DNA of 57,378 nucleotides from Elusimicrobiota bacterium (GTDB lineage Bacteria > Elusimicrobiota > Elusimicrobia > UBA1565 > UBA9628), in contig DAHVNA010000006.1 in assembly GCA_027319565.1 (NCBI GenBank), positions 1 to 57,378 of the forward strand, written 5' to 3'. The translations under genes were made by a program, and so were the position numbers. The notes below the pieces were generated by a model, which did not search any database, was not told the DNA's origin, and saw only the letters and a program-made list of their open reading frames with translations. Of the stretch, positions 1 through 57,378 are shown in pieces. How positions within the stretch are numbered: position 1 is the first letter of the stretch; every line of letters begins with the position of its first letter.

Positions 1-241
1 GCAGAAGTCTCCCATCTTTGTCAAAGCCGGCGGCAAGGCCAATGGGATTTTCAAAATTGAGGCCCAAAACATGAGAGCCGAGAATGGATGAATTTCGCTT
101 TCGCCATAAAAATGAGGACAACTCTTGGAAAAATGGAAGATAGGAGGAAAACTCCGCCATAGAAGAAACCCAATCATGAGCGGTCTCCGGGTCCAATCGG
201 GACAAAAAGGGATAAATCAATCGCTCGTAATAATTAGGCAT
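1..241 (-). CDS. pyrD: Quinone-dependent dihydroorotate dehydrogenase, 5' part (runs off the window edge)
   Basis: Manual minus-strand translation from ATG at 241 gives MPNYYERLIYPFLSRLDPETAHDW...LGLNFENPIGLAAGFDKDG, with the class 2 DHODH motifs DPExAH and NPxGLAAGFDK. The start overlaps the pyrC stop. Confidence 0.9.
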   Translation of the reverse strand, partial: MPNYYERLIYPFLSRLDPETAHDWVSSMAEFSSYLPFFQELSSFLWRKRNSSILGSHVLGLNFENPIGLAAGFDKDGRLL

Positions 242-1601
242 CGCCTTTAGCGCGAAAAACAAATTCTCCGGCGACAATCGTTGAATGAACGCGGCCTTTT
301 AGTTCCATCCCGACAAAGGGGCAATTGGCGCTTTTAGAGGCAAACGGAGGCTCAACCGTCCATTTCTGCTTAGGATCGACAAGGGTCATATCCCCATCGG
401 AACCAACCCTTAAGCTCCCTTTATTTTTTAGGCCTAAAATCCGGGACGGAGTTAAACTCATCCGCTCGACTAATTGACTAGGGGTCAGTATTTTCCGATG
501 AACCAACTGAGTCAGAGACAACCCGAGGGAAGTTTCAAGCCCGATAACCCCAAAAGGCGCCTTAAAAATTCCCTTCGCTTTTTTCGACTTGTGATGCGGG
601 GCGTGATCAGTGGCAATCGCGTCTAAGGTCCCATCCTTGAGGCCCTCTTGAAGCGCCGCGACATCCGCCCGGGATCTCAAGGGCGGATTCATTTTGAAAT
701 TAGGATCGCGATCAGGAATATCCAAATCCGACAGAGAGAAATGATGAGGGGAAGCCTCTGCCGTCACAAAAACTCCGCGCTTTTTGGCTTGTCGAATCAT
801 CTCGACGCTGGCTTTGGCGCTCACATGGGCAATATGGACATGGGCGCCGGTTAATTCCGCCAAAATCAAATCTCTTGAGACCATGCTAGTCTCAGACGCC
901 CAGGGAGCCCCTAAAATTCCCTTTTTTTTCGCAGGTTCGCCTTCATTGAGAGGACGAGCAAGACTGAGATTTAAGTCCTCGCAATGAGAAATAATAAAAG
1001 AGCCTATTTCACGGGATTTTTCCAAGGCCCGGCGCATAACCCCCGAATCCATCACCGGACGGCCGTCATCGGTAAAAGCCAGGACCCCGAGCTCTTTGAG
1101 CCTTCGAAAATCGCTCAGAACCCGCCCCTCTAATTGCTTTGTGATCGCGGCGGAAAAAAAGATATTCGGCCCTTTTATTTTTTGGGCTTTCTCTTGAAGC
1201 CAGCTTAAAATTTTAATGCAATCAAGAGGGGGATGAGTGTTGGGCATCGCGAGAACCGTCGTCACCCCGCCCTTTAAGGCCGACAAGGCCCCGGTCTCAA
1301 GCGTCTCGTCCTCTTCTCCGCCCGGCTCGCGAAAATGAACATGCATATCGATAAGCCCCGGCAGAACCCATAAGCCTTCGGCGTTGAAAATCTCGGTATC
1401 GCGGATTCCAGTATAGTGATTCCAGCGTTTCTTTATATTTGATTTGCCGTCATTCCGACTCAGAGCGCTAGCGTAAAATCTTCCGGGTTTAAGGATGGAT
1501 TTAACCCGCCCGTTTTCAAGCAAGATATCGCGTTTTTCATCCAAACGCTGGGAAGGATCGATTAAATGCCCCTGGGTAATAAGAAGCCGCTTTGAACTCA
1601 T
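234..1601 (-). CDS. pyrC: Dihydroorotase (type I)
   Basis: PGLIDMHVHFREPG, MPNT, KMNPPLR and IATDHAPH motifs; adjacent to pyrD. Confidence 0.93.
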   Translation of the reverse strand: MSSKRLLITQGHLIDPSQRLDEKRDILLENGRVKSILKPGRFYASALSRNDGKSNIKKRWNHYTGIRDTEIFNAEGLWVLPGLIDMHVHFREPGGEEDETLETGALSALKGGVTTVLAMPNTHPPLDCIKILSWLQEKAQKIKGPNIFFSAAITKQLEGRVLSDFRRLKELGVLAFTDDGRPVMDSGVMRRALEKSREIGSFIISHCEDLNLSLARPLNEGEPAKKKGILGAPWASETSMVSRDLILAELTGAHVHIAHVSAKASVEMIRQAKKRGVFVTAEASPHHFSLSDLDIPDRDPNFKMNPPLRSRADVAALQEGLKDGTLDAIATDHAPHHKSKKAKGIFKAPFGVIGLETSLGLSLTQLVHRKILTPSQLVERMSLTPSRILGLKNKGSLRVGSDGDMTLVDPKQKWTVEPPFASKSANCPFVGMELKGRVHSTIVAGEFVFRAKGDA

Positions 1602-1644
1602 GAACTCGATTCAATCAATTGTTCAGGGCTCTCTTCAAGACGTG

Positions 1645-3903
1645 TCAAGGCCGCCGGGCCAGCGCCTCGCCGGAAGAGCGAATTTTAGAGAGGTCTTCGA
1701 TTAATTTCCCCGCCCAGGCATAGACGTTTTGCTCTCTGAGAACCTGGCGCATCATCTGCATTCTCTTTCTTTGCTCTTCTTCCGGCATCTCCAAGGCATA
1801 GCGGATGGAATCGGCGAGCTGCTCCGCGTCATATGGATTAACCAATAAGGCATCGCGCAATTCCCGGGCCGCGCCGGTAAAGCGACTCAAAATCAGCGCG
1901 CCCTTCTCATCCTCGCGGGAAGCGACAAATTCTTTCGCAACCAAATTCATTCCGTCATGAAGAGAAGTCACCATGCAAAGGTCCGCGGCCTTGTAAAAAG
2001 GCGCGATCTCCTCATGGCTGTGGTGCTTTTCGATAAACACGATGGGCTTCCATGCTTTATCTTCCTTATTTTTAAATTTCCAATTAATTCTTTCCGCTTC
2101 CGCCTCCAGTTCCATCGCCAAATCGTGATAGCGCTTAATATGAGTCCGACTTGGAGCTCCGATTTCCACAAGAGAAAATTTTCCGACGTATTGCGGATAT
2201 TTTTCTAAAAACTTCTCGACTCCGCGAAAGCGCTCGGCGATTCCCTTCGTGTAATCGATGCGGTCAACTCCAATGGCAAAAAAATCCCCCGAAAGGCCCA
2301 ATTCTTTAAATAAAACCTCTTTGGAGGGATATTCCGGCGGGTGGGGATTGTGCGGCAGCGGAAAGGCGATGCTAATCGGATAGGGTTTAACCTGGGTCAA
2401 ATGCCCGTCTCTCTGTACCGCAAAGCGCTCCCAATCAATGCGAGACTCAAGGCTGGCATCGACAGTCTCTAAAAAATTATTGCAGTGAAATTGGGTATGA
2501 AAACCGATGAGATCAGCCCCCAGCATCCCGTGAAGAATATCTCTCTGCCAGGGGCATATCCCAAAAGCCTCGGGATTCGGCCAGGGGATATGCCAAAAAA
2601 TGGCGATGCGGGCGTCCGGGCGAGCCTCTTTAATCATTCTCGGCAAAAGGGCGAAATGATAATCCTGGATTAAAACGACCGGCTCTGAAGAAGACTCCAT
2701 TTCCGCAATCAGGGATTCGGAAAATCTCTGGTTGACTTCTCGATATTGCTTCCAATCCTCCGCGCGGAAAATAGGCCGGGTGTGGGCGATATGGCAAAGC
2801 GGCCAAAGCCCTTCGTTGGAAAATCCATAATAATAACCTTCTTCTTCCTCCTTACTAAGCCAAAGCCTTTTAAGAGTATATTGAGGAGATTCCGGCGGCA
2901 CGGATATTTTTCCCTGCTCGTCAGCGGTCTCTTTATCCGCGTCTCCGGAAGCTTGGGCTAACCACAGTCCACCGCAGGCAAGCAAAATAGGCTCAATCCC
3001 CGTGACCAGTCCGCTCGCCGGGGTGATGACCTCGATTTTTCGTCCGCGCCTGACATGCATATACGGCTCCCGGTTGGCGACGACAAAAAGCGGCTTTGAA
3101 CCCAGTTTATTTTTAACATGCTCGCGCAAAAGTTCGGGAGTCCAAATGGATTCCGCGTTTTGCCTTAGTTTCGCCTCCGTCTCCGCTGCCTTTCGCGCGG
3201 AAATTAAACTGCGGGCCAAACTCTCCGCCTCAGAGGCCAATGGCTTAAATAAGCTGGTCGGTATCTGGGGGGGTTCTGAAGAATCCTCGGTTCTCAGTCG
3301 CCTCATCCATTCCGCCATCTGCGTAATGGGGGCCTTCAAATTCCAACGAATAATCCACAAACTAATTAAAGAAATCAAGAATGCGTTAAACAAAAGCCTA
3401 AAAAACGTGTGCCGCCACATATCCAATAATTTATCCTTGATAAAGGAAGCGTCATGAACCAAGATTAAGCTCCCCAAGACCGAGCCGTGAAAGGAAATAG
3501 GCGCGGCATAAACATGGAGCAATTTTCCCGAGAAAGGAAACACCAAGGTCCTGGGACTAATCAGAGAAAAAACCCCCACTTGTTCCAAAAGAAACTTAAG
3601 CGAACCTTTAAGACGGGGAGTATAGGCCAAGGGAACGCCCGCCTCATTGAGGACCACGATTCCGATTAAACGCTCCCGATTGCCGAATTTACGCACGACC
3701 TGCCCCAGACGCCTTTTATCGTTTTTTTGAAGCATCGGCGCTGAAATTTCCTGGAGGGTTTCAGATAATATTTCGGCTTGGCTATTGAGATCTCTAAAAA
3801 GATGGCTTTTTTCTTGCTGGGTTTGAAGGTAGGTCGATCCGGCAGTGACCAAAGCTGCCGCTAAGACTAAGGCCGAAACCAACTTAAAAGTAATCCGAAT
3901 CAC
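1645..3903 (-). CDS. otsA: Trehalose-6-phosphate synthase (GT20) fused to an N-terminal TM-sensor-TM-HAMP-like region
   Basis: C-terminal GT20 motifs [42 protein letters not shown] and [10 protein letters not shown]; two hydrophobic helices in the N-terminal ~200 aa. Confidence 0.88.
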
Positions 3904-3936
3904 AAAACTCTCTTAAAACTTTAGAAAAAAATAGAA

Positions 3937-5109
3937 CTACAAATGACGGCGATAATGATGTCGCCGGCGGCGCGCGGAACGGCGAACCCAGGCATAATAG
4001 CGCCGGTGATAGCGCCGCCTTGAAGGGACAATGCCGCCGTAATAGCGATAGGTTAGACGTCCGATATTAATGATGAATTGCTTTGCCGGACGATAGGCGC
4101 GGTTTTTGCCCGTCAAAACCGCCAAGATAAAATCTCCCTTCGGGGTCAGGATAATGGCGGAATCGTGACAGGCGCGTCTCTCTAAACCTGTTTTATGGGC
4201 GATTTCCCAACCCGCCGGAAGGGCCTTGGCTAAACGGGAGCGAACCGGCTTTCTTAAAAGCAAATAATCCATCATCAGACGGCTAGAGGTCGTATCAATC
4301 ATCTGCCCTTGATAGATTTTGCGCAACAGCATCGCCATTTCGGAAACCGTGGTGTAATTTTCCCGAGCGACATGACCGCTTCTTAAACTCATCCCTTGCC
4401 GATGAATCTGGGTCTCAACCAGGCCCACGCGGGGAAGCTGGCTTTGAATATAAGGAATTCCGCCCACGGCCTCGATAAGCATATTGGCGGCGGTATTGTC
4501 GGATTCCCGAATCATATGATCCAAAAGTTGTGAAATGGTCAGCCGAGTTCCATCGGGCTGCCATTTAAGCGTTCCCGAGCCCCCGACCCGATTATGGCGA
4601 TGTAACACCATGGTCTGGCTCAGGGATAAATCTCCCTGGTGGATTCTACTGAAAACGGCGATCATGATGGGAATTTTAATGAGGCTGGCCGCCCGGAAAG
4701 GCTCATTAGGGTGATAGGTCCAGGTCTGGCCCGTCTTCAAATCTTGCAGATACACCGCGACGTTTCCCCGATAACTCGAAACCATTTTTTTCAAGTGAGC
4801 CGTTAGCTGAGTCCAAGCCTCAGGCGTAATCGCGGGCAATGAGCTTCCCAGGGGATGAAGGCTTGGGGCCGCAGCCAAAGAGGAAGAAGGATCGGGGGAA
4901 ACGGCATCCCGAAGCGGAAAATCATTGGGGGAATACGACGCGCTTGCGTCTTCCCAAGAAAGGTCCTTTCCTAAGAAATAACCCGCCCCGGAAAGAAGGC
5001 ACGCGAACAAGATAAGCGTTCGGCGAAGATTCCAGCGTCCAAAGCCCAAAGAATTCATTCCAACCTTAAAGGTAGCAGACAAACCGCTTTTGCGCAAGGG
5101 CTGTTTCAT
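3937..5109 (-). CDS. Class A beta-lactamase-like serine hydrolase
   Basis: AASLIK (SxxK), SDN and HKTG motifs; N-terminal TM segment; Arg/His-rich tail. Confidence 0.85.
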   Translation of the reverse strand: MKQPLRKSGLSATFKVGMNSLGFGRWNLRRTLILFACLLSGAGYFLGKDLSWEDASASYSPNDFPLRDAVSPDPSSSLAAAPSLHPLGSSLPAITPEAWTQLTAHLKKMVSSYRGNVAVYLQDLKTGQTWTYHPNEPFRAASLIKIPIMIAVFSRIHQGDLSLSQTMVLHRHNRVGGSGTLKWQPDGTRLTISQLLDHMIRESDNTAANMLIEAVGGIPYIQSQLPRVGLVETQIHRQGMSLRSGHVARENYTTVSEMAMLLRKIYQGQMIDTTSSRLMMDYLLLRKPVRSRLAKALPAGWEIAHKTGLERRACHDSAIILTPKGDFILAVLTGKNRAYRPAKQFIINIGRLTYRYYGGIVPSRRRYHRRYYAWVRRSARRRRHHYRRHL

Positions 5110-7590
5110 CTAAACCTGAGCGGAGCGTTGATCGGAAAACGCCAGCTTCTCTCCCGATGGATCGACCTCGACGTAAATAGTCGAGCCAGCCTTGAACTTC
5201 TTGCGAAGGATATCTTCGGCCAGAACGTCTTCCACCATGCGCTGAATCGTTCGATGAAGAGGCCGCGCGCCGGAGTTGGCGTCGAAACCGTTTTTAACGA
5301 GAAATTTCTCGCTCTCCGGCGTAAACTCAATTTTAAACCCTTGGGTTTCCACCTTGGAGCGGACCTGTTCCAGCATCAACTTGACGATTTGGGTCATCTC
5401 GTCTTCTCCCAAAGGATGGAACACGATGATCTCGTTAATGCGGTTGATGAACTCGGGATTAAAGGTTTGCTTGACCTCATCCATCACGGTGTCGCGCATC
5501 TTCTGATAGTCCTTGGTTTCGGTATCGTTGGACGCGACAAAGCCGAGAGATTTCCCGCGGGTAATGAGGCGCGCGCCGACATTAGAGGTCATGATTAAAA
5601 CCGTATTCTTAAAACTGACCTTGTGCCCCAAATTATCGCTGAGAATTCCATCGTCCATGACCTGAAGCAAAATATTGAAAATATCGGAATGGGCTTTCTC
5701 GATTTCATCGAGCAGAACCACCGAATAGGGTTTTCGGCGAACCGCCTCGGTCAACTGCCCGCCCTCTTCGTAACCGACGTATCCCGGAGGCGCCCCAATT
5801 AAGCGCGAAACGGCGAATTTTTCCATATATTCCGACATATCGATACGAATCATCGCCTCTTCGTTTCCGAACATAAATTCCGCCAAGGTCCGGGCCAGTT
5901 CCGTTTTCCCGACGCCGGTCGGGCCCAAGAATAAAAATGACCCAATCGGCCTCTTGGCGTCCTTAAGACCGGCCCGCGCGCGGCGAATGGCCTGGGAAAT
6001 AACCCGAATCGCCTCTTCTTGGCCGATCACGCGCTTGTGCAAGGCCTCTTCCATATGGACCAGTTTTTCGGTCTCGGACTCCGTCAGATTCGTCACGGGA
6101 ACGCCGGTCCAGCGGGAAACGACCTTGGCAATGTCTTCCGCGCTGATAGTCGGGACCACCTCTTCTCGTTTTTCCCGCCATTTTTTCTTCGAGTCTTCTA
6201 GAGCCTTACGCAACTCTTTTTCTTTATCCCTGAGCCTGGCGGCTTTTTCATATTCCTGATTAGAAATAGCGCTTGATTTATCCTTGACGACCGCATCGAT
6301 TTCGGTGTCACGCTCTTTAAACTCCGGGGGCATCTGCGTTGTCTGCAACCGCGCGCGAGACCCCGCCTCATCAATAAGGTCAATGGCTTTATCCGGCAAG
6401 AAACGTTCAGAAATATAGCGATCGGCGAGTTCCGCGGCCGCTCGAAGAGCCTCATCTGAGTATTTGATTTTATGATGGGACTCGTATTTATCTTTAAGCC
6501 CTTGAAGAATTAAAATCGTATCCTCAACCGAGGGCGGGTCCACCACCACGGGCTGAAAACGCCTTTCCAAAGCCGCGTCATGTTCGATGTATTTGCGATA
6601 TTCATCCAGGGTGGTCGCGCCAATACATTGAAGCTCGCCGCGAGACAAGGCGGGCTTAATCATGTTAGAGGCGTCTATGGCCCCTTCGGCGGCGCCGGCT
6701 CCAATGACCGTATGAAGTTCGTCAATAAAGAGAACGACCGAATTTTTGGAGCGGCGAATTTCTTCGATGATATTTTTAAGCCTTTGCTCGAACTCGCCGC
6801 GGTATTTAGTTCCGGCAACGACCAAGGCCAAATCCAGCGTCAAGACGCGCTTGCCGGCCAAAATTTCAGGGATATCGCCGGAGGCGATTTTCTGAGCCAA
6901 GCCCTCGACAATCGCGGTTTTTCCCACTCCGGGATCTCCAATCAAGACCGGATTATTTTTCGTTCGGCGAGCCAGGATCTGAATCATGCGCTCAATCTCA
7001 TCGGCGCGCCCAATCACCGGATCGAGTTTCCCTTCCCGAGCCATGACCGTCAAATCGCGGCCAAATTCATCTAAGGTCGGGGTTTTTGATTTTGCCTTAG
7101 GCCCGCCCGGAGATGGCGCAGACGACGCTCCACTACCTGACTGAGGACTTTGACCCTCTCCCAATAAATTCAAAACTTCCTCGCGGACCACTTCCAGCCG
7201 CAGGCCTAGATTTTCCAACACGCGCGCGGCCACGCCTTCTTCTTCGCGAATGAGCCCTAATAATAAATGCTCGGTGCCCACATAGGAATGTCCCATATGC
7301 TGGGCTTCCTCGACGGCATACTCCAAAACTTTTTTGGCCCTGGGAGTAAAAGGGATTTCGCCCAAGAGCATGACATTGTCGCCGGTGCCGACGATTTTTT
7401 CGATCTCGCTGCGAACCCGCCTGAGGTCCACTCCTAGATTCGCGAGTACCTGCGCCGCCACGCCTTCGCCCAAGGCGATGAGACCCAGCAAAATATGTTC
7501 GGTGCCGACATAATCATGATTGAGGCGTTTGGCTTCTTCCTGGGCGATGAGAATAACCCTTTGCGCTCTCTCAGTGAAACGATTAGACAT
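5110..7590 (-). CDS. clpC: ATP-dependent Clp protease ATP-binding subunit ClpC
   Basis: Clp-N repeats, two Walker A motifs (GDPGVGKT, GPTGVGKT), UVR coil and GAPPGYVGY. Confidence 0.96.
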   Translation of the reverse strand: MSNRFTERAQRVILIAQEEAKRLNHDYVGTEHILLGLIALGEGVAAQVLANLGVDLRRVRSEIEKIVGTGDNVMLLGEIPFTPRAKKVLEYAVEEAQHMGHSYVGTEHLLLGLIREEEGVAARVLENLGLRLEVVREEVLNLLGEGQSPQSGSGASSAPSPGGPKAKSKTPTLDEFGRDLTVMAREGKLDPVIGRADEIERMIQILARRTKNNPVLIGDPGVGKTAIVEGLAQKIASGDIPEILAGKRVLTLDLALVVAGTKYRGEFEQRLKNIIEEIRRSKNSVVLFIDELHTVIGAGAAEGAIDASNMIKPALSRGELQCIGATTLDEYRKYIEHDAALERRFQPVVVDPPSVEDTILILQGLKDKYESHHKIKYSDEALRAAAELADRYISERFLPDKAIDLIDEAGSRARLQTTQMPPEFKERDTEIDAVVKDKSSAISNQEYEKAARLRDKEKELRKALEDSKKKWREKREEVVPTISAEDIAKVVSRWTGVPVTNLTESETEKLVHMEEALHKRVIGQEEAIRVISQAIRRARAGLKDAKRPIGSFLFLGPTGVGKTELARTLAEFMFGNEEAMIRIDMSEYMEKFAVSRLIGAPPGYVGYEEGGQLTEAVRRKPYSVVLLDEIEKAHSDIFNILLQVMDDGILSDNLGHKVSFKNTVLIMTSNVGARLITRGKSLGFVASNDTETKDYQKMRDTVMDEVKQTFNPEFINRINEIIVFHPLGEDEMTQIVKLMLEQVRSKVETQGFKIEFTPESEKFLVKNGFDANSGARPLHRTIQRMVEDVLAEDILRKKFKAGSTIYVEVDPSGEKLAFSDQRSAQV

Positions 7591-7668
7591 AATAAGCTCC
7601 GTTTTTCAGTCAATGACCAGCCGCCGAACCTCTAGGTTATATTATAAGGAATGTCTATTGCAAATCTG

Positions 7669-9237
7669 TTAAACTTTTGGGGCCAGCGCGACAATCTGCG
7701 CCCACAACTCCCCTACTCCATGATAGCGCTTTTCGGGATCGGGATTAAGAGCTTTATCGAAGATTTCATCTAACGCCGTAGTGGGAAGCCCCGGAATTCC
7801 TAGCGAAGATATTTTAAGGCGCTTTCCCTGAACCTTATGAACTAGAAAAGCGTTCCCTTCTCCTTCAAACGGCAATTTTCCAGTTAACATTTCAAAAAAA
7901 CAAACTCCCAAGGAAAAAATATCGGACTCCCGGCGAATCTGATCCCCGTCCGCTTCAGGGGCCATATACACGGGAGTTCCGGCCAATACGCTTGACTGGG
8001 TTTTGACCAAGGTACTTTTGGCTTGACCGGCGACGCCAAAATCCATCACCTTAACGGTGTTTCCCTCTCCGACCATGATATTAGAAGGTTTGATATCCCG
8101 GTGGACAACGCCTTGGCGGTGCGCGTAATCGACGGCGCGGCACACCGAGTGAAAAATTCGGCCGGCGGCGGGAAAATCAAGCCGTCCCGACTCTTTGAGA
8201 ATTTGCTGAAGGGTTTTTCCCTTGACGAACTCAAACACCAAATAAAGGTCCATCCCCTCTTCGACGATAGAATAAATTTCGACGATATTTTCATGGCGAA
8301 GCCGCGCGACCAACCGCGCCTCGGAAATAAAGCGTTTTCTCTCCTCCGGATCGCCCTTAATTTGATCCCGCAATTTTTTAACCGCGACCTTTCTTTCTAA
8401 AAACCGGTCCCGCGCCTCGTAGACCACCCCCATTCCGCCTTCGCCTACCCGGCCGATTTTTTCATAGCGCGACCAAAAATCTCCCGCGCGAATGAGTTTT
8501 GAAGGCGATTTTTTCAATACCTCCGAGCGGTAAAAAATAATATGCAAAATCCCCAAAGCGACGAGAATGCCTCCAATCATTGATAGAGCGAAAAGGCTAA
8601 AAAAGGTTTTTTTCTTCCACCATCCAGGCAACCTATTTCCAGAGCCCTTGGCGCCGGGATCGGCAAACAAAGGCAAAAGCCCGGAAGGACCGGCCTTTAA
8701 AGCGTCGGCATAGATATTTTTAAATCGCGAATCCAGGGAAGCCGCCTGGGACAAGGCGCTCATCGAACCATTGGAATCTCCCAAACCCGCCAAAGCGAAA
8801 GCGCGGTTTTCATAGCCAAAAGCGTCGGAGGGATCTTTAGAAAGCACAAAGCCGGAATCCGAAAGCGCCTCCCGGTATTTTTTCAATTTATTGAAAGCCC
8901 AAGCGCGGGTGTCCAAAGCGACCGGGTTTCCCGGAGCTAAACCCAAGGCAAAGCTGGAATCATAAATAGCGTCCGCATAATGCTGGGTGCGAATCTCCGC
9001 GATCGCGCGATCATTCCAAGCCTCGGCCGAAGCGGGATTTAAGCGAATGGCCCGGCTTAAAATCTCAATGGCCTGCTGATTGTGATCTTGGGACATCAAG
9101 TCTTTGGACTGCCGGATTAATTCAAATGAGCGCTGAAGCTCATCGGGCGTCGGAGGGTTGGACGGTGGATTAGCATTAGGAGCGGCGTGAGCCCCCACCG
9201 CCCAGATCCACGTTAAAAGCGAAAATAATAATCCCAT
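7669..9237 (-). CDS. Receptor-like Hanks Ser/Thr kinase: signal peptide, TPR repeats, TM, C-terminal kinase
   Basis: GEGGMGVVY, VAVK, HRDIKPSN, DFG and GTPVYMAPE motifs; TPR helices; central hydrophobic segment. Confidence 0.9.
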   Translation of the reverse strand: MGLLFSLLTWIWAVGAHAAPNANPPSNPPTPDELQRSFELIRQSKDLMSQDHNQQAIEILSRAIRLNPASAEAWNDRAIAEIRTQHYADAIYDSSFALGLAPGNPVALDTRAWAFNKLKKYREALSDSGFVLSKDPSDAFGYENRAFALAGLGDSNGSMSALSQAASLDSRFKNIYADALKAGPSGLLPLFADPGAKGSGNRLPGWWKKKTFFSLFALSMIGGILVALGILHIIFYRSEVLKKSPSKLIRAGDFWSRYEKIGRVGEGGMGVVYEARDRFLERKVAVKKLRDQIKGDPEERKRFISEARLVARLRHENIVEIYSIVEEGMDLYLVFEFVKGKTLQQILKESGRLDFPAAGRIFHSVCRAVDYAHRQGVVHRDIKPSNIMVGEGNTVKVMDFGVAGQAKSTLVKTQSSVLAGTPVYMAPEADGDQIRRESDIFSLGVCFFEMLTGKLPFEGEGNAFLVHKVQGKRLKISSLGIPGLPTTALDEIFDKALNPDPEKRYHGVGELWAQIVALAPKV

Positions 9238-9240
9238 GAT

Positions 9241-10071
9241 TTAATGGGCAGCCGGAACGCGAGGCCCGCCCGGGCCATCGGTCAAAGGAATAAAGGTGTT
9301 GACCAAAACGTCAAAGGCGGGACGATAGGCGTGATAGCCCGCATGGGTCGCGGGATAAATCAAAACGTAAAACCCGGATTCCATCGGAACGACGACATAG
9401 GCGTGTTCCCTGAGATTCACTAATTGTCCGGTTTGAGTATCCTTAGAGGCGCCCCAAGGAGTGTTTGGCGGCACGGGAACGGGAGACAAGACCCTAAAAT
9501 ATTTTGCCTTCCGGTTTCCGCTAAGCAAAATCTCCTGATCGGAGTCGAGCATGATTCTCTGGGGGCCGTAAACATCATTTAACATCTGATGGATATAATC
9601 CTCGGCATCCGCGTAAATTTCAATAGAGCCGTCTCTCAATAAATGCGGCGCGTAATCAGAATACCAGCGAACGCTGAAGCTGGGAATTCCCAAATAGAAG
9701 CGCCCATCGAAAGGGCCGAGAAAATCGGTGTTTGCGTAGTGATGTCCCTCCTGATCAGTAATGACATTCCATCCCCAGGGGACCATGCACTTAAAATCTT
9801 TATGGATGCCGGTATAAGAAACGTATTTGGGAGGCCCGCAGGAAATGGCGACGGAAAGCAACAGAAAGCAAAAGATGGAACGGAAAGAAACAGAAAGTAA
9901 CGGAAAGTCACGGAAAGCAAAAGATGGAACGGAAAGAAACGGAAAGGAGCGGAATGTAGAAAAAAGAACAGAGATGAATGGGAAACGAGCACTTCTATTC
10001 TTCACTTTCCGTTGCCTTCCGTTACTTTCCGTTACTTTCTGTTTCTTTCCGTTACTTTCCGTTTCAGTCAC
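9241..10071 (-). CDS. Hypothetical lipoprotein; N-terminus is encoded by a decamer repeat array
   Basis: Lipobox-like LLLSVAISC precedes a globular-looking domain. A TATATT -10 box lies 6 nt before GTG 10071. The true start is uncertain. Confidence 0.6.
   Translation of the reverse strand: MTETESNGKKQKVTESNGRQRKVKNRSARFPFISVLFSTFRSFPFLSVPSFAFRDFPLLSVSFRSIFCFLLLSVAISCGPPKYVSYTGIHKDFKCMVPWGWNVITDQEGHHYANTDFLGPFDGRFYLGIPSFSVRWYSDYAPHLLRDGSIEIYADAEDYIHQMLNDVYGPQRIMLDSDQEILLSGNRKAKYFRVLSPVPVPPNTPWGASKDTQTGQLVNLREHAYVVVPMESGFYVLIYPATHAGYHAYRPAFDVLVNTFIPLTDGPGGPRVPAAH
9851..10065. repeat. Two inverted arrays of a ~10-bp unit (AACGGAAAGN / NCTTTCCGTT)
   Basis: ACGGAAAG/ACAGAAAG units recur across about 9851-9950, and their complements CTTTCCGTT/CTTTCTGTT recur across about 10005-10065. 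Confidence 0.85.
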
Positions 10072-10120
10072 AGAAGAAATATAGCAGGAAGAGATGATTT
10101 TGTCGAGACCTAGAAGTTTT

Positions 10121-11086
10121 TTAATCTTCCTGACCGCGATATCCTTTTTTACCTAGGAAGTTAACCGTCACCGTCGCCATCGGCGAATAGGTTTTTGGGT
10201 AATTGGCCTGTTCTATCGGCCAAGTCATTCCGGCTCCCCAGGTCACCGCGTAGGAATCATTGTTGGGCCAGGTCATTTCAAGCCCGGCATCCCCCCAAAG
10301 ATAAGACCAAGACGGAGCGTTGGCGCCTCCATAAAACAAATTTTGTCCGGACTGAGACTCACCCGATAATTCAAGAATATACCCCAAACCCCATTGATCG
10401 TTAAAAACCTGCTCCAAGCAAAGGCTGTAATTTAAAAGGTTCCCATTGACGACCGTCATCGGGTGAAGAGCGGATTGAATCCCGTTATTAAACCCAAACC
10501 CGGTTTCAACCGATGTCGGATTTTCAATATAGTCTCCGACCTGGGCATAAAGCGAAAAAGGTTTAAAGCGCTTGCGCATGACCAATTGAATGGACTCATC
10601 AAAAGTTCCCGAACCCGTTTGATCGGCCCCATTGAGATTCGCGTTGAGGTTTTGATATTGGCCGGTGGGCAGGACAAACAAAGCCTCCATCGAAACGGCG
10701 GGCCGGGCCCAAAAATGGTAGGTGTCGGCGTCTTCAATGATTTCCCGCTTAAGCCACATCGTCGTATCCCCGACTCCAGAAGTATTAATGCCTGGAAGCT
10801 GGTTTTCGACCAGCGGAATTGAAACGGAAAAATCCCAGCCTTGTCCAACGCCCAAATCCAGCCTTTGCGGCATAAATAAAGTCGTCATATGCTCGTTGGG
10901 CTTTTGTTGATCATAAACCCATGGCTCGACGAAATCAGAACCCAGAGGTTCGGCTTCTGCGGTACCGGTATAAAATGGCCCGCTGGTGGCCGGCCCCCAG
11001 CGATTATCTCCGCCGTCATCGGACCACAAGGGCGAAGTCAAACAAATTAGGCCAACGCCCAAAATGAGAGCGCGCGTCATTTTCAT
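10121..11086 (-). CDS. Exported protein, probable outer-membrane beta-barrel/transporter-like
   Basis: Signal peptide; GxGD and PTG motifs; alternating aromatic beta-strand pattern. Confidence 0.55.
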   Translation of the reverse strand: MKMTRALILGVGLICLTSPLWSDDGGDNRWGPATSGPFYTGTAEAEPLGSDFVEPWVYDQQKPNEHMTTLFMPQRLDLGVGQGWDFSVSIPLVENQLPGINTSGVGDTTMWLKREIIEDADTYHFWARPAVSMEALFVLPTGQYQNLNANLNGADQTGSGTFDESIQLVMRKRFKPFSLYAQVGDYIENPTSVETGFGFNNGIQSALHPMTVVNGNLLNYSLCLEQVFNDQWGLGYILELSGESQSGQNLFYGGANAPSWSYLWGDAGLEMTWPNNDSYAVTWGAGMTWPIEQANYPKTYSPMATVTVNFLGKKGYRGQED

Positions 11087-11155
11087 ATTGGATGTATTTT
11101 AGCAAGTTTGCGCATATTTGATTTTTCATCCCAAGACCGCTATCATTTATGTTCG

Positions 11156-12031
11156 ATGCCTGAAATCAATGCGCAAGACCACGGCTTTCAAAAGCCACTG
11201 GGACTCGCCTTATCCGGCGGCGGGGCCTTGGGAAGCTGGCAAGCCGGAGCCTTATCCGCGCTGGAAAAACAATTCGGACTTTCTTTTGATTCCATCGTCT
11301 GCTTTAGCGCCGGGGCTCTCAACGGAGCGGCTTTCGCCTTGGGTCTCATCGATGTCGCGATAGAGCGTTGGGAAAATAAAGCTCGAAAAAAAATACTCCA
11401 ATTTTCCCCGCGCTTGTCGCCATTGTCTATTTTTTCCAATCAGCCGATTTTTGCCAACGCCGATTACGCCTTGGACGAGGAAAAATCAAAAAAAATTTTA
11501 CGCTCAAAATTAACGGTTTTAAGTTTATCGAAAGACCGGCAAAAAAGAGTGGAGAGAATTTTTGAGCCCAATGGCCGCTGGGACGGGCCTCTACTGCCTT
11601 GGCTGGTAGCGAGTTCTTCGATTCCCGTTATTTTTCCACCGGTCAAACTTTCCCATCAAGGGCAAGAAAGTTTTTTTATCGACGCCGGAGTTTCTTCGCC
11701 TGAACCGATGAGTTTTAAGTCCCTCAGCGGCTGCAAAGACGTCATCGTTCTTGAAATGATCCGCGCCGATGAAGCCGCGCGCAACCCCAAGGGATTTTTG
11801 AGAAAAATGGACCATCAAAATCGTCTGGAAGTTCGCGGCTTTATCGATGAAGGCGTCCGCTCTCTTCAAGAACTTGCGCCTCGGCCGCGTATTTTCCGTC
11901 TTTATCCTTCCCGCACGCTTGAATTCGGGATGTTGGAATTTTTGTCTCCACTGGTCCCGCAAGCCATCGAATGGGGCCACAAAGATGCCGAGGCCTTCAT
12001 TAAAAATCCGAAGCAATTTCTCGTTGGATAA
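11156..12031 (+). CDS. Patatin-like phospholipase
   Basis: LSGGGALG oxyanion loop, FSAG nucleophile elbow, ASSSIP and DAG motifs. ATG 11156 is preferred over TTG 11108. Confidence 0.85.
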   Translation: MPEINAQDHGFQKPLGLALSGGGALGSWQAGALSALEKQFGLSFDSIVCFSAGALNGAAFALGLIDVAIERWENKARKKILQFSPRLSPLSIFSNQPIFANADYALDEEKSKKILRSKLTVLSLSKDRQKRVERIFEPNGRWDGPLLPWLVASSSIPVIFPPVKLSHQGQESFFIDAGVSSPEPMSFKSLSGCKDVIVLEMIRADEAARNPKGFLRKMDHQNRLEVRGFIDEGVRSLQELAPRPRIFRLYPSRTLEFGMLEFLSPLVPQAIEWGHKDAEAFIKNPKQFLVG

Positions 12032-12085
12032 GGGGATTGTTTCCGCGCAAGGCCAGAGCGGCAATCATTGTATAATTGAAAGCGA

Positions 12086-12158
12086 CGGGGTATAGCTCAA
12101 TTGGCAGAGCGCCTGGTTTGGGACCAGGAGGTTCTCAGTTCAAGCCTGAGTACCCCGA
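12086..12158 (+). tRNA. tRNA-Pro(TGG)
   Basis: Acceptor stem CGGGGTA/TACCCCG, anticodon arm CCTGG-TT-TGG-GA-CCAGG and GTTCAAG T-loop. CCA is not encoded. TATAAT lies upstream. Confidence 0.93.
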
Positions 12159-12520
12159 AATTCGCCCTCGCGGCTCCGCCTTTGGCGCCGATCTTTTTGT
12201 TTGCGGATTTTTTCACGCGCTCTCAGTCTCTCGGAAGTTTCCGGGGAAATTTTCATCTCGATTTGATCCGCTAATTCTCTCAACGCCAAAAAACGATTGA
12301 GAGATCTTTTGCGCTCGCACTGAACCCGAACCGAGATTTGAAGCGGCGGATAAAACAGTTGAACGCAGTTAGCGGTTTTGTTGATTTTTTGTCCGCCCTT
12401 CCCGCCACCCCGGACGAAATTTTCCTCTATTTTGTGAACGTCGATGTTTAAGCGCTTGATCTTTTCAAGAAGGGCTTTCTGCTTTGATTCGGAGACCTCA
12501 AAGCGCTCGTTTAGATTCAC
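12140..12520 (-). CDS. Codon-independent peptide-release-factor-like protein (RF-1 GGQ domain with basic tail; ArfB/C12orf65-like)
   Basis: FVRGGGKGGQKINKT motif and a Lys/Arg-rich C-terminus. Confidence 0.85.
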   Translation of the reverse strand: MNLNERFEVSESKQKALLEKIKRLNIDVHKIEENFVRGGGKGGQKINKTANCVQLFYPPLQISVRVQCERKRSLNRFLALRELADQIEMKISPETSERLRAREKIRKQKDRRQRRSREGEFRGTQA

Positions 12521-12529
12521 GAATGGAAA

Positions 12530-13275
12530 TTATTTATCGGAACAAACAACGGCGCGCAAAAACTCGCGGTTTAATCTCGCGATATTAGAGACCTTGATTT
12601 CCTTGGGACAAGCCGCCTCGCAGGCGTATTCGTTGGCACAGTGGCCGAAACCTTCTTGGTCCATCTGAGCCCGCATATTCATGACCCGCGCGTCTCTCTC
12701 CGGAGCGCCTTGCGGCATCAAGGCGAGATGGGAAATTTTGGCCGCGACAAAAAGCATCGCCGCGGCGTTGGGGCACGCCGCAACGCAAGCCCCGCAGCCG
12801 ATGCAAGCCGCCGCATCCATGGCTTTATCGGCGGTGTCTTTGGGGACTAAAACGCAGTTGGCATCCGGCGCGTTTCCGGTGTTGACCGAAACAAAGCCGC
12901 CCGCCGCCATCACGCGGTCAAAGGCCGAGCGGTCAATAACGAGATCGCGGACAATGGGAAAAGCCTTGGCACGGAAAGGCTCGATGATAATTGTCTGCCC
13001 GTCTTGAAAATGGCGCATTCGAAGCTCGCAAGAAGTGGAAGCTTTTTCCGGCCCGTGCGGATATCCGTCGATGACGAGGCTGCACATTCCGCAAATCCCT
13101 TCCCGGCAATCCGAGTCAAAAGCGATCGGCTCTTCTCCTTTTTCAAGCAATTGTTCGTTTAAAACGTCGAGGGTTTCGAGAATCGACATCTCGGGAGAAA
13201 TACCGACGACTTCATAACGAACCAGCCCGCCTTGAGATTGGGCGTTTTTTTGCCGCCAAACTTCAAGAAAAAATT

Positions 13276-13279
<4 letters not shown>
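12530..13279 (-). CDS. sdhB: Succinate dehydrogenase/fumarate reductase iron-sulfur subunit
   Basis: [21 protein letters not shown] and [12 protein letters not shown] motifs. Confidence 0.95.
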
Positions 13280-15185
<1,906 letters not shown>

Positions 15186-15189
<4 letters not shown>

Positions 15190-15833
15190 CTGATTTTCCC
15201 CAGCATAATCCAGAGAGGAATTGAAGAAAAACCAAGCCCAATTACAACGGCGAAAAGATATCCCAATTTTTTAATCGCCGGAGTATATTTGGGATGATTG
15301 AGGCCAAAGGTCTGGAACGCGCTTTGAAAGCCGTGGCTTAAGTGAAGAGACAAAGAAAGCATCGCGATGATATAGAAAATCGCATAATATGGATTTTTAA
15401 GGCAGGAAACGACCAGATGATAAACCCCTTGACTACGATTCCCAAAGCGAAAATCCTTGAGATGGATGATCAAAAAGACCAGGACAATCAGGGCGGTCCA
15501 GGTCATCGTCGTTGAGCCCCAGGTTCGCCCGCCCTTGGCGGAATATTTGACGTATCCGACCGGACGCGCTTGATAATTGTGATAGCGAACGATCAGGGCA
15601 ATTAGAATATGAAGGAGGAAAAATCCGGCTAAAATCAACTCGGCGGGCAAGATAAAGGGATTAGAATCCAGGGTTTGGGCGAAATGATTAAAAACTCCGG
15701 GACCCTTGAAAATCAGAAGGTTTCCCGAGAGGTGCAAGACCAAAAAACCGCACAAGGATAATCCCGCGCCCGCGACAAAAAATTTGCGCCCGATAGAGGA
15801 AGAGTAAAAGCGGGAGAGAAAGCTCATTAACAA
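15186..15833 (-). CDS. sdhC: Succinate dehydrogenase cytochrome b subunit
   Basis: Five TM helices with heme-ligand His residues ([19 protein letters not shown]); first gene of the sdhCAB operon. Confidence 0.92.
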
Positions 15834-15888
15834 TTTTTCCTTATTAATTCATTATAGCATTTGATTTTTTTCGCGGATAAAAAAAGAA

Positions 15889-15939
15889 CAAGCGCTTTCC
15901 GACCAGCAAAAACGCTTTAAGAGACTCTTGACAGCGGAT
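15889..15939 (+). repeat. 51-bp direct repeat, copy 1
   Basis: CAAGCGCTTTCCGACCAGCAAAAACGCTTTAAGAGACTCTTGACAGCGGAT; 49/51 identical to 18257-18307. Confidence 0.92.
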
Positions 15940-16005
15940 AGAAGAAAAAATGAATGGGTTTCTATTTCCAGACAAAATTAACTTAAAGGATACTGTGTTT
16001 CAATT

Positions 16006-16284
16006 TCAAATGCTTCGCCGTTCGACAAGCCTTCCCGAGACATATTTATGGATGACGCTGGCCATCAAGGTCTGATAGGGAATCCCCTCCTCAATCGCCC
16101 GGCTTTGAATACCGCCTAAATCCTGCGGAGATATCCGGATATTGACTCGGCTCGTTTTTTGCAAAGCCTCCCGCGCGTAGGATTGATAGCGGCGAATTTC
16201 CGCATGTTTATTTTTCACGCTTTTCCATTCGCCTCGTTCGTAGGATCTGGCTATTTCTCTCTCTTCTTTTTCTGTTTTTGCCAT
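16006..16284 (-). CDS. Putative type II antitoxin (BrnA/CopG-like ribbon-helix-helix)
   Basis: RVNIRIS...A..EGIPYQTL...IHKY pattern; immediately downstream of a toxin-like gene. Confidence 0.8.
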   Translation of the reverse strand: MAKTEKEEREIARSYERGEWKSVKNKHAEIRRYQSYAREALQKTSRVNIRISPQDLGGIQSRAIEEGIPYQTLMASVIHKYVSGRLVERRSI

Positions 16285-16288
16285 AATT

Positions 16289-16564
16289 TTAACCTCCTCG
16301 CAGATAACGTTTTGTCGCCTTGCGACTGGGAATGACGGTTTTTAAGAATATCTCTTTCTCTGATTCGACAAAAGGAACAAGATAGGCGTAATCACTGAAT
16401 TCCAAAACAAAAATACGCTGTCCGGGGTAACGCTTCTCATTATAATGCCTAACGATATCCAGGACTTCTCCCCTATTAATTTTAACAATAATTTCTTCAA
16501 ATCCGATTCGCCGGCGCGCCCTAAGCCACTCGTCTTTCCGAGAGTCCCATCGAATAGCTTTCAT
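16289..16564 (-). CDS. Putative type II toxin (BrnT-like)
   Basis: WDxxKxxW...RxIGFE...YLVPFVE...FLKTVIPSRKATK pattern. ATG 16564 has TATACT upstream. Confidence 0.75.
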   Translation of the reverse strand: MKAIRWDSRKDEWLRARRRIGFEEIIVKINRGEVLDIVRHYNEKRYPGQRIFVLEFSDYAYLVPFVESEKEIFLKTVIPSRKATKRYLRGG

Positions 16565-16606
16565 CTCTCTTAAGTATAACACGTTGTGTGCTTTTTGACA
16601 ACACCC

Positions 16607-18239
16607 CGTCTTCAGAAATCTAAAATGTAACCATGGGAGGCAAGGTTAGGCAATATAAAATGTAACCCAAGTTCCTAGTCAGGTAGGAGGGTTGCGTGCC
16701 GAGTTTTGGAGCGAGAATGGAATATTTGAAGGCGATTTACGGACGTTATCACAAAGCATCCAAGGATGCCAGGGGCCGGATTCTCGATGAATTCTGCAAG
16801 GTGTGCGGGAATAATCGCAAGTATGCAATCCGCCTTCTCAGCAGTTCCGAACCCGAGAAAACAACCCCCAAGCGGCGCCGGCGCAAGTTCCGATATAGCG
16901 AACGGACAATAGATATCTTGACGACTATTTGGCAGGCTAGCGGGCATTTTTGTTCCGAGCGTCTAAAAGAAGCATTGCTCGATTGGATCCCCAAAAGCCG
17001 TGAGCGTTTAGGAATCACGCCGGAAATTGAGAAGGAGCTGCGTGCCATTAGCGCCCGGCAGATTGAGAACAGGCTCAAGGGCAAGAAGCGGCAACTCAAG
17101 AAAAGACTTTACGGCCGGACTCGGCCGGGGACCCTGCTCAAGAGCATGATTCCGATCCGCACATCGAACTGGGATATTCGCCTGCCCGGATTTCTCGAGA
17201 TGGATACCGTCGCCCACTGCGGCAATAGTCTTTCCGGTAATTTCATCTGGACGCTGGATGCGACCGATATTGAGACGGGATGGACGGAACGCAAGGCGGT
17301 GATGGGCAAAGGGAGCGCCACGATACTGGACGGGATTATGGACATCAAAAACGCGCTGCCTTTTCGCTTGCGCGGCCTCGATTCAGACAACGGCGACGAG
17401 TTCATCAACTACCACATGCTGGATTTTTGCCTGAAGTCGCGGCCCCGCATTCAGTTTACACGCGGCCGCGAAAATAAGAAAAATGACAACCCCCACGTGG
17501 AGCAGAAGAACTGGACGCACGTCCGTCAGATTTTTGGTTGGGACCGCTATGACACTGAGGAGGTCCTGGCTGCCATCAATGACCTCTACGACAATGAGCT
17601 GCGGCTATTTCAGAATCTCTTCCAACCTTCGATGAAGCTGGTTAAGAAGGTACGTGTCGGCTCCAAGCTCAAGCGCACCTATGACAAGCCCAAGACCCCG
17701 CTGCGGCGAGTTTTGCAATCCGGCAAATATCATCGTGGCAAAGCCAAGAGGCTTAAGGATTTGCTTTCGAGTCTCGACCCTTTCGAACTTTCCGAAGCCA
17801 TCGATAGAAAACTCAAGCGCATCTATAAAATGGCTTCCCAGCGCGTAGGCGGCCAAAACAACGTTCAAGGTGAAAATAAACAGGGCCTAGAAGGCCCTAA
17901 ATTCGATGATTCCACGTCGGGAGACACTTCGGCATCCCCTCACAAACAGTCCCCTTGGAGGTACTGGTGTTTCAGCAAGAAAACTATTCGCAGACGCTGG
18001 ATGATGCAACAGTTGAAAGAGAAAGCGGGCAGGGCTACATGAGATTGATTACGCAACAAGGTATAAAAAATTTCGTGCGAGCCCACGGCAACGGCTTAAC
18101 AACAACACAAACGGCAGCCCAACAGCTTGACCGTCATCGTAACGACATTTCTTTTTCTTGCCCAAACAACAACCGAGAATGGCTAGGAAAACGAATTAAT
18201 AAAAAAAACAGCATGGTTACATTCTTAAAGTGCTTGACG
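16607..18239 (+). mobile_element. Insertion sequence with a DDE transposase and imperfect terminal inverted repeats
   Basis: AATGTAACCATG (16624-16635) is the perfect inverse of CATGGTTACATT (18212-18223). The match extends imperfectly to CGTC 16607 / GACG 18239. A second AAAATGTAACC lies at about 16657. Exact ends are uncertain. Confidence 0.7.
16696..18042 (+). CDS. DDE-type transposase (integrase core, ISNCY/IS481-like)
   Basis: PGFLEMDTVAHCG, LDSDNGDEF and KKNDNPHVEQKN supply the D-D-E triad; AGGAGG lies upstream of the GTG. Confidence 0.9.
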   Translation: MPSFGARMEYLKAIYGRYHKASKDARGRILDEFCKVCGNNRKYAIRLLSSSEPEKTTPKRRRRKFRYSERTIDILTTIWQASGHFCSERLKEALLDWIPKSRERLGITPEIEKELRAISARQIENRLKGKKRQLKKRLYGRTRPGTLLKSMIPIRTSNWDIRLPGFLEMDTVAHCGNSLSGNFIWTLDATDIETGWTERKAVMGKGSATILDGIMDIKNALPFRLRGLDSDNGDEFINYHMLDFCLKSRPRIQFTRGRENKKNDNPHVEQKNWTHVRQIFGWDRYDTEEVLAAINDLYDNELRLFQNLFQPSMKLVKKVRVGSKLKRTYDKPKTPLRRVLQSGKYHRGKAKRLKDLLSSLDPFELSEAIDRKLKRIYKMASQRVGGQNNVQGENKQGLEGPKFDDSTSGDTSASPHKQSPWRYWCFSKKTIRRRWMMQQLKEKAGRAT

Positions 18240-18256
18240 CGAGCGCTTAATGAAAC

Positions 18257-18307
18257 CAAGCCCTTTCCGACCAGCAAAAAGGCTTTAAGAGACTCTTGAC
18301 AGCGGAT
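18257..18307 (+). repeat. 51-bp direct repeat, copy 2
   Basis: CAAGCCCTTTCCGACCAGCAAAAAGGCTTTAAGAGACTCTTGACAGCGGAT. Confidence 0.92.
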
Positions 18308-18355
18308 TTTTTCACTCCCCTGGCGCAAACGGGGTTTTGGGGTTATACTTTCTTT

Positions 18356-18679
18356 ATGGATCTCTGGCGCATTTTTGAATCTTTTGAACCCGAGTCAAAA
18401 AATGTATTTTTGGACGTGGTTCATTGCTCAGCGACAAGCCCCGCGTATCCGGCCCTAGAAACAAAAACGTTAACGGAATTTGAAAACTTCAGGGAATGTC
18501 ATGCGTTTCTCTCAAACTACACGCAAACACTCAAAACCGGACAAGAAAATCCCATCCTTCAAGTTTGCTGCGGTAAGTATCAGAAACCGGGTTGCGATAT
18601 CGGCGCGTGTTTTCTGGGAGTCACCCGGGATTACCGCTGTGAATACCGAGATCGCTTTAATACCGATTCCTCAAAATAA
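18356..18679 (+). CDS. Hypothetical Cys-containing protein
   Basis: ATG 18356 lies 6 nt after TATACT; 107-aa ORF with seven Cys. Confidence 0.5.
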   Translation: MDLWRIFESFEPESKNVFLDVVHCSATSPAYPALETKTLTEFENFRECHAFLSNYTQTLKTGQENPILQVCCGKYQKPGCDIGACFLGVTRDYRCEYRDRFNTDSSK

Positions 18680-18750
18680 GCCTTGCCACCTGCCGAACGG
18701 TTTCCTATTTTTGGTAAAATAAAAGGAACGGGCGTTGCCCCAAGTCATTT

Positions 18751-18957
18751 ATGAAAACGAAAACAAGAGTGGCTCAAAAATCTAAAAATTCCGACGCAAA
18801 CGCCGGCACCTACGTCTATGATGCGAACTTGGGACAGGTGGTCAAACTCTCAAGCCGCATTCCCCGCGTCTCTTCAAGAAAAAAATCCGCAGCCGAGGAT
18901 TTTTCGCCTCCTGCCTGCGGCCGCGCCCAATGCTGCGGCGGCGGCGGTTGCGATTAA
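18751..18957 (+). CDS. Small hypothetical protein with a Cys/Gly-rich C-terminus
   Basis: 68 aa ending in CGRAQCCGGGGCD; fills the intergenic space. Confidence 0.5.
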   Translation: MKTKTRVAQKSKNSDANAGTYVYDANLGQVVKLSSRIPRVSSRKKSAAEDFSPPACGRAQCCGGGGCD

Positions 18958-18977
18958 AGACGCATACCTGTCTTTGT

Positions 18978-20405
18978 TTAACGGGAAGATTTAAGCTGCG
19001 AGAACGCCCGGCCGATAGCGGAAAGGGTTTGATCAATGTCAGAATCCGAATGAGCCGAGGACAAAAAGCAGGCCTCAAATTGAGAGGGCGGAAAGTAAAT
19101 TCCCTCATCCAAAAGGGCGTGGAAAAAAGCGGCGTACTTTTTGGTATCTGATTTTTTAGCGGAAAAGTAATCCCGCACGGGATGTTCTGAAAAAAATACG
19201 GTCAACATCGGCCCAAAGGAGTTGACCTGAACCGAAACGCGGGCGTTTCGCGCTTCTTGCCGAATTCCCTCGACAAGCCTAAGGGTTTTGCGGTTTAAAT
19301 CGGGATAGGGGTTTTCTTTTTTAAGTAGCGCCAAAAGCTTTAGAGCCGCGCTGGCGGCCACGGGATTTCCCGACAAGGTTCCCCCTTGATACACCGGACC
19401 CAGAGGCGCCAAAAGCTCCATGATTTCTTTTTTCCCGCCGAAAGCGGCCAACGGGAAACCTCCGCCGGCGATTTTTCCAAGACAGGTTAAATCCGGTTCA
19501 ATACGAAATATTTTTTGCGCGCCGCAAAAACCGAACCTAAAGCCGGTAATGACCTCGTCAAAAATTAAAAGCGCGCCATATTTTTTAGTCAAATCCCGCA
19601 AAGATTCTAAAAAACCTTTTTCCGGAAGCACCGTGCCCATGTTTCCCGACACCGGCTCCACAATCACCGCGGCAATCTTTGGGCCCCATTTTTTAAAAGC
19701 TTCTTTGACGGCCAGAATATTATTAGAAGGAAGACTCAAGGTCGTCTGGGCAAAAGACTTTGGCACGCCAAAAGAATCGGGACGACCCAAAGAAGTCAGG
19801 CCGCTTCCGGCTTCAACTAAAAGACTGTCGGCATGGCCGTGATAAGCCCCGGTAAACTTCACGATTAAATCGCGTCCAGTCGCCGCGCGCGCCAAGCGCA
19901 AGGCGCTCATGACGGCCTCGGTCCCGGAGCTGGTCAGCCTCACCAGTTCAAGACTTGGAATCGCTTTTTTCAAAACCTCGGCCAGCTCGATTTCAGTTTC
20001 GGTGGGAAGGCCAAAAGTGGAGCCTCGTTCTAACGCCAAGGCCGCAGCGTTAAGAACTTCTTTTCGAGCATGTCCTAAAATCAAGGGACCCCAGGAAAGG
20101 CAATAGTCGATGTACTTGTTTCCATCCACGTCCCAGATTTTGCTGCCTTTGGCGCGCGAGATAAAACGGGGAACGCCGCCGACGGATTTAAACGCCCGCA
20201 CGGGAGAATTGACTCCGCCGACTAAAACTTTTTGGGCGCGGTTAAACAGGCGGCGGGAATTCTCTGTTTTCTGCAACCGCGCACATCCGTCATTCCGACG
20301 TAAGCTCTCCCCTGTCATTCCGGCGAAAGCCGGAATCCAGATACTGGACCCCGGCTTACGGATTGCCGGGGTGACAAAGGAAGTCTTTATTTTTCTTTGA
20401 GCCAT
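18978..20405 (-). CDS. hemL: Glutamate-1-semialdehyde 2,1-aminomutase (start uncertain)
   Basis: GGVNSPVRAF, SGTEAVMSALR, YHGHAD, FDEVITGFR and YQGGTLSGNP motifs; downstream of hemB. Confidence 0.95.
   Translation of the reverse strand: MAQRKIKTSFVTPAIRKPGSSIWIPAFAGMTGESLRRNDGCARLQKTENSRRLFNRAQKVLVGGVNSPVRAFKSVGGVPRFISRAKGSKIWDVDGNKYIDYCLSWGPLILGHARKEVLNAAALALERGSTFGLPTETEIELAEVLKKAIPSLELVRLTSSGTEAVMSALRLARAATGRDLIVKFTGAYHGHADSLLVEAGSGLTSLGRPDSFGVPKSFAQTTLSLPSNNILAVKEAFKKWGPKIAAVIVEPVSGNMGTVLPEKGFLESLRDLTKKYGALLIFDEVITGFRFGFCGAQKIFRIEPDLTCLGKIAGGGFPLAAFGGKKEIMELLAPLGPVYQGGTLSGNPVAASAALKLLALLKKENPYPDLNRKTLRLVEGIRQEARNARVSVQVNSFGPMLTVFFSEHPVRDYFSAKKSDTKKYAAFFHALLDEGIYFPPSQFEACFLSSAHSDSDIDQTLSAIGRAFSQLKSSR
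20314..20375. repeat. REP/RPE-like double-hairpin palindromic element
   Basis: GTCATTCCGGCGAAAGCCGGAATCCAG-ATA-CTGGACCCCGGCTTACGGATTGCCGGGGTGAC; reads WIPAFAGMT on the minus strand. Confidence 0.85.
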
Positions 20406-21364
20406 TGGGCCGCGGAAAGGGCGTGATAGGTGATGATAAAATCGGCGCCGGCGCGCTTAATGGATGTTAAAAGTTCGAGAGCCGCTTTCTTTTCATCCAG
20501 CCAGCCGTTTTGGGCGGCGGCCTTAATCATCGCGTATTCTCCAGAAACGCTGTAAGCCGCCAAGGGAAAATCAAAACGCGCCCGCGCTTCTCTTAAAATA
20601 TCTAAATTCGGCAAGGCGGGCTTGACCATCAGCATATCAGCCCCCTCCAAGGCGTCCAAAGAAATTTCGCGCAGAGCCTCCCTGAAATTGGATGGATCCA
20701 TTTGATGGGTTAAGCGATCCCCGAATTTCGGAGCGGACTCAACGGCATCCCGAAAGGGCCCATAAAAAGCGCTGGCGGTTTTAGCGGCATAGGCCAAAAT
20801 CGGCATCATTTCAAAACTGGCTTTGTCTAAAGCCAAACGAATGGATGAGACTTGCCCGTCCATCATGCCTGACGGCGCGATCACGTCAAAACCGGCTTCC
20901 GCTTGAGACACCGCGGTTCTGGCATAAAGCTTCAGCGTCTCGTCGTTCAAAATTTTGTCTCCTTTAAGAACTCCACAATGACCATGATCCGTGTATTCAC
21001 ACAGGCACAAGTCCGCAATCAGACAGAGATCGGGATATTTTTTTTTAATCCGGCGAGCCGCCTCTTGGACAATGCCGTTTTTGGCGTAAGCTCCCGAACC
21101 CAAAGAATCTTTTTGATCCGGAATTCCAAAAAGAATCACGGCGCCGACTCCGGCCTCAACCGCCTTAGCTACAGGCTCCATCAAAGAGTCAATTGAATAC
21201 TGGAATTGCCCCGGAAGAGACGGAATTTCCGAACGAACTCCGCGACCCGGGCGAACAAAAAAAGGCATGACCAAATCGGCGGCATTGAGCTCCGTTTCTC
21301 GAATTAATTTCCGCAACTGGGGAGTTTGGCGAAGCCGACGCAAACGGGTTTGAGGAAAGGTCAT
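20387..21364 (-). CDS. hemB: Porphobilinogen synthase (ALA dehydratase)
   Basis: RLRRLR, DLCLCEYTDHGHCG, APSGMMDGQ, SAFYGPFRDA and MVKP motifs. Confidence 0.96.
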   Translation of the reverse strand: MTFPQTRLRRLRQTPQLRKLIRETELNAADLVMPFFVRPGRGVRSEIPSLPGQFQYSIDSLMEPVAKAVEAGVGAVILFGIPDQKDSLGSGAYAKNGIVQEAARRIKKKYPDLCLIADLCLCEYTDHGHCGVLKGDKILNDETLKLYARTAVSQAEAGFDVIAPSGMMDGQVSSIRLALDKASFEMMPILAYAAKTASAFYGPFRDAVESAPKFGDRLTHQMDPSNFREALREISLDALEGADMLMVKPALPNLDILREARARFDFPLAAYSVSGEYAMIKAAAQNGWLDEKKAALELLTSIKRAGADFIITYHALSAAQWLKEK

Positions 21365-21379
21365 GTCCTATTTTACAAA

Positions 21380-21931
21380 TTAGGGAGCGGAACCTTTCCA
21401 AATCACCTCGGGCTCTTTGAGGACCTTGTTGGCCCAGCGCGCGGCGGTAAAAAGGTAATCGGACAGCCGATTTAAATAAATGACGGCGCTTTTGAGAGAA
21501 GGACCTTGTTCGTCAATTTCACAAAGGCTTCTCTCAGCTCGTCGGCAAACCGCGCGCGATAAAAAAAGCCGCGAGGCGATCTCAGAGCCTCCGGGCAGAA
21601 TAAAATTTTTGAGAGTCTCCAAAGACTCGGTCATCTCATCAATCTCTTTTTCCAACTCAGAGACCCATTGGTCGAAATGGGGATCTCCTTTTTCTTTTTC
21701 CGAAGCGACCGCGGCTCCCAATTCAAAAAGGCAATTCTGAATGCGCTCAAGCGGAAAAGCCAAGGCCGCGGCCTTGGCTTCGGATTTGATCGCCCGAAGG
21801 GCCCACCCCAAGGCGGAATTTAATTCATCCAAATCTCCGCAGGCTTTGATCCGGGGATGATGTTTCGGCACGCGTTTGCCGCCGATAAGCCCCGTCTCTC
21901 CCAAGTCCCCGGTTTTGGTGTAAATCTTCAC
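21380..21931 (-). CDS. PduO-type cob(I)alamin adenosyltransferase
   Basis: KIYTKTGDxGET, GxxDELNS, FILPGG, RAVCRRAER and YLNRLSDYLF motifs. Confidence 0.92.
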   Translation of the reverse strand: MKIYTKTGDLGETGLIGGKRVPKHHPRIKACGDLDELNSALGWALRAIKSEAKAAALAFPLERIQNCLFELGAAVASEKEKGDPHFDQWVSELEKEIDEMTESLETLKNFILPGGSEIASRLFLSRAVCRRAERSLCEIDEQGPSLKSAVIYLNRLSDYLFTAARWANKVLKEPEVIWKGSAP

Positions 21932-21983
21932 CTTCTTATTTTGGCAAATTTAATGGCCAAATATTTATTGTAGAATCAAGTGA

Positions 21984-22856
21984 ATGGAATTAATCTCGAC
22001 GGAATTTCGCTGCAACAACCGCTGCGTCTTTTGCGCTCAAGACGGTTTACCCGCCGAAAAATTCTCGAAAGACGAGCAGGATTTAATCGCAAAAGCAAAG
22101 GCCGCTTGTCAAAAAGATTCCACAATCGCCTTTGTGGGCGGAGAGCCCACTCTTCATGAAGGACTAATTCCGGCGGTCTCGGCCGCGAAAGCATTCGGAG
22201 CCGCTTACGTTCTCATTCAAACGAATGGCCGCCGCTTGGCCTATTCTTCTTTCACTCAAAATCTGAAAAATGCGGGCGCCGATGCCCTGGATATTTCCCT
22301 TCAAGGATCGACCGGGGATATGCATGATTATCACACCCAGACGCCCGGGAGTTGGGCGCAGACTATTTTGGGAATTAAGCACGCGCGCAAAGCCGGTTTT
22401 CGCGTCGGCATTTCAACCGTAATTACGCGCTCTAATTTTAGGCACTTAAGCGAAATCGCGCATTTGGTTCACCGCTTGGGAGCGGAAGCTTTCCATTTGA
22501 GCTTGGCCATGCCCTACGGTCGCGCCGGCAAATCGTGGGCAAGAGTGATCCCTTTAGCGGAAATGGCGCGGCCCCATCTGACAGAAGCCCTCAACCTTTC
22601 TAAATCCTTGGGGCTTAAAACCGAATTGGGACACGCCTTCTCTGAAACCACCAGCCCGCTGTTTGCGGGAATAGGCCCCTATCAGCGCGGGGAGTTAGAA
22701 ACAGCCTCCCACTCAAAAAAATCGGGCGACGCCTCCTACGCAAGACCCAAGCCGGGGCTTCGCGAACGCCGCGGACCGCCCAAAACTGGGACAAAACTCA
22801 AAGAATTATTTCCGGAAATTTTTACCGGCGCCGATATCCCCGGGGGAAAACCCTAA
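21984..22856 (+). CDS. Radical SAM protein (HxsC-like core, no C-terminal auxiliary Cys motif)
   Basis: CNNRCVFC, GGEPT, QTNGRRL and HD..T.TPGSW motifs. Confidence 0.85.
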   Translation: MELISTEFRCNNRCVFCAQDGLPAEKFSKDEQDLIAKAKAACQKDSTIAFVGGEPTLHEGLIPAVSAAKAFGAAYVLIQTNGRRLAYSSFTQNLKNAGADALDISLQGSTGDMHDYHTQTPGSWAQTILGIKHARKAGFRVGISTVITRSNFRHLSEIAHLVHRLGAEAFHLSLAMPYGRAGKSWARVIPLAEMARPHLTEALNLSKSLGLKTELGHAFSETTSPLFAGIGPYQRGELETASHSKKSGDASYARPKPGLRERRGPPKTGTKLKELFPEIFTGADIPGGKP

Positions 22857-25000
22857 TGGCCAATATCGGCTATATCCAGGTAGTCCGGCATTGTAATCAG
22901 TATTGCCGCTTTTGCTCAAACCCGGAAACGGAATATATGCTCGACGTTGAAACCGCCCAAAAGCAAATTGATGATTTTGTCAAGCGCGGCTATTTCGGAA
23001 TTATCCTCACCGGCGGCGAACCCAGTTTATCTCCCCATGTCCCGGCAATCACTCGCTATGCCATCCAAAAAGGCCTGCATGTTCGGATGATTACCAACGG
23101 TTCTAAAATCGCGGAGATGCCCATCGCCCGCTCTTTCGCCGAGGCCGGCCTTCACCATTATCATGTGTCTATTCATTCCAGCCGCGCTCAAGTCGAAAAC
23201 TTTTTAACCGGAGTCAAAAATTCTTTTGAGAAAGCTCTCCTGGCCCTGGAAAATCTCTCGATTTTAGCCAAGGATTTTCCCGTCGCGGTCAACATCAACA
23301 CCGTCATTAATTCCTACAACGCGGATCATCTCGATGAGACCGCGCGCTTTTTTGCCGAAAAATTTCCGGTCATCTCGCATTTTGTCTGGAATAATCTCGA
23401 TCCTTCGATGGGGCGAGCCGAGACCAATCGCGACACCGCGCCCCGGTTTCGGGATTTTGAGCTTTCTCTTTCAAAGGCGATGCGCTATCTGGATAAACAG
23501 GGGAAAACCTTCCGGGTTGAGCGCGTGCCCTTGTGTTTCATGACGGAGTTCGCGCATTGTTCGACTGAAACCCGGAAAATCGTCAAGGGAGAAGAACGCA
23601 TCGTCCACTTTTTGGATGAAAAAGGAACCGTACGCCAAACCGATTTTAAGCATCTTAAAAGCGCGGCCTGCCAATCTTGTTCCTTAGACGACATCTGCGC
23701 CGGCGCCTTCGACCTGGGAGATTGGTATGACCCGGAAGAACTCTCCCCGGTCTTTGTCCCCAAAGAACCTATTGTCCAAAAAATTCTTGCCGAAGAATCA
23801 CCCTCAACGGCCCCGGAAAGAGCGCCTCACCCGTTTTCAGAAAAGCCGCCGGAAAAACGGCACTGGGTCAGACTCACACGGGTCTGCAACGATCACTGCA
23901 GCTTTTGTCTCGACACTCCCGCCTGGAATGGAACGGCGATCCCCTGGAACGCGGTGGTCTCCGATCTCGAAAAAGGCCGCGCGCTCGGCATTAAACGCTT
24001 GGTCCTGAGCGGCGGAGAGCCCACCATCCACCCCGATTTCATCAAAATCGTCGCCAAATCAAGAGAAATGGGATACGAACATATTCAAACCGTCACCAAT
24101 GGGCGGCGAATGTGCTACCCGGATTTCATGGAGGGCGCGGTCAAAGCCGGGCTTAAGGAGGTCACTTTTTCTCTCCATGGGCACACCCCGGAAATTCACG
24201 ACCGCTTGACCGGATCTCCGGGCTCTTTTGTCCAAGGGCTTGTGGCTTTAAGGCGCGCGCTAAAAACCCCGAACCTGATTGTCAGCGTGGATGTCGTCAT
24301 CAACAAGCAAAATATCCGGCATTTAAGAGAAATTCTGGACTTTTTCATTCACGAAGGCGTGCGGGAATTCGATCTTTTGCAGGTCATTCCCTTTGGAAGC
24401 GCTTGGGAAAACAAAGAAGAGCTGTTCTATGATGTCAAAGCCGAATTGCCTCATCTTCACCGAGCTCTTGAGGTCCTCAAAAGAGGCGATGTCGTCTTGT
24501 GGACCAACCGCCTTTTGCCTCAGTATTTGGAAGGCTATGAGGATCTCATTCAGCCTCCCTCCAAGCTTCACGATGAAGCCTCAGGGCGTGGGGTTATATT
24601 CGACAAATTTCTCCATTACGGAATTAAGCCCGATTGCTGGGGGCGCTGCCCGCATTGTTTTTTGCAAAATATGTGCGCCGACATCGCCAAAATAAACGAA
24701 GAGAAAAAATTAAACGCCCATCCTCTTCCGGAATGCCTCAAAAACAATGCCGAGGCGCTCCATGATTTCGATAAAGCGGGTGCAGAAGAACTGAGTCATT
24801 CCCCCTCTCCGGATTTCAAAATGAAGGAATACGTCGAGTTTTATATTCGGCGGCGTTATTTTTCCAAGGGAAAATCTTGCCAAGAATGCCGTTTCAATTT
24901 ATCCTGCGACGGGGCCCCGATTCAATATATCCGCAAACACGGTTTTCCAAAGCCAACGCCTGAAATGCGGGTAAAATCTCCCGAAGCCATTCCTGTTTAA
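22856..25000 (+). CDS. Tandem double radical SAM protein
   Basis: Two CxxxCxxC motifs (CNQYCRFC, CNDHCSFC), each with its own GGEP/TNG and C-terminal Cys cluster, joined by a Pro-rich linker. Confidence 0.9.
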   Translation: MANIGYIQVVRHCNQYCRFCSNPETEYMLDVETAQKQIDDFVKRGYFGIILTGGEPSLSPHVPAITRYAIQKGLHVRMITNGSKIAEMPIARSFAEAGLHHYHVSIHSSRAQVENFLTGVKNSFEKALLALENLSILAKDFPVAVNINTVINSYNADHLDETARFFAEKFPVISHFVWNNLDPSMGRAETNRDTAPRFRDFELSLSKAMRYLDKQGKTFRVERVPLCFMTEFAHCSTETRKIVKGEERIVHFLDEKGTVRQTDFKHLKSAACQSCSLDDICAGAFDLGDWYDPEELSPVFVPKEPIVQKILAEESPSTAPERAPHPFSEKPPEKRHWVRLTRVCNDHCSFCLDTPAWNGTAIPWNAVVSDLEKGRALGIKRLVLSGGEPTIHPDFIKIVAKSREMGYEHIQTVTNGRRMCYPDFMEGAVKAGLKEVTFSLHGHTPEIHDRLTGSPGSFVQGLVALRRALKTPNLIVSVDVVINKQNIRHLREILDFFIHEGVREFDLLQVIPFGSAWENKEELFYDVKAELPHLHRALEVLKRGDVVLWTNRLLPQYLEGYEDLIQPPSKLHDEASGRGVIFDKFLHYGIKPDCWGRCPHCFLQNMCADIAKINEEKKLNAHPLPECLKNNAEALHDFDKAGAEELSHSPSPDFKMKEYVEFYIRRRYFSKGKSCQECRFNLSCDGAPIQYIRKHGFPKPTPEMRVKSPEAIPV

Positions 25001-26265
25001 TGAGCGCTTTTTCATCCGAAGATTTACTTCTCCCAATATCCGGACACCACACTCTTAAAAATTTAAAAGAGGCGTATCTAAAACAGCTTTTGCGCGAAAC
25101 TCTCGCGCTCGCAATTAAAAACCGGTCTTGGAACCTCACGCCGCCGCTTTATCCCTTGCTTGCCGGCGCTTTAAAGGCCTCCCCAAAATCTCTTCTTGAA
25201 ATTCTATCTTCCCCGGAAATTTCTCCCCTTGTTTGGTGTTACCAAAGAAAAAACGATTTCCCCGGCCTTGAAAAGAAAATTGAAGAAGCCGCAGAGGCCT
25301 TGCCGGGATCTCTTTTGCTTTCCTTGGCCGCCCACAAACTTTTGCCTCAGGGTGGAGCGAAATTTTTAGTCTCTTCCGAGACTGAAATCATATCTCACTC
25401 TCTCGGATTTTCGATGAAACTGGAAGAAGGACGCCTGGGCTGGAATTTCGGAGCGGGGAGCGTTTCGGCCTTAAAAAGCTCGGGACCGGAAGGACAGGTC
25501 AATCTCAGTTCGGAAACCCTTTTGGGACGGCGCCCAGCGGCGGCGGGAATTTCTTCGCAATTGTGCTACGTCTCCCTTAAACCGCCGCGCCCGATTAAAC
25601 TGGCGCTCAAAGATATCAACCCTATCGCCGACATCGAGGCTCACCCGGATAAAGCCGGAAACGCCTTGGACCTGGGCGGGCATTCCGAAGAAGACTGGAG
25701 AGCGTCCCTGGCCCAGTGTCTTGATTGGATTTTAGAATTGTGGCCCGAGCTTTTTGAAGAAATGGAGATACTGCTTAAGCAGATTGTCCCTGTCGGGTAT
25801 TCCGACACCCGGCATCTTTCCGCGTCGTACCGCGAGGCAATTGGAACTGTTTACATGACGCTTCACCCCCATCTTTTGACAATGACCGAAGCCCTGATTC
25901 ACGAGTTTCAGCACAATAAGATGAATTTGGCCTCCTATTTTGACGGTTTCCTTGAAAACGCTTTTGTTCCTTTATATAAGTCTCCGGTGCGCCCGGACCC
26001 GCGCCCCCTGTGGGGAGTTCTTCTGGCGGTTCACGCATTTTTGCCGGTGGCCGAGTTTTACCGCAAAATGCGCGCGGCCAATCACCCCGTGTCTCAAACT
26101 CCTGATTTTGAACGCCGGCTCAAGGAAATCGACGAAAAAAACCGCGAGGGAATGGAGACTTTGAGAGAACACGCCCGCTGGACGCCGGCCGGTCGCGCCT
26201 TGATGGAGGCGCTTGAAATCGTGGCCAGGCAGCATCAAGGAAATCTCATAAGACCGGGGTCTTGA
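25000..26265 (+). CDS. HExxH-motif peptide-modification enzyme (alphaKG-HExxH beta-hydroxylase-like)
   Basis: EALIHEFQHNK followed by SPVRPDPRPLWGVLLAVHAF, the family signature. Confidence 0.85.
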   Translation: MSAFSSEDLLLPISGHHTLKNLKEAYLKQLLRETLALAIKNRSWNLTPPLYPLLAGALKASPKSLLEILSSPEISPLVWCYQRKNDFPGLEKKIEEAAEALPGSLLLSLAAHKLLPQGGAKFLVSSETEIISHSLGFSMKLEEGRLGWNFGAGSVSALKSSGPEGQVNLSSETLLGRRPAAAGISSQLCYVSLKPPRPIKLALKDINPIADIEAHPDKAGNALDLGGHSEEDWRASLAQCLDWILELWPELFEEMEILLKQIVPVGYSDTRHLSASYREAIGTVYMTLHPHLLTMTEALIHEFQHNKMNLASYFDGFLENAFVPLYKSPVRPDPRPLWGVLLAVHAFLPVAEFYRKMRAANHPVSQTPDFERRLKEIDEKNREGMETLREHARWTPAGRALMEALEIVARQHQGNLIRPGS

Positions 26266-26290
26266 CGAAGTTGTGGTCTCCTGTTATCCT
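26262..26290 (+). promoter_or_regulatory. Sigma70-type promoter for the 26308 gene
   Basis: TTGACG-17 bp-TATCCT with an extended -10 TG, then an AAGAGG RBS before the ATG. Confidence 0.55.
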
Positions 26291-26307
26291 TAAAAAGAGG
26301 TTTTGTT

Positions 26308-27267
26308 ATGGAAGAGAAAGTTATTGAGATTCGCGTCCATGTTCCCAAGATTCATTTAAGTCCTAGGGTCTGGAAATGGGGCTTGGCTGGTCTTTTGGTT
26401 TTGGCTTTGGCTGAAAATCCCGCGACCGAGTCGGTGACTCTTTCTACCTATTACCCCGCTCCCGCCGGGGCTTATAATAACATGGTCACGATTGGGAACA
26501 CCTGGTTGGCGAGGGATCCGCAGTCAGGCGGGACTCCCAGTTTTGTCGAGATGGGAAGTAACCTAGGAGTTCCCCCTAATGTAAAGCTTGATGTCACCGG
26601 AGGTAACGTGGGGATTGGAAATGCTAATAATGGGGGGTATCCCCCGCAGCCTATAGATCCAACTTTTGGTGGTGTTGCGGGCTCAGGGAACGGAAATTTA
26701 CTTGGAATCGCTGCTCAAGATAACTCTACGGCTTTGGTTATCGGGAATACTTCCGGAGCCCCACGTTTTGCTTTGAACCCTCAAAGTAACGGTGGTTGGC
26801 AGATGTCGGATTATGGGTCGGGAGGTTGGCAATCAGGGCTCAGTGAATGGAACGGAAGTGTTACCACCCAGAAAGCTTTGTCCGTTGGCCCTTTTACGAC
26901 AAACCCTTCGGATCAGAGTTATATCCATGTTAATGCCAATAACGCTTGCTCGCCGATGGGACCGGGACAAGATAATGCAATGTGTCCAGGCGGCTGGTAT
27001 GCCACTTGGACACCGGGAATTTATGTTGAGACCCCCAATGGTTATAGTGGTCCTGGTTGGGCTCACGATCGCTATGCCTTGTATGCGCTGGATCCTGCAG
27101 ATGGCCAATGGCTCAATTTTAATATAGACTGTAGTGCTGGATGGGGCACGCTTCAAATTCAGGCTGCTTTTCCTCATTCGTCGCCGGGGTTAACAGAGGT
27201 TTGTGTTGCCGGAGAAGGTCTTTTTGGCGGGAATGGCAATAATCGCTGGTGGTGTTGTCCAAAATAG
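26308..27267 (+). CDS. Membrane-anchored/exported Gly-Asn-rich beta protein (adhesin/fibre-like, hypothetical)
   Basis: N-terminal TM, ESVTLSTYYPAP, LDVTGGNVGIG fibre-type motif, and a Cys-containing C-terminus ending WWCCPK. Confidence 0.65.
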   Translation: MEEKVIEIRVHVPKIHLSPRVWKWGLAGLLVLALAENPATESVTLSTYYPAPAGAYNNMVTIGNTWLARDPQSGGTPSFVEMGSNLGVPPNVKLDVTGGNVGIGNANNGGYPPQPIDPTFGGVAGSGNGNLLGIAAQDNSTALVIGNTSGAPRFALNPQSNGGWQMSDYGSGGWQSGLSEWNGSVTTQKALSVGPFTTNPSDQSYIHVNANNACSPMGPGQDNAMCPGGWYATWTPGIYVETPNGYSGPGWAHDRYALYALDPADGQWLNFNIDCSAGWGTLQIQAAFPHSSPGLTEVCVAGEGLFGGNGNNRWWCCPK

Positions 27268-27362
27268 TTTCCCCTCATGTTTTTATTTATTAGAACCACC
27301 AAACGACATCTTCGATCCTCCTGTTGCATTAGCTCCTTGAATTCACCCAATAATTTTTAATA

Positions 27363-27391
27363 TTGACTTCAGTAGTTTTCTTTTCTACCAT
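27363..27391 (+). promoter_or_regulatory. Sigma70-type promoter for the hxs core operon
   Basis: TTGACT-17 bp-TACCAT, then GAGG before ATG 27429. Confidence 0.6.
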
Positions 27392-27428
27392 ACATGGACG
27401 AGGCTAATAATGAAGAGGTAACGCTAAC

Positions 27429-27914
27429 ATGAATCACAATGAATTGGCTGTTGATGTCGATATCCGACTCTATGGTCTTGACGCCATTTATAAGGCGTGT
27501 TACCACTTCCTAGAGAGTTTTTATATTCGTTTGGAAGGTGATTCTCAAGGGATTGTAAAAATTTTTATTCGTCCCAAGTCGGAAACTTCGCATCATAAGG
27601 ATATCATTGGAGAGATTCAAAATGAGCTTTTGCATCAGTCGCTGCGCTATAAAATTCTAAACGAAACCCAAAAATTAAGAGAATATGTAATCACAAAAGC
27701 GCTGAGCTCTGCAGAAGGTGCTCCAGCCGAACAATCTGGGAATGCTCAGGGGGTGGTCGGTTCCCCAGTTCTAGACGCGGAATTAGAGAGAGAGATAGAA
27801 AAGCTTTTAGCTGAAGTCGAAAAAGTGGATTCCGCAAATGATCCTCTTAAAATCGGCACACCTTGGGAGGAAAACCATCCCTCCGTCAATTCCTCCGTCC
27901 CCAAGAACTCATGA
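27429..27914 (+). CDS. hxsD: His-Xaa-Ser system protein HxsD
   Basis: D..LY..DAIYKACY.F and NELLHQSLR.KI..ET..LRE motifs; position upstream of hxsB. Confidence 0.85.
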   Translation: MNHNELAVDVDIRLYGLDAIYKACYHFLESFYIRLEGDSQGIVKIFIRPKSETSHHKDIIGEIQNELLHQSLRYKILNETQKLREYVITKALSSAEGAPAEQSGNAQGVVGSPVLDAELEREIEKLLAEVEKVDSANDPLKIGTPWEENHPSVNSSVPKNS

Positions 27915-28111
27915 AAATAAAATTCCCAACCAATCTTTATTCAAGAAAGGCCGTAGAAGCCGCAGCGGTGGATTTTGCGGAATGGGCACGCTTTGAAATT
28001 ATCGAGAAAGATGGTGTTATTGGAGTAGAGGCCATTACTGAACCAGGCATGGAAATCAGTGAAAATTTTAAAGAAGAATTTTCGAATTATGTTCTTGGAC
28101 AAATGTCATGA
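27911..28111 (+). CDS. Short HxsD-like protein
   Basis: From ATG 27911 (ATGA overlap): LYSRKAVEAAAVDF...EEFSNYVL, which mirrors the HxsD pattern. Confidence 0.7.
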   Translation: MKIKFPTNLYSRKAVEAAAVDFAEWARFEIIEKDGVIGVEAITEPGMEISENFKEEFSNYVLGQMS

Positions 28112-29589
28112 TCACGCTTGAAGATATTAGAAAGGTTGATGAGAAAAAGGTTGGGGCGTTTTACTATCGCGTACTTAATGGGCGATATTTGATCACCAAC
28201 GATCAGGGACGTTATTTAGATTTATCGGAAGAGGATTTCAAGAGTTTTACCCGCGGGGAGGTCCTCCCGGAAAGCGCTCTTGGAATGGTTTTAAAGCAAA
28301 ATGGTTTTTTGCGCGAATGGGTTGATGTTGAGAGTCTTTCCCGAGATTGGTCAAAAAAGAATGCCTTTTTGAATTCTGGCACGGGGCTCCACATCATCGT
28401 GGTAACACTAAGGTGTAATCAGAAATGCGTCTATTGCCAGGTTAGCTCTGTGGGAATGAATGAAACTTCCACCGATATGACCGAAGCAACGGCTGAAAAG
28501 GTCCTTCAGCGTATATTTGAGAGCCCTAACAATGATATCACCATTGAGTTCCAGGGGGGCGAGCCATTAGTCAACTGGCCGATTATTCGTTACATAGTTA
28601 CTCGAGCTACTGAAATCAATAAAACAGCCCAGAAAAACCTCATCATCGGCATGGTTTCTAATCTTAGCTTGATGGATGAAGAAAAACTCCAGTTTCTTCT
28701 AGAGCATGACGTCACTTTTTGCACATCTTTGGACGGCCCAGCTTCCGTTCATGAGGAAAATCGCAAATGGTTAGGGGGGACCAGTCATGGTGACGCGGTT
28801 AAATGGTGGCGCGTTATCATGGAGAAGACTATAAATAAGCGTTACCGTATTGATGCTTTGACTACAATCACCAAACGCTCACTATCCTCTCCGAAAGAAA
28901 TTATCGATGAATATATTTCTCTTGGGGCACGCGGCATTTATCTTCGTTACTTGAGTCCGCTCGGATTTGCCCTTAAGACTTGGGAGAAAATTGGATACAC
29001 CTCCAATGAATACCTCGATTTCTATAGAACTGCTATGGACTATATTATCGATATAAATTTAAAAGATAGAAATAAACATTTTTTTGAAAACATGTCAAAG
29101 CAGTTTTTAACCAAGATTCTTTTAAACGAAGATCCTAATAATATGGATGTGCGCAACCCTTGTGGTGCAGGTATTGGTCAACTCGCGTACAACTTTGATG
29201 GATCAATCTATACTTGTGACGAGGGGAGAATGTTAAGCCGGATGAAAGATGAGTCTTTCAAGGTTGGGGATGTTAAGACAGGAACCTTATCGGATAATAT
29301 GCGCCACCCAGCGGTCCGTTCTCTCATCGTAGCATCACATCTTGAAGGGCAGCCCCAGTGTTCTTCGTGTGCTTATAAACCTTATGATGGAGTTTGTCCT
29401 ATTTACAACTATGTGACTGAAGGGGATATTATTAGCCGCATGCACTCGAATCAAAGATGTCATGTTCATATGGGCATCCTAGATTATTTGTTTTTGCGCC
29501 TGAGAGATCCGCAGGTAAAAGCCGTTTTTGAAGGATGGGTTACCTCTCCTGAGCGCCCGATTCGCGCCGATATTTTTCAAAGAAATTAA
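28108..29589 (+). CDS. hxsB: His-Xaa-Ser system radical SAM/SPASM maturase HxsB
   Basis: LHIIVVTLRCNQKCVYCQ, IEFQGGEPL, TSLDGP, PCGAGIGQLAYN.DG..YTCDEGRML and CxxCxYKPY motifs. Confidence 0.92.
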   Translation: MITLEDIRKVDEKKVGAFYYRVLNGRYLITNDQGRYLDLSEEDFKSFTRGEVLPESALGMVLKQNGFLREWVDVESLSRDWSKKNAFLNSGTGLHIIVVTLRCNQKCVYCQVSSVGMNETSTDMTEATAEKVLQRIFESPNNDITIEFQGGEPLVNWPIIRYIVTRATEINKTAQKNLIIGMVSNLSLMDEEKLQFLLEHDVTFCTSLDGPASVHEENRKWLGGTSHGDAVKWWRVIMEKTINKRYRIDALTTITKRSLSSPKEIIDEYISLGARGIYLRYLSPLGFALKTWEKIGYTSNEYLDFYRTAMDYIIDINLKDRNKHFFENMSKQFLTKILLNEDPNNMDVRNPCGAGIGQLAYNFDGSIYTCDEGRMLSRMKDESFKVGDVKTGTLSDNMRHPAVRSLIVASHLEGQPQCSSCAYKPYDGVCPIYNYVTEGDIISRMHSNQRCHVHMGILDYLFLRLRDPQVKAVFEGWVTSPERPIRADIFQRN

Positions 29590-29607
29590 TCTAATGGGTC
29601 AAGGAAA

Positions 29608-29943
29608 ATGAGCGACAACAAAAAAGAAACGAAAAAATCCATGTTGCCTCAAATTAAGAAAGACTTAAAGAGATTTTTGACAAGTGAAGAGGCTAAAGTC
29701 GTGGATTCAGACGTCCTCAAAGCCGCCATTGCTTTAGGTATTCTTGGATCGGCGTTTTTGCCCACAGACAAGGCACTGGCGCAAACGCTTCACAATAACT
29801 TTCTTTATAATACGGGAGGATCCTCGGGGCACTCAAGCCATAATTCGCACGGGTCGCACGGGTCGCACGGATCTCACGGGTCTCACGGGTCGCACGGGTC
29901 TCACGGGTCGCACGGGTCTCATGGGTCTCATGGAGCTTGGTAG
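29608..29943 (+). CDS. hxsA: His-Xaa-Ser repeat precursor peptide (HxsA-like)
   Basis: 111 aa with a basic N-terminus, a hydrophobic stretch and C-terminal HSS-HNS-(HGS)9-HGAW; AAGGA RBS; directly after hxsB. Confidence 0.9.
   Translation: MSDNKKETKKSMLPQIKKDLKRFLTSEEAKVVDSDVLKAAIALGILGSAFLPTDKALAQTLHNNFLYNTGGSSGHSSHNSHGSHGSHGSHGSHGSHGSHGSHGSHGSHGAW
29830..29928 (+). repeat. 9-bp coding tandem repeat, 11 His-Xaa-Ser triplets
   Basis: CAY-GGR-TCK units; among the nine HGS units variation is confined to third codon positions. Confidence 0.95.
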
Positions 29944-29947
29944 TTTT

Positions 29948-30979
29948 ATGAAAAAGACTGCTTTTTTTGTATTGATTAGTTTGGTTGCTACAGGAGTTTT
30001 TGCGCAACCTGGGAGTTCCCGGATTTCTCAAGGGGCGTCCCAGGGTTCAGGCATTTACCCTCCCTATTTCCAAAATCTTCCCAGAACGAAAGCGGGGATT
30101 AAAAGGTTCCTCTTGTCTTATTGCCAAAACCACGTTTCTCTGGAACAAATTATGGCTTCGAGCCATGCTTCTGGACGCGCAAATCCTCATGGACGCTGTG
30201 CTGGTCGGAGAGGTTATCAGTTATGCTTGGCGTTAGCTACACAAAACCCAAACCGATGCGGAGAGTTGGCTAAGGGTTGCCAATCCAGTCTCATTGAAGA
30301 TTGCCACAGAGACTACAACGCTGCAGAATTCTTCGTTAAGATGGCTGGTTCCACTGAAGAATTTATGCCCTTCTGCGTTAAGGCCATGAAGCAAGATCAT
30401 ATGAGTATGCCTTCAGAGAATATGCCTAAGGCATGTTTAGTTCTTCGTCAAGCGGTCCTGAACCATTGGACACCGGAGAGGTTTTGTCATAACATGAAAC
30501 CGTTAGGTCTTCCACAATGCCAAAAAAATGCGGCATTTCTTCTTGGGCCGCAGGCTTGTTCGTCTGGTAATACAGATGGTATATGCGAAGCGGATACGGC
30601 AATTTTTAAAGTTCTTTCTTCAAGAAACAATGTGGAAGCGTGCGGCTCTTCTCCTATTTGTCGTGCGGCGTTTACTCATTCCTCAAAAATTTGCGAGGAA
30701 ATGAGTGGACAGTTTGCTTTGGAGTATTGTCAAGAAACAGCGGGGTCCCAATTTCGGAAGATGATGGCGGAGGAAAAACGTTTCCGCAAATACAATCGAT
30801 TGCCCCCTTACAAGAACGGAGATTTGCTTATAAATTACTTGCCCCCAGAGAAAAAAGAAAAATACTACAACAAATCTCTGATGAAGAAACACGATCAGGA
30901 GATGATGCAAAAATATTTAAAGCACGTTCCGCCGCCCAGTTCGCAGGGAGAGGGGAATGTTCAAGACTCTGGCGAGTAA
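29948..30979 (+). CDS. Secreted cysteine-rich protein (16 Cys), hypothetical
   Basis: From ATG 29948: signal peptide MKKTAFFVLISLVATGVFA-Q. The longer track ORF from 29744 only reads through the HGS repeat. Confidence 0.75.
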   Translation: MKKTAFFVLISLVATGVFAQPGSSRISQGASQGSGIYPPYFQNLPRTKAGIKRFLLSYCQNHVSLEQIMASSHASGRANPHGRCAGRRGYQLCLALATQNPNRCGELAKGCQSSLIEDCHRDYNAAEFFVKMAGSTEEFMPFCVKAMKQDHMSMPSENMPKACLVLRQAVLNHWTPERFCHNMKPLGLPQCQKNAAFLLGPQACSSGNTDGICEADTAIFKVLSSRNNVEACGSSPICRAAFTHSSKICEEMSGQFALEYCQETAGSQFRKMMAEEKRFRKYNRLPPYKNGDLLINYLPPEKKEKYYNKSLMKKHDQEMMQKYLKHVPPPSSQGEGNVQDSGE

Positions 30980-32438
30980 AAGTTCTCAGAAGAAGAAAAC
31001 CGTCTTGCCTTGGGCGGAGTTCCTAACCGCTTGTTGCCGCGATTGTTTTAATTTCATCAGAGATGAGCCGTTGTCCAATGTTCCCAGCTGTTTCAAAAGG
31101 GGAACTCTAAAAACAATTCAGAAAAAATGGAAAGAAGCTTTTTCTTTAATGGAGGCAGGGGCGGTCCCACCAGAAATGGGCCTTGAAATTGTTTGGCCAT
31201 CTTTCTCGGGTAGTAAAAACTCTAAGTGGAATTTTCAAAGTCCCGCTCTGGAACTTATACGGAGAGAGTTGGAGCAATTTTCGCAAATATTTGACGGTCT
31301 TTCCTTCTCTTCACTTTCTATTGGCGATGGAATTACAAGTGGCGGAGCGATATCCGATCTCGATCCGCTTCCCTTGCGTGAATTTATAACGTATCTTCGA
31401 ACAACTTTTAAATTCTCAGAAGGTGCGGCAATTTCTATTAAGGGATCCGTGGAAACCCTGACGCGTTCTAAGCTGGATGTTCTCGTTAGCGCTGGTGTTT
31501 CAAGAGTAGTTCTTGATGTTCAGAACCAATCTATAGTTCCGATGACTTTTTCCGAAAGAAAATCAGAAATATTAGCGGCGTTGTCTAATGCTCCAGATGT
31601 AACATTGGACATTGATATTGTGGTAGGGCGCGAGGGACAGACTTTAGAGTCTATTACCGAAGCTGTTGAGCGGGCATTGAGCTTTTCCCCCCATGCAATC
31701 TATCTTTATTTGGAGGGTGGTTCTTATTTGGGAACAGAAGGGAAGCGGCTAACTCCAGAATCAATGGCGCGAGAAAAAGGAAGAAAAATATTGGAATTCT
31801 TAGATCAATTTATCTGTCGTTTCGGGTATAAACACCAGGTCGATGATCAAGACTATTTATTCCTTCATCCATGGGAGAGAAATCAGATCCGCGCGAAGAA
31901 AAAGAGAAGAGCTTCGGTTTTGGGGGTAGGCAATGGTTCGCTATCTCACATATTCGGTTCCGCATGGTATTGCCGTCCGCCCATCCAGGTTGAAGATATC
32001 CAGGAATATGATATTTCGGAATATTTCTATTTGGACTCCACAATTATAGACGAAATGCGAGGATATATAATTGGAGCGCTGCTACAAACTTCAAAAATTT
32101 CAAGAAATTCATTTAAAGCGCTATTTGGAAAAGACGTGCTTGATGTCAAAGAATTGAAGGTGCCGTTGATGCGACTTTTTGACTTGGGATTAATCCGCAT
32201 GGATTCTCAACTCATACGTTGGAATGGGGAGGATACCATTGAGCGTGCGCTATGGCTTAAGCAGTTTCATAACCCTAATATAGTTCGCTCCATTCTGACG
32301 GAGAAAAAAGAATCACTGCTTGCATTTGTCAATCGTTTTGAACAAGATGAGGCTTTCTGGCGTGAGATGGCAACAGAAAGACATAGCGAACAGGATTCGA
32401 TTGCATACTGGAATCCAAAGGCCTTATGGAAACAATGA
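30957..32438 (+). CDS. Degenerate HemN-like radical-SAM-fold protein lacking CxxxCxxC
   Basis: Colinear with the 32426 and 38870 paralogues (PWAEF, SVLGVG.G.LSH.FGSAWY, EMRGY), but reads EIVWPSFSGSKNSKW where they read HWPFCPSQCTFC. Confidence 0.8.
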   Translation: MFKTLASKSSQKKKTVLPWAEFLTACCRDCFNFIRDEPLSNVPSCFKRGTLKTIQKKWKEAFSLMEAGAVPPEMGLEIVWPSFSGSKNSKWNFQSPALELIRRELEQFSQIFDGLSFSSLSIGDGITSGGAISDLDPLPLREFITYLRTTFKFSEGAAISIKGSVETLTRSKLDVLVSAGVSRVVLDVQNQSIVPMTFSERKSEILAALSNAPDVTLDIDIVVGREGQTLESITEAVERALSFSPHAIYLYLEGGSYLGTEGKRLTPESMAREKGRKILEFLDQFICRFGYKHQVDDQDYLFLHPWERNQIRAKKKRRASVLGVGNGSLSHIFGSAWYCRPPIQVEDIQEYDISEYFYLDSTIIDEMRGYIIGALLQTSKISRNSFKALFGKDVLDVKELKVPLMRLFDLGLIRMDSQLIRWNGEDTIERALWLKQFHNPNIVRSILTEKKESLLAFVNRFEQDEAFWREMATERHSEQDSIAYWNPKALWKQ

Positions 32439-33952
32439 AATTTACTCGTGTTCCTTGGCCGGAATTTATATCTACTCAAGTCTGGGAACATCGATACTTC
32501 CCAATGGATGGCCCATCTCGTTATAGTCCCACGTATTTTTCCAGTATCCCTTTCTCCCGTGTTCGTGGAATGTGGGAAAAAACAGTATCCATGATTAAGG
32601 CCGGGAAAGCCCCCCCGCAGGTTGGTCTTTTTATTCATTGGCCCTTTTGCCCCAGTCAGTGCACATTTTGTTTCTGCAGTATGGCGGTTCCAAAAAATCA
32701 AGACGCAATGGCCATGATGCTTCAATCTATAATGAGCGAAATAGATGCGTTGGCCGATATTTTTGAGGATATTCCTCTTTCGAGTTTGTGGATGGCTGGA
32801 GGCACTCCAACATTCATGACGGATGGGATGTTGGACACACTTCTAAAACATATTTATCATCGTTTCCGCTTTGTTAATGGAGCGCAGATTTATTCAGAAA
32901 GTTCCCCTGCAACTCTCACATCTTCAAAATTAAAAATTCTGCTTCGACACGGGCTTAATAGGATTACCGTTGGGATCCAGACTATGGATTCTGGCCTAAT
33001 TCAGGTCCTTGATCGCCGCGGCCAAACAAAAGAAAAAATTAGGGAAGTCTTCGAAATGCTGAAGGCTTTAAAAGGTGTCATTAAAGACGTTGACGTGATG
33101 GTAGGATTGGAAAATCAAACCGCTCAAATTGTTGCCGATGATATGCGTGAAATTTTAATGTTTCGCCCCGACAATATCCATTTGTTTACTTTTGCCCTTA
33201 GTCCCCAGGTCCTTTTTGTGCAGCGTGGAGGAACGATGGATGAAAGGCAACGCCATCAACAAAAACTCCTTTTTGAATTTGCCAGCCGTATTTTAGAGCG
33301 TTCCGGATATCGGGAAAGTCATTATAATGAGAACTCTCTTCAGCCTTTCCCTTGGGATGAGAAACAAGACGGGGCTTTGCGGTTGGCTAGAGCTTCTGTG
33401 ATCGGGGTCGGACCGGGAGCCTATTCTCATGCTTTTGGATCGGCATGGTATTTCCACCCCCCATTCTCTGAAATGGGCTCTTCTTCTGGAATCCCTGAGG
33501 TTCGGGCCATGGAATCAGGAATTGAAGAAGAGATGCGAGGGTTTCTTATAAAACGCTTGATGCAAGATTCATATGTTTCGCTCAAAACTTTTAAATCTCT
33601 GTTTGGCATCGATCTCTCAAGTGTGAGCAATATCTCTCGGATTTTAGATGAATTAAAAAATGAGGGGCTAATTAAGATCGAGAATGAAAAAATATCGTGG
33701 ACGATTCTTAATTCTATTGATCGAATGATTCAAGTAAAGCGCCTCTATAGCCCGCAGATTGTCTCCGCGATATTGAAGGGGAAGGAAGAATTATTCCGTC
33801 GGTTTGTGTCTGCTTGGGCTGCGGGAGATGTTCGCTGGCGAGAAGCAATTAGATCAGAGGATAATCGAGAGCCTTGCCGTGTGTATTATGATACACGCAT
33901 CTGGGGTAAAGGAGCCTTTGCACATTCAAGGGGAGCGCTTTTTAGGAAATAA
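32426..33952 (+). CDS. HemN-like (class C-type) radical SAM protein
   Basis: LFIHWPFCPSQCTFC, GGTPT, ESSP and NRITVGIQT motifs. Confidence 0.88.
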   Translation: METMKFTRVPWPEFISTQVWEHRYFPMDGPSRYSPTYFSSIPFSRVRGMWEKTVSMIKAGKAPPQVGLFIHWPFCPSQCTFCFCSMAVPKNQDAMAMMLQSIMSEIDALADIFEDIPLSSLWMAGGTPTFMTDGMLDTLLKHIYHRFRFVNGAQIYSESSPATLTSSKLKILLRHGLNRITVGIQTMDSGLIQVLDRRGQTKEKIREVFEMLKALKGVIKDVDVMVGLENQTAQIVADDMREILMFRPDNIHLFTFALSPQVLFVQRGGTMDERQRHQQKLLFEFASRILERSGYRESHYNENSLQPFPWDEKQDGALRLARASVIGVGPGAYSHAFGSAWYFHPPFSEMGSSSGIPEVRAMESGIEEEMRGFLIKRLMQDSYVSLKTFKSLFGIDLSSVSNISRILDELKNEGLIKIENEKISWTILNSIDRMIQVKRLYSPQIVSAILKGKEELFRRFVSAWAAGDVRWREAIRSEDNREPCRVYYDTRIWGKGAFAHSRGALFRK

Positions 33953-33953
33953 T

Positions 33954-34904
33954 ATGCCGCTTCTAGGGCGCAATCCGGACAATCACCAAGAAACTCGGTG
34001 TCTAGAGATCACGCTTTCTTATACTTGTGATGTTGATTGTGTCTTTTGTAGTCATGCCCAAATAATGAGGGCATTTTCCGCGTGGCCGCTCAAATTGCGA
34101 GAAATGCAGGCTGTGCTTTTCCGAAAAAAGCAAGAGGGGTTTAGTCATGTAACATTTACTGGCGGGGAGCCGACCCTTTATCCACGTTTTAATATTATTT
34201 TGGCTATTGCGAAGAGACTGGGTTATCAAACGCGCGTGATCAGTAATGGAGCAGGTTTTTTTCAATACTCCCAGATGGCATCGATAAGCCCGTTTATAGA
34301 TGAGTTATGCTTTTCTTTTCATGGAGGAACTGCCGAAATTCACGACAAAGTCACCCGCTCGCCCGGAAGTTTTGAAAGAATAATAAAGGCGTTACACATG
34401 ATAGAAGATAATAAACGGATTAAGGTTTCGGTCAATATGGTCGCGACGACCTTAAACCTTGATTCTTTGGTTACTGCCGCAGGGTTAGTGCGCGGACATA
34501 AGAGAATTCATGAAATTTGGTTATCGAACCTTGTTCCCATTGGACAGGGATTGCTTAAATACGATGAATTATCCGTTAAAAGTGCGGTGATTATGGAACG
34601 GGTCCCCTCTATTGTGGGCGCGGCCGTGCCTGTTCCAATGCGTTTTTATGGGTTCCCGCTTTGTATTTTGGGCAAATTACGAAGTTCTGCTGTTATTCGT
34701 CAGCATCCTGCTGTAAGCGTGTTTCGTGTGCGTGGGAAAGATGGGAAACCTTCCATAAGAAGTCAAGATAGCCATTTTTCCGATCCACCAAGGATTTTGA
34801 CCCAAAAGTGCGAAGGATGTTTAGACCAAACAGTTTGTGGAGGGCCTTGGGAGCGATACGTGAAGAAATATGGAGATGGAGAGTTGATTCCACGACTACA
34901 ATGA
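33954..34904 (+). CDS. HxsC-like radical SAM protein
   Basis: CDVDCVFC, TGGEPT, GFPLC and C-terminal CEGC.....CGG. ATG 33954 follows AGGA. Confidence 0.85.
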   Translation: MPLLGRNPDNHQETRCLEITLSYTCDVDCVFCSHAQIMRAFSAWPLKLREMQAVLFRKKQEGFSHVTFTGGEPTLYPRFNIILAIAKRLGYQTRVISNGAGFFQYSQMASISPFIDELCFSFHGGTAEIHDKVTRSPGSFERIIKALHMIEDNKRIKVSVNMVATTLNLDSLVTAAGLVRGHKRIHEIWLSNLVPIGQGLLKYDELSVKSAVIMERVPSIVGAAVPVPMRFYGFPLCILGKLRSSAVIRQHPAVSVFRVRGKDGKPSIRSQDSHFSDPPRILTQKCEGCLDQTVCGGPWERYVKKYGDGELIPRLQ

Positions 34905-35917
34905 GTCAAGATATTTTCGTTTCACCTCAATGGACCCGCAATGCCGTTGTCGAATCTGGATCTCGTCTAGAGTTTCACATCATTTACCGCTGTGTAGATC
35001 AATGTATTTTTTGCAGTGAAGAAACTAGTATGAAGCGGCTCAAAGGAATTATCGTTCCTAGAGAAGATGTTCTATCGATGCTTGAGAAGAAAAGGAAAGA
35101 AGGGTTTGAGCATGTAACCCTTACTGGCGGTGAACCAACGTTTTATCCCAAGTTTTGGGAAATTGCAGCCTTCGCGAAAAATCTGGGGTATAGAGTTTTT
35201 GTGATATCAAATGGTTGGGGGTTGTCTCAACCGGAGTTCGCTGCAAAACTCTTACCCTATATTGATGAACTTTGCCTTTCAATCCATGGCCCCAACAAGG
35301 AAGTTCACGATAAATTAACGCGCACGGAGGGGAGTTTTGAAAAGCTTATGGGGGCGTTTAAGAATGTTGAAGCGCATCCTGCCCGCCATTGGGTCCAGGT
35401 CAATCATGTTGTCACACAACATAATGTAAAGTATCTTCCTCGAACTCTGGAGCTATTTAGTCGTAATAAAAAGTTGTGCCAGTTCCTGGTGTCAAACGTG
35501 ACACCGCATGGAGGCGCAAAGCCCAATTATAGAGATCTTGCCGTGCCACACAAGGCGATTACCTCCCAGATTCCGACCTTGGCCAAAATAGCTCGTATCA
35601 GGCGTGTTTCTCTTAGGTTCTATGGAATTCCGGTATGTCTGCTCGGTCCCTATTGGCGCTATTCCAATGACCTCTTTTTTAGCCCGCGTACGACCATCGC
35701 CAAGACTACCCAAGATAATGGATCGGTTGATTGGCTGTTTGAGCGCGCTCCTTATTCCTATCGGGAAAAATTTTTTCCAAAAGTTTGCGATTCTTGCGTA
35801 TTGAAAGGGCGCTGTGGTGGTATTTATTTCCCCTACACGAAAATTTTTGGCAATGAAAACCTTAAGCCATTTACGGTCAAATCATTGCGTGAGCTGTCGG
35901 ATATGTCCAATTCATGA
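34901..35917 (+). CDS. HxsC-like radical SAM protein
   Basis: CVDQCIFCSE, TGGEPT, GIPVC and CDSC.....CGG; ATGA overlap at 34901. Confidence 0.85.
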   Translation: MSQDIFVSPQWTRNAVVESGSRLEFHIIYRCVDQCIFCSEETSMKRLKGIIVPREDVLSMLEKKRKEGFEHVTLTGGEPTFYPKFWEIAAFAKNLGYRVFVISNGWGLSQPEFAAKLLPYIDELCLSIHGPNKEVHDKLTRTEGSFEKLMGAFKNVEAHPARHWVQVNHVVTQHNVKYLPRTLELFSRNKKLCQFLVSNVTPHGGAKPNYRDLAVPHKAITSQIPTLAKIARIRRVSLRFYGIPVCLLGPYWRYSNDLFFSPRTTIAKTTQDNGSVDWLFERAPYSYREKFFPKVCDSCVLKGRCGGIYFPYTKIFGNENLKPFTVKSLRELSDMSNS

Positions 35918-35928
35918 ATTAATATTCA

Positions 35929-36918
35929 ATGGTTGATTCTGTGGTTACGAGAGAAGAACGTCTGAAAAACGTCGAAATTAATCCCGGCCGCTTGTGCAAT
36001 AATAAATGTATTTTTTGCATGAGTGGAGAGGAGCGCGACGAGCACAATCCGTGGGCTTCTTTAGGTCGCGTAAAAAACGAACTAGAATATCATTACCAGC
36101 AGGGCGCGCGTTCTGTGGGATTCTTGGGGGGAGAACCTACCGCCTATCCGCATATTATTGAAAGCATTTCTTATGCAAGAGAGATCGGATATCAGCGAAT
36201 TGCGTTATGTACGAACGCAATGAGACTCAGCCAAGATGACTTTCTTGATGAAGTCTTGACTGCGGGGTTAACCAGGGTCACGGTGTCAGTGCATAGCCAT
36301 ATCGCAGAAATTGAAGAAAAGCTGGTAGGGATTCCTCAAGTTTTGGCGATGAAACTTCAAGCAATCGATAACCTGATTGCAGCAAAAAAATCGGGACGAT
36401 TTGCTGACAATATCTCTCTAAACCCTGTCCTAAACCGTCTTAATGCTTTTCAAATGGAAAATTTTATTCAATTCTTCATTGAACGTGGCATTGATGATGT
36501 TCGTTTTAATTTTATTTGGCCGCAATCGCGCGTCCTTAAAGACACATCTGTCGTCCCTCGGTTTCGGGACGTGATGCCTTATATTTTGAATACAATTCTT
36601 ATTAATGAACGCAACTGGAAAATTAATATTAGTTTTGGAGCTGTTCCTTTTTGCGTAGTGCCTGGTTTTTTTCGCGATCACAAAGAGCTTCTTTTTAAAT
36701 ACTTTTCAGAAGAAGGAAACGATAACCCAACTGAAGTTGGGTTTATTAACCCCGATTCCGAGGGGGATGTGCATCGTTTTGCGCTCAAGGCACGTACGAG
36801 ATACGATCATCGAATGAAGATTCCCGCCTGCCGCAGTTGCCGCTTCGATTCGCACTGCTTGGGGGTCTGGCGAAGCTATGTAGAATTATATGGGGCAGAG
36901 GAATTTTGGGCGGTTTAA
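35929..36918 (+). CDS. HxsC-like radical SAM protein
   Basis: CNNKCIFC, LGGEPT, VPFC and CRSC.....CLG motifs. Confidence 0.87.
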   Translation: MVDSVVTREERLKNVEINPGRLCNNKCIFCMSGEERDEHNPWASLGRVKNELEYHYQQGARSVGFLGGEPTAYPHIIESISYAREIGYQRIALCTNAMRLSQDDFLDEVLTAGLTRVTVSVHSHIAEIEEKLVGIPQVLAMKLQAIDNLIAAKKSGRFADNISLNPVLNRLNAFQMENFIQFFIERGIDDVRFNFIWPQSRVLKDTSVVPRFRDVMPYILNTILINERNWKINISFGAVPFCVVPGFFRDHKELLFKYFSEEGNDNPTEVGFINPDSEGDVHRFALKARTRYDHRMKIPACRSCRFDSHCLGVWRSYVELYGAEEFWAV

Positions 36919-36958
36919 TATAAGGGCACGGATGAAATAATATGGCTATTTCTATTGA

Positions 36959-37900
36959 ATGTCTTGTAGAGCCATGAATTTATACGACACGCGTCTTTGT
37001 TTGCTAGTTTCGCGACAATGCAATATTCGTTGCTCTTTTTGTCCGGTCGAGTTTACTGGCGGTAATATGTTGCTGGATGTCGCTCGTCGAGCTGTTGACC
37101 AATATATTGAACATCTTCCTTCTTCTACTTTCCCAAGAATTAAATTTTTCGGAGGAGAGCCATTGTTAAACTGGCCGGTCATATATGCCCTTGTTGAACA
37201 TTATCATCGCATCAATAAAAACATTTCATTTCAGATATCGACGAATGGAATGTTTCTTGATAGCGAAAAGATTACCTACTTGAAAAGGCGTCCTGAGGTG
37301 GAAGTGACTTTAAGTTTCCGTTCTAAAAACGGAGCAGAACTGCCAAACTCGTGGTTTACAATGGTGTTAACACAGAATCAATCAGCTGAAGAGGTTATTT
37401 CCCGGATGAGGATTCTTTTAAGAGATGGTTATCGCCAATTTAATTTCTTGCCAGCTTATTTTTCCTTATGGACAAGCGAGGAACTTAAAGGATTAGAACG
37501 CGTACTACACTCTCTTCGGAAACTTTTTTTTGGACTCTGGGACCAAGGGGTTCCATGTCGAATCAGGAATTCAGAAATTTTGAGCCCGATTCCACTTTAT
37601 AATGCGGCTCTGACTGTAGATACAGATGGCAGCGTTTACTCCTCAAGTCTGATCGAAACGCAGGGGATTGAGCCGTATCGGAATTTTTTAAAAATTGGTT
37701 CAGTTGAATCCTGGCCATCATTGAGCGAACCGCGTCGTGACGGCAGAATTTTACGTGAGGTTCTAAGGCGTTGGGCGGGACCTAAACGCTGGGCTTCAAC
37801 TGAAGCCGTCGATGAGCTTTTAAATTATTTTGTACAAGACATTTTCCAATACAAACTATCCAATACGGTTGAATCAAGGGTGCGGGAATGCCTTTCTTAG
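36959..37900 (+). CDS. Radical SAM protein (anSME/SPASM-like core without intact SPASM Cys)
   Basis: CNIRCSFC, IKFFGGEPLL and STNG motifs; VDTDGSVYSS where SPASM proteins usually have DG.VYPC. Confidence 0.82.
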   Translation: MSCRAMNLYDTRLCLLVSRQCNIRCSFCPVEFTGGNMLLDVARRAVDQYIEHLPSSTFPRIKFFGGEPLLNWPVIYALVEHYHRINKNISFQISTNGMFLDSEKITYLKRRPEVEVTLSFRSKNGAELPNSWFTMVLTQNQSAEEVISRMRILLRDGYRQFNFLPAYFSLWTSEELKGLERVLHSLRKLFFGLWDQGVPCRIRNSEILSPIPLYNAALTVDTDGSVYSSSLIETQGIEPYRNFLKIGSVESWPSLSEPRRDGRILREVLRRWAGPKRWASTEAVDELLNYFVQDIFQYKLSNTVESRVRECLS

Positions 37901-38883
37901 AACACTCGTTCCCTGGAGGCAAGGGCCCTGGAACTCATGTTAAGCGATTAGAATTCCATATGTCCTATACCTGCAATCAAGATTGCATTTTTTGTTCCGA
38001 GAGCGTCCGCATGCGACAGTATCAAAATCATCCATTATCTTATAAAGAGATGGTTCAGACTATAACGCGAAAACGTCTGGAGGGTTGTGAGCATATAACG
38101 TTTGTGGGTGGCGAACCTACCATTCATCCGGATTTCTTAAAGCTTTTGTCGGCCGCTAAGCGCCTCGAATATAAAACACTTCTAATTACCAACGGCGTTC
38201 GGCTCTCTGAGTTTGATTTTTCCGCAAAAGCCTTGCCGCTTTTAGATGAGATCGTATTTTCAATCCACGGGCCCAACCCAAAAGTTCATGACGGCTTGGG
38301 AAAATCAAAAGGAAGTTTTAACAGGTTAATGACGGCTCTTGATCTTATTGAGCGCTCAAATTCCAAGCCATTTGTCTTAACCAATACCGTTGTAACCAAG
38401 GAAAACTTTGAATTCTTGGAAGAGACAATCGATCTCTTGTCATCCAGATCAGCCGTGAGGCATCTTCTGATCTCAAATCTTGCTCCCGATGGGAACGCTC
38501 TTACTTTTTATCTTGATCAGGTTGTTTCTATTAAAGAATTAAGCTCCTTGGCGCCGCGACTGGTTTCCATCGCAGAAAACCGGAAGAAAATTATTCGATT
38601 TTTTGGAATGCCCCTTTGCGCCTTGGGGGAGGTTTGGAAATCTTCAAATGATCTTTATTGGGACAGCCGGACCAATGTTGAGCGCACGACTTCTCATGGG
38701 AAGGTTGAGCTCGAGGATACTTGGAACTATACCCCTCAACGAATGCGGTTTTTCCCTGAGATTTGCGCTTCTTGTCCTGCGCGCGGGAAAGAGTGTTGGG
38801 GAATTTTTAGAGTCTATCATAAGCATTTTGGGGAAACGGAGCTAAGTCCTCTTAAAGCACCTTTGGAATATGCAGTTAAATAA
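37888..38883 (+). CDS. HxsC-like radical SAM protein
   Basis: CNQDCIFCSE, GGEPT, GMPLC and CASC......CWG; close paralogue of 34901 (RLEFH, SNDL). Confidence 0.87.
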   Translation: MPFLEHSFPGGKGPGTHVKRLEFHMSYTCNQDCIFCSESVRMRQYQNHPLSYKEMVQTITRKRLEGCEHITFVGGEPTIHPDFLKLLSAAKRLEYKTLLITNGVRLSEFDFSAKALPLLDEIVFSIHGPNPKVHDGLGKSKGSFNRLMTALDLIERSNSKPFVLTNTVVTKENFEFLEETIDLLSSRSAVRHLLISNLAPDGNALTFYLDQVVSIKELSSLAPRLVSIAENRKKIIRFFGMPLCALGEVWKSSNDLYWDSRTNVERTTSHGKVELEDTWNYTPQRMRFFPEICASCPARGKECWGIFRVYHKHFGETELSPLKAPLEYAVK

Positions 38884-40354
38884 CGTGCCGCCCTTACGTT
38901 GGGCTGAGTTTATTTCGAGTGTTTATGGGAGCCGTTATTACCCGCCTTTAGATGGCTCATTTCGGACTCCTAAATATTTTAATCGTCTTGATTTTAAAGA
39001 TGTCAGAGAGAATTGGAACAAGAGTTTCAGCATGATGAAGAATGGGGATATCCCTTCGGAGATAGGGATGTATGTTCATTGGCCGTTTTGCCCGAGTCAA
39101 TGCACATTTTGTCGTTGCAATATGACAGTCCCTAAAAACAATCAATCCATGAAATCGACTTTAGAAGCACTTAAAAACGAAATGAGCATGTTCCAAGAGG
39201 TATTTAAGGACACGGAGTTCTCGAGCTTCTATATGGGAGGGGGCACTCCGACATTTATGACAAACGAGATGTTAGATGATTTCTTCTCCCATTTACATCG
39301 ATGTTTTAGGTTTGCAAAAGGAGCTCAGATATATATGGAAAGCTCTCCGGCGACCTTAACGGAATCAAAGATCCGGCTTCTTCTTAGGCATGGCCTTAAT
39401 CGCATAACAATTGGCGTTCAAACTTTCAATGATCATCTGCTTTCTAATTTGGATCGATTTGGGCAAACTCGAAGTTCTGTGCTCGAGCTATTTAATTTAC
39501 TTTCTCAATTCCCGAATTTAGTCTTGGACCTAGATTTGATGGTTGGTTTAGAGGAGCAAAATCCCGCTATTTTTTTTAGTGATTTACTACAAGTCATAAA
39601 GCTAAGGCCAAAGTGCCTTCATCTCTATCCATTTGACGATGCCCTTCCTACTATTTTTAGACAAACAGGGAAAAAAATTGATTCAAGGCAGCGCCGCACA
39701 ATCGACCAGATGACGCAAGCCGCCGACCGACTAATACACAAATCTGGGTATATGCGCTGGAGTGACGGGTGGGAGGATGTCAATTTGTATCCCTGGGAAA
39801 CTCGTCAGGAAACGGCTCTGCGCCGTTTTCGTGTTTCCATGCTGGGTATTGGGTATGGCGCTTTGTCACATTCCTTTGCTTCTTCTTGGTATTGTCATCC
39901 AGGGATTTCACCTGGAGGAGTCAAGAATGCTGATGTTCCTGATTTCTTGTCCATAGATTTCAACACTGAAGAAGAAATGAGGGGCTATTTAATTGAATCT
40001 CTCGCAAGAAGTGGAAAATCTTCCCGCCTGGTTTTTAAAAAGATATTTGGGCGCGATATTATGGATATGGATTTTCTTGAGGGCCCTATTTCACGACTTG
40101 TCGATGAAGGACTTCTGACAGTTGATTCTAAATTTCTTGCTTGGTTAGGCAGAGACATCATGCAGATGGTAATTCAATTAAAGCGCTTTTATAGCCCTAA
40201 AATAATTAAAACTATACTTCAATCCCATCTGGAGGGATTAAGGCGTTTTTCGAAGCAGATGATCGATGGCGATGATTTAAGAAAAACCGTAATGATGGAG
40301 CAAGAAGGTCGCAGAGTTCTTGCTTACTATGATTCTCGCGCCTGGAAAAATTGA
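38870..40354 (+). CDS. HemN-like (class C-type) radical SAM protein
   Basis: MYVHWPFCPSQCTFC, GGGTPT, ESSP and NRITIGVQT; close paralogue of 32426. Confidence 0.88.
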   Translation: MQLNNVPPLRWAEFISSVYGSRYYPPLDGSFRTPKYFNRLDFKDVRENWNKSFSMMKNGDIPSEIGMYVHWPFCPSQCTFCRCNMTVPKNNQSMKSTLEALKNEMSMFQEVFKDTEFSSFYMGGGTPTFMTNEMLDDFFSHLHRCFRFAKGAQIYMESSPATLTESKIRLLLRHGLNRITIGVQTFNDHLLSNLDRFGQTRSSVLELFNLLSQFPNLVLDLDLMVGLEEQNPAIFFSDLLQVIKLRPKCLHLYPFDDALPTIFRQTGKKIDSRQRRTIDQMTQAADRLIHKSGYMRWSDGWEDVNLYPWETRQETALRRFRVSMLGIGYGALSHSFASSWYCHPGISPGGVKNADVPDFLSIDFNTEEEMRGYLIESLARSGKSSRLVFKKIFGRDIMDMDFLEGPISRLVDEGLLTVDSKFLAWLGRDIMQMVIQLKRFYSPKIIKTILQSHLEGLRRFSKQMIDGDDLRKTVMMEQEGRRVLAYYDSRAWKN

Positions 40355-41493
40355 TTCATCTTACACTGATTTTTTTTATAATCATCGGGCTCCTTGCCTC
40401 GATTAGCGATATAAAAACTCGCAGAATCGGCAATTGGTTGATTTTTTCTTCCGGGTTTTTTATCGTTTGTGAATATGTTTTGGTGTTTTGGAAGGTCATT
40501 CCTTGGTCACAGCCGTATTCCAGGATGGAATTCTACCGGATGGCCTTATTGCATTTGGCGCTTTGTAGTTTGTCGGCCCTGGTGCTGTGGTATTACCGCA
40601 TTTGGCCGGCTGGCGACGCGAAATTTTTCGTCATAATGGCGTTGTTTTTGATCACTATTCGTCCCGATATCCCCGGTTTTCCTAATTGGCTGTTTTTTAA
40701 ACTTTTGACAAATATATTCATTCCGGCCTCCATCTTTATCATAGCGATCCATGTCGCGGAGTGGATGTCCTCTATCAAAGGAGTCATTCCTCGCCTCACG
40801 TTACATTCGGTTTATGCTGGAGGATCGCATATTCTCCGTCAAAAAATAGAAGAATTCCAATGGTCTAATATTCAATATGGGGTTTTCCTGGCGTGGAATG
40901 TTATTGCATTCGTAGTTCTTTCTCAATATATTTTTGTGTTGGCTCCGACTAATTTTCAAGGTCTTTTGCGGCTGGTATTTTATTTCCTTTTGTTTATGGC
41001 CTGGAGCAAAGCTCCTCAGTTTTTAAAGCAATCATTTTTATCTATTGGGATGCTGTTATTGATCGTGGTACTAGGTAAAATATTCCATCAAAATATCCTG
41101 AGTTCTATTGGAATTGCGGCGGCATCCTCCCTCGTATTTTTCATTCTGTTCTCATTAATACGTTTTGCCTTGAATTTATTGGATTTAGGCCAAATCGTTT
41201 CTTGCCCTATTGGGCAGTTGAAACAAGGGGATGTGTTGAGTCTCGATTCATGGAAATATGTGGTTCAGGCTTGCAAAGAGGTGGACCCTGGATTTCTGTC
41301 AACTCGTTACGCGGATGGCCTTTCGAGTGAAGAGGTTCGGTTTATTCAGAAATGTTGTCCATTGGAATTAGACAAAGTCTTGCAAGTTTTTCAGACTCGC
41401 CCCTTTGCTTTTTGGATTTTTTTGGGTACAGTTTTGACTCTCTGCACTCGCGGCACGGTATTGCGCCACATCTTATCCATTATGGGACGCTAA
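40351..41493 (+). CDS. A24 prepilin-peptidase-like intramembrane aspartyl protease
   Basis: First Asp in SDIKTRRIGN, GxGD-type site WPAGDAK, multiple TM helices and C-terminal PFAFWIFLG. Confidence 0.75.
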   Translation: MIHLTLIFFIIIGLLASISDIKTRRIGNWLIFSSGFFIVCEYVLVFWKVIPWSQPYSRMEFYRMALLHLALCSLSALVLWYYRIWPAGDAKFFVIMALFLITIRPDIPGFPNWLFFKLLTNIFIPASIFIIAIHVAEWMSSIKGVIPRLTLHSVYAGGSHILRQKIEEFQWSNIQYGVFLAWNVIAFVVLSQYIFVLAPTNFQGLLRLVFYFLLFMAWSKAPQFLKQSFLSIGMLLLIVVLGKIFHQNILSSIGIAAASSLVFFILFSLIRFALNLLDLGQIVSCPIGQLKQGDVLSLDSWKYVVQACKEVDPGFLSTRYADGLSSEEVRFIQKCCPLELDKVLQVFQTRPFAFWIFLGTVLTLCTRGTVLRHILSIMGR

Positions 41494-41504
41494 ACGCAGG
41501 TTTT

Positions 41505-42452
41505 TCATCGGTTGCAAAGTGATTTTAGTGCTTTGCTTTGGGATATTGATTGCTGTAGGTGAAGGGGCTTTATATAAGGCAGGGCTCTTTTGCAAATACC
41601 ACGGGCTTCTTTGTCTTTTCCGAAGCTGCGGTTGATTGAAATGAGTGAAATGGCCGCCTCCGTTGCCTGTGGATCAATGGATAATACCCTTTTAAAATCA
41701 CGAACTGCTTGATCTGAATATCCGGAGAGATACTCACAAACACCGAGATCGTTAAGGTAAGTGGTGTTTTTAGGATTTTCTTTTACGATTAATTGAAAAA
41801 GGGGAAGAGCTCTTGTATAGCGTCCGAGATTTTGTTCAACTAGCGCAAGAGAATGCTTCGCTTCTAAGGCATGGGGGAATTGTGCAATGGCGGACTTCAA
41901 AATGGAAATCGCAACCTTGGGATGATGTTGTGTTAATGTAATTCTAGCCAATTGATAGCGTGCAAATAGGAGGTTCGGGTTTTCTCTGATTAGTTCTTTG
42001 TAAATCTCTGCCGCCAGTGGTAGATTATCATTATTTATGCATTGAGAAGCAAGATCAACTCTCGGGTCCGCTTGCCAGAAAAAACGGCGGTGAAACTGCT
42101 TAAAGATATCAAGAGCTTGTCGCGAGTTTCCGATATCTTCTTCGAGTTCCCCAAATCTCTTAAGCAAGTCTGCATTATTGGGATCACTCTTGACCGCTTT
42201 CTCTAGAAGCGTAATGGCTTGGCCAAAGTGCTTCTTTCTAGTGAGTTGATTTATGAGCTTGAGATTATTTGGGTTGCGCATTTGTCGATTTGGTTGGGTA
42301 TCAATGGAAGAGTAGCTTTCGGAACTGTTATTTTTATAAGAGATGGGAGGTGTCTGCGGAAAAATTTTTATTTTTTGGTAGCTAATAGCGATTCCAGTAA
42401 TCGTAAGAAATCCCAAAAAAATAAAAACTTTAATGCGATATCTTGATTGCAT
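41505..42452 (-). CDS. Membrane-anchored TPR protein
   Basis: From ATG 42452: one TM helix, then repeated TPR helices (A...NP..., LG..Y). Confidence 0.75.
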   Translation of the reverse strand: MQSRYRIKVFIFLGFLTITGIAISYQKIKIFPQTPPISYKNNSSESYSSIDTQPNRQMRNPNNLKLINQLTRKKHFGQAITLLEKAVKSDPNNADLLKRFGELEEDIGNSRQALDIFKQFHRRFFWQADPRVDLASQCINNDNLPLAAEIYKELIRENPNLLFARYQLARITLTQHHPKVAISILKSAIAQFPHALEAKHSLALVEQNLGRYTRALPLFQLIVKENPKNTTYLNDLGVCEYLSGYSDQAVRDFKRVLSIDPQATEAAISLISINRSFGKDKEARGICKRALPYIKPLHLQQSISQSKALKSLCNR

Positions 42453-43305
42453 GAGTTGTCCAGATATAAATGCGTTCCGTTTGGGGATCATCCTGGGGCA
42501 AAAAGACCGCACGCAGCGCGCAGAGAATGAAGAGCGCGTAAAGCGGAGAATTGATGACTTGAAAATAGCGAAGGACTCCATCAATCATGCCTAAGCTAAT
42601 CCCAAAGAGAATGCGGGCAAATGAAGAGCTTGGGGTGGTCATGGGATCTGTGATCATAAAAAAGGTAACCAACATAAAAGCCGCCCCGGTAGCGGGAGCA
42701 AGCGTCGTGATCAACGGCCAACCAGAGATAAGGCTTCTTAAAACCGCTATGATCAAAAACGTCCCAAGCCAACTTAAGCAAAGAGTCAATCTTTTGACGC
42801 GGGTAGCGATCAAAAATCCCAAAATCGCGACACCCGCCATCGCCCAAATACTTCCGCCCCAACGTCCTGGGACGACATCCATAAAATGTCCCAGCAAAAG
42901 AAGCCCTGTTACTATTCCGAAATTACTGGGATTGAAAATAGGCCTCGCCTTATCGGGAGTTCTCAAAAAATGTTTCGAAAAAATTGATATCGCGCTGACG
43001 GCCGCATAAGGCCAAACGAACGGGGAATCACAAAGAAGAACGCAACTGAGAGAAGTTAAGAGTCCGCTGAGGGGAAGTATAATAACGTCTCGCAAAAAGT
43101 ACTGGAGCGTGAAATCAAGCGAGATTGCAGTCGCGACCGCGGCAATCCATTGACTCGGCAAACGATGAAAACCGGGAGAGATTAGGGCATAGAGATTAAA
43201 GCAGAGGCTAAAGGCCAAAAATGGCCATCTAGGGTCTCTGGATTTTGGGATTTGTATAGTCTTATTTTTAAGCACGGGGTTCTTGGATGAGATGATAGCG
43301 ATCAA
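42430..43305 (-). CDS. UnbU/RnfD-NqrB-like integral membrane protein
   Basis: RDPR, SKH, IFNPSNFG and FFMITDPMTTP motifs; downstream of the UnbV-like gene. Confidence 0.8.
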   Translation of the reverse strand: MIAIISSKNPVLKNKTIQIPKSRDPRWPFLAFSLCFNLYALISPGFHRLPSQWIAAVATAISLDFTLQYFLRDVIILPLSGLLTSLSCVLLCDSPFVWPYAAVSAISIFSKHFLRTPDKARPIFNPSNFGIVTGLLLLGHFMDVVPGRWGGSIWAMAGVAILGFLIATRVKRLTLCLSWLGTFLIIAVLRSLISGWPLITTLAPATGAAFMLVTFFMITDPMTTPSSSFARILFGISLGMIDGVLRYFQVINSPLYALFILCALRAVFLPQDDPQTERIYIWTTHAIKISH

Positions 43306-45037
43306 TTTTAAATTGTTTTAGAGCTTGTCCTTTAAATATCTGTTTGATTCCGCTGGGCCAAAGAACCTCGATTTTTTGGATGTCAGGGTTTTTCCCAAGC
43401 CCAAAATGAAGCCTCGGGTCCGATTCCGACATAAAGCCGTTGGCGGGCTCAAGCTCGCGGCTCATGGTCTTTGACCCGTTTTTGACTCGTATGATGGTTT
43501 CAAATCCATCACGGTTGCTTTTAGTTCCCACCAGCGTAAAACCGATCCAGTGATTTAAATTTTTCGTCTCATTGAGGTAGAAATGAAGCGGCTGCCCGAC
43601 ATTGGCGATTAAAAAGCCAATGCGACCGTTGTTCATAGCGTCGATGGCGGCAACGCCGCGGCCATCGGAAAAATCGCGGCCCAATCCGACTAAATCCGTT
43701 ACGTCTTCAAAGGATGTTCCAAGATTGCGGAAGACGCACTTTTGCTGGTAGCCGTCAAGAGATGTGTTCCCCTCGGCCGGCCATCGGGATGCGTTGGCGG
43801 AGAGTTCCCCCATCCCTTGTCCTAAAATTCCAGCCTGATAACGATAATCCTTGGGCCCCGCCGATATAAACCCATTGGCGACGACGAGATCAAGAAGCCC
43901 GTCATTATCGAGATCGATAAATTTTTGCCCCCAGGACCAGCCGCAATGGGCGATTCTTCTGGCGCGGGCGATGTCTTTAGCGCGCTGTGGACTCAGAAAT
44001 TTCCATAGGGAGTTTCCGTAAACGGAGGTGGCGGAATTGGGCTCGTAAATTTCGGAGACAGATAAAACGGGGAAGCCGTCGTTGTCTAAATCGGAGGCCT
44101 CCGCGCTCATGGAACCACTGTAGGCTTCGTTGACCATTTCTGAGCGATCTCGAAATCGGCCTTGACCTAGGTTTTGATAGAGTTGGCTTGGGCCAAAATC
44201 GGTTGCAAAGAAAAGATCGGGATAAGCGCTCCCAAGAAGATGGTAAACTCCAATGGCCCAGGACCAGCCGCGGCTTGTGATTCCTAAATTTCCATTGACA
44301 GGGGAAAATGTTCCGTTTTTATTGTTATGGAAGACGACGATTGGCCCGCCGTTGTCGGCGTAGGTCCCGTTCCACATGAACTTGCTTGTTTGTGGATTGA
44401 GCAGGTTAACTGGTTTATAGTAGTCGGCGACGATGACGTCGAGGTATCCATCATTGTCATAATCGATGACATTCATCGCGTAGGTGTTTCCGCAATGATG
44501 CAGCCCGGATTTTTTGGTGACGTCGGTGAAAGTCCCATCGCGATTGTTGTGAAACAATTTGAGGCAGGGGTAGGCAGACAAAAGAAGATCGTCATAGCCG
44601 TCATTGTCATAGTCGAAAAACAAAGCGTCAAAAGAGCCGCCGCCGCGGTTGACATCCGCAATTCCCGCCTGTTTGGCGACATCGGTAAATGTGCCATCAT
44701 GATTATTCCGAAAGAGTTTATTCATGGAACCCTTGGCGGCGTTGGTGACATAGACGTCCATCCAGCCGTCCCGATTATAATCAGTTACGGCTACCGAGGC
44801 CCCGGCCAAGGCCGCCAGCATTGGGGCGATATTAGCCAGTTTTGGACTCACCTTAAATTTTTGATGCACATTAATGAGACCTGATTTTTTTGAAGATTCA
44901 ACAAGTAGAAATGGCGCAGATACCGGATGAACGTAAATAGACATCCACAGATTTTCAAAAAATCTCGAGCGAATAAAAAAACCTAATCCAAAGAGAATGG
45001 ACGCGACAATCACGCCCAGAAATCGACGAGGATTCAT
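43268..45037 (-). CDS. CRTAC1/ASPIC-UnbV family protein with FG-GAP/VCBS repeats
   Basis: Repeated DYxNDGxxD and NxDGTFTDV motifs; C-terminal SNRDG...LHFGLG...WPSG. Confidence 0.9.
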   Translation of the reverse strand: MNPRRFLGVIVASILFGLGFFIRSRFFENLWMSIYVHPVSAPFLLVESSKKSGLINVHQKFKVSPKLANIAPMLAALAGASVAVTDYNRDGWMDVYVTNAAKGSMNKLFRNNHDGTFTDVAKQAGIADVNRGGGSFDALFFDYDNDGYDDLLLSAYPCLKLFHNNRDGTFTDVTKKSGLHHCGNTYAMNVIDYDNDGYLDVIVADYYKPVNLLNPQTSKFMWNGTYADNGGPIVVFHNNKNGTFSPVNGNLGITSRGWSWAIGVYHLLGSAYPDLFFATDFGPSQLYQNLGQGRFRDRSEMVNEAYSGSMSAEASDLDNDGFPVLSVSEIYEPNSATSVYGNSLWKFLSPQRAKDIARARRIAHCGWSWGQKFIDLDNDGLLDLVVANGFISAGPKDYRYQAGILGQGMGELSANASRWPAEGNTSLDGYQQKCVFRNLGTSFEDVTDLVGLGRDFSDGRGVAAIDAMNNGRIGFLIANVGQPLHFYLNETKNLNHWIGFTLVGTKSNRDGFETIIRVKNGSKTMSRELEPANGFMSESDPRLHFGLGKNPDIQKIEVLWPSGIKQIFKGQALKQFKIDRYHLIQEPRA

Positions 45038-45070
45038 CTCTTAGTTATAGCAAAATGCCAAGAAATTGGG

Positions 45071-47032
45071 TCAGAGGGGCGCCAAAGATACCCTCTTTTG
45101 AGATTCAGACATATCGATAATGGGGAAATGAATATTCTTAAGTGAAGAGCTTTCAGACAGCGCTTTTAAACTTGAAGATGATGAGAGAAGAAAGCGCATA
45201 AACACCGGATTAAACTTTCGATATCGTAATACGGCTTTAATAGTCAAAGGCCCGCGGCAAAAAGAAGGAATGAATGTCTTATAGAAGACATCTTGAGAAG
45301 CGCCGACAAAAATCGAGCGTTTTTCTTTCATGGCGACCATGTCCCACAAATTGTGACGAGTGATTGTTTCTTTCCCGTGGCGGTCGATGCCAATTCCTCG
45401 GAGGATAAACGAGCGCCGACGGGTTGAGTCTTTCTCTAAGTTTTCTCCAGACTGATAAATAACTTTACCCGTTCTATCCCTAACAGTGACTACGAGCCAT
45501 GCCTCGATTAAATCGAGAGGGCCTGTCGGGAAACTGTGTCCAACCTTGTTGTTGGTGATGACGACGCGCCACTTAAGCGTATTCTTGGGAGAAACAGAAG
45601 GGGGCGCCTTGATTTCAATTTTTACCGCCGGGCCCTGGGCCCAACGAGATTGTATCTCGGGGACTGAGGCCTCGCCTTTAAGCCATTCTTCTGTCATTTC
45701 CTGTTGTTTTTCATCGTGGCGCAGCCAAGGAATAACGGCATTTGCCGCTATAAAGCGGTGTGAATGAATCATGCCTTTCGCGTTTCTGGCCGGATCTTGA
45801 GAAGGAACAAGGCGCATATGGCAATCAAGGCAATTGAGCGTCTTTTTTGGCTGGTTAATGTGGTGGTAATGCCCCTTGAGCCAGTCATCATATTGGTCTT
45901 GGAGTTGGACGAATCCATAATTGTTGACTGCTTTCGGGATATATTGTTTGTGACAACTGGAGCAGAGTTTGGGATCTTTTTCCAAGGGACCTGCGTAATC
46001 ATGCTGATGAGCTTGCGGATAGGCGCGGATTAAAAAGGAGTTGATTCCTTGAGCGGCGCGGCCAGGAGAATACGCAAATAAATAATCATGCGCTGGAGAG
46101 AATATGTAATTTCCGTTTCCCTCGGTCCCGTCGTGCAGATGATGGATTCCGTGACAAAACGCGCAAGAGGAGCCTTCTTTCGAATCGGATTTTCCCAAAA
46201 TCATCCCGCGGGTATATTTTCCAGAAAGTAAATCCGCCGGCGCGTGGCAACCGGCGCAATAACGATTCGTCGACCAAGAACCTTTCTCTTTGGCAAGCAG
46301 ATTCGAGACAGCTTTATAAGCGATGTCAGAACTCGACCAGTGATGGGCGCTGGATTTCCATTCTCTGTAAATTTGGGGATGGCAGGTCTTGCATGATTTC
46401 GAATTTTCCAATCGCCGCGGGTCCATGACGGTATTGGATACGGTTGTGGCATTAGAAGGAGCGAAGGGATTAGGGCCATATTTTAAATCGTAACCTGGGG
46501 GCAAAGCGTCATGATAGACTGGTCCTGAGAGGCTGCTGGCCAACAACAGAGTCAGCCAAACAGGTATCCCTGCGGCCAGGGCGGCCCAAATCCAGGGGCG
46601 AGCGCCTTGCCGGCTTTCTCTCTCTAACGCTTTTCCTTTGGCGCGGTTGCGGATCTTGAAATAGACGATGTGGGCTAAAACTAAAACGATGGCGAGATAA
46701 CTACCCCATTTATGTCCAAATCTCATTATTGGGGAAACGCGACTGAAAAAAACGGCTTGAACCGTGGCGAGCAGTCCGGTGATCAATGAAATTACAGTCA
46801 ACAGTAATGTTGCTTCCCCGATATGAATTGAATTTTTTTCTGGAGAATTTCTATTGGACTGGATGTGTTTCAATAAGTAAATGCACAAGGGCCCCAGAAA
46901 GATAAACCCAACGACAACGTGAAGTAATAACCCTATTTCGACGCTAATGTAAAGCCCTCGGGCAAAGCTAACGGCAAGCCCGCTAGCTGATTCGAAGAGT
47001 CCAAGCCCGAAGGCGAGAGCCGCAAATGGCAC
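45071..47032 (-). CDS. Membrane-anchored multiheme c-type cytochrome (five CxxCH)
   Basis: CKTCH, CAGCH, CAFCH, CSSCH and CLDCH; N-terminal His-containing TM helices; GHSFPTG. Start uncertain. Confidence 0.88.
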   Translation of the reverse strand: MPFAALAFGLGLFESASGLAVSFARGLYISVEIGLLLHVVVGFIFLGPLCIYLLKHIQSNRNSPEKNSIHIGEATLLLTVISLITGLLATVQAVFFSRVSPIMRFGHKWGSYLAIVLVLAHIVYFKIRNRAKGKALERESRQGARPWIWAALAAGIPVWLTLLLASSLSGPVYHDALPPGYDLKYGPNPFAPSNATTVSNTVMDPRRLENSKSCKTCHPQIYREWKSSAHHWSSSDIAYKAVSNLLAKEKGSWSTNRYCAGCHAPADLLSGKYTRGMILGKSDSKEGSSCAFCHGIHHLHDGTEGNGNYIFSPAHDYLFAYSPGRAAQGINSFLIRAYPQAHQHDYAGPLEKDPKLCSSCHKQYIPKAVNNYGFVQLQDQYDDWLKGHYHHINQPKKTLNCLDCHMRLVPSQDPARNAKGMIHSHRFIAANAVIPWLRHDEKQQEMTEEWLKGEASVPEIQSRWAQGPAVKIEIKAPPSVSPKNTLKWRVVITNNKVGHSFPTGPLDLIEAWLVVTVRDRTGKVIYQSGENLEKDSTRRRSFILRGIGIDRHGKETITRHNLWDMVAMKEKRSIFVGASQDVFYKTFIPSFCRGPLTIKAVLRYRKFNPVFMRFLLSSSSSLKALSESSSLKNIHFPIIDMSESQKRVSLAPL

Positions 47033-47065
47033 GAGGGTATGGTATCACTCGCAATTTTTTCCCGC

Positions 47066-47081
47066 TATGACTTAAGTCATA
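47066..47081. promoter_or_regulatory. Perfect 16-bp palindrome, candidate operator
   Basis: TATGACTTAAGTCATA in the divergent intergenic region. Confidence 0.5.
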
Positions 47082-47162
47082 AAAATTTAAAACAGTCGCC
47101 ATTTTTAATTTCCGGTATTCTTGACGGTTTGGGATGTTAATTTTTAAAATAAAAGAAAAGCT

Positions 47163-47699
47163 ATGCCTCATATCTGCTTGCCAAGTCGACTGCCTGGAAT
47201 TCGCAGTTTATTTGCCTTTAGCCCTTCGTCGGCCGGACCGTTGTTGGCTTTGGCCCAGACGCTTTTAAGAGGCGATTCTACATTGAGCGCGGGTGAGCGC
47301 GAATTAATCGCGGCTTACGTCTCAAGAAAAAACGGCTGTTTTTTTTGCAGTATGTCTCATGGGGCTGCTGCCCAACACCTGTTTCCCGGAGGACGACGAG
47401 TTGTTTCTGCCGCTTTAAAAAATCCGGCACGCGCCCCTGTTTCCACTAAGCTTAAGACTTTATTGGCTATTGCATCCAAGGTCCAGAAGGGCGGTAAGCA
47501 CGTGTTAAAATCCGATGTGACCAAGGCTCGTATGGCTGGGGCGTCGGAAAAAGAAATTCATGATGTGGTGTTGATTTCGGCCGCTTTCTGCATGTACAAC
47601 CGTTATGTTGATGGTCTCGATTCTTGGGCGCCAAAACGTAAAGCGGCGTATGATGAAATGGGAAAATTTTTAGCCGATCGCGGCTATGCGGGCCGATAA
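47163..47699 (+). CDS. AhpD/carboxymuconolactone decarboxylase family peroxidase-related protein
   Basis: ERELIAAYVS..NGCFFC..SH motif and FCMYNRYVDG. Confidence 0.88.
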   Translation: MPHICLPSRLPGIRSLFAFSPSSAGPLLALAQTLLRGDSTLSAGERELIAAYVSRKNGCFFCSMSHGAAAQHLFPGGRRVVSAALKNPARAPVSTKLKTLLAIASKVQKGGKHVLKSDVTKARMAGASEKEIHDVVLISAAFCMYNRYVDGLDSWAPKRKAAYDEMGKFLADRGYAGR

Positions 47700-47775
47700 A
47701 ACTCCGCGAGCGTTAATATCCTTCCCCTGGATATTGCGCACCAACATCAAATACAGCGTCTTTCCTAATCCCCCC

Positions 47776-48408
47776 TTATTGCCAGAAAAATTTAAGATTG
47801 GATATTCTTGTCTGGCAACCCTGACCGTTGAGAGTTCCCACCAGGGTGCTGGGAGAAGGAACGGTTTCATATGAGACGCCGCTGGCGGTTAAACTGATGG
47901 ATCCATAGGGCCCCCCATTTGAATTGCAGGACGCGTTCAGCCCATTTCCGGTAATGGTCAAGCTTGAACTCGCAACGATATAAGATCCAGTCAGACTGAT
48001 GTCACTGGGACTACTTAAATTGCATTCAACCAATGGCGAGCTGGCGGCCTGAAAATTCAATGTCCCGTTAAAAGTATATCCTCCATATTGGCAATTAGTC
48101 ACTTTTGCGCTTAGGCTGTTGGGGGTAAATGTCGCGACCCATTGGTAAGCGGAAGACGGACAGCTCGCCGAAGATCCCGTAGTAAAGTTTCCGTTCATGC
48201 TGATTCCGGAGCAAGCGGGGCCGATGGTCGGGAAATTCGTTTTTCCCCCGACGCTATTGAGAGCGAGCAGCGCCAAATCGTTTAAGGCCCCGACCAAGGA
48301 GCCGCTGGAAGAGGAGGAAGAAGTGTTTTTGTGGCAAGCCCCCGCAAAAACAAGCGCCGACGCCAGCGCCCAAGACCAAGCGCTTTTTCTCATCATATTT
48401 TTCGTCAA
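47776..48408 (-). CDS. Hypothetical lipoprotein (Ser/Gly/Cys-rich)
   Basis: Lipobox FAGAC followed by a poly-Ser linker. Confidence 0.7.
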   Translation of the reverse strand: MTKNMMRKSAWSWALASALVFAGACHKNTSSSSSSGSLVGALNDLALLALNSVGGKTNFPTIGPACSGISMNGNFTTGSSASCPSSAYQWVATFTPNSLSAKVTNCQYGGYTFNGTLNFQAASSPLVECNLSSPSDISLTGSYIVASSSLTITGNGLNASCNSNGGPYGSISLTASGVSYETVPSPSTLVGTLNGQGCQTRISNLKFFWQ

Positions 48409-48469
48409 GCCTTAGTTTAACAGGCTTTTTATATTCTCGCAAGGCCCAAGTTTAAAACTCAAATTTCAA

Positions 48470-48943
48470 TTAGGGGCAGACGACTTGAAAAGAACCCTTG
48501 AGAACGGTTTTTCCGTCTAAAACAGCCTTGGCTTTCCAGAGCCCTGAAAACTCTTCTCCGGCATCATCGCCGGAGGCAAAAAAAACGTCCACGACATCGG
48601 AATCGGGAATATGGAAGGTCAAATAGGCCGGGTAATGCCTTTGCCCGGGCGCTTTTGGGGGAACATAGAGCTTGGTTGAATCCTGAAGCTTTCCGTCCGG
48701 GCGGTTCCAGTAAAACCAAAAGCTGTGATTTCCGTATATTTTTTTCGGCAAACGCAAAAAGGCGTAAACCGTATCCTCCTTACAGGAAAATTTTTTCGTG
48801 GGGAGTCGCCCAGTTGGAATTTTACTGAAGTAAAGATCGGGCAAATGCGGCTTGACCTGCTTATTGACCGGCTTTGGAGAAGCGCCGATTAAAAAAATAA
48901 TTGCCGACAATCCCCAAAAACTTATTCCCCTTTTCTCGTCCAT
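48470..48943 (-). CDS. Hypothetical exported protein (Ig-like pattern)
   Basis: Signal-like N-terminus; W.RPDG and G.W.A motifs; TATACT 6 nt upstream. Confidence 0.65.
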   Translation of the reverse strand: MDEKRGISFWGLSAIIFLIGASPKPVNKQVKPHLPDLYFSKIPTGRLPTKKFSCKEDTVYAFLRLPKKIYGNHSFWFYWNRPDGKLQDSTKLYVPPKAPGQRHYPAYLTFHIPDSDVVDVFFASGDDAGEEFSGLWKAKAVLDGKTVLKGSFQVVCP

Positions 48944-48997
48944 AAATCAAGTATATTAACTTTTAATTTGCTAACCTAAAGGTAGTTCGATTCTCTT

Positions 48998-49897
48998 GTG
49001 TCTATGCTTTATTCTTGGCGTTTTGTTTCTGCCCTTCTAGGAGCGGCCTGTTTTGCCGGTTTTTTCGGCGCTCTCTTAGGCGTCGGCGGCGGGGTCTTTA
49101 TCGTCCCCATCATGGTCTTGATGTTTCATTTGCCCGTCAAAATCGCGATTGCGGCCTCTATCGTCAGCGTGATTGCCACCTCCAACGCCGGCGGCTCTTC
49201 TTATGTCGATCAAAGGATCACCAATCTTCATTTGGCGATGTTTTTGGAAATCGCGACTACAATCGGGGCTCTTTCAGGAAGCCTCTTAGCTCTCTATTTG
49301 AAAGAATGGGTCATGCTCATTATTTTTGCCGTGATGCTGGCCTATATGGCCTATACCGCTTTTATCACCCGGAATGTCGACGACCATCGCATCGCTTCTG
49401 GAAATTACACCGACGTCAAGCAAGACCGCTTATCGGCTTATCTTGATTTACGCGGCGATTATTATGACGAAGCGGCGCAAAAAACGGTCGCCTATACCAT
49501 CACCCAGGCTCCTATTGGGGCCGCTATTTCCTATTTAGCGGGGCTTGCCTCGGGGCTTTTAGGCGTCGGCGGAGGCGTCTTAAAAGTGTCGGCCATGAAC
49601 CGCTATATGAATGTCCCTATGAAAGCCGCGGTTGGAACCAGCAAACTTATGATTGGAGTGACCGCGGCGGTCAGTTCCATCCTTTTTTTCATGGCGGGCC
49701 TGATTCATTTTTATGTCGTCGCCCCCATCGCCATTGGAACCACCTTGGGCGCGACCGTTGGGACCATGGTCATGAACCGCCTTCACAGCGCAATTCTTAA
49801 ATGGCTGTTCGCGGTGCTCATGATTTATTTGAGCTATGGAATGCTAACCAAGGCCTTGGCCCTTAAATTTGGACTTCATTTGCCGGTGCTTGACTAA
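48998..49897 (+). CDS. Sulfite exporter TauE/SafE family protein
   Basis: Duplicated G.LGVGGG motifs and A.GTS; about eight TM helices. Confidence 0.9.
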   Translation: MSMLYSWRFVSALLGAACFAGFFGALLGVGGGVFIVPIMVLMFHLPVKIAIAASIVSVIATSNAGGSSYVDQRITNLHLAMFLEIATTIGALSGSLLALYLKEWVMLIIFAVMLAYMAYTAFITRNVDDHRIASGNYTDVKQDRLSAYLDLRGDYYDEAAQKTVAYTITQAPIGAAISYLAGLASGLLGVGGGVLKVSAMNRYMNVPMKAAVGTSKLMIGVTAAVSSILFFMAGLIHFYVVAPIAIGTTLGATVGTMVMNRLHSAILKWLFAVLMIYLSYGMLTKALALKFGLHLPVLD

Positions 49898-50292
49898 TGA
49901 CAAAAGAAAATCCGACTCCGGAAGAAACCAAGGAAGCCAACGTCTATAGCGGCGTCTACCGGGTTTTGATGGCGGGAATGTTTTTAAGCACCGCTCTTTT
50001 TATCATTGGGGTGGTCTTAGCTCTTCTCCATCCGGCCGTCATCCCCCTCAACTCAACGTGGATTTTAGAGCAGTACCACCTCGGAGTGTTTTTTCAAGGG
50101 TTGCTCTTGGGAAACCCCGCTTCCTATATGATGTTGGCTACTATTCTCTTGATTTTAACGCCGGTGACCCGGGTCTTGGTCTCTATTTACGCTTTTTGGG
50201 TGGATGAAGATTATAAATTTGTCATCGTCACGGCCACGGTTTTTCTTGTCATGGCGCTGACCGTTCTTTCTTCCTTTCTCGGCCTCAAATAA
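49897..50292 (+). CDS. DUF1634-like membrane protein
   Basis: Three TM helices with LLILTPVTRV; the usual partner of TauE; TAATG overlap. Confidence 0.8.
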   Translation: MTKENPTPEETKEANVYSGVYRVLMAGMFLSTALFIIGVVLALLHPAVIPLNSTWILEQYHLGVFFQGLLLGNPASYMMLATILLILTPVTRVLVSIYAFWVDEDYKFVIVTATVFLVMALTVLSSFLGLK

Positions 50293-50308
50293 CTGGAAAC
50301 GCCCCGAC

Positions 50309-52474
50309 TTAACTCAACAGCTTGATAAAAGATTTAATGGTCGCCGAGACGTTTTCCAAAGCCTTAATGTTTCCAAAACGCTTGGCGCTTTGAATGATGG
50401 CAGTTTTAGCCGCAGACGGAATTGCAGCGCTTGAGGCCGCTATTCCCGCTTTTTGAGCGGCCTGAATCATCAAGGCCGCCGCTCCGCTGACATGGGGAGC
50501 CGCCGGAGAGGTTCCGGAAACATACTCATATGGCGCGGGCTCGGCGGCGTAAAACTCTTCCGGAAGCTGTGTTGCCGCCTTCACATTCACCCCGAAAGCG
50601 AAGATATCCGGCTTTTCATCGACGGTCTGTTTCTGAGGATTAAAAACCAATCCATGGGAAGAAAAATCCGCCGGCGCGTGATGGTAATCCATCGCCCCGA
50701 CCGTAATCGCCATCTCCGCCGTGCCAGGATCCCTCACTTGGGACCCTTCTGGAAGGGCTGATCCCTCGTTCCCCGCCGAGACGACGATGACGACTCCTTT
50801 CCGTGACAACTCATCCACTTTTTGGGCGATGACATCGGCGGAATATCCCATCGGAATCCCCATGCTGAGATTGACGATCTGGGCTCCATCCGCGTCCGCT
50901 TGCTCCAAGGCCTTTAGAGTGGCCTGAACAGTTTCTGCTTGATTGAGGGCGACACCCGGAAGGCTGGTGTTGGAGATAACTTGGTAAGACAAAATTTCCG
51001 CTTCCGGCGCGATCGCATGGATGATATCGGCCATTGGAGTGGCATGATCTCCTTTCGCATGATCGCCGCGGTCGCGCGTAAAATTAACGACCTTGGAAAC
51101 GGAGCGGGCCAAATCGGGATGATCCGGATCGACGCCGTTGTCGATAACGGCGACTTTAACCCCTTGTCCGGTTAAACCTTTTTTCCATAAAGCGGGAATT
51201 CCCATTCTCCACAGGCTTTCTCCCAAGGGAAATGAACGGACCAGGGCCTCTGAGACCGCGGCTTCAACGCGACGGCGGTTGAGTTCCTTTAAAAGGATGG
51301 GAAGCTGATCATGGGTGACGCTGATCATCTGCGCTTGGCCTTGAATAGAAACGGGACGCCCGGTCGCCGAGAGAAGAGAAAAAAGCAGGCCTTGAATCTC
51401 CCCGGCTTCTTTGGCTAATTTTTCTTGGTCTTTGGGAGAGGCGGCCTTAAGTTCCGCCTGTTTGTCTTTATAGGCGGTGAGGGTTTCCATCAAAATAGTG
51501 TTGATAATTTTGGTCGGGCGCTTTTCTTCGGGCACCGGAATTAAATGGGCCAAGCGCTCGCCTTTGGCGGCGGGAGCCGATAAAATTTTTTGCGCGCGCA
51601 AAACCAAGGCGTTTCTCCATTCCGGATAATCGTGTCCGGCAGAGACATTCTTTCTAAGAAGGCGATGCTTGGAATAAAGACCGGGCGCGGACGGGTTGAG
51701 GCTGTAATGAGTGGCAAACTCCGCCAGGGAAACCGCTTCGTTGAGTTGAGACTGGGTGATCCGGCTTAAGAAATTGGGATCGGTATCGACCATGGGCTTT
51801 AAAATTTCGTGGAGGGCGATTCCCAAATCTGTCGCCTGCCCGCCCATGCGGTAGAGTTTCGCGTATCTTAAATATCTCCCCTGAACCGCGATTGAGTTAG
51901 GAATCCCCCAAGATTCCAAATCCCCTCCAGCCTTGACCGCAGTTTTTAAAAGAAGGGCCAATGCCGCTCTTTCGCCTTCATCCTGGGAAACCGGGTTTAA
52001 AGCCGAGGCCGCTAAATTTTCGCCGTCAAAAAGAGCGCCGGAAAAATGTCCTTTGCCGGCGGACGAGTCCCCCGCGCGGAATTTTTTGAAAAGAGATTGA
52101 ACAGTCGAGACCAATGAAAATTTTTGTTTTCCCCGGTTTTGAGGTTGAAGAGTCTCTTGAGATTCTCGCGCGACAGGAAAAGCCTCTACCTTCTGAGAAA
52201 CGGGTTCTAAAATCCGCGCTTTTAACCCCGCCTTTACGGGCGACATTTCCGGCTCAACAACATTAGAGAGTTTCTCTAAGCCGAAAGATGAGGGGAGGAT
52301 GTTTTCCGCGTTTAAATTGTCCGGCGAAAAAGAAAAGTTCTGGATGACGGGAGTCTCTAGCGCGGAGGGCACGCTTTCATCGGAAGCGAAATGAGCGGCA
52401 AAAGAAAGTTGCGGTATAAACAGCGCGGCGCACAACAAAGACGAAAGACTTTTTTTCGCTAAAGACAATTTCAT
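50309..52474 (-). CDS. Secreted S8 subtilisin-like serine peptidase with a long N-terminal region
   Basis: VAVIDNG (Asp), DHATP (His), SAGNEG and SGTSPAAPHVSG (Ser). Signal peptide from ATG 52474, with GGAG upstream. Confidence 0.88.
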   Translation of the reverse strand: MKLSLAKKSLSSLLCAALFIPQLSFAAHFASDESVPSALETPVIQNFSFSPDNLNAENILPSSFGLEKLSNVVEPEMSPVKAGLKARILEPVSQKVEAFPVARESQETLQPQNRGKQKFSLVSTVQSLFKKFRAGDSSAGKGHFSGALFDGENLAASALNPVSQDEGERAALALLLKTAVKAGGDLESWGIPNSIAVQGRYLRYAKLYRMGGQATDLGIALHEILKPMVDTDPNFLSRITQSQLNEAVSLAEFATHYSLNPSAPGLYSKHRLLRKNVSAGHDYPEWRNALVLRAQKILSAPAAKGERLAHLIPVPEEKRPTKIINTILMETLTAYKDKQAELKAASPKDQEKLAKEAGEIQGLLFSLLSATGRPVSIQGQAQMISVTHDQLPILLKELNRRRVEAAVSEALVRSFPLGESLWRMGIPALWKKGLTGQGVKVAVIDNGVDPDHPDLARSVSKVVNFTRDRGDHAKGDHATPMADIIHAIAPEAEILSYQVISNTSLPGVALNQAETVQATLKALEQADADGAQIVNLSMGIPMGYSADVIAQKVDELSRKGVVIVVSAGNEGSALPEGSQVRDPGTAEMAITVGAMDYHHAPADFSSHGLVFNPQKQTVDEKPDIFAFGVNVKAATQLPEEFYAAEPAPYEYVSGTSPAAPHVSGAAALMIQAAQKAGIAASSAAIPSAAKTAIIQSAKRFGNIKALENVSATIKSFIKLLS

Positions 52475-52543
52475 GTTCGGCTCCTTTTCCGCTTTCACCA
52501 TATAGAGATACGCTATTATAGGGCTCTACAAAGCTTCCGCCTA

Positions 52544-52582
52544 GGGTCTAAAGTCCCATAACGGCTCTGGGTATTTAGACCC
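52544..52582. promoter_or_regulatory. Inverted pair of 15-bp boxes, candidate regulator sites
   Basis: GGGTCTAAAGTCCCA (52544-58) and TGGGTATTTAGACCC (52568-82) are 13/15 complementary. Confidence 0.5.
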
Positions 52583-52605
52583 AATAAAATTCCTACAATA
52601 GAGGC

Positions 52606-53775
52606 GTGGAGCTTCCAAGGCCGCTGTCTCATTCCTCAATGAGCCTCTACGAGGAATGTCCTCAGAAATATAAATTTCGCTATATCGAGCGCATTCCGGA
52701 AAAACCCCGGCACTTTTTTTCGTTTGGCTCCAGCGTACACTCGGCCCTGGAATTTTTTTACGGCGTAAAAACCTTGCCCGCCCCGAGCTTGGAAGAGGTT
52801 CTCAATTATTACCGGCAGAATTGGATCTCCGCGGGGTACAAGGACAAAGTTCAGGAAGAGGAATATTTCGCGGACGGAGAAGATATTCTAAAACGCTTCT
52901 ATCAAAAACACATATCAGATTTTCAAATTCCCTTTTTCGTCGAGTATAAATTCGATTTCAAAATTAACGGGGTTCCCATCACCGGAAGAATTGACCGCAT
53001 CGACAAGACCCCCGACGGCAAGCTGTGGGTGACGGACTATAAAACCGGAAAGGCCCTTGAAAAAGAGCGCGTCTTGACCGATGGACAGCTGACCTTGTAT
53101 CAAGTCGCCTGCGAGGAATTACTCGGCGCTCCGGTGGCGAGACTCTCTTTTTACCACTTGCCGACCTTGAAAGAACAAATTGTCGAGCGCCATTCCGAGG
53201 ACATCGTTTCCGACTTGCGGAAAAAAGTCACTCGCGTCGCCGATTCCATCACCCAAGGCCTTTTTGAGCCGCTGCCAGCGGAACAAAAATGCCGCTGGTG
53301 CGACTATAAGATTTTGTGTCCGGTCTATCAAGACCGCGGGCGCAAAAACGGAACGCCCACCCTTAAGGCCGCTCCGGAAATCACTCAAAACCAGCAGCCC
53401 GCTGAAGAAGACCTTCCCGCGCTCGTCGACCAATATGGGCAGCTGTGCGAATTAATTCGCTCAAATCAAGAAGAGGCGCAACAACTCAAAAAGAAGATTT
53501 TGGAGCTGTTTTCAAAGAAAGGTTTTGTGAGGGCTTTTGGGAAAAAATTCGAGGTCAATCTCTTGGAAGAAAAGAGTTGGGAATTTTCCGACAAGAAACA
53601 AGTTCTCGCCCTCATTAAAAAAGCCGGCCTTTACGAGCGCGCCCTTGGGCCCCGGGTTGAGCGGATCACCGAGATTCTTGAAGACGAAAAATTGCCAGCA
53701 CAATTAAAAGACGAACTGGCGGCTCTCGCCAAAAAAACCTTAAAAAAAGATTTAAAGCTTAATTCTCTAAATTAG
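52606..53775 (+). CDS. PD-(D/E)XK RecB-family nuclease with an Fe-S staple motif
   Basis: SHSS...Y..CP..Y, GRIDRID, DYKTG, QL.LY and CRWCDY...CP motifs. Confidence 0.88.
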   Translation: MELPRPLSHSSMSLYEECPQKYKFRYIERIPEKPRHFFSFGSSVHSALEFFYGVKTLPAPSLEEVLNYYRQNWISAGYKDKVQEEEYFADGEDILKRFYQKHISDFQIPFFVEYKFDFKINGVPITGRIDRIDKTPDGKLWVTDYKTGKALEKERVLTDGQLTLYQVACEELLGAPVARLSFYHLPTLKEQIVERHSEDIVSDLRKKVTRVADSITQGLFEPLPAEQKCRWCDYKILCPVYQDRGRKNGTPTLKAAPEITQNQQPAEEDLPALVDQYGQLCELIRSNQEEAQQLKKKILELFSKKGFVRAFGKKFEVNLLEEKSWEFSDKKQVLALIKKAGLYERALGPRVERITEILEDEKLPAQLKDELAALAKKTLKKDLKLNSLN

Positions 53776-54454
53776 GGTTAAGACTTCTAATTTCCGCGAA
53801 AGCGTGAAATTCGCCGTCCGCTCTTGAAAAATCCTGGGAAAGGTTTGAGCCGTTGCGAAAGCCCCAACAAAAAAACCCGGCGGTCTTGGCCGAGGCGACC
53901 CCGACCGTTGAATCTTCGATGGCTAGGCCCTCTTTGGGAGAAATATTTAAATTCTTCGCGCTTTGAAGGTAAAGATCCGGAGCGGGCTTGGTTTTATTTT
54001 GAACTTCCTCGGCGCTTAAAACCGAGGAAAAATAATTGAGCAAATCAAAACGCTTGAGCACCCGCAATATCCAGCGCTTGGGAGAAGAGGAGGCTAGCCC
54101 CACCGGAACACGGTTTTCTTTCATCTCTTTTAAAAATTCGACCAGACCTTCCGCCAAGGAAACCCGATGATCATAAATATCCAAGGCGACTTTTTCACAA
54201 GAAAAGAGAAATTCTTTTTTTGTCTGTTTAAGCCCGTAATTTTTAGCGAAATGATGATAGACGTCTTCAACCCCCATTCCGACAATTTCACCAAAAAGGT
54301 CCGGGGTCCAGCCGCTCAGCATTGACTGAAAAACCGGGGCCTCCACTTCCCGCCACAGCTGTTCGCTGTTGACCATCACCCCGTCCATATCCAGGACTAG
54401 CGCTTGGATATCAGGGCTCGACAGAGATTTGTTGGAAGCGATCGAGAGTTGCAT
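53759..54454 (-). CDS. HAD-superfamily phosphatase (beta-PGM/CbbY-like)
   Basis: LDMDGVMVNSE, ASSS, KPAPD and IEDS motifs. Confidence 0.88.
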   Translation of the reverse strand: MQLSIASNKSLSSPDIQALVLDMDGVMVNSEQLWREVEAPVFQSMLSGWTPDLFGEIVGMGVEDVYHHFAKNYGLKQTKKEFLFSCEKVALDIYDHRVSLAEGLVEFLKEMKENRVPVGLASSSPKRWILRVLKRFDLLNYFSSVLSAEEVQNKTKPAPDLYLQSAKNLNISPKEGLAIEDSTVGVASAKTAGFFCWGFRNGSNLSQDFSRADGEFHAFAEIRSLNPNLEN

Positions 54455-56144
54455 AAAGCCCGTTTAACGCGATTAATTCTTCATGAGAACCGGACTCCGC
54501 CAATTCCCCGCGGTTAAAGACTAAAATTTTATTGGCATTTTTAATGCTGGATAAGCGATGGGCAATCGAAAGAGTGGTGTTGGACTTGGAAACTCTCTCT
54601 AGGGCCGCTTGAACGCTTTTTTCGCTGGCCGCGTCCAGATTGGAGGTGGCCTCATCCAAAATTAACAAGGACGGCTTTTTTAAAACCGAGCGAGCGATCG
54701 CCAGGCGCTGCCTTTCTCCGCCGGATAACTTAAGCCCGCGGTCGCCAAGAGGGGTCAAAATCCCATTTTCAAGGCGGCTGACAAAATCGTAGGCATCGGC
54801 GATTTTCAAGGCCTCGATAATTTCTTCTTCGGTCGCGTGCGGGTTTCCCAGGCTGACATTGGCGGAAACGGTATCGTTAAACAAAACGGTTTCTTGCGTG
54901 ACTAGCCCCATTTTGGCGCGCAAGGACGCGGAACAATAATCCCGAATGTCTTTTCCATCAATGAGAATTCTCCCCTCGTTGGGATCAAACAGGCGGAGCA
55001 TGAGATAGACCAAGGTCGTTTTCCCCGAGCCGCTGGGGCCGACCACTCCCACCGTTTGCCCGGCTTTAATTTTAAAGCTGACATTTCTCAGCGCCCAGCG
55101 TTCCTGACCTCCATAGCGAAAAGATACGTTTTCAAATTCAATCAAGGATTTCAAAGACTCAAATTTAGGCGCCGTGGGCTTGTCAACCACCGAGGGTTTT
55201 TCATCCAGAACCTGAAAAATGCGGTCGGCGGAAGCTAAGGCCATTTGAAGCTTGGAGTTTAACTGCGAGATATTTTTAATCGGCGCGTAGGCCGCGAAAA
55301 AACTCCCCAAGAAAACAAAGAAAGAGCCCGGAGTCATTTTAAAAGCCAGAATTTCCTTGCCCCCCTGCCAAATGACGGCGGCCATGATCAGGCTTCCCAA
55401 AAATTCCATCAGCGGTCCGGACAGAGCCGTGGCGCGGAAATACCGCATCATCTGGTTGAACAAGGCGTCGTTTTCAATTTGAAAGCGCGCGATCGCGCCC
55501 GATTCGTAATTAAAAGCCTTGACCACCAGCATTCCCTGAAGGCTTTCCTGAAAGCGCGAATAAAGTTCGCCCATGATTTCCTGGCTTTTGCGGCTGGAGG
55601 TCCTCAATTTTTTCCCGAGAACGGATAAGACCGAGGCCGCGAATGGAATCGTAAACAACGCCGTCAAAGCAAACTGCCAGTGGATGAAAAACATGACGAC
55701 CAAAAGAATTAAAACCGTCAGGGAATCGCGAACCAAATAAAGAGGAACGAACTGAATTCCGTCTTGAAGACGCGTTAAATCATTGGTCAAGCGAGAAAGA
55801 ATGTCGCCGCTGCGGCTTCTCCAAAAAAATTCAAGCGACAATTCATGGAGATGTCGAAACAAGTCCTCGCGAATTTCCTGGGTGACGATTTGGCCGAGGT
55901 AACTCATCAAATAAGCCTGGGTATAGGTAAAAATCATTTTCGTGAGGAAAATAATGGGGATAATCAAAACAACCCCGGCGAGAATACGCGGGTCTTTTTT
56001 AATGAAGACATAATCGACGACGGGCTTTAAAAGCCAAACCATCGCGCCGTTAAAGATGGCGACAAAAACCATGACGACGCAGGCCTGGGCGATGCGCCGG
56101 GAGTGGGGCTTGAGATAAGGTTTTAAGCGTCGCAAGTTGTGCAT
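54411..56144 (-). CDS. MsbA-like ABC exporter (TMD + NBD)
   Basis: Six-TM domain, GPSGSGKT, LSGGERQR, LDEATS and IAHRLS motifs. Confidence 0.92.
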   Translation of the reverse strand: MHNLRRLKPYLKPHSRRIAQACVVMVFVAIFNGAMVWLLKPVVDYVFIKKDPRILAGVVLIIPIIFLTKMIFTYTQAYLMSYLGQIVTQEIREDLFRHLHELSLEFFWRSRSGDILSRLTNDLTRLQDGIQFVPLYLVRDSLTVLILLVVMFFIHWQFALTALFTIPFAASVLSVLGKKLRTSSRKSQEIMGELYSRFQESLQGMLVVKAFNYESGAIARFQIENDALFNQMMRYFRATALSGPLMEFLGSLIMAAVIWQGGKEILAFKMTPGSFFVFLGSFFAAYAPIKNISQLNSKLQMALASADRIFQVLDEKPSVVDKPTAPKFESLKSLIEFENVSFRYGGQERWALRNVSFKIKAGQTVGVVGPSGSGKTTLVYLMLRLFDPNEGRILIDGKDIRDYCSASLRAKMGLVTQETVLFNDTVSANVSLGNPHATEEEIIEALKIADAYDFVSRLENGILTPLGDRGLKLSGGERQRLAIARSVLKKPSLLILDEATSNLDAASEKSVQAALERVSKSNTTLSIAHRLSSIKNANKILVFNRGELAESGSHEELIALNGLYATLDRFQQISVEP

Positions 56145-56211
56145 GGAGGCGTTTTCATTATAGCGAAAAATACCCCTGGCAAAAAACCAAAAGACCCGCT
56201 ATCCTTTGAAC

Positions 56212-56676
56212 GTGAACTTTAAGCGCGTGCCGCTGTGGGGCGTTGTCGCCTTTGTTTTTGGAAGCGCGGTTTTCGCTTTCTGGCTTAACAACGCCGCGCG
56301 CTGGCCGGATTACCGCAAGCTCGCCAAGGAAGGGCGCGCGGCCACCGGATGGGTGACCGCCAAGGGCCTCAATGGAAGCAGAAAAGTGAATTACTCTTTT
56401 GCCGCAAACGGACGAATTTACAGCGGAGAAGGCCGCGCCGGATTTGGAACTCCCCGGTTTAAAGATATATCCAAGGGAGACGAGGCGCTTATTTTTTATC
56501 TCCCCCAAAAGCCGGAGATTTCCGTCTTGGGAGATCCCCAGGCGCATTTAAGGCAACAAGATCGTCTATTGGCTTTCCTTTTTACCTTGATCGCCATTCT
56601 CGCTTTTTTCGCTCTCCGCCGTGAATTGCGCCGCGGCGAAGGTCGTGACGAACGCTTTAAAGAGCGGCAGTTTTAA
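56212..56676 (+). CDS. Hypothetical membrane protein (DUF3592-like)
   Basis: TM-beta domain-TM with V.YSF...G..Y and GD...IFY.P..P; GTG 56212 lies 6 nt after TATCCT. Confidence 0.6.
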   Translation: MNFKRVPLWGVVAFVFGSAVFAFWLNNAARWPDYRKLAKEGRAATGWVTAKGLNGSRKVNYSFAANGRIYSGEGRAGFGTPRFKDISKGDEALIFYLPQKPEISVLGDPQAHLRQQDRLLAFLFTLIAILAFFALRRELRRGEGRDERFKERQF

Positions 56677-56679
56677 AAT

Positions 56680-56753
56680 TGGCTGCGGGACTAGGATTCG
56701 AACCTAGAAAAGCAGATTCAGAGTCTGCCGTGATACCGTTTCACCATCCCGCA
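56680..56753 (-). tRNA. tRNA-Gln(CTG)
   Basis: Minus strand TGCGGGA...GCAGA-CT-CTG-AA-TCTGC...GGTTCGAATCC...TCCCGCAGCCA with encoded CCA. Confidence 0.95.
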
Positions 56754-56848
56754 ATAAATCGGCTTAGGGGAGACTTTTTTATTTTACCAAATCCGGCGCG
56801 CGCTATTGATGGCCAAGTTTTTTGAATTTTTTTTCTTGATGAAGGGCG

Positions 56849-57262
56849 CTAGCCCCGACTACTGATCTTCTGAGCGCTTAGATTCCGCGAATCGGGAAGA
56901 ATCGCGAAAGACCAGCGGCAGCTTTGACACACCTCATTGAGCGGCCAACGCGCCAGCGCGGTCTTGAGCTGAAATGGTTTTCCGCATTCCGGACACGCCA
57001 CCGAACTGTCAACAAGCTCCCGGTCAACCACGCCCGCACGGACGGACATAAAAACTCCGAAAATCAGGAAAAAAGGGACCAATATAAAATGAAGAAGCGG
57101 AAAAAGAACGCAAAACAGCCCAATTCCCCAATAGAGCCCCAGCTGGCGCAAGGCGTTTTTGATTCTATCAGAGGGCCCCAAGGTCTGGATGCGGGCAAAG
57201 CCCGAGGCGGTTTTTTGGCTGCTTTGGGCCACAATTCCAATTTGAGATATCTCGCGGCTCAC
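56849..57262 (-). CDS. Hypothetical membrane protein with a zinc-ribbon-like CxxC...CxxC
   Basis: Hydrophobic hairpin, CPEC and CQSC; TATAAT 6 nt before the GTG. Confidence 0.7.
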   Translation of the reverse strand: MSREISQIGIVAQSSQKTASGFARIQTLGPSDRIKNALRQLGLYWGIGLFCVLFPLLHFILVPFFLIFGVFMSVRAGVVDRELVDSSVACPECGKPFQLKTALARWPLNEVCQSCRWSFAILPDSRNLSAQKISSRG

Positions 57263-57378
57263 AAGCTAATTATACCAAAAACAAAATTTCGCGGGGGGCA
57301 AACGCGAATTCCTTTATCTGAAAAATAATATTGAAAAAAGAGGCAATATCGGGTATAATATGTAATATAAATACTATA

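Follow-up and report, generated by a model that had tools for sequence, protein, structure and literature searches.

The window, a 57,378-nucleotide stretch of DNA from an uncultured Elusimicrobia bacterium, contains a locus related to the four-gene HXS anti-phage system but much larger and unstudied, in which ~20 kb and eleven radical SAM (rSAM)-type genes accompany one small His-Gly-Ser repeat peptide with predicted export. All ORFs between 21984 and 41493 are present and co-oriented on the plus strand, giving 18 genes. A recount confirmed the previously claimed 11 rSAM-fold genes with 12 domains, starting at 21984, 22856 (two domains), 28108, 30957, 32426, 33954, 34901, 35929, 36959, 37888 and 38870. 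The CxxxCxxC motif is intact in 11 of the 12 domains, as had been claimed, the exception being the gene at 30957, which lacks all three cysteines. The expected translational coupling sites were likewise read in the sequence (TAATG at 22856 and 25000; ATGA at 27911, 28108 and 34901), and likely starts at 27911, 29948, 33954 and 34901 were preferred over those of the longest ORFs.

The HxsA4 precursor of 111 aa (29608..29943, +) was identified by its NF038313 score (87.9, cut-off 55), an alignment of 34 precursors and its composition. A basic leader ending in FLTSEEA is followed by a hydrophobic helix, a site between ALA and Q, and a 53-aa core ending in HGAW, which contains 13 His, 14 Ser and zero charged residues (0 Lys/Arg); 11 H-x-S triplets are contiguous. 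The one obvious precursor noted originally is also the only one found genome-wide. It is the sole ORF with at least three H-x-S triplets among the 39,489 six-frame ORFs of the assembly, and a leader-only profile matched it alone (E 1e-25; next 0.83). Neither search thus gave a second precursor in the assembly. The repeat number varies from ~7 to >30 between genomes. The leader motif FLxSEE[G/A] is almost invariant, the presumed cut residue being G in 47 and A in 6 of 53 matches. We take this motif to resemble a pilin leader; none of the 34 precursors matched pilin families.

Upstream of the precursor, also on the plus strand, lie HxsD (27429..27914; TIGR03976 61.6, cut-off 50), a 66-aa HxsD-like protein (27911..28111; NF038315 47.9, cut-off 41) and the radical SAM/SPASM maturase HxsB (28108..29589; TIGR03978 492.3, cut-off 370). 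The HxsD model (pLDDT 84) is a small alpha/beta sandwich with a helical tail and generic fold matches only; the protein is a probable scaffold or chaperone. The search suggested for TIGR03976-9 thus recovered HxsD and HxsB, but neither HxsC nor HxsA. No gene reaches the HxsC equivalog cut-off (TIGR03977, 267.9; best 159.6 for the two-domain g02) or the 500 bits of HxsC4 (NF038332, a narrow 'exception' model; best 175), HxsC4 being the best or second-best model of all HxsC-clade genes. For classical HxsA (TIGR03979) the score is 21.1 vs 121.65, and the precursor has no peptidoglycan-binding Pfam domain. As HxsA4, HxsB, HxsD and the HxsD-like protein pass their NCBIfam cut-offs, while HxsC and classical HxsA fail, the profiles place the locus outside the HXS anti-phage system (Li et al. 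2026), as a relative of HxsA4 type.

HXS systems consist of four genes in >99.8% of cases and are found in Pseudomonadota in 99.7% (Li et al. 2026, PMC13128918). The earlier view that classical Hxs has no defined final product is outdated, as function and a partial product are published: in E. coli an exported HxS-repeat protein is matured by HxsB, HxsC and HxsD and phage DNA entry is blocked; the system acts in the periplasm, and the partial product is a +8 Da change on SHRSS (PMC13128918). The main text of that paper makes no mention of HxsA4, Elusimicrobia or a peptidase. With HXS (HxsD-HxsB-HxsC-HxsA, TIGR03976-03979) the window locus shares the HxsB and HxsD equivalogs, HxsC-clade enzymes, an H-x-S repeat substrate, a signal-like segment and N-terminal processing, here predicted. 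Unlike the D-B-C-A cassette with its two rSAM enzymes, it has 12 rSAM-fold domains plus HemN-like, HExxH and protease genes, and its short precursor is an uncharged (HGS)n peptide with neither peptidoglycan-binding domain nor SHRSS. The NCBIfam models for HxsA4, HxsC4 and HxsD-like proteins (NF038313, NF038332, NF038315) name parts only, of which the window has the first and the last; no paper on an assembled HxsA4-type system was found in the literature.

The additional enzymes, all on the plus strand, largely derive from two core families. HxsC-clade rSAM enzymes, assigned from profile matches, cysteine maps and the tree, are encoded by g01 (21984..22856, 290 aa), g02 (22856..25000), g12 (33954..34904), g13 (34901..35917), g14 (35929..36918) and g16 (37888..38883). 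The best matches of g01, HxsC4 and HxsC, are below cut-off; its CxxxCxxC is intact, a C-terminal auxiliary-cluster cysteine motif is missing, and it matches G003 and G005 at 83-85%. The fusion g02 joins two HxsC-clade domains, each with a C-terminal CxxCx5C motif; its equivalent is two separate genes within Hxs clusters of other genera, and its N-terminal family occurs in 26 of 61 relatives. A common family comprises g12, g13 and g16, while g14 scores best with HxsC4 (142 vs 500 bits). A short HxsB-clade enzyme, g15 (36959..37900), has no SPASM domain according to profile and cysteine map. In a midpoint-rooted FastTree phylogeny g15 falls with HxsB (support 99), and the seven HxsC-clade domains cluster with canonical HxsC, represented by four proteins (support 98); hence, most of the array is a radiation of the HxsB/HxsC pair. 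In a separate observation, an HxsC-clade gene on contig C32 lies beside an AhbD-like enzyme, with no repeat peptide nearby.

Three further genes have a HemN fold. CxxxCxxC and GGTPT are intact in the HemN-like (class C type) rSAM enzymes g11 (32426..33952; profile, alignment and cysteine map) and g17 (38870..40354; PDB matches HemN 1olt and NocN 9p2u), but not in g10 (30957..32438), a pseudo-enzyme whose alignment lacks the 4Fe-4S cysteines. None of the three passes the HemN, HemW or HutW cut-offs. This cluster-less copy and a sharp GC shift near 27 kb could suggest an assembly error or an accumulation of decaying duplicates, which is highly improbable and largely refuted by gene maps, a spanning contig and dN/dS. 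The reading frame of g10 is intact and its position conserved, a relative 75% identical to it likewise lacks CxxxCxxC, and cluster-less copies of this type group together (SH-aLRT 99). Every cluster gene tested is under purifying selection (dN/dS 0.03-0.23), including g10 (0.23 in congeners), and the rSAM paralogues share only 20-41% identity. Gene order is largely common to the window, G001, G002 and G004. One contig of run X1, which is a possible source of the window so that the comparison tests assembly only, covers 25897-41600 with zero differences.

The remaining accessory genes are also on the plus strand. The predicted HExxH enzyme, g03 (25000..26265), was clearly recovered (TIGR04267, 99.4 bits vs cut-off 40). 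HEFQH and a downstream conserved His (AVHAF) are both conserved in the alignment, and with PDB matches 22nu and ChlH 8s5f this alpha-ketoglutarate HExxH enzyme is a probable beta-hydroxylase. An exported protein, g04 (26308..27267), combines a conserved N-terminal TLSTYYPAP domain with a variable C-terminus; profile searches returned no named family. Its family occurs in 56 of 61 genomes and is often directly upstream of hxsD-hxsB (of the 26 loci with room for it, 16 have it co-oriented and no more than 9 kb away on the upstream side of HxsB), yet is not Hxs-specific. The 343-aa Cys-rich protein g09 (29948..30979), secreted as judged from its signal-peptide-like N-terminus, sits after the precursor in 5 loci and had no family match in profile searches.

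The co-orientation of the ~19.5 kb stands as described, but the stretch is not a single unit. Two parts make up this mosaic, a native trio at 21984-26265 and a variable block at 26266-47774. The trio, two rSAM genes and the HExxH gene, has native GC and abuts the ~21.5-kb block with its low-GC centre; nowhere in the assembly is GC lower than at 27429-41493. The block was delimited by gene maps, by blastn of the empty sites and by ranks for GC and tetranucleotides: it is missing at the corresponding site in the congeners G003 and G005 and is found at the same joint in G001. The X1 contig crosses this joint between trio and island.

The original prediction of a far more elaborate His-Xaa-Ser pathway would be weakened if the extra rSAM genes were unlinked to HxS precursors elsewhere. 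This was checked in relatives, and the opposite was found across many genomes, every rSAM family of the window recurring in Hxs loci of other genera. Nevertheless, action on the peptide could be limited to HxsB and HxsD. The trio, the HemN-like enzymes and, in relatives, the nitrogenase-like cargo would then produce something else, a small molecule or cofactor such as the Group VI tetrapyrrole proposed in 10.1101/765248. The trio adjoins genes for a cobalamin adenosyltransferase, hemB and hemL. In G003 (93% complete), where HxsA4, HxsB, HxsD and the protease were looked for and none was found, the trio is intact and purifying selection acts on it; it also occurs in G031, likewise without these four. 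Both cases count against a shared function with the Hxs core. The HemN fold itself and the HxsC-clade paralogue beside an AhbD-like gene would also fit tetrapyrrole chemistry. However, the trio adjoins Hxs clusters in G001, G018 and G060, representing three genera, and in many other genera its families sit within Hxs operons, adjoining the protease. As the enzymes moreover descend from the HxsB/HxsC pair, and the nitrogenase-like genes are confined to genomes with the Hxs protease (see below), a separate product seems unlikely. We consider it very probable that HxsA4 is the substrate of the core, and likely that most of the extra enzymes act on it, too.

Between the orthologues of g13 and g14, three congeners (G001, G002 and G004) have a nitrogenase-like triad that consists of two genes of component-1 type and one of NifH type, and a fourth has part of it. 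In the window this site is an 11-bp gap (35918..35928), and no NifH-, NifD- or NifK-like gene was found in the window or the assembly (91.65% complete). The NifH-like gene of the congeners is below the NifH, CfbC, BchL and BchX cut-offs and 41% identical to the copy in L031. Elusimicrobia Group VI nitrogenase-like genes have been described with as many as 13 rSAM genes alongside, of which some carry HemN_C or B12 domains (Meheust et al., 10.1101/765248; review PMC13474568). Meheust et al. suggest a tetrapyrrole as substrate and mention no peptide. In L031, a genome named in 10.1101/765248, HxsB and an HxsA4 precursor lie ~5 kb from the nitrogenase-like genes. Such a gene is present in 18 of 61 genomes, all of them within the 39 with the Hxs protease. 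From these systems the window differs by having no triad at all.

This protease, g18 (40351..41493, +, 380 aa), had been predicted as a membrane protease. It stays below the PF01478 cut-off (19.5 vs 26.5 bits) and the FlaK match was not recovered with Foldseek, but motif and modelled fold support its identity as a FlaK-like (A24/GxGD) membrane aspartic protease. Both catalytic Asp are present, D20 in at least 90% and D89 (WPAGD) in all of 21 alignment rows, and the top structural match is the archaeal preflagellin peptidase FlaK (3S0X; Z 11.5, rmsd 3.3, 162 aligned; next Z 6.8). Unlike FlaK, g18 is larger, is encoded in a peptide-maturation operon, and its presumed substrate has no hydrophobic helix directly after the cut. 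HxsB was found in 36 of 61 relatives, all 36 with the protease; the family occurs in 39 genomes, the other three having broken or partial Hxs clusters, and in 0 of the remaining 22.

Our favoured reading, to which we give somewhat less than an even chance, is a two-part HxsA4-type peptide-maturation system that works like HXS with a larger, variable tool kit, and we infer that all enzymes act on the one peptide. HxsB, scaffolded by HxsD and the HxsD-like protein, would bind the precursor and attack the repeated His-x-Ser motifs. Since these motifs are spaced like the aromatic-x-x of triceptide substrates, His-to-Ser (i, i+2) cross-links are the most likely product. Triceptide clusters (ChlB/ChlH; His-type synthases HtkB and HaaB) also combine a SPASM enzyme with an HExxH enzyme, the one in the window passing TIGR04267 and matching ChlH, whereas the window has many more enzymes, a membrane protease and a signal-like leader. 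HxsB is far below the cut-offs of cyclophane synthase families (TIGR04261 52.9/310, NF041707 54.1/445, NF041718 42.9/425). The seven HxsC-clade domains and g15 may introduce additional oxidations or one-carbon modifications at various positions; here the native trio would provide two HxsC-clade families that are absent from the island and kept within the cluster by many other genera. As class C rSAM enzymes add C1 to sp2 carbon (PMC10114718), g11 and g17 could transfer SAM-derived C1 units, plausibly to imidazole, with g10 as partner or scaffold. The HExxH enzyme would beta-hydroxylate the cross-linked peptide, like ChlH-type enzymes that hydroxylate His/Asp after cyclophane formation (PMC12636437). 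The protease would cut after the FLxSEE[G/A] leader, leaving the signal-like helix and the AxA site for export. The almost uniform (HGS)n core, which offers few distinct sites for 12 domains, argues against this scheme.

The mature, rigid poly-His peptide may form a protective barrier in the envelope. Phage DNA entry is what it would most likely block, and exchangeable cargo would vary the chemistry of the peptide, the recurrent cargo of related loci being tailoring enzymes (flavin halogenase, cysteine desulfurase, B12-rSAM, U32, carbamoyltransferase). This defence role is possible at a little under even chances; both features tied to defence by Li et al., the peptidoglycan-binding domain and core Lys/Arg, are absent. 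Nor did defence systems recur as neighbours: in the scan of recurrent neighbours, which covered 21 of 30 clusters, one of 21 recurrent cargo families matched PADLOC, and this was a cysteine desulfurase. After the same maturation the product might instead be a released antagonist or signal. Its small core without an anchoring domain would allow this, and the cargo of related loci includes natural-product types, with the halogenase in 10 genomes and the carbamoyltransferase in 4. However, no dedicated exporter was recognised among the neighbour families scanned, the variable repeat number is more in keeping with a multivalent polymer than with a defined small molecule, and the characterised relative is periplasmic, which makes release improbable.

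The right arm of the variable block (41505..47699) encodes a TPR protein, an RnfD/NqrB-like membrane protein, an FG-GAP/ASPIC-UnbV protein and a multiheme cytochrome, all on the minus strand, and an AhpD-like gene on the plus strand; by position in the block, these may be associated with the pathway. The cytochrome and AhpD-like genes, together with the His-rich core, could point to a poly-histidine peptide that binds Ni, Cu or Zn at the cell surface and serves their uptake or detoxification. We regard this as quite unlikely: the scan of recurrent neighbours revealed neither a metal transporter nor a metal regulator, cross-linked or methylated imidazoles would tend to bind less, and the system has representatives in Elusimicrobia, Omnitrophota, Patescibacteria and archaea.

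More broadly, and with more doubt than for the window itself, we suggest that HxsA4 loci are a combinatorial peptide-modification platform of these bacteria and of small-genome archaea. A fixed core (precursor, HxsB, HxsD and FlaK-like protease) and exchangeable enzymes would turn (HGS)n into strain-specific envelope armour, with Group VI nitrogenase-like reductases as optional peptide tailors and not tetrapyrrole enzymes. If so, the window, with its single precursor and naturally without the triad, offers a ready control for the substrate of these reductases, and g18, as a leader protease of the prepilin-peptidase type, would be the first in a RiPP pathway, as far as found in print. Within this lineage-wide family the window locus is a small member and not exceptional. 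Its congener G001 has 16 intact rSAM domains in addition to the triad, and 31 domains were counted within 80 kb in G048:C16.

The expanded His-Xaa-Ser locus is real and its architecture is undescribed; the locus is not unique. New from the window are a two-part structure with natural empty sites, a conserved pseudo-enzyme, and an operon version with a single precursor and without the nitrogenase-like triad (two nitrogenase component-1-like genes and a NifH-like gene). Eighteen genes in one shared orientation fill positions 21984-41493. In agreement with the original prediction, eleven of them encode twelve radical SAM (rSAM) domains, 11 of which keep the CxxxCxxC motif, and the translationally coupled junctions are present in the sequence; in the gene at 30957 (g10) all three motif cysteines are gone. 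Positions 25897-41600 are covered with zero differences by one contig of a sequencing run that may itself be the window's source, and we regard it as highly improbable that the array is an artefact. Promoter sites (32 vs 27.8 +/- 5.3) and terminator sites (20 vs 25.3 +/- 6.0) occur at chance level; the sites at 26262 and 27363 lie within the two intergenic gaps and carry no evidential weight. In the window, PADLOC matches were confined to generic types (viperin/rSAM, kinase, ATPase, nuclease, protease). PMC13128918 defines HXS as a four-gene system, and no mention of HxsA4, Elusimicrobia or a peptidase was found in its main text. That the architecture might already have been characterised had been left open; no description of the expanded form was found in a literature coverage from which subscription journals were mostly missing.

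The 2.03-Mb assembly has 39,489 six-frame open reading frames (ORFs). As predicted, the precursor gene (29608-29943) is the sole one with at least three contiguous H-x-S triplets, and it is also the single match of a leader-only profile in the assembly. The suggestion of extra substrates elsewhere in the genome was not borne out: searches of the assembly with a repeat regex, with a leader profile and for His-richness detected no further precursor. The precursor starts with a basic leader, followed by a hydrophobic helix, then an AxA site and finally a core of 53 residues. The leader ends in FLxSEE[G/A], the last position being G 47 times and A 6 times in 53 matches, and presumably resembles pilin leaders; none of 34 precursors matched a pilin family in Pfam or NCBIfam. 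The core contains 13 His, 14 Ser and no charged residue; a metal-binding product is a quite unlikely reading of it. Elsewhere, two tandem HxsA4-type precursors with a Cys at the core start share one locus (L026:11424-12670), and a record labelled Myxococcota (L200) holds an HxsA4-type leader with 17 repeats and no rSAM gene within 10 kb, possibly an orphan precursor. Ten matches on viral contigs, none accompanied by rSAM, HxsB, HxsD or the leader, were rejected as repeat matches.

The family tests bore out the original assignment to the Hxs system in part: HxsB (28108-29589) and HxsD exceeded their NCBIfam cut-offs (scores of 492 against 370 and 61.6 against 50, respectively; HxsD-like, 47.9 against 41), as did HxsA4 (87.9 against 55) and the alpha-KG HExxH domain (99.4 against 40). 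The HxsC cut-off was reached by no gene (best 159.6 against 267.9), and HxsC4 (best 175 against 500) and classical HxsA (21 against 122) also stayed below theirs. The closest HxsB in named records comes from Elusimicrobia, with 79% identity, and on this basis the host is taken to be an Elusimicrobia bacterium. In a FastTree phylogeny of 103 rSAM domains, with midpoint root and local support only, seven window domains grouped with four proteins passing the HxsC cut-off (support 98) and g15 with HxsB (support 99), while g11 and g17 were placed among HemN-like proteins. Hence, most of the array has arisen by diversification of the HxsB/HxsC pair, with HemN-like enzymes recruited in addition. Another rSAM gene of the HxsC clade in the same assembly (G000:C32:11026-14049; L226:6026-9019, minus strand) sits with an AhbD-like enzyme in a run of three rSAM genes; no His-repeat peptide is nearby, and homologues occur in four congeners.

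In a quick tree of HemN-like proteins with long branches, g10 clusters with cluster-less copies at the matching position in the congeners G001 and G002 (SH-aLRT 99), and a 75%-identical relative likewise has no cluster motif. Thus, g10 looks like a maintained HemN-fold pseudo-enzyme, and the system offers a conserved example of this kind. Across the non-saturated pairs dN/dS was 0.03-0.23, with 3 of 27 pairs saturated. Considered as a possible leader-binding RRE, HxsD gave a model that resembles generic small alpha/beta sandwiches only (best Z 7.1; no Foldseek match at E <= 0.001). The predicted complex of HxsB with precursor residues 8-90 scored 0.01, a value given no weight in either direction. 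For the exported protein g04 and the secreted Cys-rich protein g09 no family was found in Pfam, NCBIfam or Atlas (every feature score < 0.9).

Both aspartates of GxGD proteases are kept across 21 homologues of the membrane protein g18 (40351-41493), and in a wide structural search the top match of its model was FlaK (Z 11.5, rmsd 3.3, 162 residues; next match 6.8). Taken alone, Pfam fell short and Foldseek gave no match for g18, and a profile search against PDB sequences found no real match. The protein is just 32-37% identical to the congener copies (L090, L092, L111, L115), compared with 73-75% for its neighbour g16; g09 and g10, too, have values close to 30%. The analysis shows anatomy, motifs, selection and co-occurrence, and beyond these we infer a chemistry and a role in which HxsB would iteratively change the H-x-S repeats, probably by His-to-Ser cross-links, the HxsC-clade and HemN-like enzymes would introduce further changes, and the HExxH enzyme would carry out beta-hydroxylation. 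The protease g18 would then remove the leader before export, and the mature peptide may protect the envelope. The envelope role is the least certain part, given that the E. coli system needs a peptidoglycan-binding domain and basic repeats, neither of which is present here; a released natural product is an alternative we consider unlikely. With modification of the repeats as the preferred reading, the system would be a source of new radical SAM reactions on repeated histidines, a chemistry that is unresolved also for the E. coli system.

The spread of the system was surveyed in 61 genomes, including that of the window, which are kin and so do not form an independent statistical test. Of these, 36 have an HxsB and 34 an HxsA4 that exceeds the family cut-off. 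The g18 family occurs in 39, namely all 36 HxsB-positive genomes and three with partial or split clusters (G004, G005, G024), and in none of the 22 others; the N-terminal family of g02 occurs in 26 of the 61, 24 of which have the protease. The locus is therefore not exceptional, as had been supposed, and the proposed link of the extra rSAM genes to HxS loci stands, each rSAM family of the window recurring in Hxs loci of other genera. About 1% of the 2-Mb genome serves one 53-residue core and the system is present in more than half of the sampled relatives, which points to a major but undescribed function in these uncultured lineages. The fetched regions contain 16 (G001), 22 (G042) and 31 (G048:C16, 80 kb) rSAM domains, counts that may take in unrelated rSAM genes. 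The last of these, G048:C16:1-80000 (L057-L060), is the largest array of the survey and carries HxS-repeat ORFs at both ends as well as nitrogenase-like genes. The HxsA4 leader with rSAM arrays was also found in records labelled Omnitrophota, Parcubacteria, Moranbacteria and Woesearchaeota.

Recurrent cargo of related loci, scanned in 21 of 30 clusters, includes flavin halogenase and cysteine desulfurase (10 genomes each), B12-rSAM (6), U32 (5) and carbamoyltransferase (4); in these 21 clusters only the desulfurase had a PADLOC match. The Hxs operon of one congener (L052:9648-11952; G002:C36) is interrupted midway by two inserted genes, one for a UDP-galactopyranose mutase and one of the MiaB rSAM type. 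Of 43 loci, 17 were dropped for too little room; in 16 of the other 26 the g04 gene shares the orientation of HxsB and lies upstream of it by no more than 9 kb. With its family in 56 of the 61 genomes, g04 was ruled out as an Hxs-specific gene. A second exported protein of the TLSTYYPAP family lies away from the Hxs locus (G000:C15:43038-43838).

In G001, G002 and G004 the triad lies downstream of the g13 orthologue and upstream of the g14 orthologue, with one additional HemN-like gene in this interval in G004; a contig end of G005 carries the NifH-like gene and one partial subunit. In the window the g13-g14 gap is 11 bp, and no triad gene was found in its assembly. The component-1-like gene occurs in 18 of the 61 genomes, all within the 39 with the g18-family protease. 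The triad lies inside the congener operon, is limited to protease genomes and is absent here, so that a comparison of the two operon forms provides a direct test. The congener proteins remained below the NifH, CfbC, BchL and BchX cut-offs and, judged by family cut-offs alone, would fit Group VI. A 2026 review (PMC13474568) states that no member of the Group VI nitrogenase-like enzymes has been characterised and that gene context has been of little help; the sharp context seen here bears on their function. Radical SAM arrays beside Group VI genes, with a tetrapyrrole proposed, are described in 10.1101/765248. That the extra enzymes serve a separate cofactor pathway has, in our assessment, a low probability.

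The locus had been taken as one unit, which does not hold, since the trio g01-g03 (21984-26265) and the variable block (26266-47774) differ in GC content and in presence among congeners. The trio has a native GC content of 0.51 and 83-94% identity to G003 and G005, where the counterpart of the gene at 47776 comes directly after the HExxH gene; hence, 26266-47774 is absent at that site. Positions 27429-41493 have a GC content of 0.42-0.44, the lowest of the assembly (363 five-kb windows, mean 0.496, sd 0.017). As the block is present at the same joint in the more distant G001, loss or transfer in G003 and G005 is as likely as gain in the window genome. In G005, HxsD and the cluster tail lie at the ends of two other contigs, so that trio and cluster are unlinked there. 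HxsA4, HxsB, HxsD and the protease were all not found in G003 (93% complete), with an intact trio (dN/dS 0.08-0.18), nor in G031 (86% complete), where the trio is also present, which speaks against regarding the trio purely as an Hxs accessory. In favour of the link, the trio adjoins Hxs clusters in G001 and G018 and the HExxH gene adjoins one in G060, and the two g02 families, absent from the island, lie inside Hxs clusters of many other genera.

Over the trio (21900-26500), unlike the island, sequencing runs showed depth raised by a factor of 1.5-2 along with numerous variants, a pattern as if the trio alone were shared by co-occurring relatives; contig depth is a weak measure. The right arm (41505-47699), absent at the G003/G005 site, encodes TPR, RnfD/NqrB-like, FG-GAP/ASPIC-UnbV, multiheme cytochrome and AhpD-like proteins with 52-81% identity to G001. 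Further upstream, 3937-5109 (minus strand) encodes a class A beta-lactamase-family protein (PF13354, 197 bits) adjoining a ClpB/C-type ATPase and a Ser/Thr kinase.

Follow-up and report, generated by a model that had tools for sequence, protein, structure and literature searches.

A FlaK-like A24 peptidase as the likely leader peptidase of an expanded His-Xaa-Ser system

Genes of an 18-gene radical SAM operon

We analysed a window of 57,378 nucleotides from an Elusimicrobiota bacterium (assembly GCA_027319565.1, contig DAHVNA010000006.1), in which 18 open reading frames (ORFs), ten of them with Pfam radical SAM matches, form an operon on the + strand from 21984 to 41493. Its genes, and the features of its precursor peptide, are:

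21984..25000, + strand: pair of HxsC-like radical SAM genes, of which the second has two radical SAM domains (below the HxsC and HxsC4 cut-offs)
25000..26265, + strand: aKG-HExxH-type peptide beta-hydroxylase (TIGR04267, 99.4 against a cut-off of 40)
26308..27267, + strand: unannotated protein; hydrophobic segment at the N-terminus, L(S/T)TYYP motif (sequence and family scans)
27429..27914, + strand: HxsD (TIGR03976, 61.6 against 50)
27911..28111, + strand: HxsD-like protein (NF038315, 47.9 against 41, scanned as 27863-28111)
28108..29589, + strand: HxsB radical SAM/SPASM maturase (TIGR03978, 492 bits against 370)
29608..29943, + strand: HxsA4 precursor, 111 aa (NF038313, 87.9 bits against 55)
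29674..29694, + strand: leader motif FLTSEEA, residues 23-29, with a predicted cut at A29/K30 (alignment of 52 relatives, co-fold contacts)
29722..29766, + strand: uncharged h-region, residues 39-53 (15 aa), from +10 of the predicted cut (sequence)
29773..29784, + strand: Ala-Leu-Ala/Gln signal-peptidase-I-like site, a putative second cut that would leave Gln59 as the mature N-terminus (sequence)
29830..29928, + strand: core of 11 tandem His-Xaa-Ser repeats (sequence)
29948..30979, + strand: Cys-rich protein with a signal-like N-terminus, immediately 3' of the precursor (sequence)
30957..40354, + strand: eight radical-SAM-type genes between precursor and peptidase (Pfam/NCBIfam)
40351..41493, + strand: FlaK-like A24 (GxGD-type) membrane aspartyl peptidase, 380 aa (Pfam, alignment, fold match)

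The HxsC-like genes of the window score under the family cut-offs (at best 159.6 on TIGR03977, cut-off 267.9, and 175 on HxsC4, cut-off 500). The array between precursor and peptidase consists of three HemN-like genes (one without CxxxCxxC), four HxsC-like genes and one HxsB-like gene, its consecutive ORFs overlapping or lying at most 40 bases apart. The Cys-rich protein had no family match in Pfam or NCBIfam. The peptidase ORF is the final + strand gene ahead of a convergent TPR gene at 41505, and a promoter and terminator scan around the operon end gave chance-level results. The first-pass annotation had noted no C39 or other usual RiPP protease or transporter at the locus, and Pfam and NCBIfam scans of the 18 operon ORFs agree, finding no C39, other protease or transporter. 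Beyond the operon, on the opposite strand, are an S8 protease (50309-52501, 9 kb away) and an ABC transporter (54411-56144, 13 kb away) that has no C39 match; the single C39 match in the genome is a stand-alone protein on a different contig.

The precursor ORF matches the sequence quoted in the first-pass annotation. Its layout is a basic N-terminus, the leader motif, a polar nine-residue linker, a short hydrophobic stretch, the AxA site and the His-Xaa-Ser core, an array that is the only one of its kind in the assembly. It stops four residues past the repeats and scores 21.1 on TIGR03979, under the cut-off of 121.65.

A FlaK-like aspartyl peptidase

The product of 40351-41493 is a FlaK-like A24 aspartyl peptidase. 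It has about eight hydrophobic segments and two aspartates, D20 (40408-40410) and D89 (40615-40617, within WPAGD89AK), that are unsubstituted among 175 relatives (D20 is Asp in 171 and D89 in 173, the remaining four and two being gaps). The earlier claim that the last operon gene carries both catalytic aspartates of A24 peptidases thus holds, with a second-Asp motif that reads AGD rather than GxGD. The Pfam A24 model PF01478 scores 19.5 bits on the window peptidase, under its cut-off of 26.5, and 29.8 on a relative (P0122); at E<=0.01 it matches 24 of 32 distant relatives, and PF06819 matches one relative, weakly. When an AF2 model of the peptidase was compared with 48,161 chains, the best match was FlaK (3s0x; Z 11.2, rmsd 3.6, 171 of 186 residues aligned), with a runner-up at Z 5.8, on a scale where values below ~13 may be unspecific in helical proteins. 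Foldseek returned nothing at E<=0.001, and no related structure emerged from PDB sequence searches with the peptidase, both peptidase profiles and the genome's PilD.

As in FlaK/PibD (A24; PF01478, PF06819; PDB 3S0X), the protein is a polytopic membrane protein with one Asp in the first helix, another in an xGD motif and a C-terminal soluble beta part. It differs in being bacterial and located inside radical SAM clusters, in its length of 380 aa with additional central helices, in having WPAGDAK instead of GxGD, and in a candidate substrate that is polar from +1 to +9 and lacks a 21-residue hydrophobic tract. Archaeal FlaK is the closest structural relative found among the chains compared. The window peptidase has no CxxC and so does not show the Zn-binding CxxC...CxxC domain of the PilD type; the canonical PilD of this genome, with two CxxC motifs, is encoded on a separate contig. 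No relatives of the peptidase occurred in the plasmids or viral contigs searched.

Leader conservation and co-occurrence with the peptidase

Precursors were collected from loci and not by homology, a search for homologues of precursor residues 1-75 having given no matches. Aligning 52 of them, as the first-pass annotation had proposed, revealed a conserved FLxSEE[G/A] leader (-7, F in 50 and Y in two; -3, E in all 52; -2, E in 51 and D in one; -1, G in 48 and A in four; +1, K in 44), in which the Ala of the window copy is the minority residue. Its two caveats, Ala at -1 and no Glu at +5, are true of the window copy (+5 is Ser), yet Gly stands at -1 in 48 of the 52. Among 28 precursors retrieved without the HxsA4 model, -1 is Gly in 25 and Ala in three. 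The leader is retained though the part downstream varies from 49 to 436 aa and carries His-Ser, Cys-rich or Asp/Tyr-rich repeats. The motif exceeds chance: 159 peptidase-anchored loci (79 from genomes, 80 from metagenomes) and the DNA around them, 2.05 Mb in all, gave 34 six-frame matches, of which 30 are precursor leaders. The majority of precursors from the scanned metagenome loci score highest on NF038313 or NF038309.

The peptidase follows the precursor. The co-occurrence check that had been called for, run across 401 genomes of one phylum, apparently Elusimicrobiota, found both in 80 genomes, the precursor alone in three, the peptidase alone in seven and neither in 311, counts that span three families of one class, whose members are kin and not independent. 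Radical SAM genes neighbour the peptidase at 75/79 genome and 67/80 metagenome loci, and at two loci (L009 and L136) the precursor and peptidase genes adjoin. Neither peptidase profile matched at ten loci of canonical HxsA precursors, and the leader motif was absent from nine canonical HxsA precursors. Two genomes (95% and 91% complete; G256 and G228) have the precursor and HxsB and no peptidase match. Clustering of neighbouring genes, with 17 clusters scanned, gave no conserved C39 or ABC exporter. M20 and U32 families recur near relatives (22 and 16 loci) and are both missing from the window operon.

Sharing a cassette does not by itself identify the substrate, and the peptidase could merely travel with these genes while serving Flp/Tad pilins, type IV pilins or another protein of the cluster. 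For such a role speak the Tad locus of this genome, which encodes Flp-like pilins but lacks a peptidase gene, a genome (G390) whose peptidase lies amid housekeeping genes without Hxs genes, and the type IV pilin-like ORFs that 9/80 metagenome loci have at most 10 kb from the peptidase, a figure without a chance control, some of them just downstream of it (L195, L178/L181, L202). The same search found none at the 79 genome loci, however, and the genome's Tad assembly genes had no match at any of the 159 loci. TadE pilins occur in 317 of the 401 genomes and the peptidase in 87, one family having TadE in 114/118 genomes and the peptidase in 1/118, and the genome has PilD. The other cluster protein at 26308, whose family occurs at 31/79 genome loci, is absent from all 80 metagenome loci and has no Gly-ended leader. 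In its distribution the peptidase is independent of pilins, and we regard a different substrate as very unlikely.

The spacing of the leader itself recalls prepilins. Flp prepilins have the leader consensus FLxDExG and are the substrates with which TadV/CpaA enzymes are associated. The precursor shares the spacing of aromatic -7, Leu -6 and Gly -1 with the Flp-like pilin of this genome, and a Tad machine is present in most genomes of the phylum, so that a pilin-like subunit of a His-rich filament, or a product that the h-region holds in the membrane, might be envisaged. Pfam Flp_Fap matched nothing in the genome or in five plasmids, and the Flp comparison therefore uses two Flp-like ORFs found at the Tad locus, one of which has sub-threshold Pfam matches. 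Flp pilins are hydrophobic straight after the cut and have Glu at +5, whereas positions +1 to +9 of the 52 precursors are polar (mean 4.0 charges), Glu+5 occurs in 13, and the uncharged stretch, of median length 13, sets in at +10 in 49. In class III signal peptides the hydrophobic stretch has about 21 residues (PMC4471445). No pilin family of Pfam or NCBIfam matched the precursor, assembly genes are missing at all 159 loci, the peptidase does not track Tad genes, and the uncharged stretch is followed by a signal-peptidase-I-like site. The pilin-like surface product suggested by the first-pass annotation is thus not borne out, and we consider it extremely doubtful, although the product may still be a plain membrane anchor that forms no filament. 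What follows the predicted cut resembles no class III signal peptide, so the enzyme would have to accept an unusual substrate.

Co-folding, also proposed earlier, points to binding of the precursor by the peptidase. The pair scored 0.73, the best of three controls 0.00, against a mark that 116/157 solved and 2/215 mismatched pairs reach (approximate counts when, as here, own alignments are used). Runs shared at least 87% of contacts, with a partner pLDDT of at least 67. The modelled interface takes in D20 and D89, D89 contacting V31, two residues past the predicted cut, and F23 contacting the invariant W80 and A87 and the near-invariant A90. An apo FlaK structure exists. The PDB searches found no related structure, hence no solved A24-substrate complex for the co-fold to copy. 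The co-fold is modelled binding, not cutting.

The site of cutting could instead lie further on, after K-x-[G/A] and before the hydrophobic stretch (A40/I41), with FLxSEEG serving for docking only. This geometry is closer to that of class III signal peptides: 47 of the 52 precursors have [KR]-x-[GA] at +9 to +11, immediately before the uncharged stretch, and archaellin leaders have a basic -2/-3 and Gly at -1 (PMC4307647). Ala and Gly are frequent in any h-region, however, such a cut would leave just ~11-13 uncharged residues, and in the co-fold D89 contacts V31, with precursor residues 39, 40 and 43 contacting the 119-127 helix. We judge it unlikely.

It is quite unlikely, in turn, that FLxSEEG serves only for recognition by HxsB and HxsD, the sole cut being made at AxA/Q by housekeeping signal peptidase I and the A24 homologue binding or escorting the precursor without cleaving it. 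AxA-like sites are widespread among the precursors (a loose small-x-small pattern falls at +21 to +38 in 51/52, a figure without a chance control), several canonical HxsA start with a K-x-F-L-type motif though they lack the peptidase, and E. coli HxsA processing needs HxsB, C and D (PMC13128918). Set against this are the two catalytic aspartates unsubstituted in 175 relatives, the confinement of -1 to Gly or Ala, and the retention of the motif with differing cores and radical SAM sets.

A candidate dedicated leader peptidase

The most likely reading, supported by motif conservation, co-occurrence, negative control Hxs operons, pilin controls and the co-fold model, is that the A24 homologue acts as a leader peptidase. 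The first-pass suggestion of a prepilin-peptidase homologue repurposed for RiPP leaders gains from the leader kept in 52/52 precursors and from the same controls, with cleavage itself as the predicted part. Specifically, we consider it likely that the 380-aa protein serves an expanded HxsA3/A4-type His-Xaa-Ser system as its dedicated leader peptidase, of the FlaK-like A24 type, and that it cuts at A29/K30.

In the pathway that we propose, HxsB, HxsD, the HxsC-like enzymes and the HExxH hydroxylase would modify the His-Xaa-Ser core in the cytoplasm, and the h-region would take the precursor to the membrane. There the peptidase would recognise FLxSEE[G/A] at the cytoplasmic face, cut after Gly/Ala and take off the 29-residue leader. 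The remainder, with a short polar n-region, a 13-15-residue h-region and AxA/Q, resembles a normal export signal, and the modified core would accordingly be exported and probably freed by signal peptidase I. The cut position, step order, export and second cut are predictions from sequence. We discarded Tat export of the post-leader segment: TatC is present in the genome, but the precursor lacks a twin arginine.

Known His-Xaa-Ser systems offer a partial parallel. The HXS anti-phage system of Pseudomonadota described by Li et al. 2026 (PMC13128918) is made up of four genes (HxsD-HxsB-HxsC-HxsA), none of them for a protease, and its HxsA has an N-terminal signal and a peptidoglycan-binding domain. 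In E. coli, HxsA is nevertheless processed, so on that account Hxs systems can cleave without an A24-type enzyme. The same study reports that E. coli HXS blocks phage DNA entry and leaves its processing step unexplained. The window operon shares HxsB, HxsD and HxsC-like enzymes and, by prediction, an N-terminally processed and exported His-Xaa-Ser precursor. It differs in having 18 genes, ten with radical SAM matches, the HExxH hydroxylase and the peptidase, and in a precursor with a leader ahead of the h-region and no C-terminal domain. A periplasmic anti-phage role like that of E. coli HXS may, by analogy, be a further step. The HxsA4 and HxsA3 families (NF038313, NF038309) are already named, and the window precursor passes NF038313; the peptidase is covered by no NCBIfam model. 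In the literature searched, we found no report of an A24 peptidase as leader peptidase of modified peptides.

More tentatively, an archaeal-type prepilin peptidase may have been recruited for radical-SAM-modified peptides, forming with FLxSEEG a portable module for many cores; the leader might mask the export signal until modification ends, and cutting might license the export of a surface peptide that is modified and possibly anti-phage. The leader can be used to search for precursors whose cores are unrelated, and for one branch of His-Xaa-Ser systems the analysis predicts both the site of leader cutting and the enzyme responsible. If the reading is true, an A24 aspartyl peptidase would join the enzymes that remove leaders of post-translationally modified peptides, and the substrate range of prepilin peptidases would extend to a protein that is not a pilin and has a polar segment behind the cleavage site.

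The His-Xaa-Ser cluster and its last gene

The cluster comprises 18 genes on the + strand, with Radical_SAM matches (NCBIfam and Pfam) in ten of its ORFs.

Main features of the cluster
21984-41493, +: whole cluster
29608-29943, +: HxsA4-type precursor, 111 aa (NF038313, 87.9 bits; cut-off 55)
40351-41493, +: FlaK-like A24 aspartyl peptidase candidate, 380 aa
Within 21984-41493, +: HxsD, HxsD-like protein and aKG-HExxH hydroxylase (NCBIfam/Pfam)
Also +: HxsB (NCBIfam, 492 bits; cut-off 370)

Nine genes, overlapping or at most 40 bases apart, separate the precursor from the last gene. The precursor sequence quoted in the first-pass annotation is that of the ORF translation, and NCBIfam and Pfam found no C39 and no further protease or transporter family in the operon, as had been claimed. 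At 30957-32438, a HemN-like radical SAM paralogue with its CxxxCxxC replaced and no Pfam Radical_SAM match, perhaps a non-catalytic partner, is directly followed by an intact paralogue. An unannotated L(S/T)TYYP-motif family (26308-27267), with one further copy on contig C15, often lies beside hxsD and occurs at 31 of 79 genome loci (from the best 80 of 124). The convergent block at 41505-47032 (TPR protein, RnfD/NqrB-like membrane protein, FG-GAP/ASPIC-UnbV protein and multiheme cytochrome c) has no apparent link to the cluster.

For E. coli, the main text of Li et al. 2026 (PMC13128918) describes an HxsA that undergoes N-terminal processing, carries a +8 Da modification and is exported, all dependent on HxsB, C and D, and that blocks phage DNA entry; >99.8% of the systems in that study consist of four genes. 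The cluster resembles this canonical system in parts, but it falls outside its membership because none of its genes reaches the HxsC cut-off and the peptidoglycan-binding domain is missing. In a term search of that main text, peptidase, prepilin, protease, HxsA4 and Elusimicrob never occur; the consulted parts of PMC9062424 and bioRxiv 10.1101/765248 do not mention prepilin peptidase, and a search of mainly open-access literature found nothing relevant on such an enzyme in peptide maturation or in such clusters.

Both catalytic Asp motifs, previously read in the last gene, hold across its relatives: D20 and WPAGD89xK are invariant in a 36-sequence alignment, and among 175 relatives Asp occupies position 20 in 171 sequences and position 89 in 173, with gaps accounting for the remainder. 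The protein scores 19.5 against Pfam A24 (cut-off 26.5), PDB searches by sequence and by Foldseek (E<=0.001) returned no match, and 24 of 32 distant relatives match PF01478 at E<=0.01. FlaK (3s0x) is the best fold match to its AF2 model (pLDDT 85.6) among 48,161 chains, at Z 11.2, a size that helical proteins may reach unspecifically (rmsd 3.6; 171 of 186 residues covered). The gap to the next-best chain (Z 5.8) and the coverage agree, for this predicted model, with the Asp motifs. The window peptidase lacks CxxC, unlike the canonical PilD on contig C34 of the same genome. Its profile matched 431 representatives at E<=1e-30; most named relatives are Elusimicrobiota, and of ten clusters looked up, one was named from Candidatus Nealsonbacteria and one labelled FlaK. 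A longer form (about 450-550 aa) stands beside an HExxH hydroxylase gene outside the main cluster at loci L072, L077, L116 and L119, and several genomes have both forms.

Leader motif and co-occurrence

Alignment of 52 homologous precursors, distinct over their first 70 residues and including many close kin, showed FLxSEE[G/A] to be kept. Counted from the predicted cut A29|K30, position -7 is Phe in 50 and Tyr in two, -6 Leu in 49, -3 Glu in 52, -2 Glu in 51 and Asp in one, -1 Gly in 48 and Ala in four (thus one or the other in 52/52), and +1 Lys in 44. The precursors were filtered by a loose form of the motif, outside which the sole repeat-bearing frame was antisense; 28 found without the HxsA4 model have Gly (25) or Ala (3) at -1. 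A core-independent motif search of 2.05 Mb gave 34 matches, 30 of them precursor leaders; the part behind the motif is between 49 and 436 residues long and carries very different repeats. Five frames in the window genome have the motif and then a hydrophobic stretch, the precursor alone resembling a real gene start. For contrast, ten of 22 plasmid Hxs operons were taken: the motif was absent from the precursors identified at nine (0/9), and neither peptidase profile matched any of the ten loci.

Precursor adjoins peptidase at L009 and L136, ending 25 bases before the peptidase ORF at the latter. The same leader precedes long Asp/Tyr/Cys-rich or Gly-rich cores at L136:665-1903, L139:93-641 and L143 (near 3575), and the radical SAM enzymes of L139 are unlike HxsB.

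Across 401 phylum genomes, HxsA4 was found in 96 (83 kept at E<1e-8, 13 weaker set aside) and the peptidase in 87; both occur in 80, the precursor only in three, the peptidase only in seven and neither in 311. Inspection turned up a leader-bearing precursor in two of the seven; in four the gene lies on a contig that is short or stops early, and G390 has the peptidase alone. One precursor-only genome has its precursor on a 6.6-kb contig; the others, G228 and G256, count against the pattern so far as their assemblies go. The genomes are not independent, since the pattern rests on three families (36/47, 8/10 and 41/47). In G390, the intact-looking gene lies among housekeeping genes (L114:3696-4940), in a family otherwise without it (1/118).

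Radical SAM neighbours occur at 75 of 79 genome loci (from the best 80 of 124 confirmed stretches; strong HxsB match at 50 of the 79) and at 67 of 80 metagenome loci (best 80 of 400, from a more distant clade). Of the other 13, nine start <600 bases from the gene, three have a precursor and the last has genes resembling other radical SAM genes. Nitrogenase-component-like genes recur in relatives' clusters (L002:1926-3323, L038:18165-19478). These could correspond to the 'nitrogenase paralog plus radical SAM' neighbourhoods that bioRxiv 10.1101/765248 describes in Elusimicrobia; a term search of its main text found neither Hxs, RiPP nor peptidase.

Cut site and pilin alternatives

A co-fold of precursor residues 11-64 and the peptidase, built from alignments of 45 and 36 rows respectively, scored 0.73, against 0.00 for the best of three controls, which were unrelated proteins, not pilins; this supports modelled binding. 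Among solved complexes, 116 of 157 reach this mark; among mismatched pairs, 2 of 215 do. Both counts are approximate here because our own alignments were used. Runs shared at least 87% of contacts, with partner pLDDT of at least 67, and the interface joins enzyme residues 19-20, 83-90, 119-134 (in part) and 349-353 to precursor residues 22-41. A sequence search found no solved A24-substrate complex. A cut elsewhere, at A40|I41, is unlikely: [KR]x[GA] marks that site in 47 of 52 precursors, but the modelled contacts (D89 with V31; F23 with W80, A87 and A90) favour A29|K30.

A class III signal peptide has a Gly-ended leader, about 21 hydrophobic residues and usually Glu5, as described in PMC4471445, and PibD is reported as more flexible than FlaK around the cut (PMC4307647), each source consulted in part. 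These precursors instead have a mean of 4.0 charges at +1 to +9, then an uncharged stretch from +10 in 49 of 52 (median 13 residues), with Glu+5 in 13 of 52. The pilin-like or membrane-anchored product proposed in the first-pass annotation thus loses ground and is highly improbable. Given the polar segment, short uncharged stretch and subsequent AxA-like site, what remains after leader removal looks like an ordinary export signal. HxsA4 architecture, with the leader ahead of the h-region and only a short spacer, looks reversed relative to canonical HxsA/HxsA2 (L205-L214: signal, long spacer, core).

Pilins are a real rival substrate because the genome's Tad locus has Flp-like pilins and no TadV, and pilin-like ORFs occur at 9 of 80 metagenome loci (raw count, best 80 of 400), some just downstream of the peptidase. 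That the enzyme serves another substrate is nonetheless very doubtful. TadE occurs in 317 of 401 genomes against 87 for the peptidase, which therefore does not track pilin genes; two TadE-rich families nearly or wholly lack it (TadE 114/118, peptidase 1; TadE 60/89, peptidase 0). Six Tad genes gave no match at 159 best-ranked loci (79 genome, 80 metagenome), and the 79 genome loci (from the best 80 of 124) have no pilin-like ORF. On G000 contig C45 (L217:3332-10866), two Flp-like pilins lie with TadE, CpaB, a secretin, an ATPase and two platform genes; as TadE is so widespread and this locus lacks TadV, PilD presumably processes these pilins.

Proposed maturation pathway

Probably, the core receives its modifications in the cytoplasm, and the peptidase, dedicated to this system, then cuts after residue 29 before the core is exported. 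The membrane-located cut would expose a signal that exports the modified core, and signal peptidase I may free it at Gln59; we infer the cleavage, the export, the order of steps and the function. It is quite unlikely that the A24 homologue has no cleaving role and signal peptidase I is the only cutter. The earlier proposal of a prepilin-peptidase homologue as leader peptidase thus gains from motif, co-occurrence and co-fold, with cleavage itself predicted. The feature is real: a His-Xaa-Ser system that carries a FlaK-like candidate leader peptidase of its own, with a predicted cut site. Hxs systems themselves are already known; what is new is the presence within one of a FlaK-like leader peptidase candidate.
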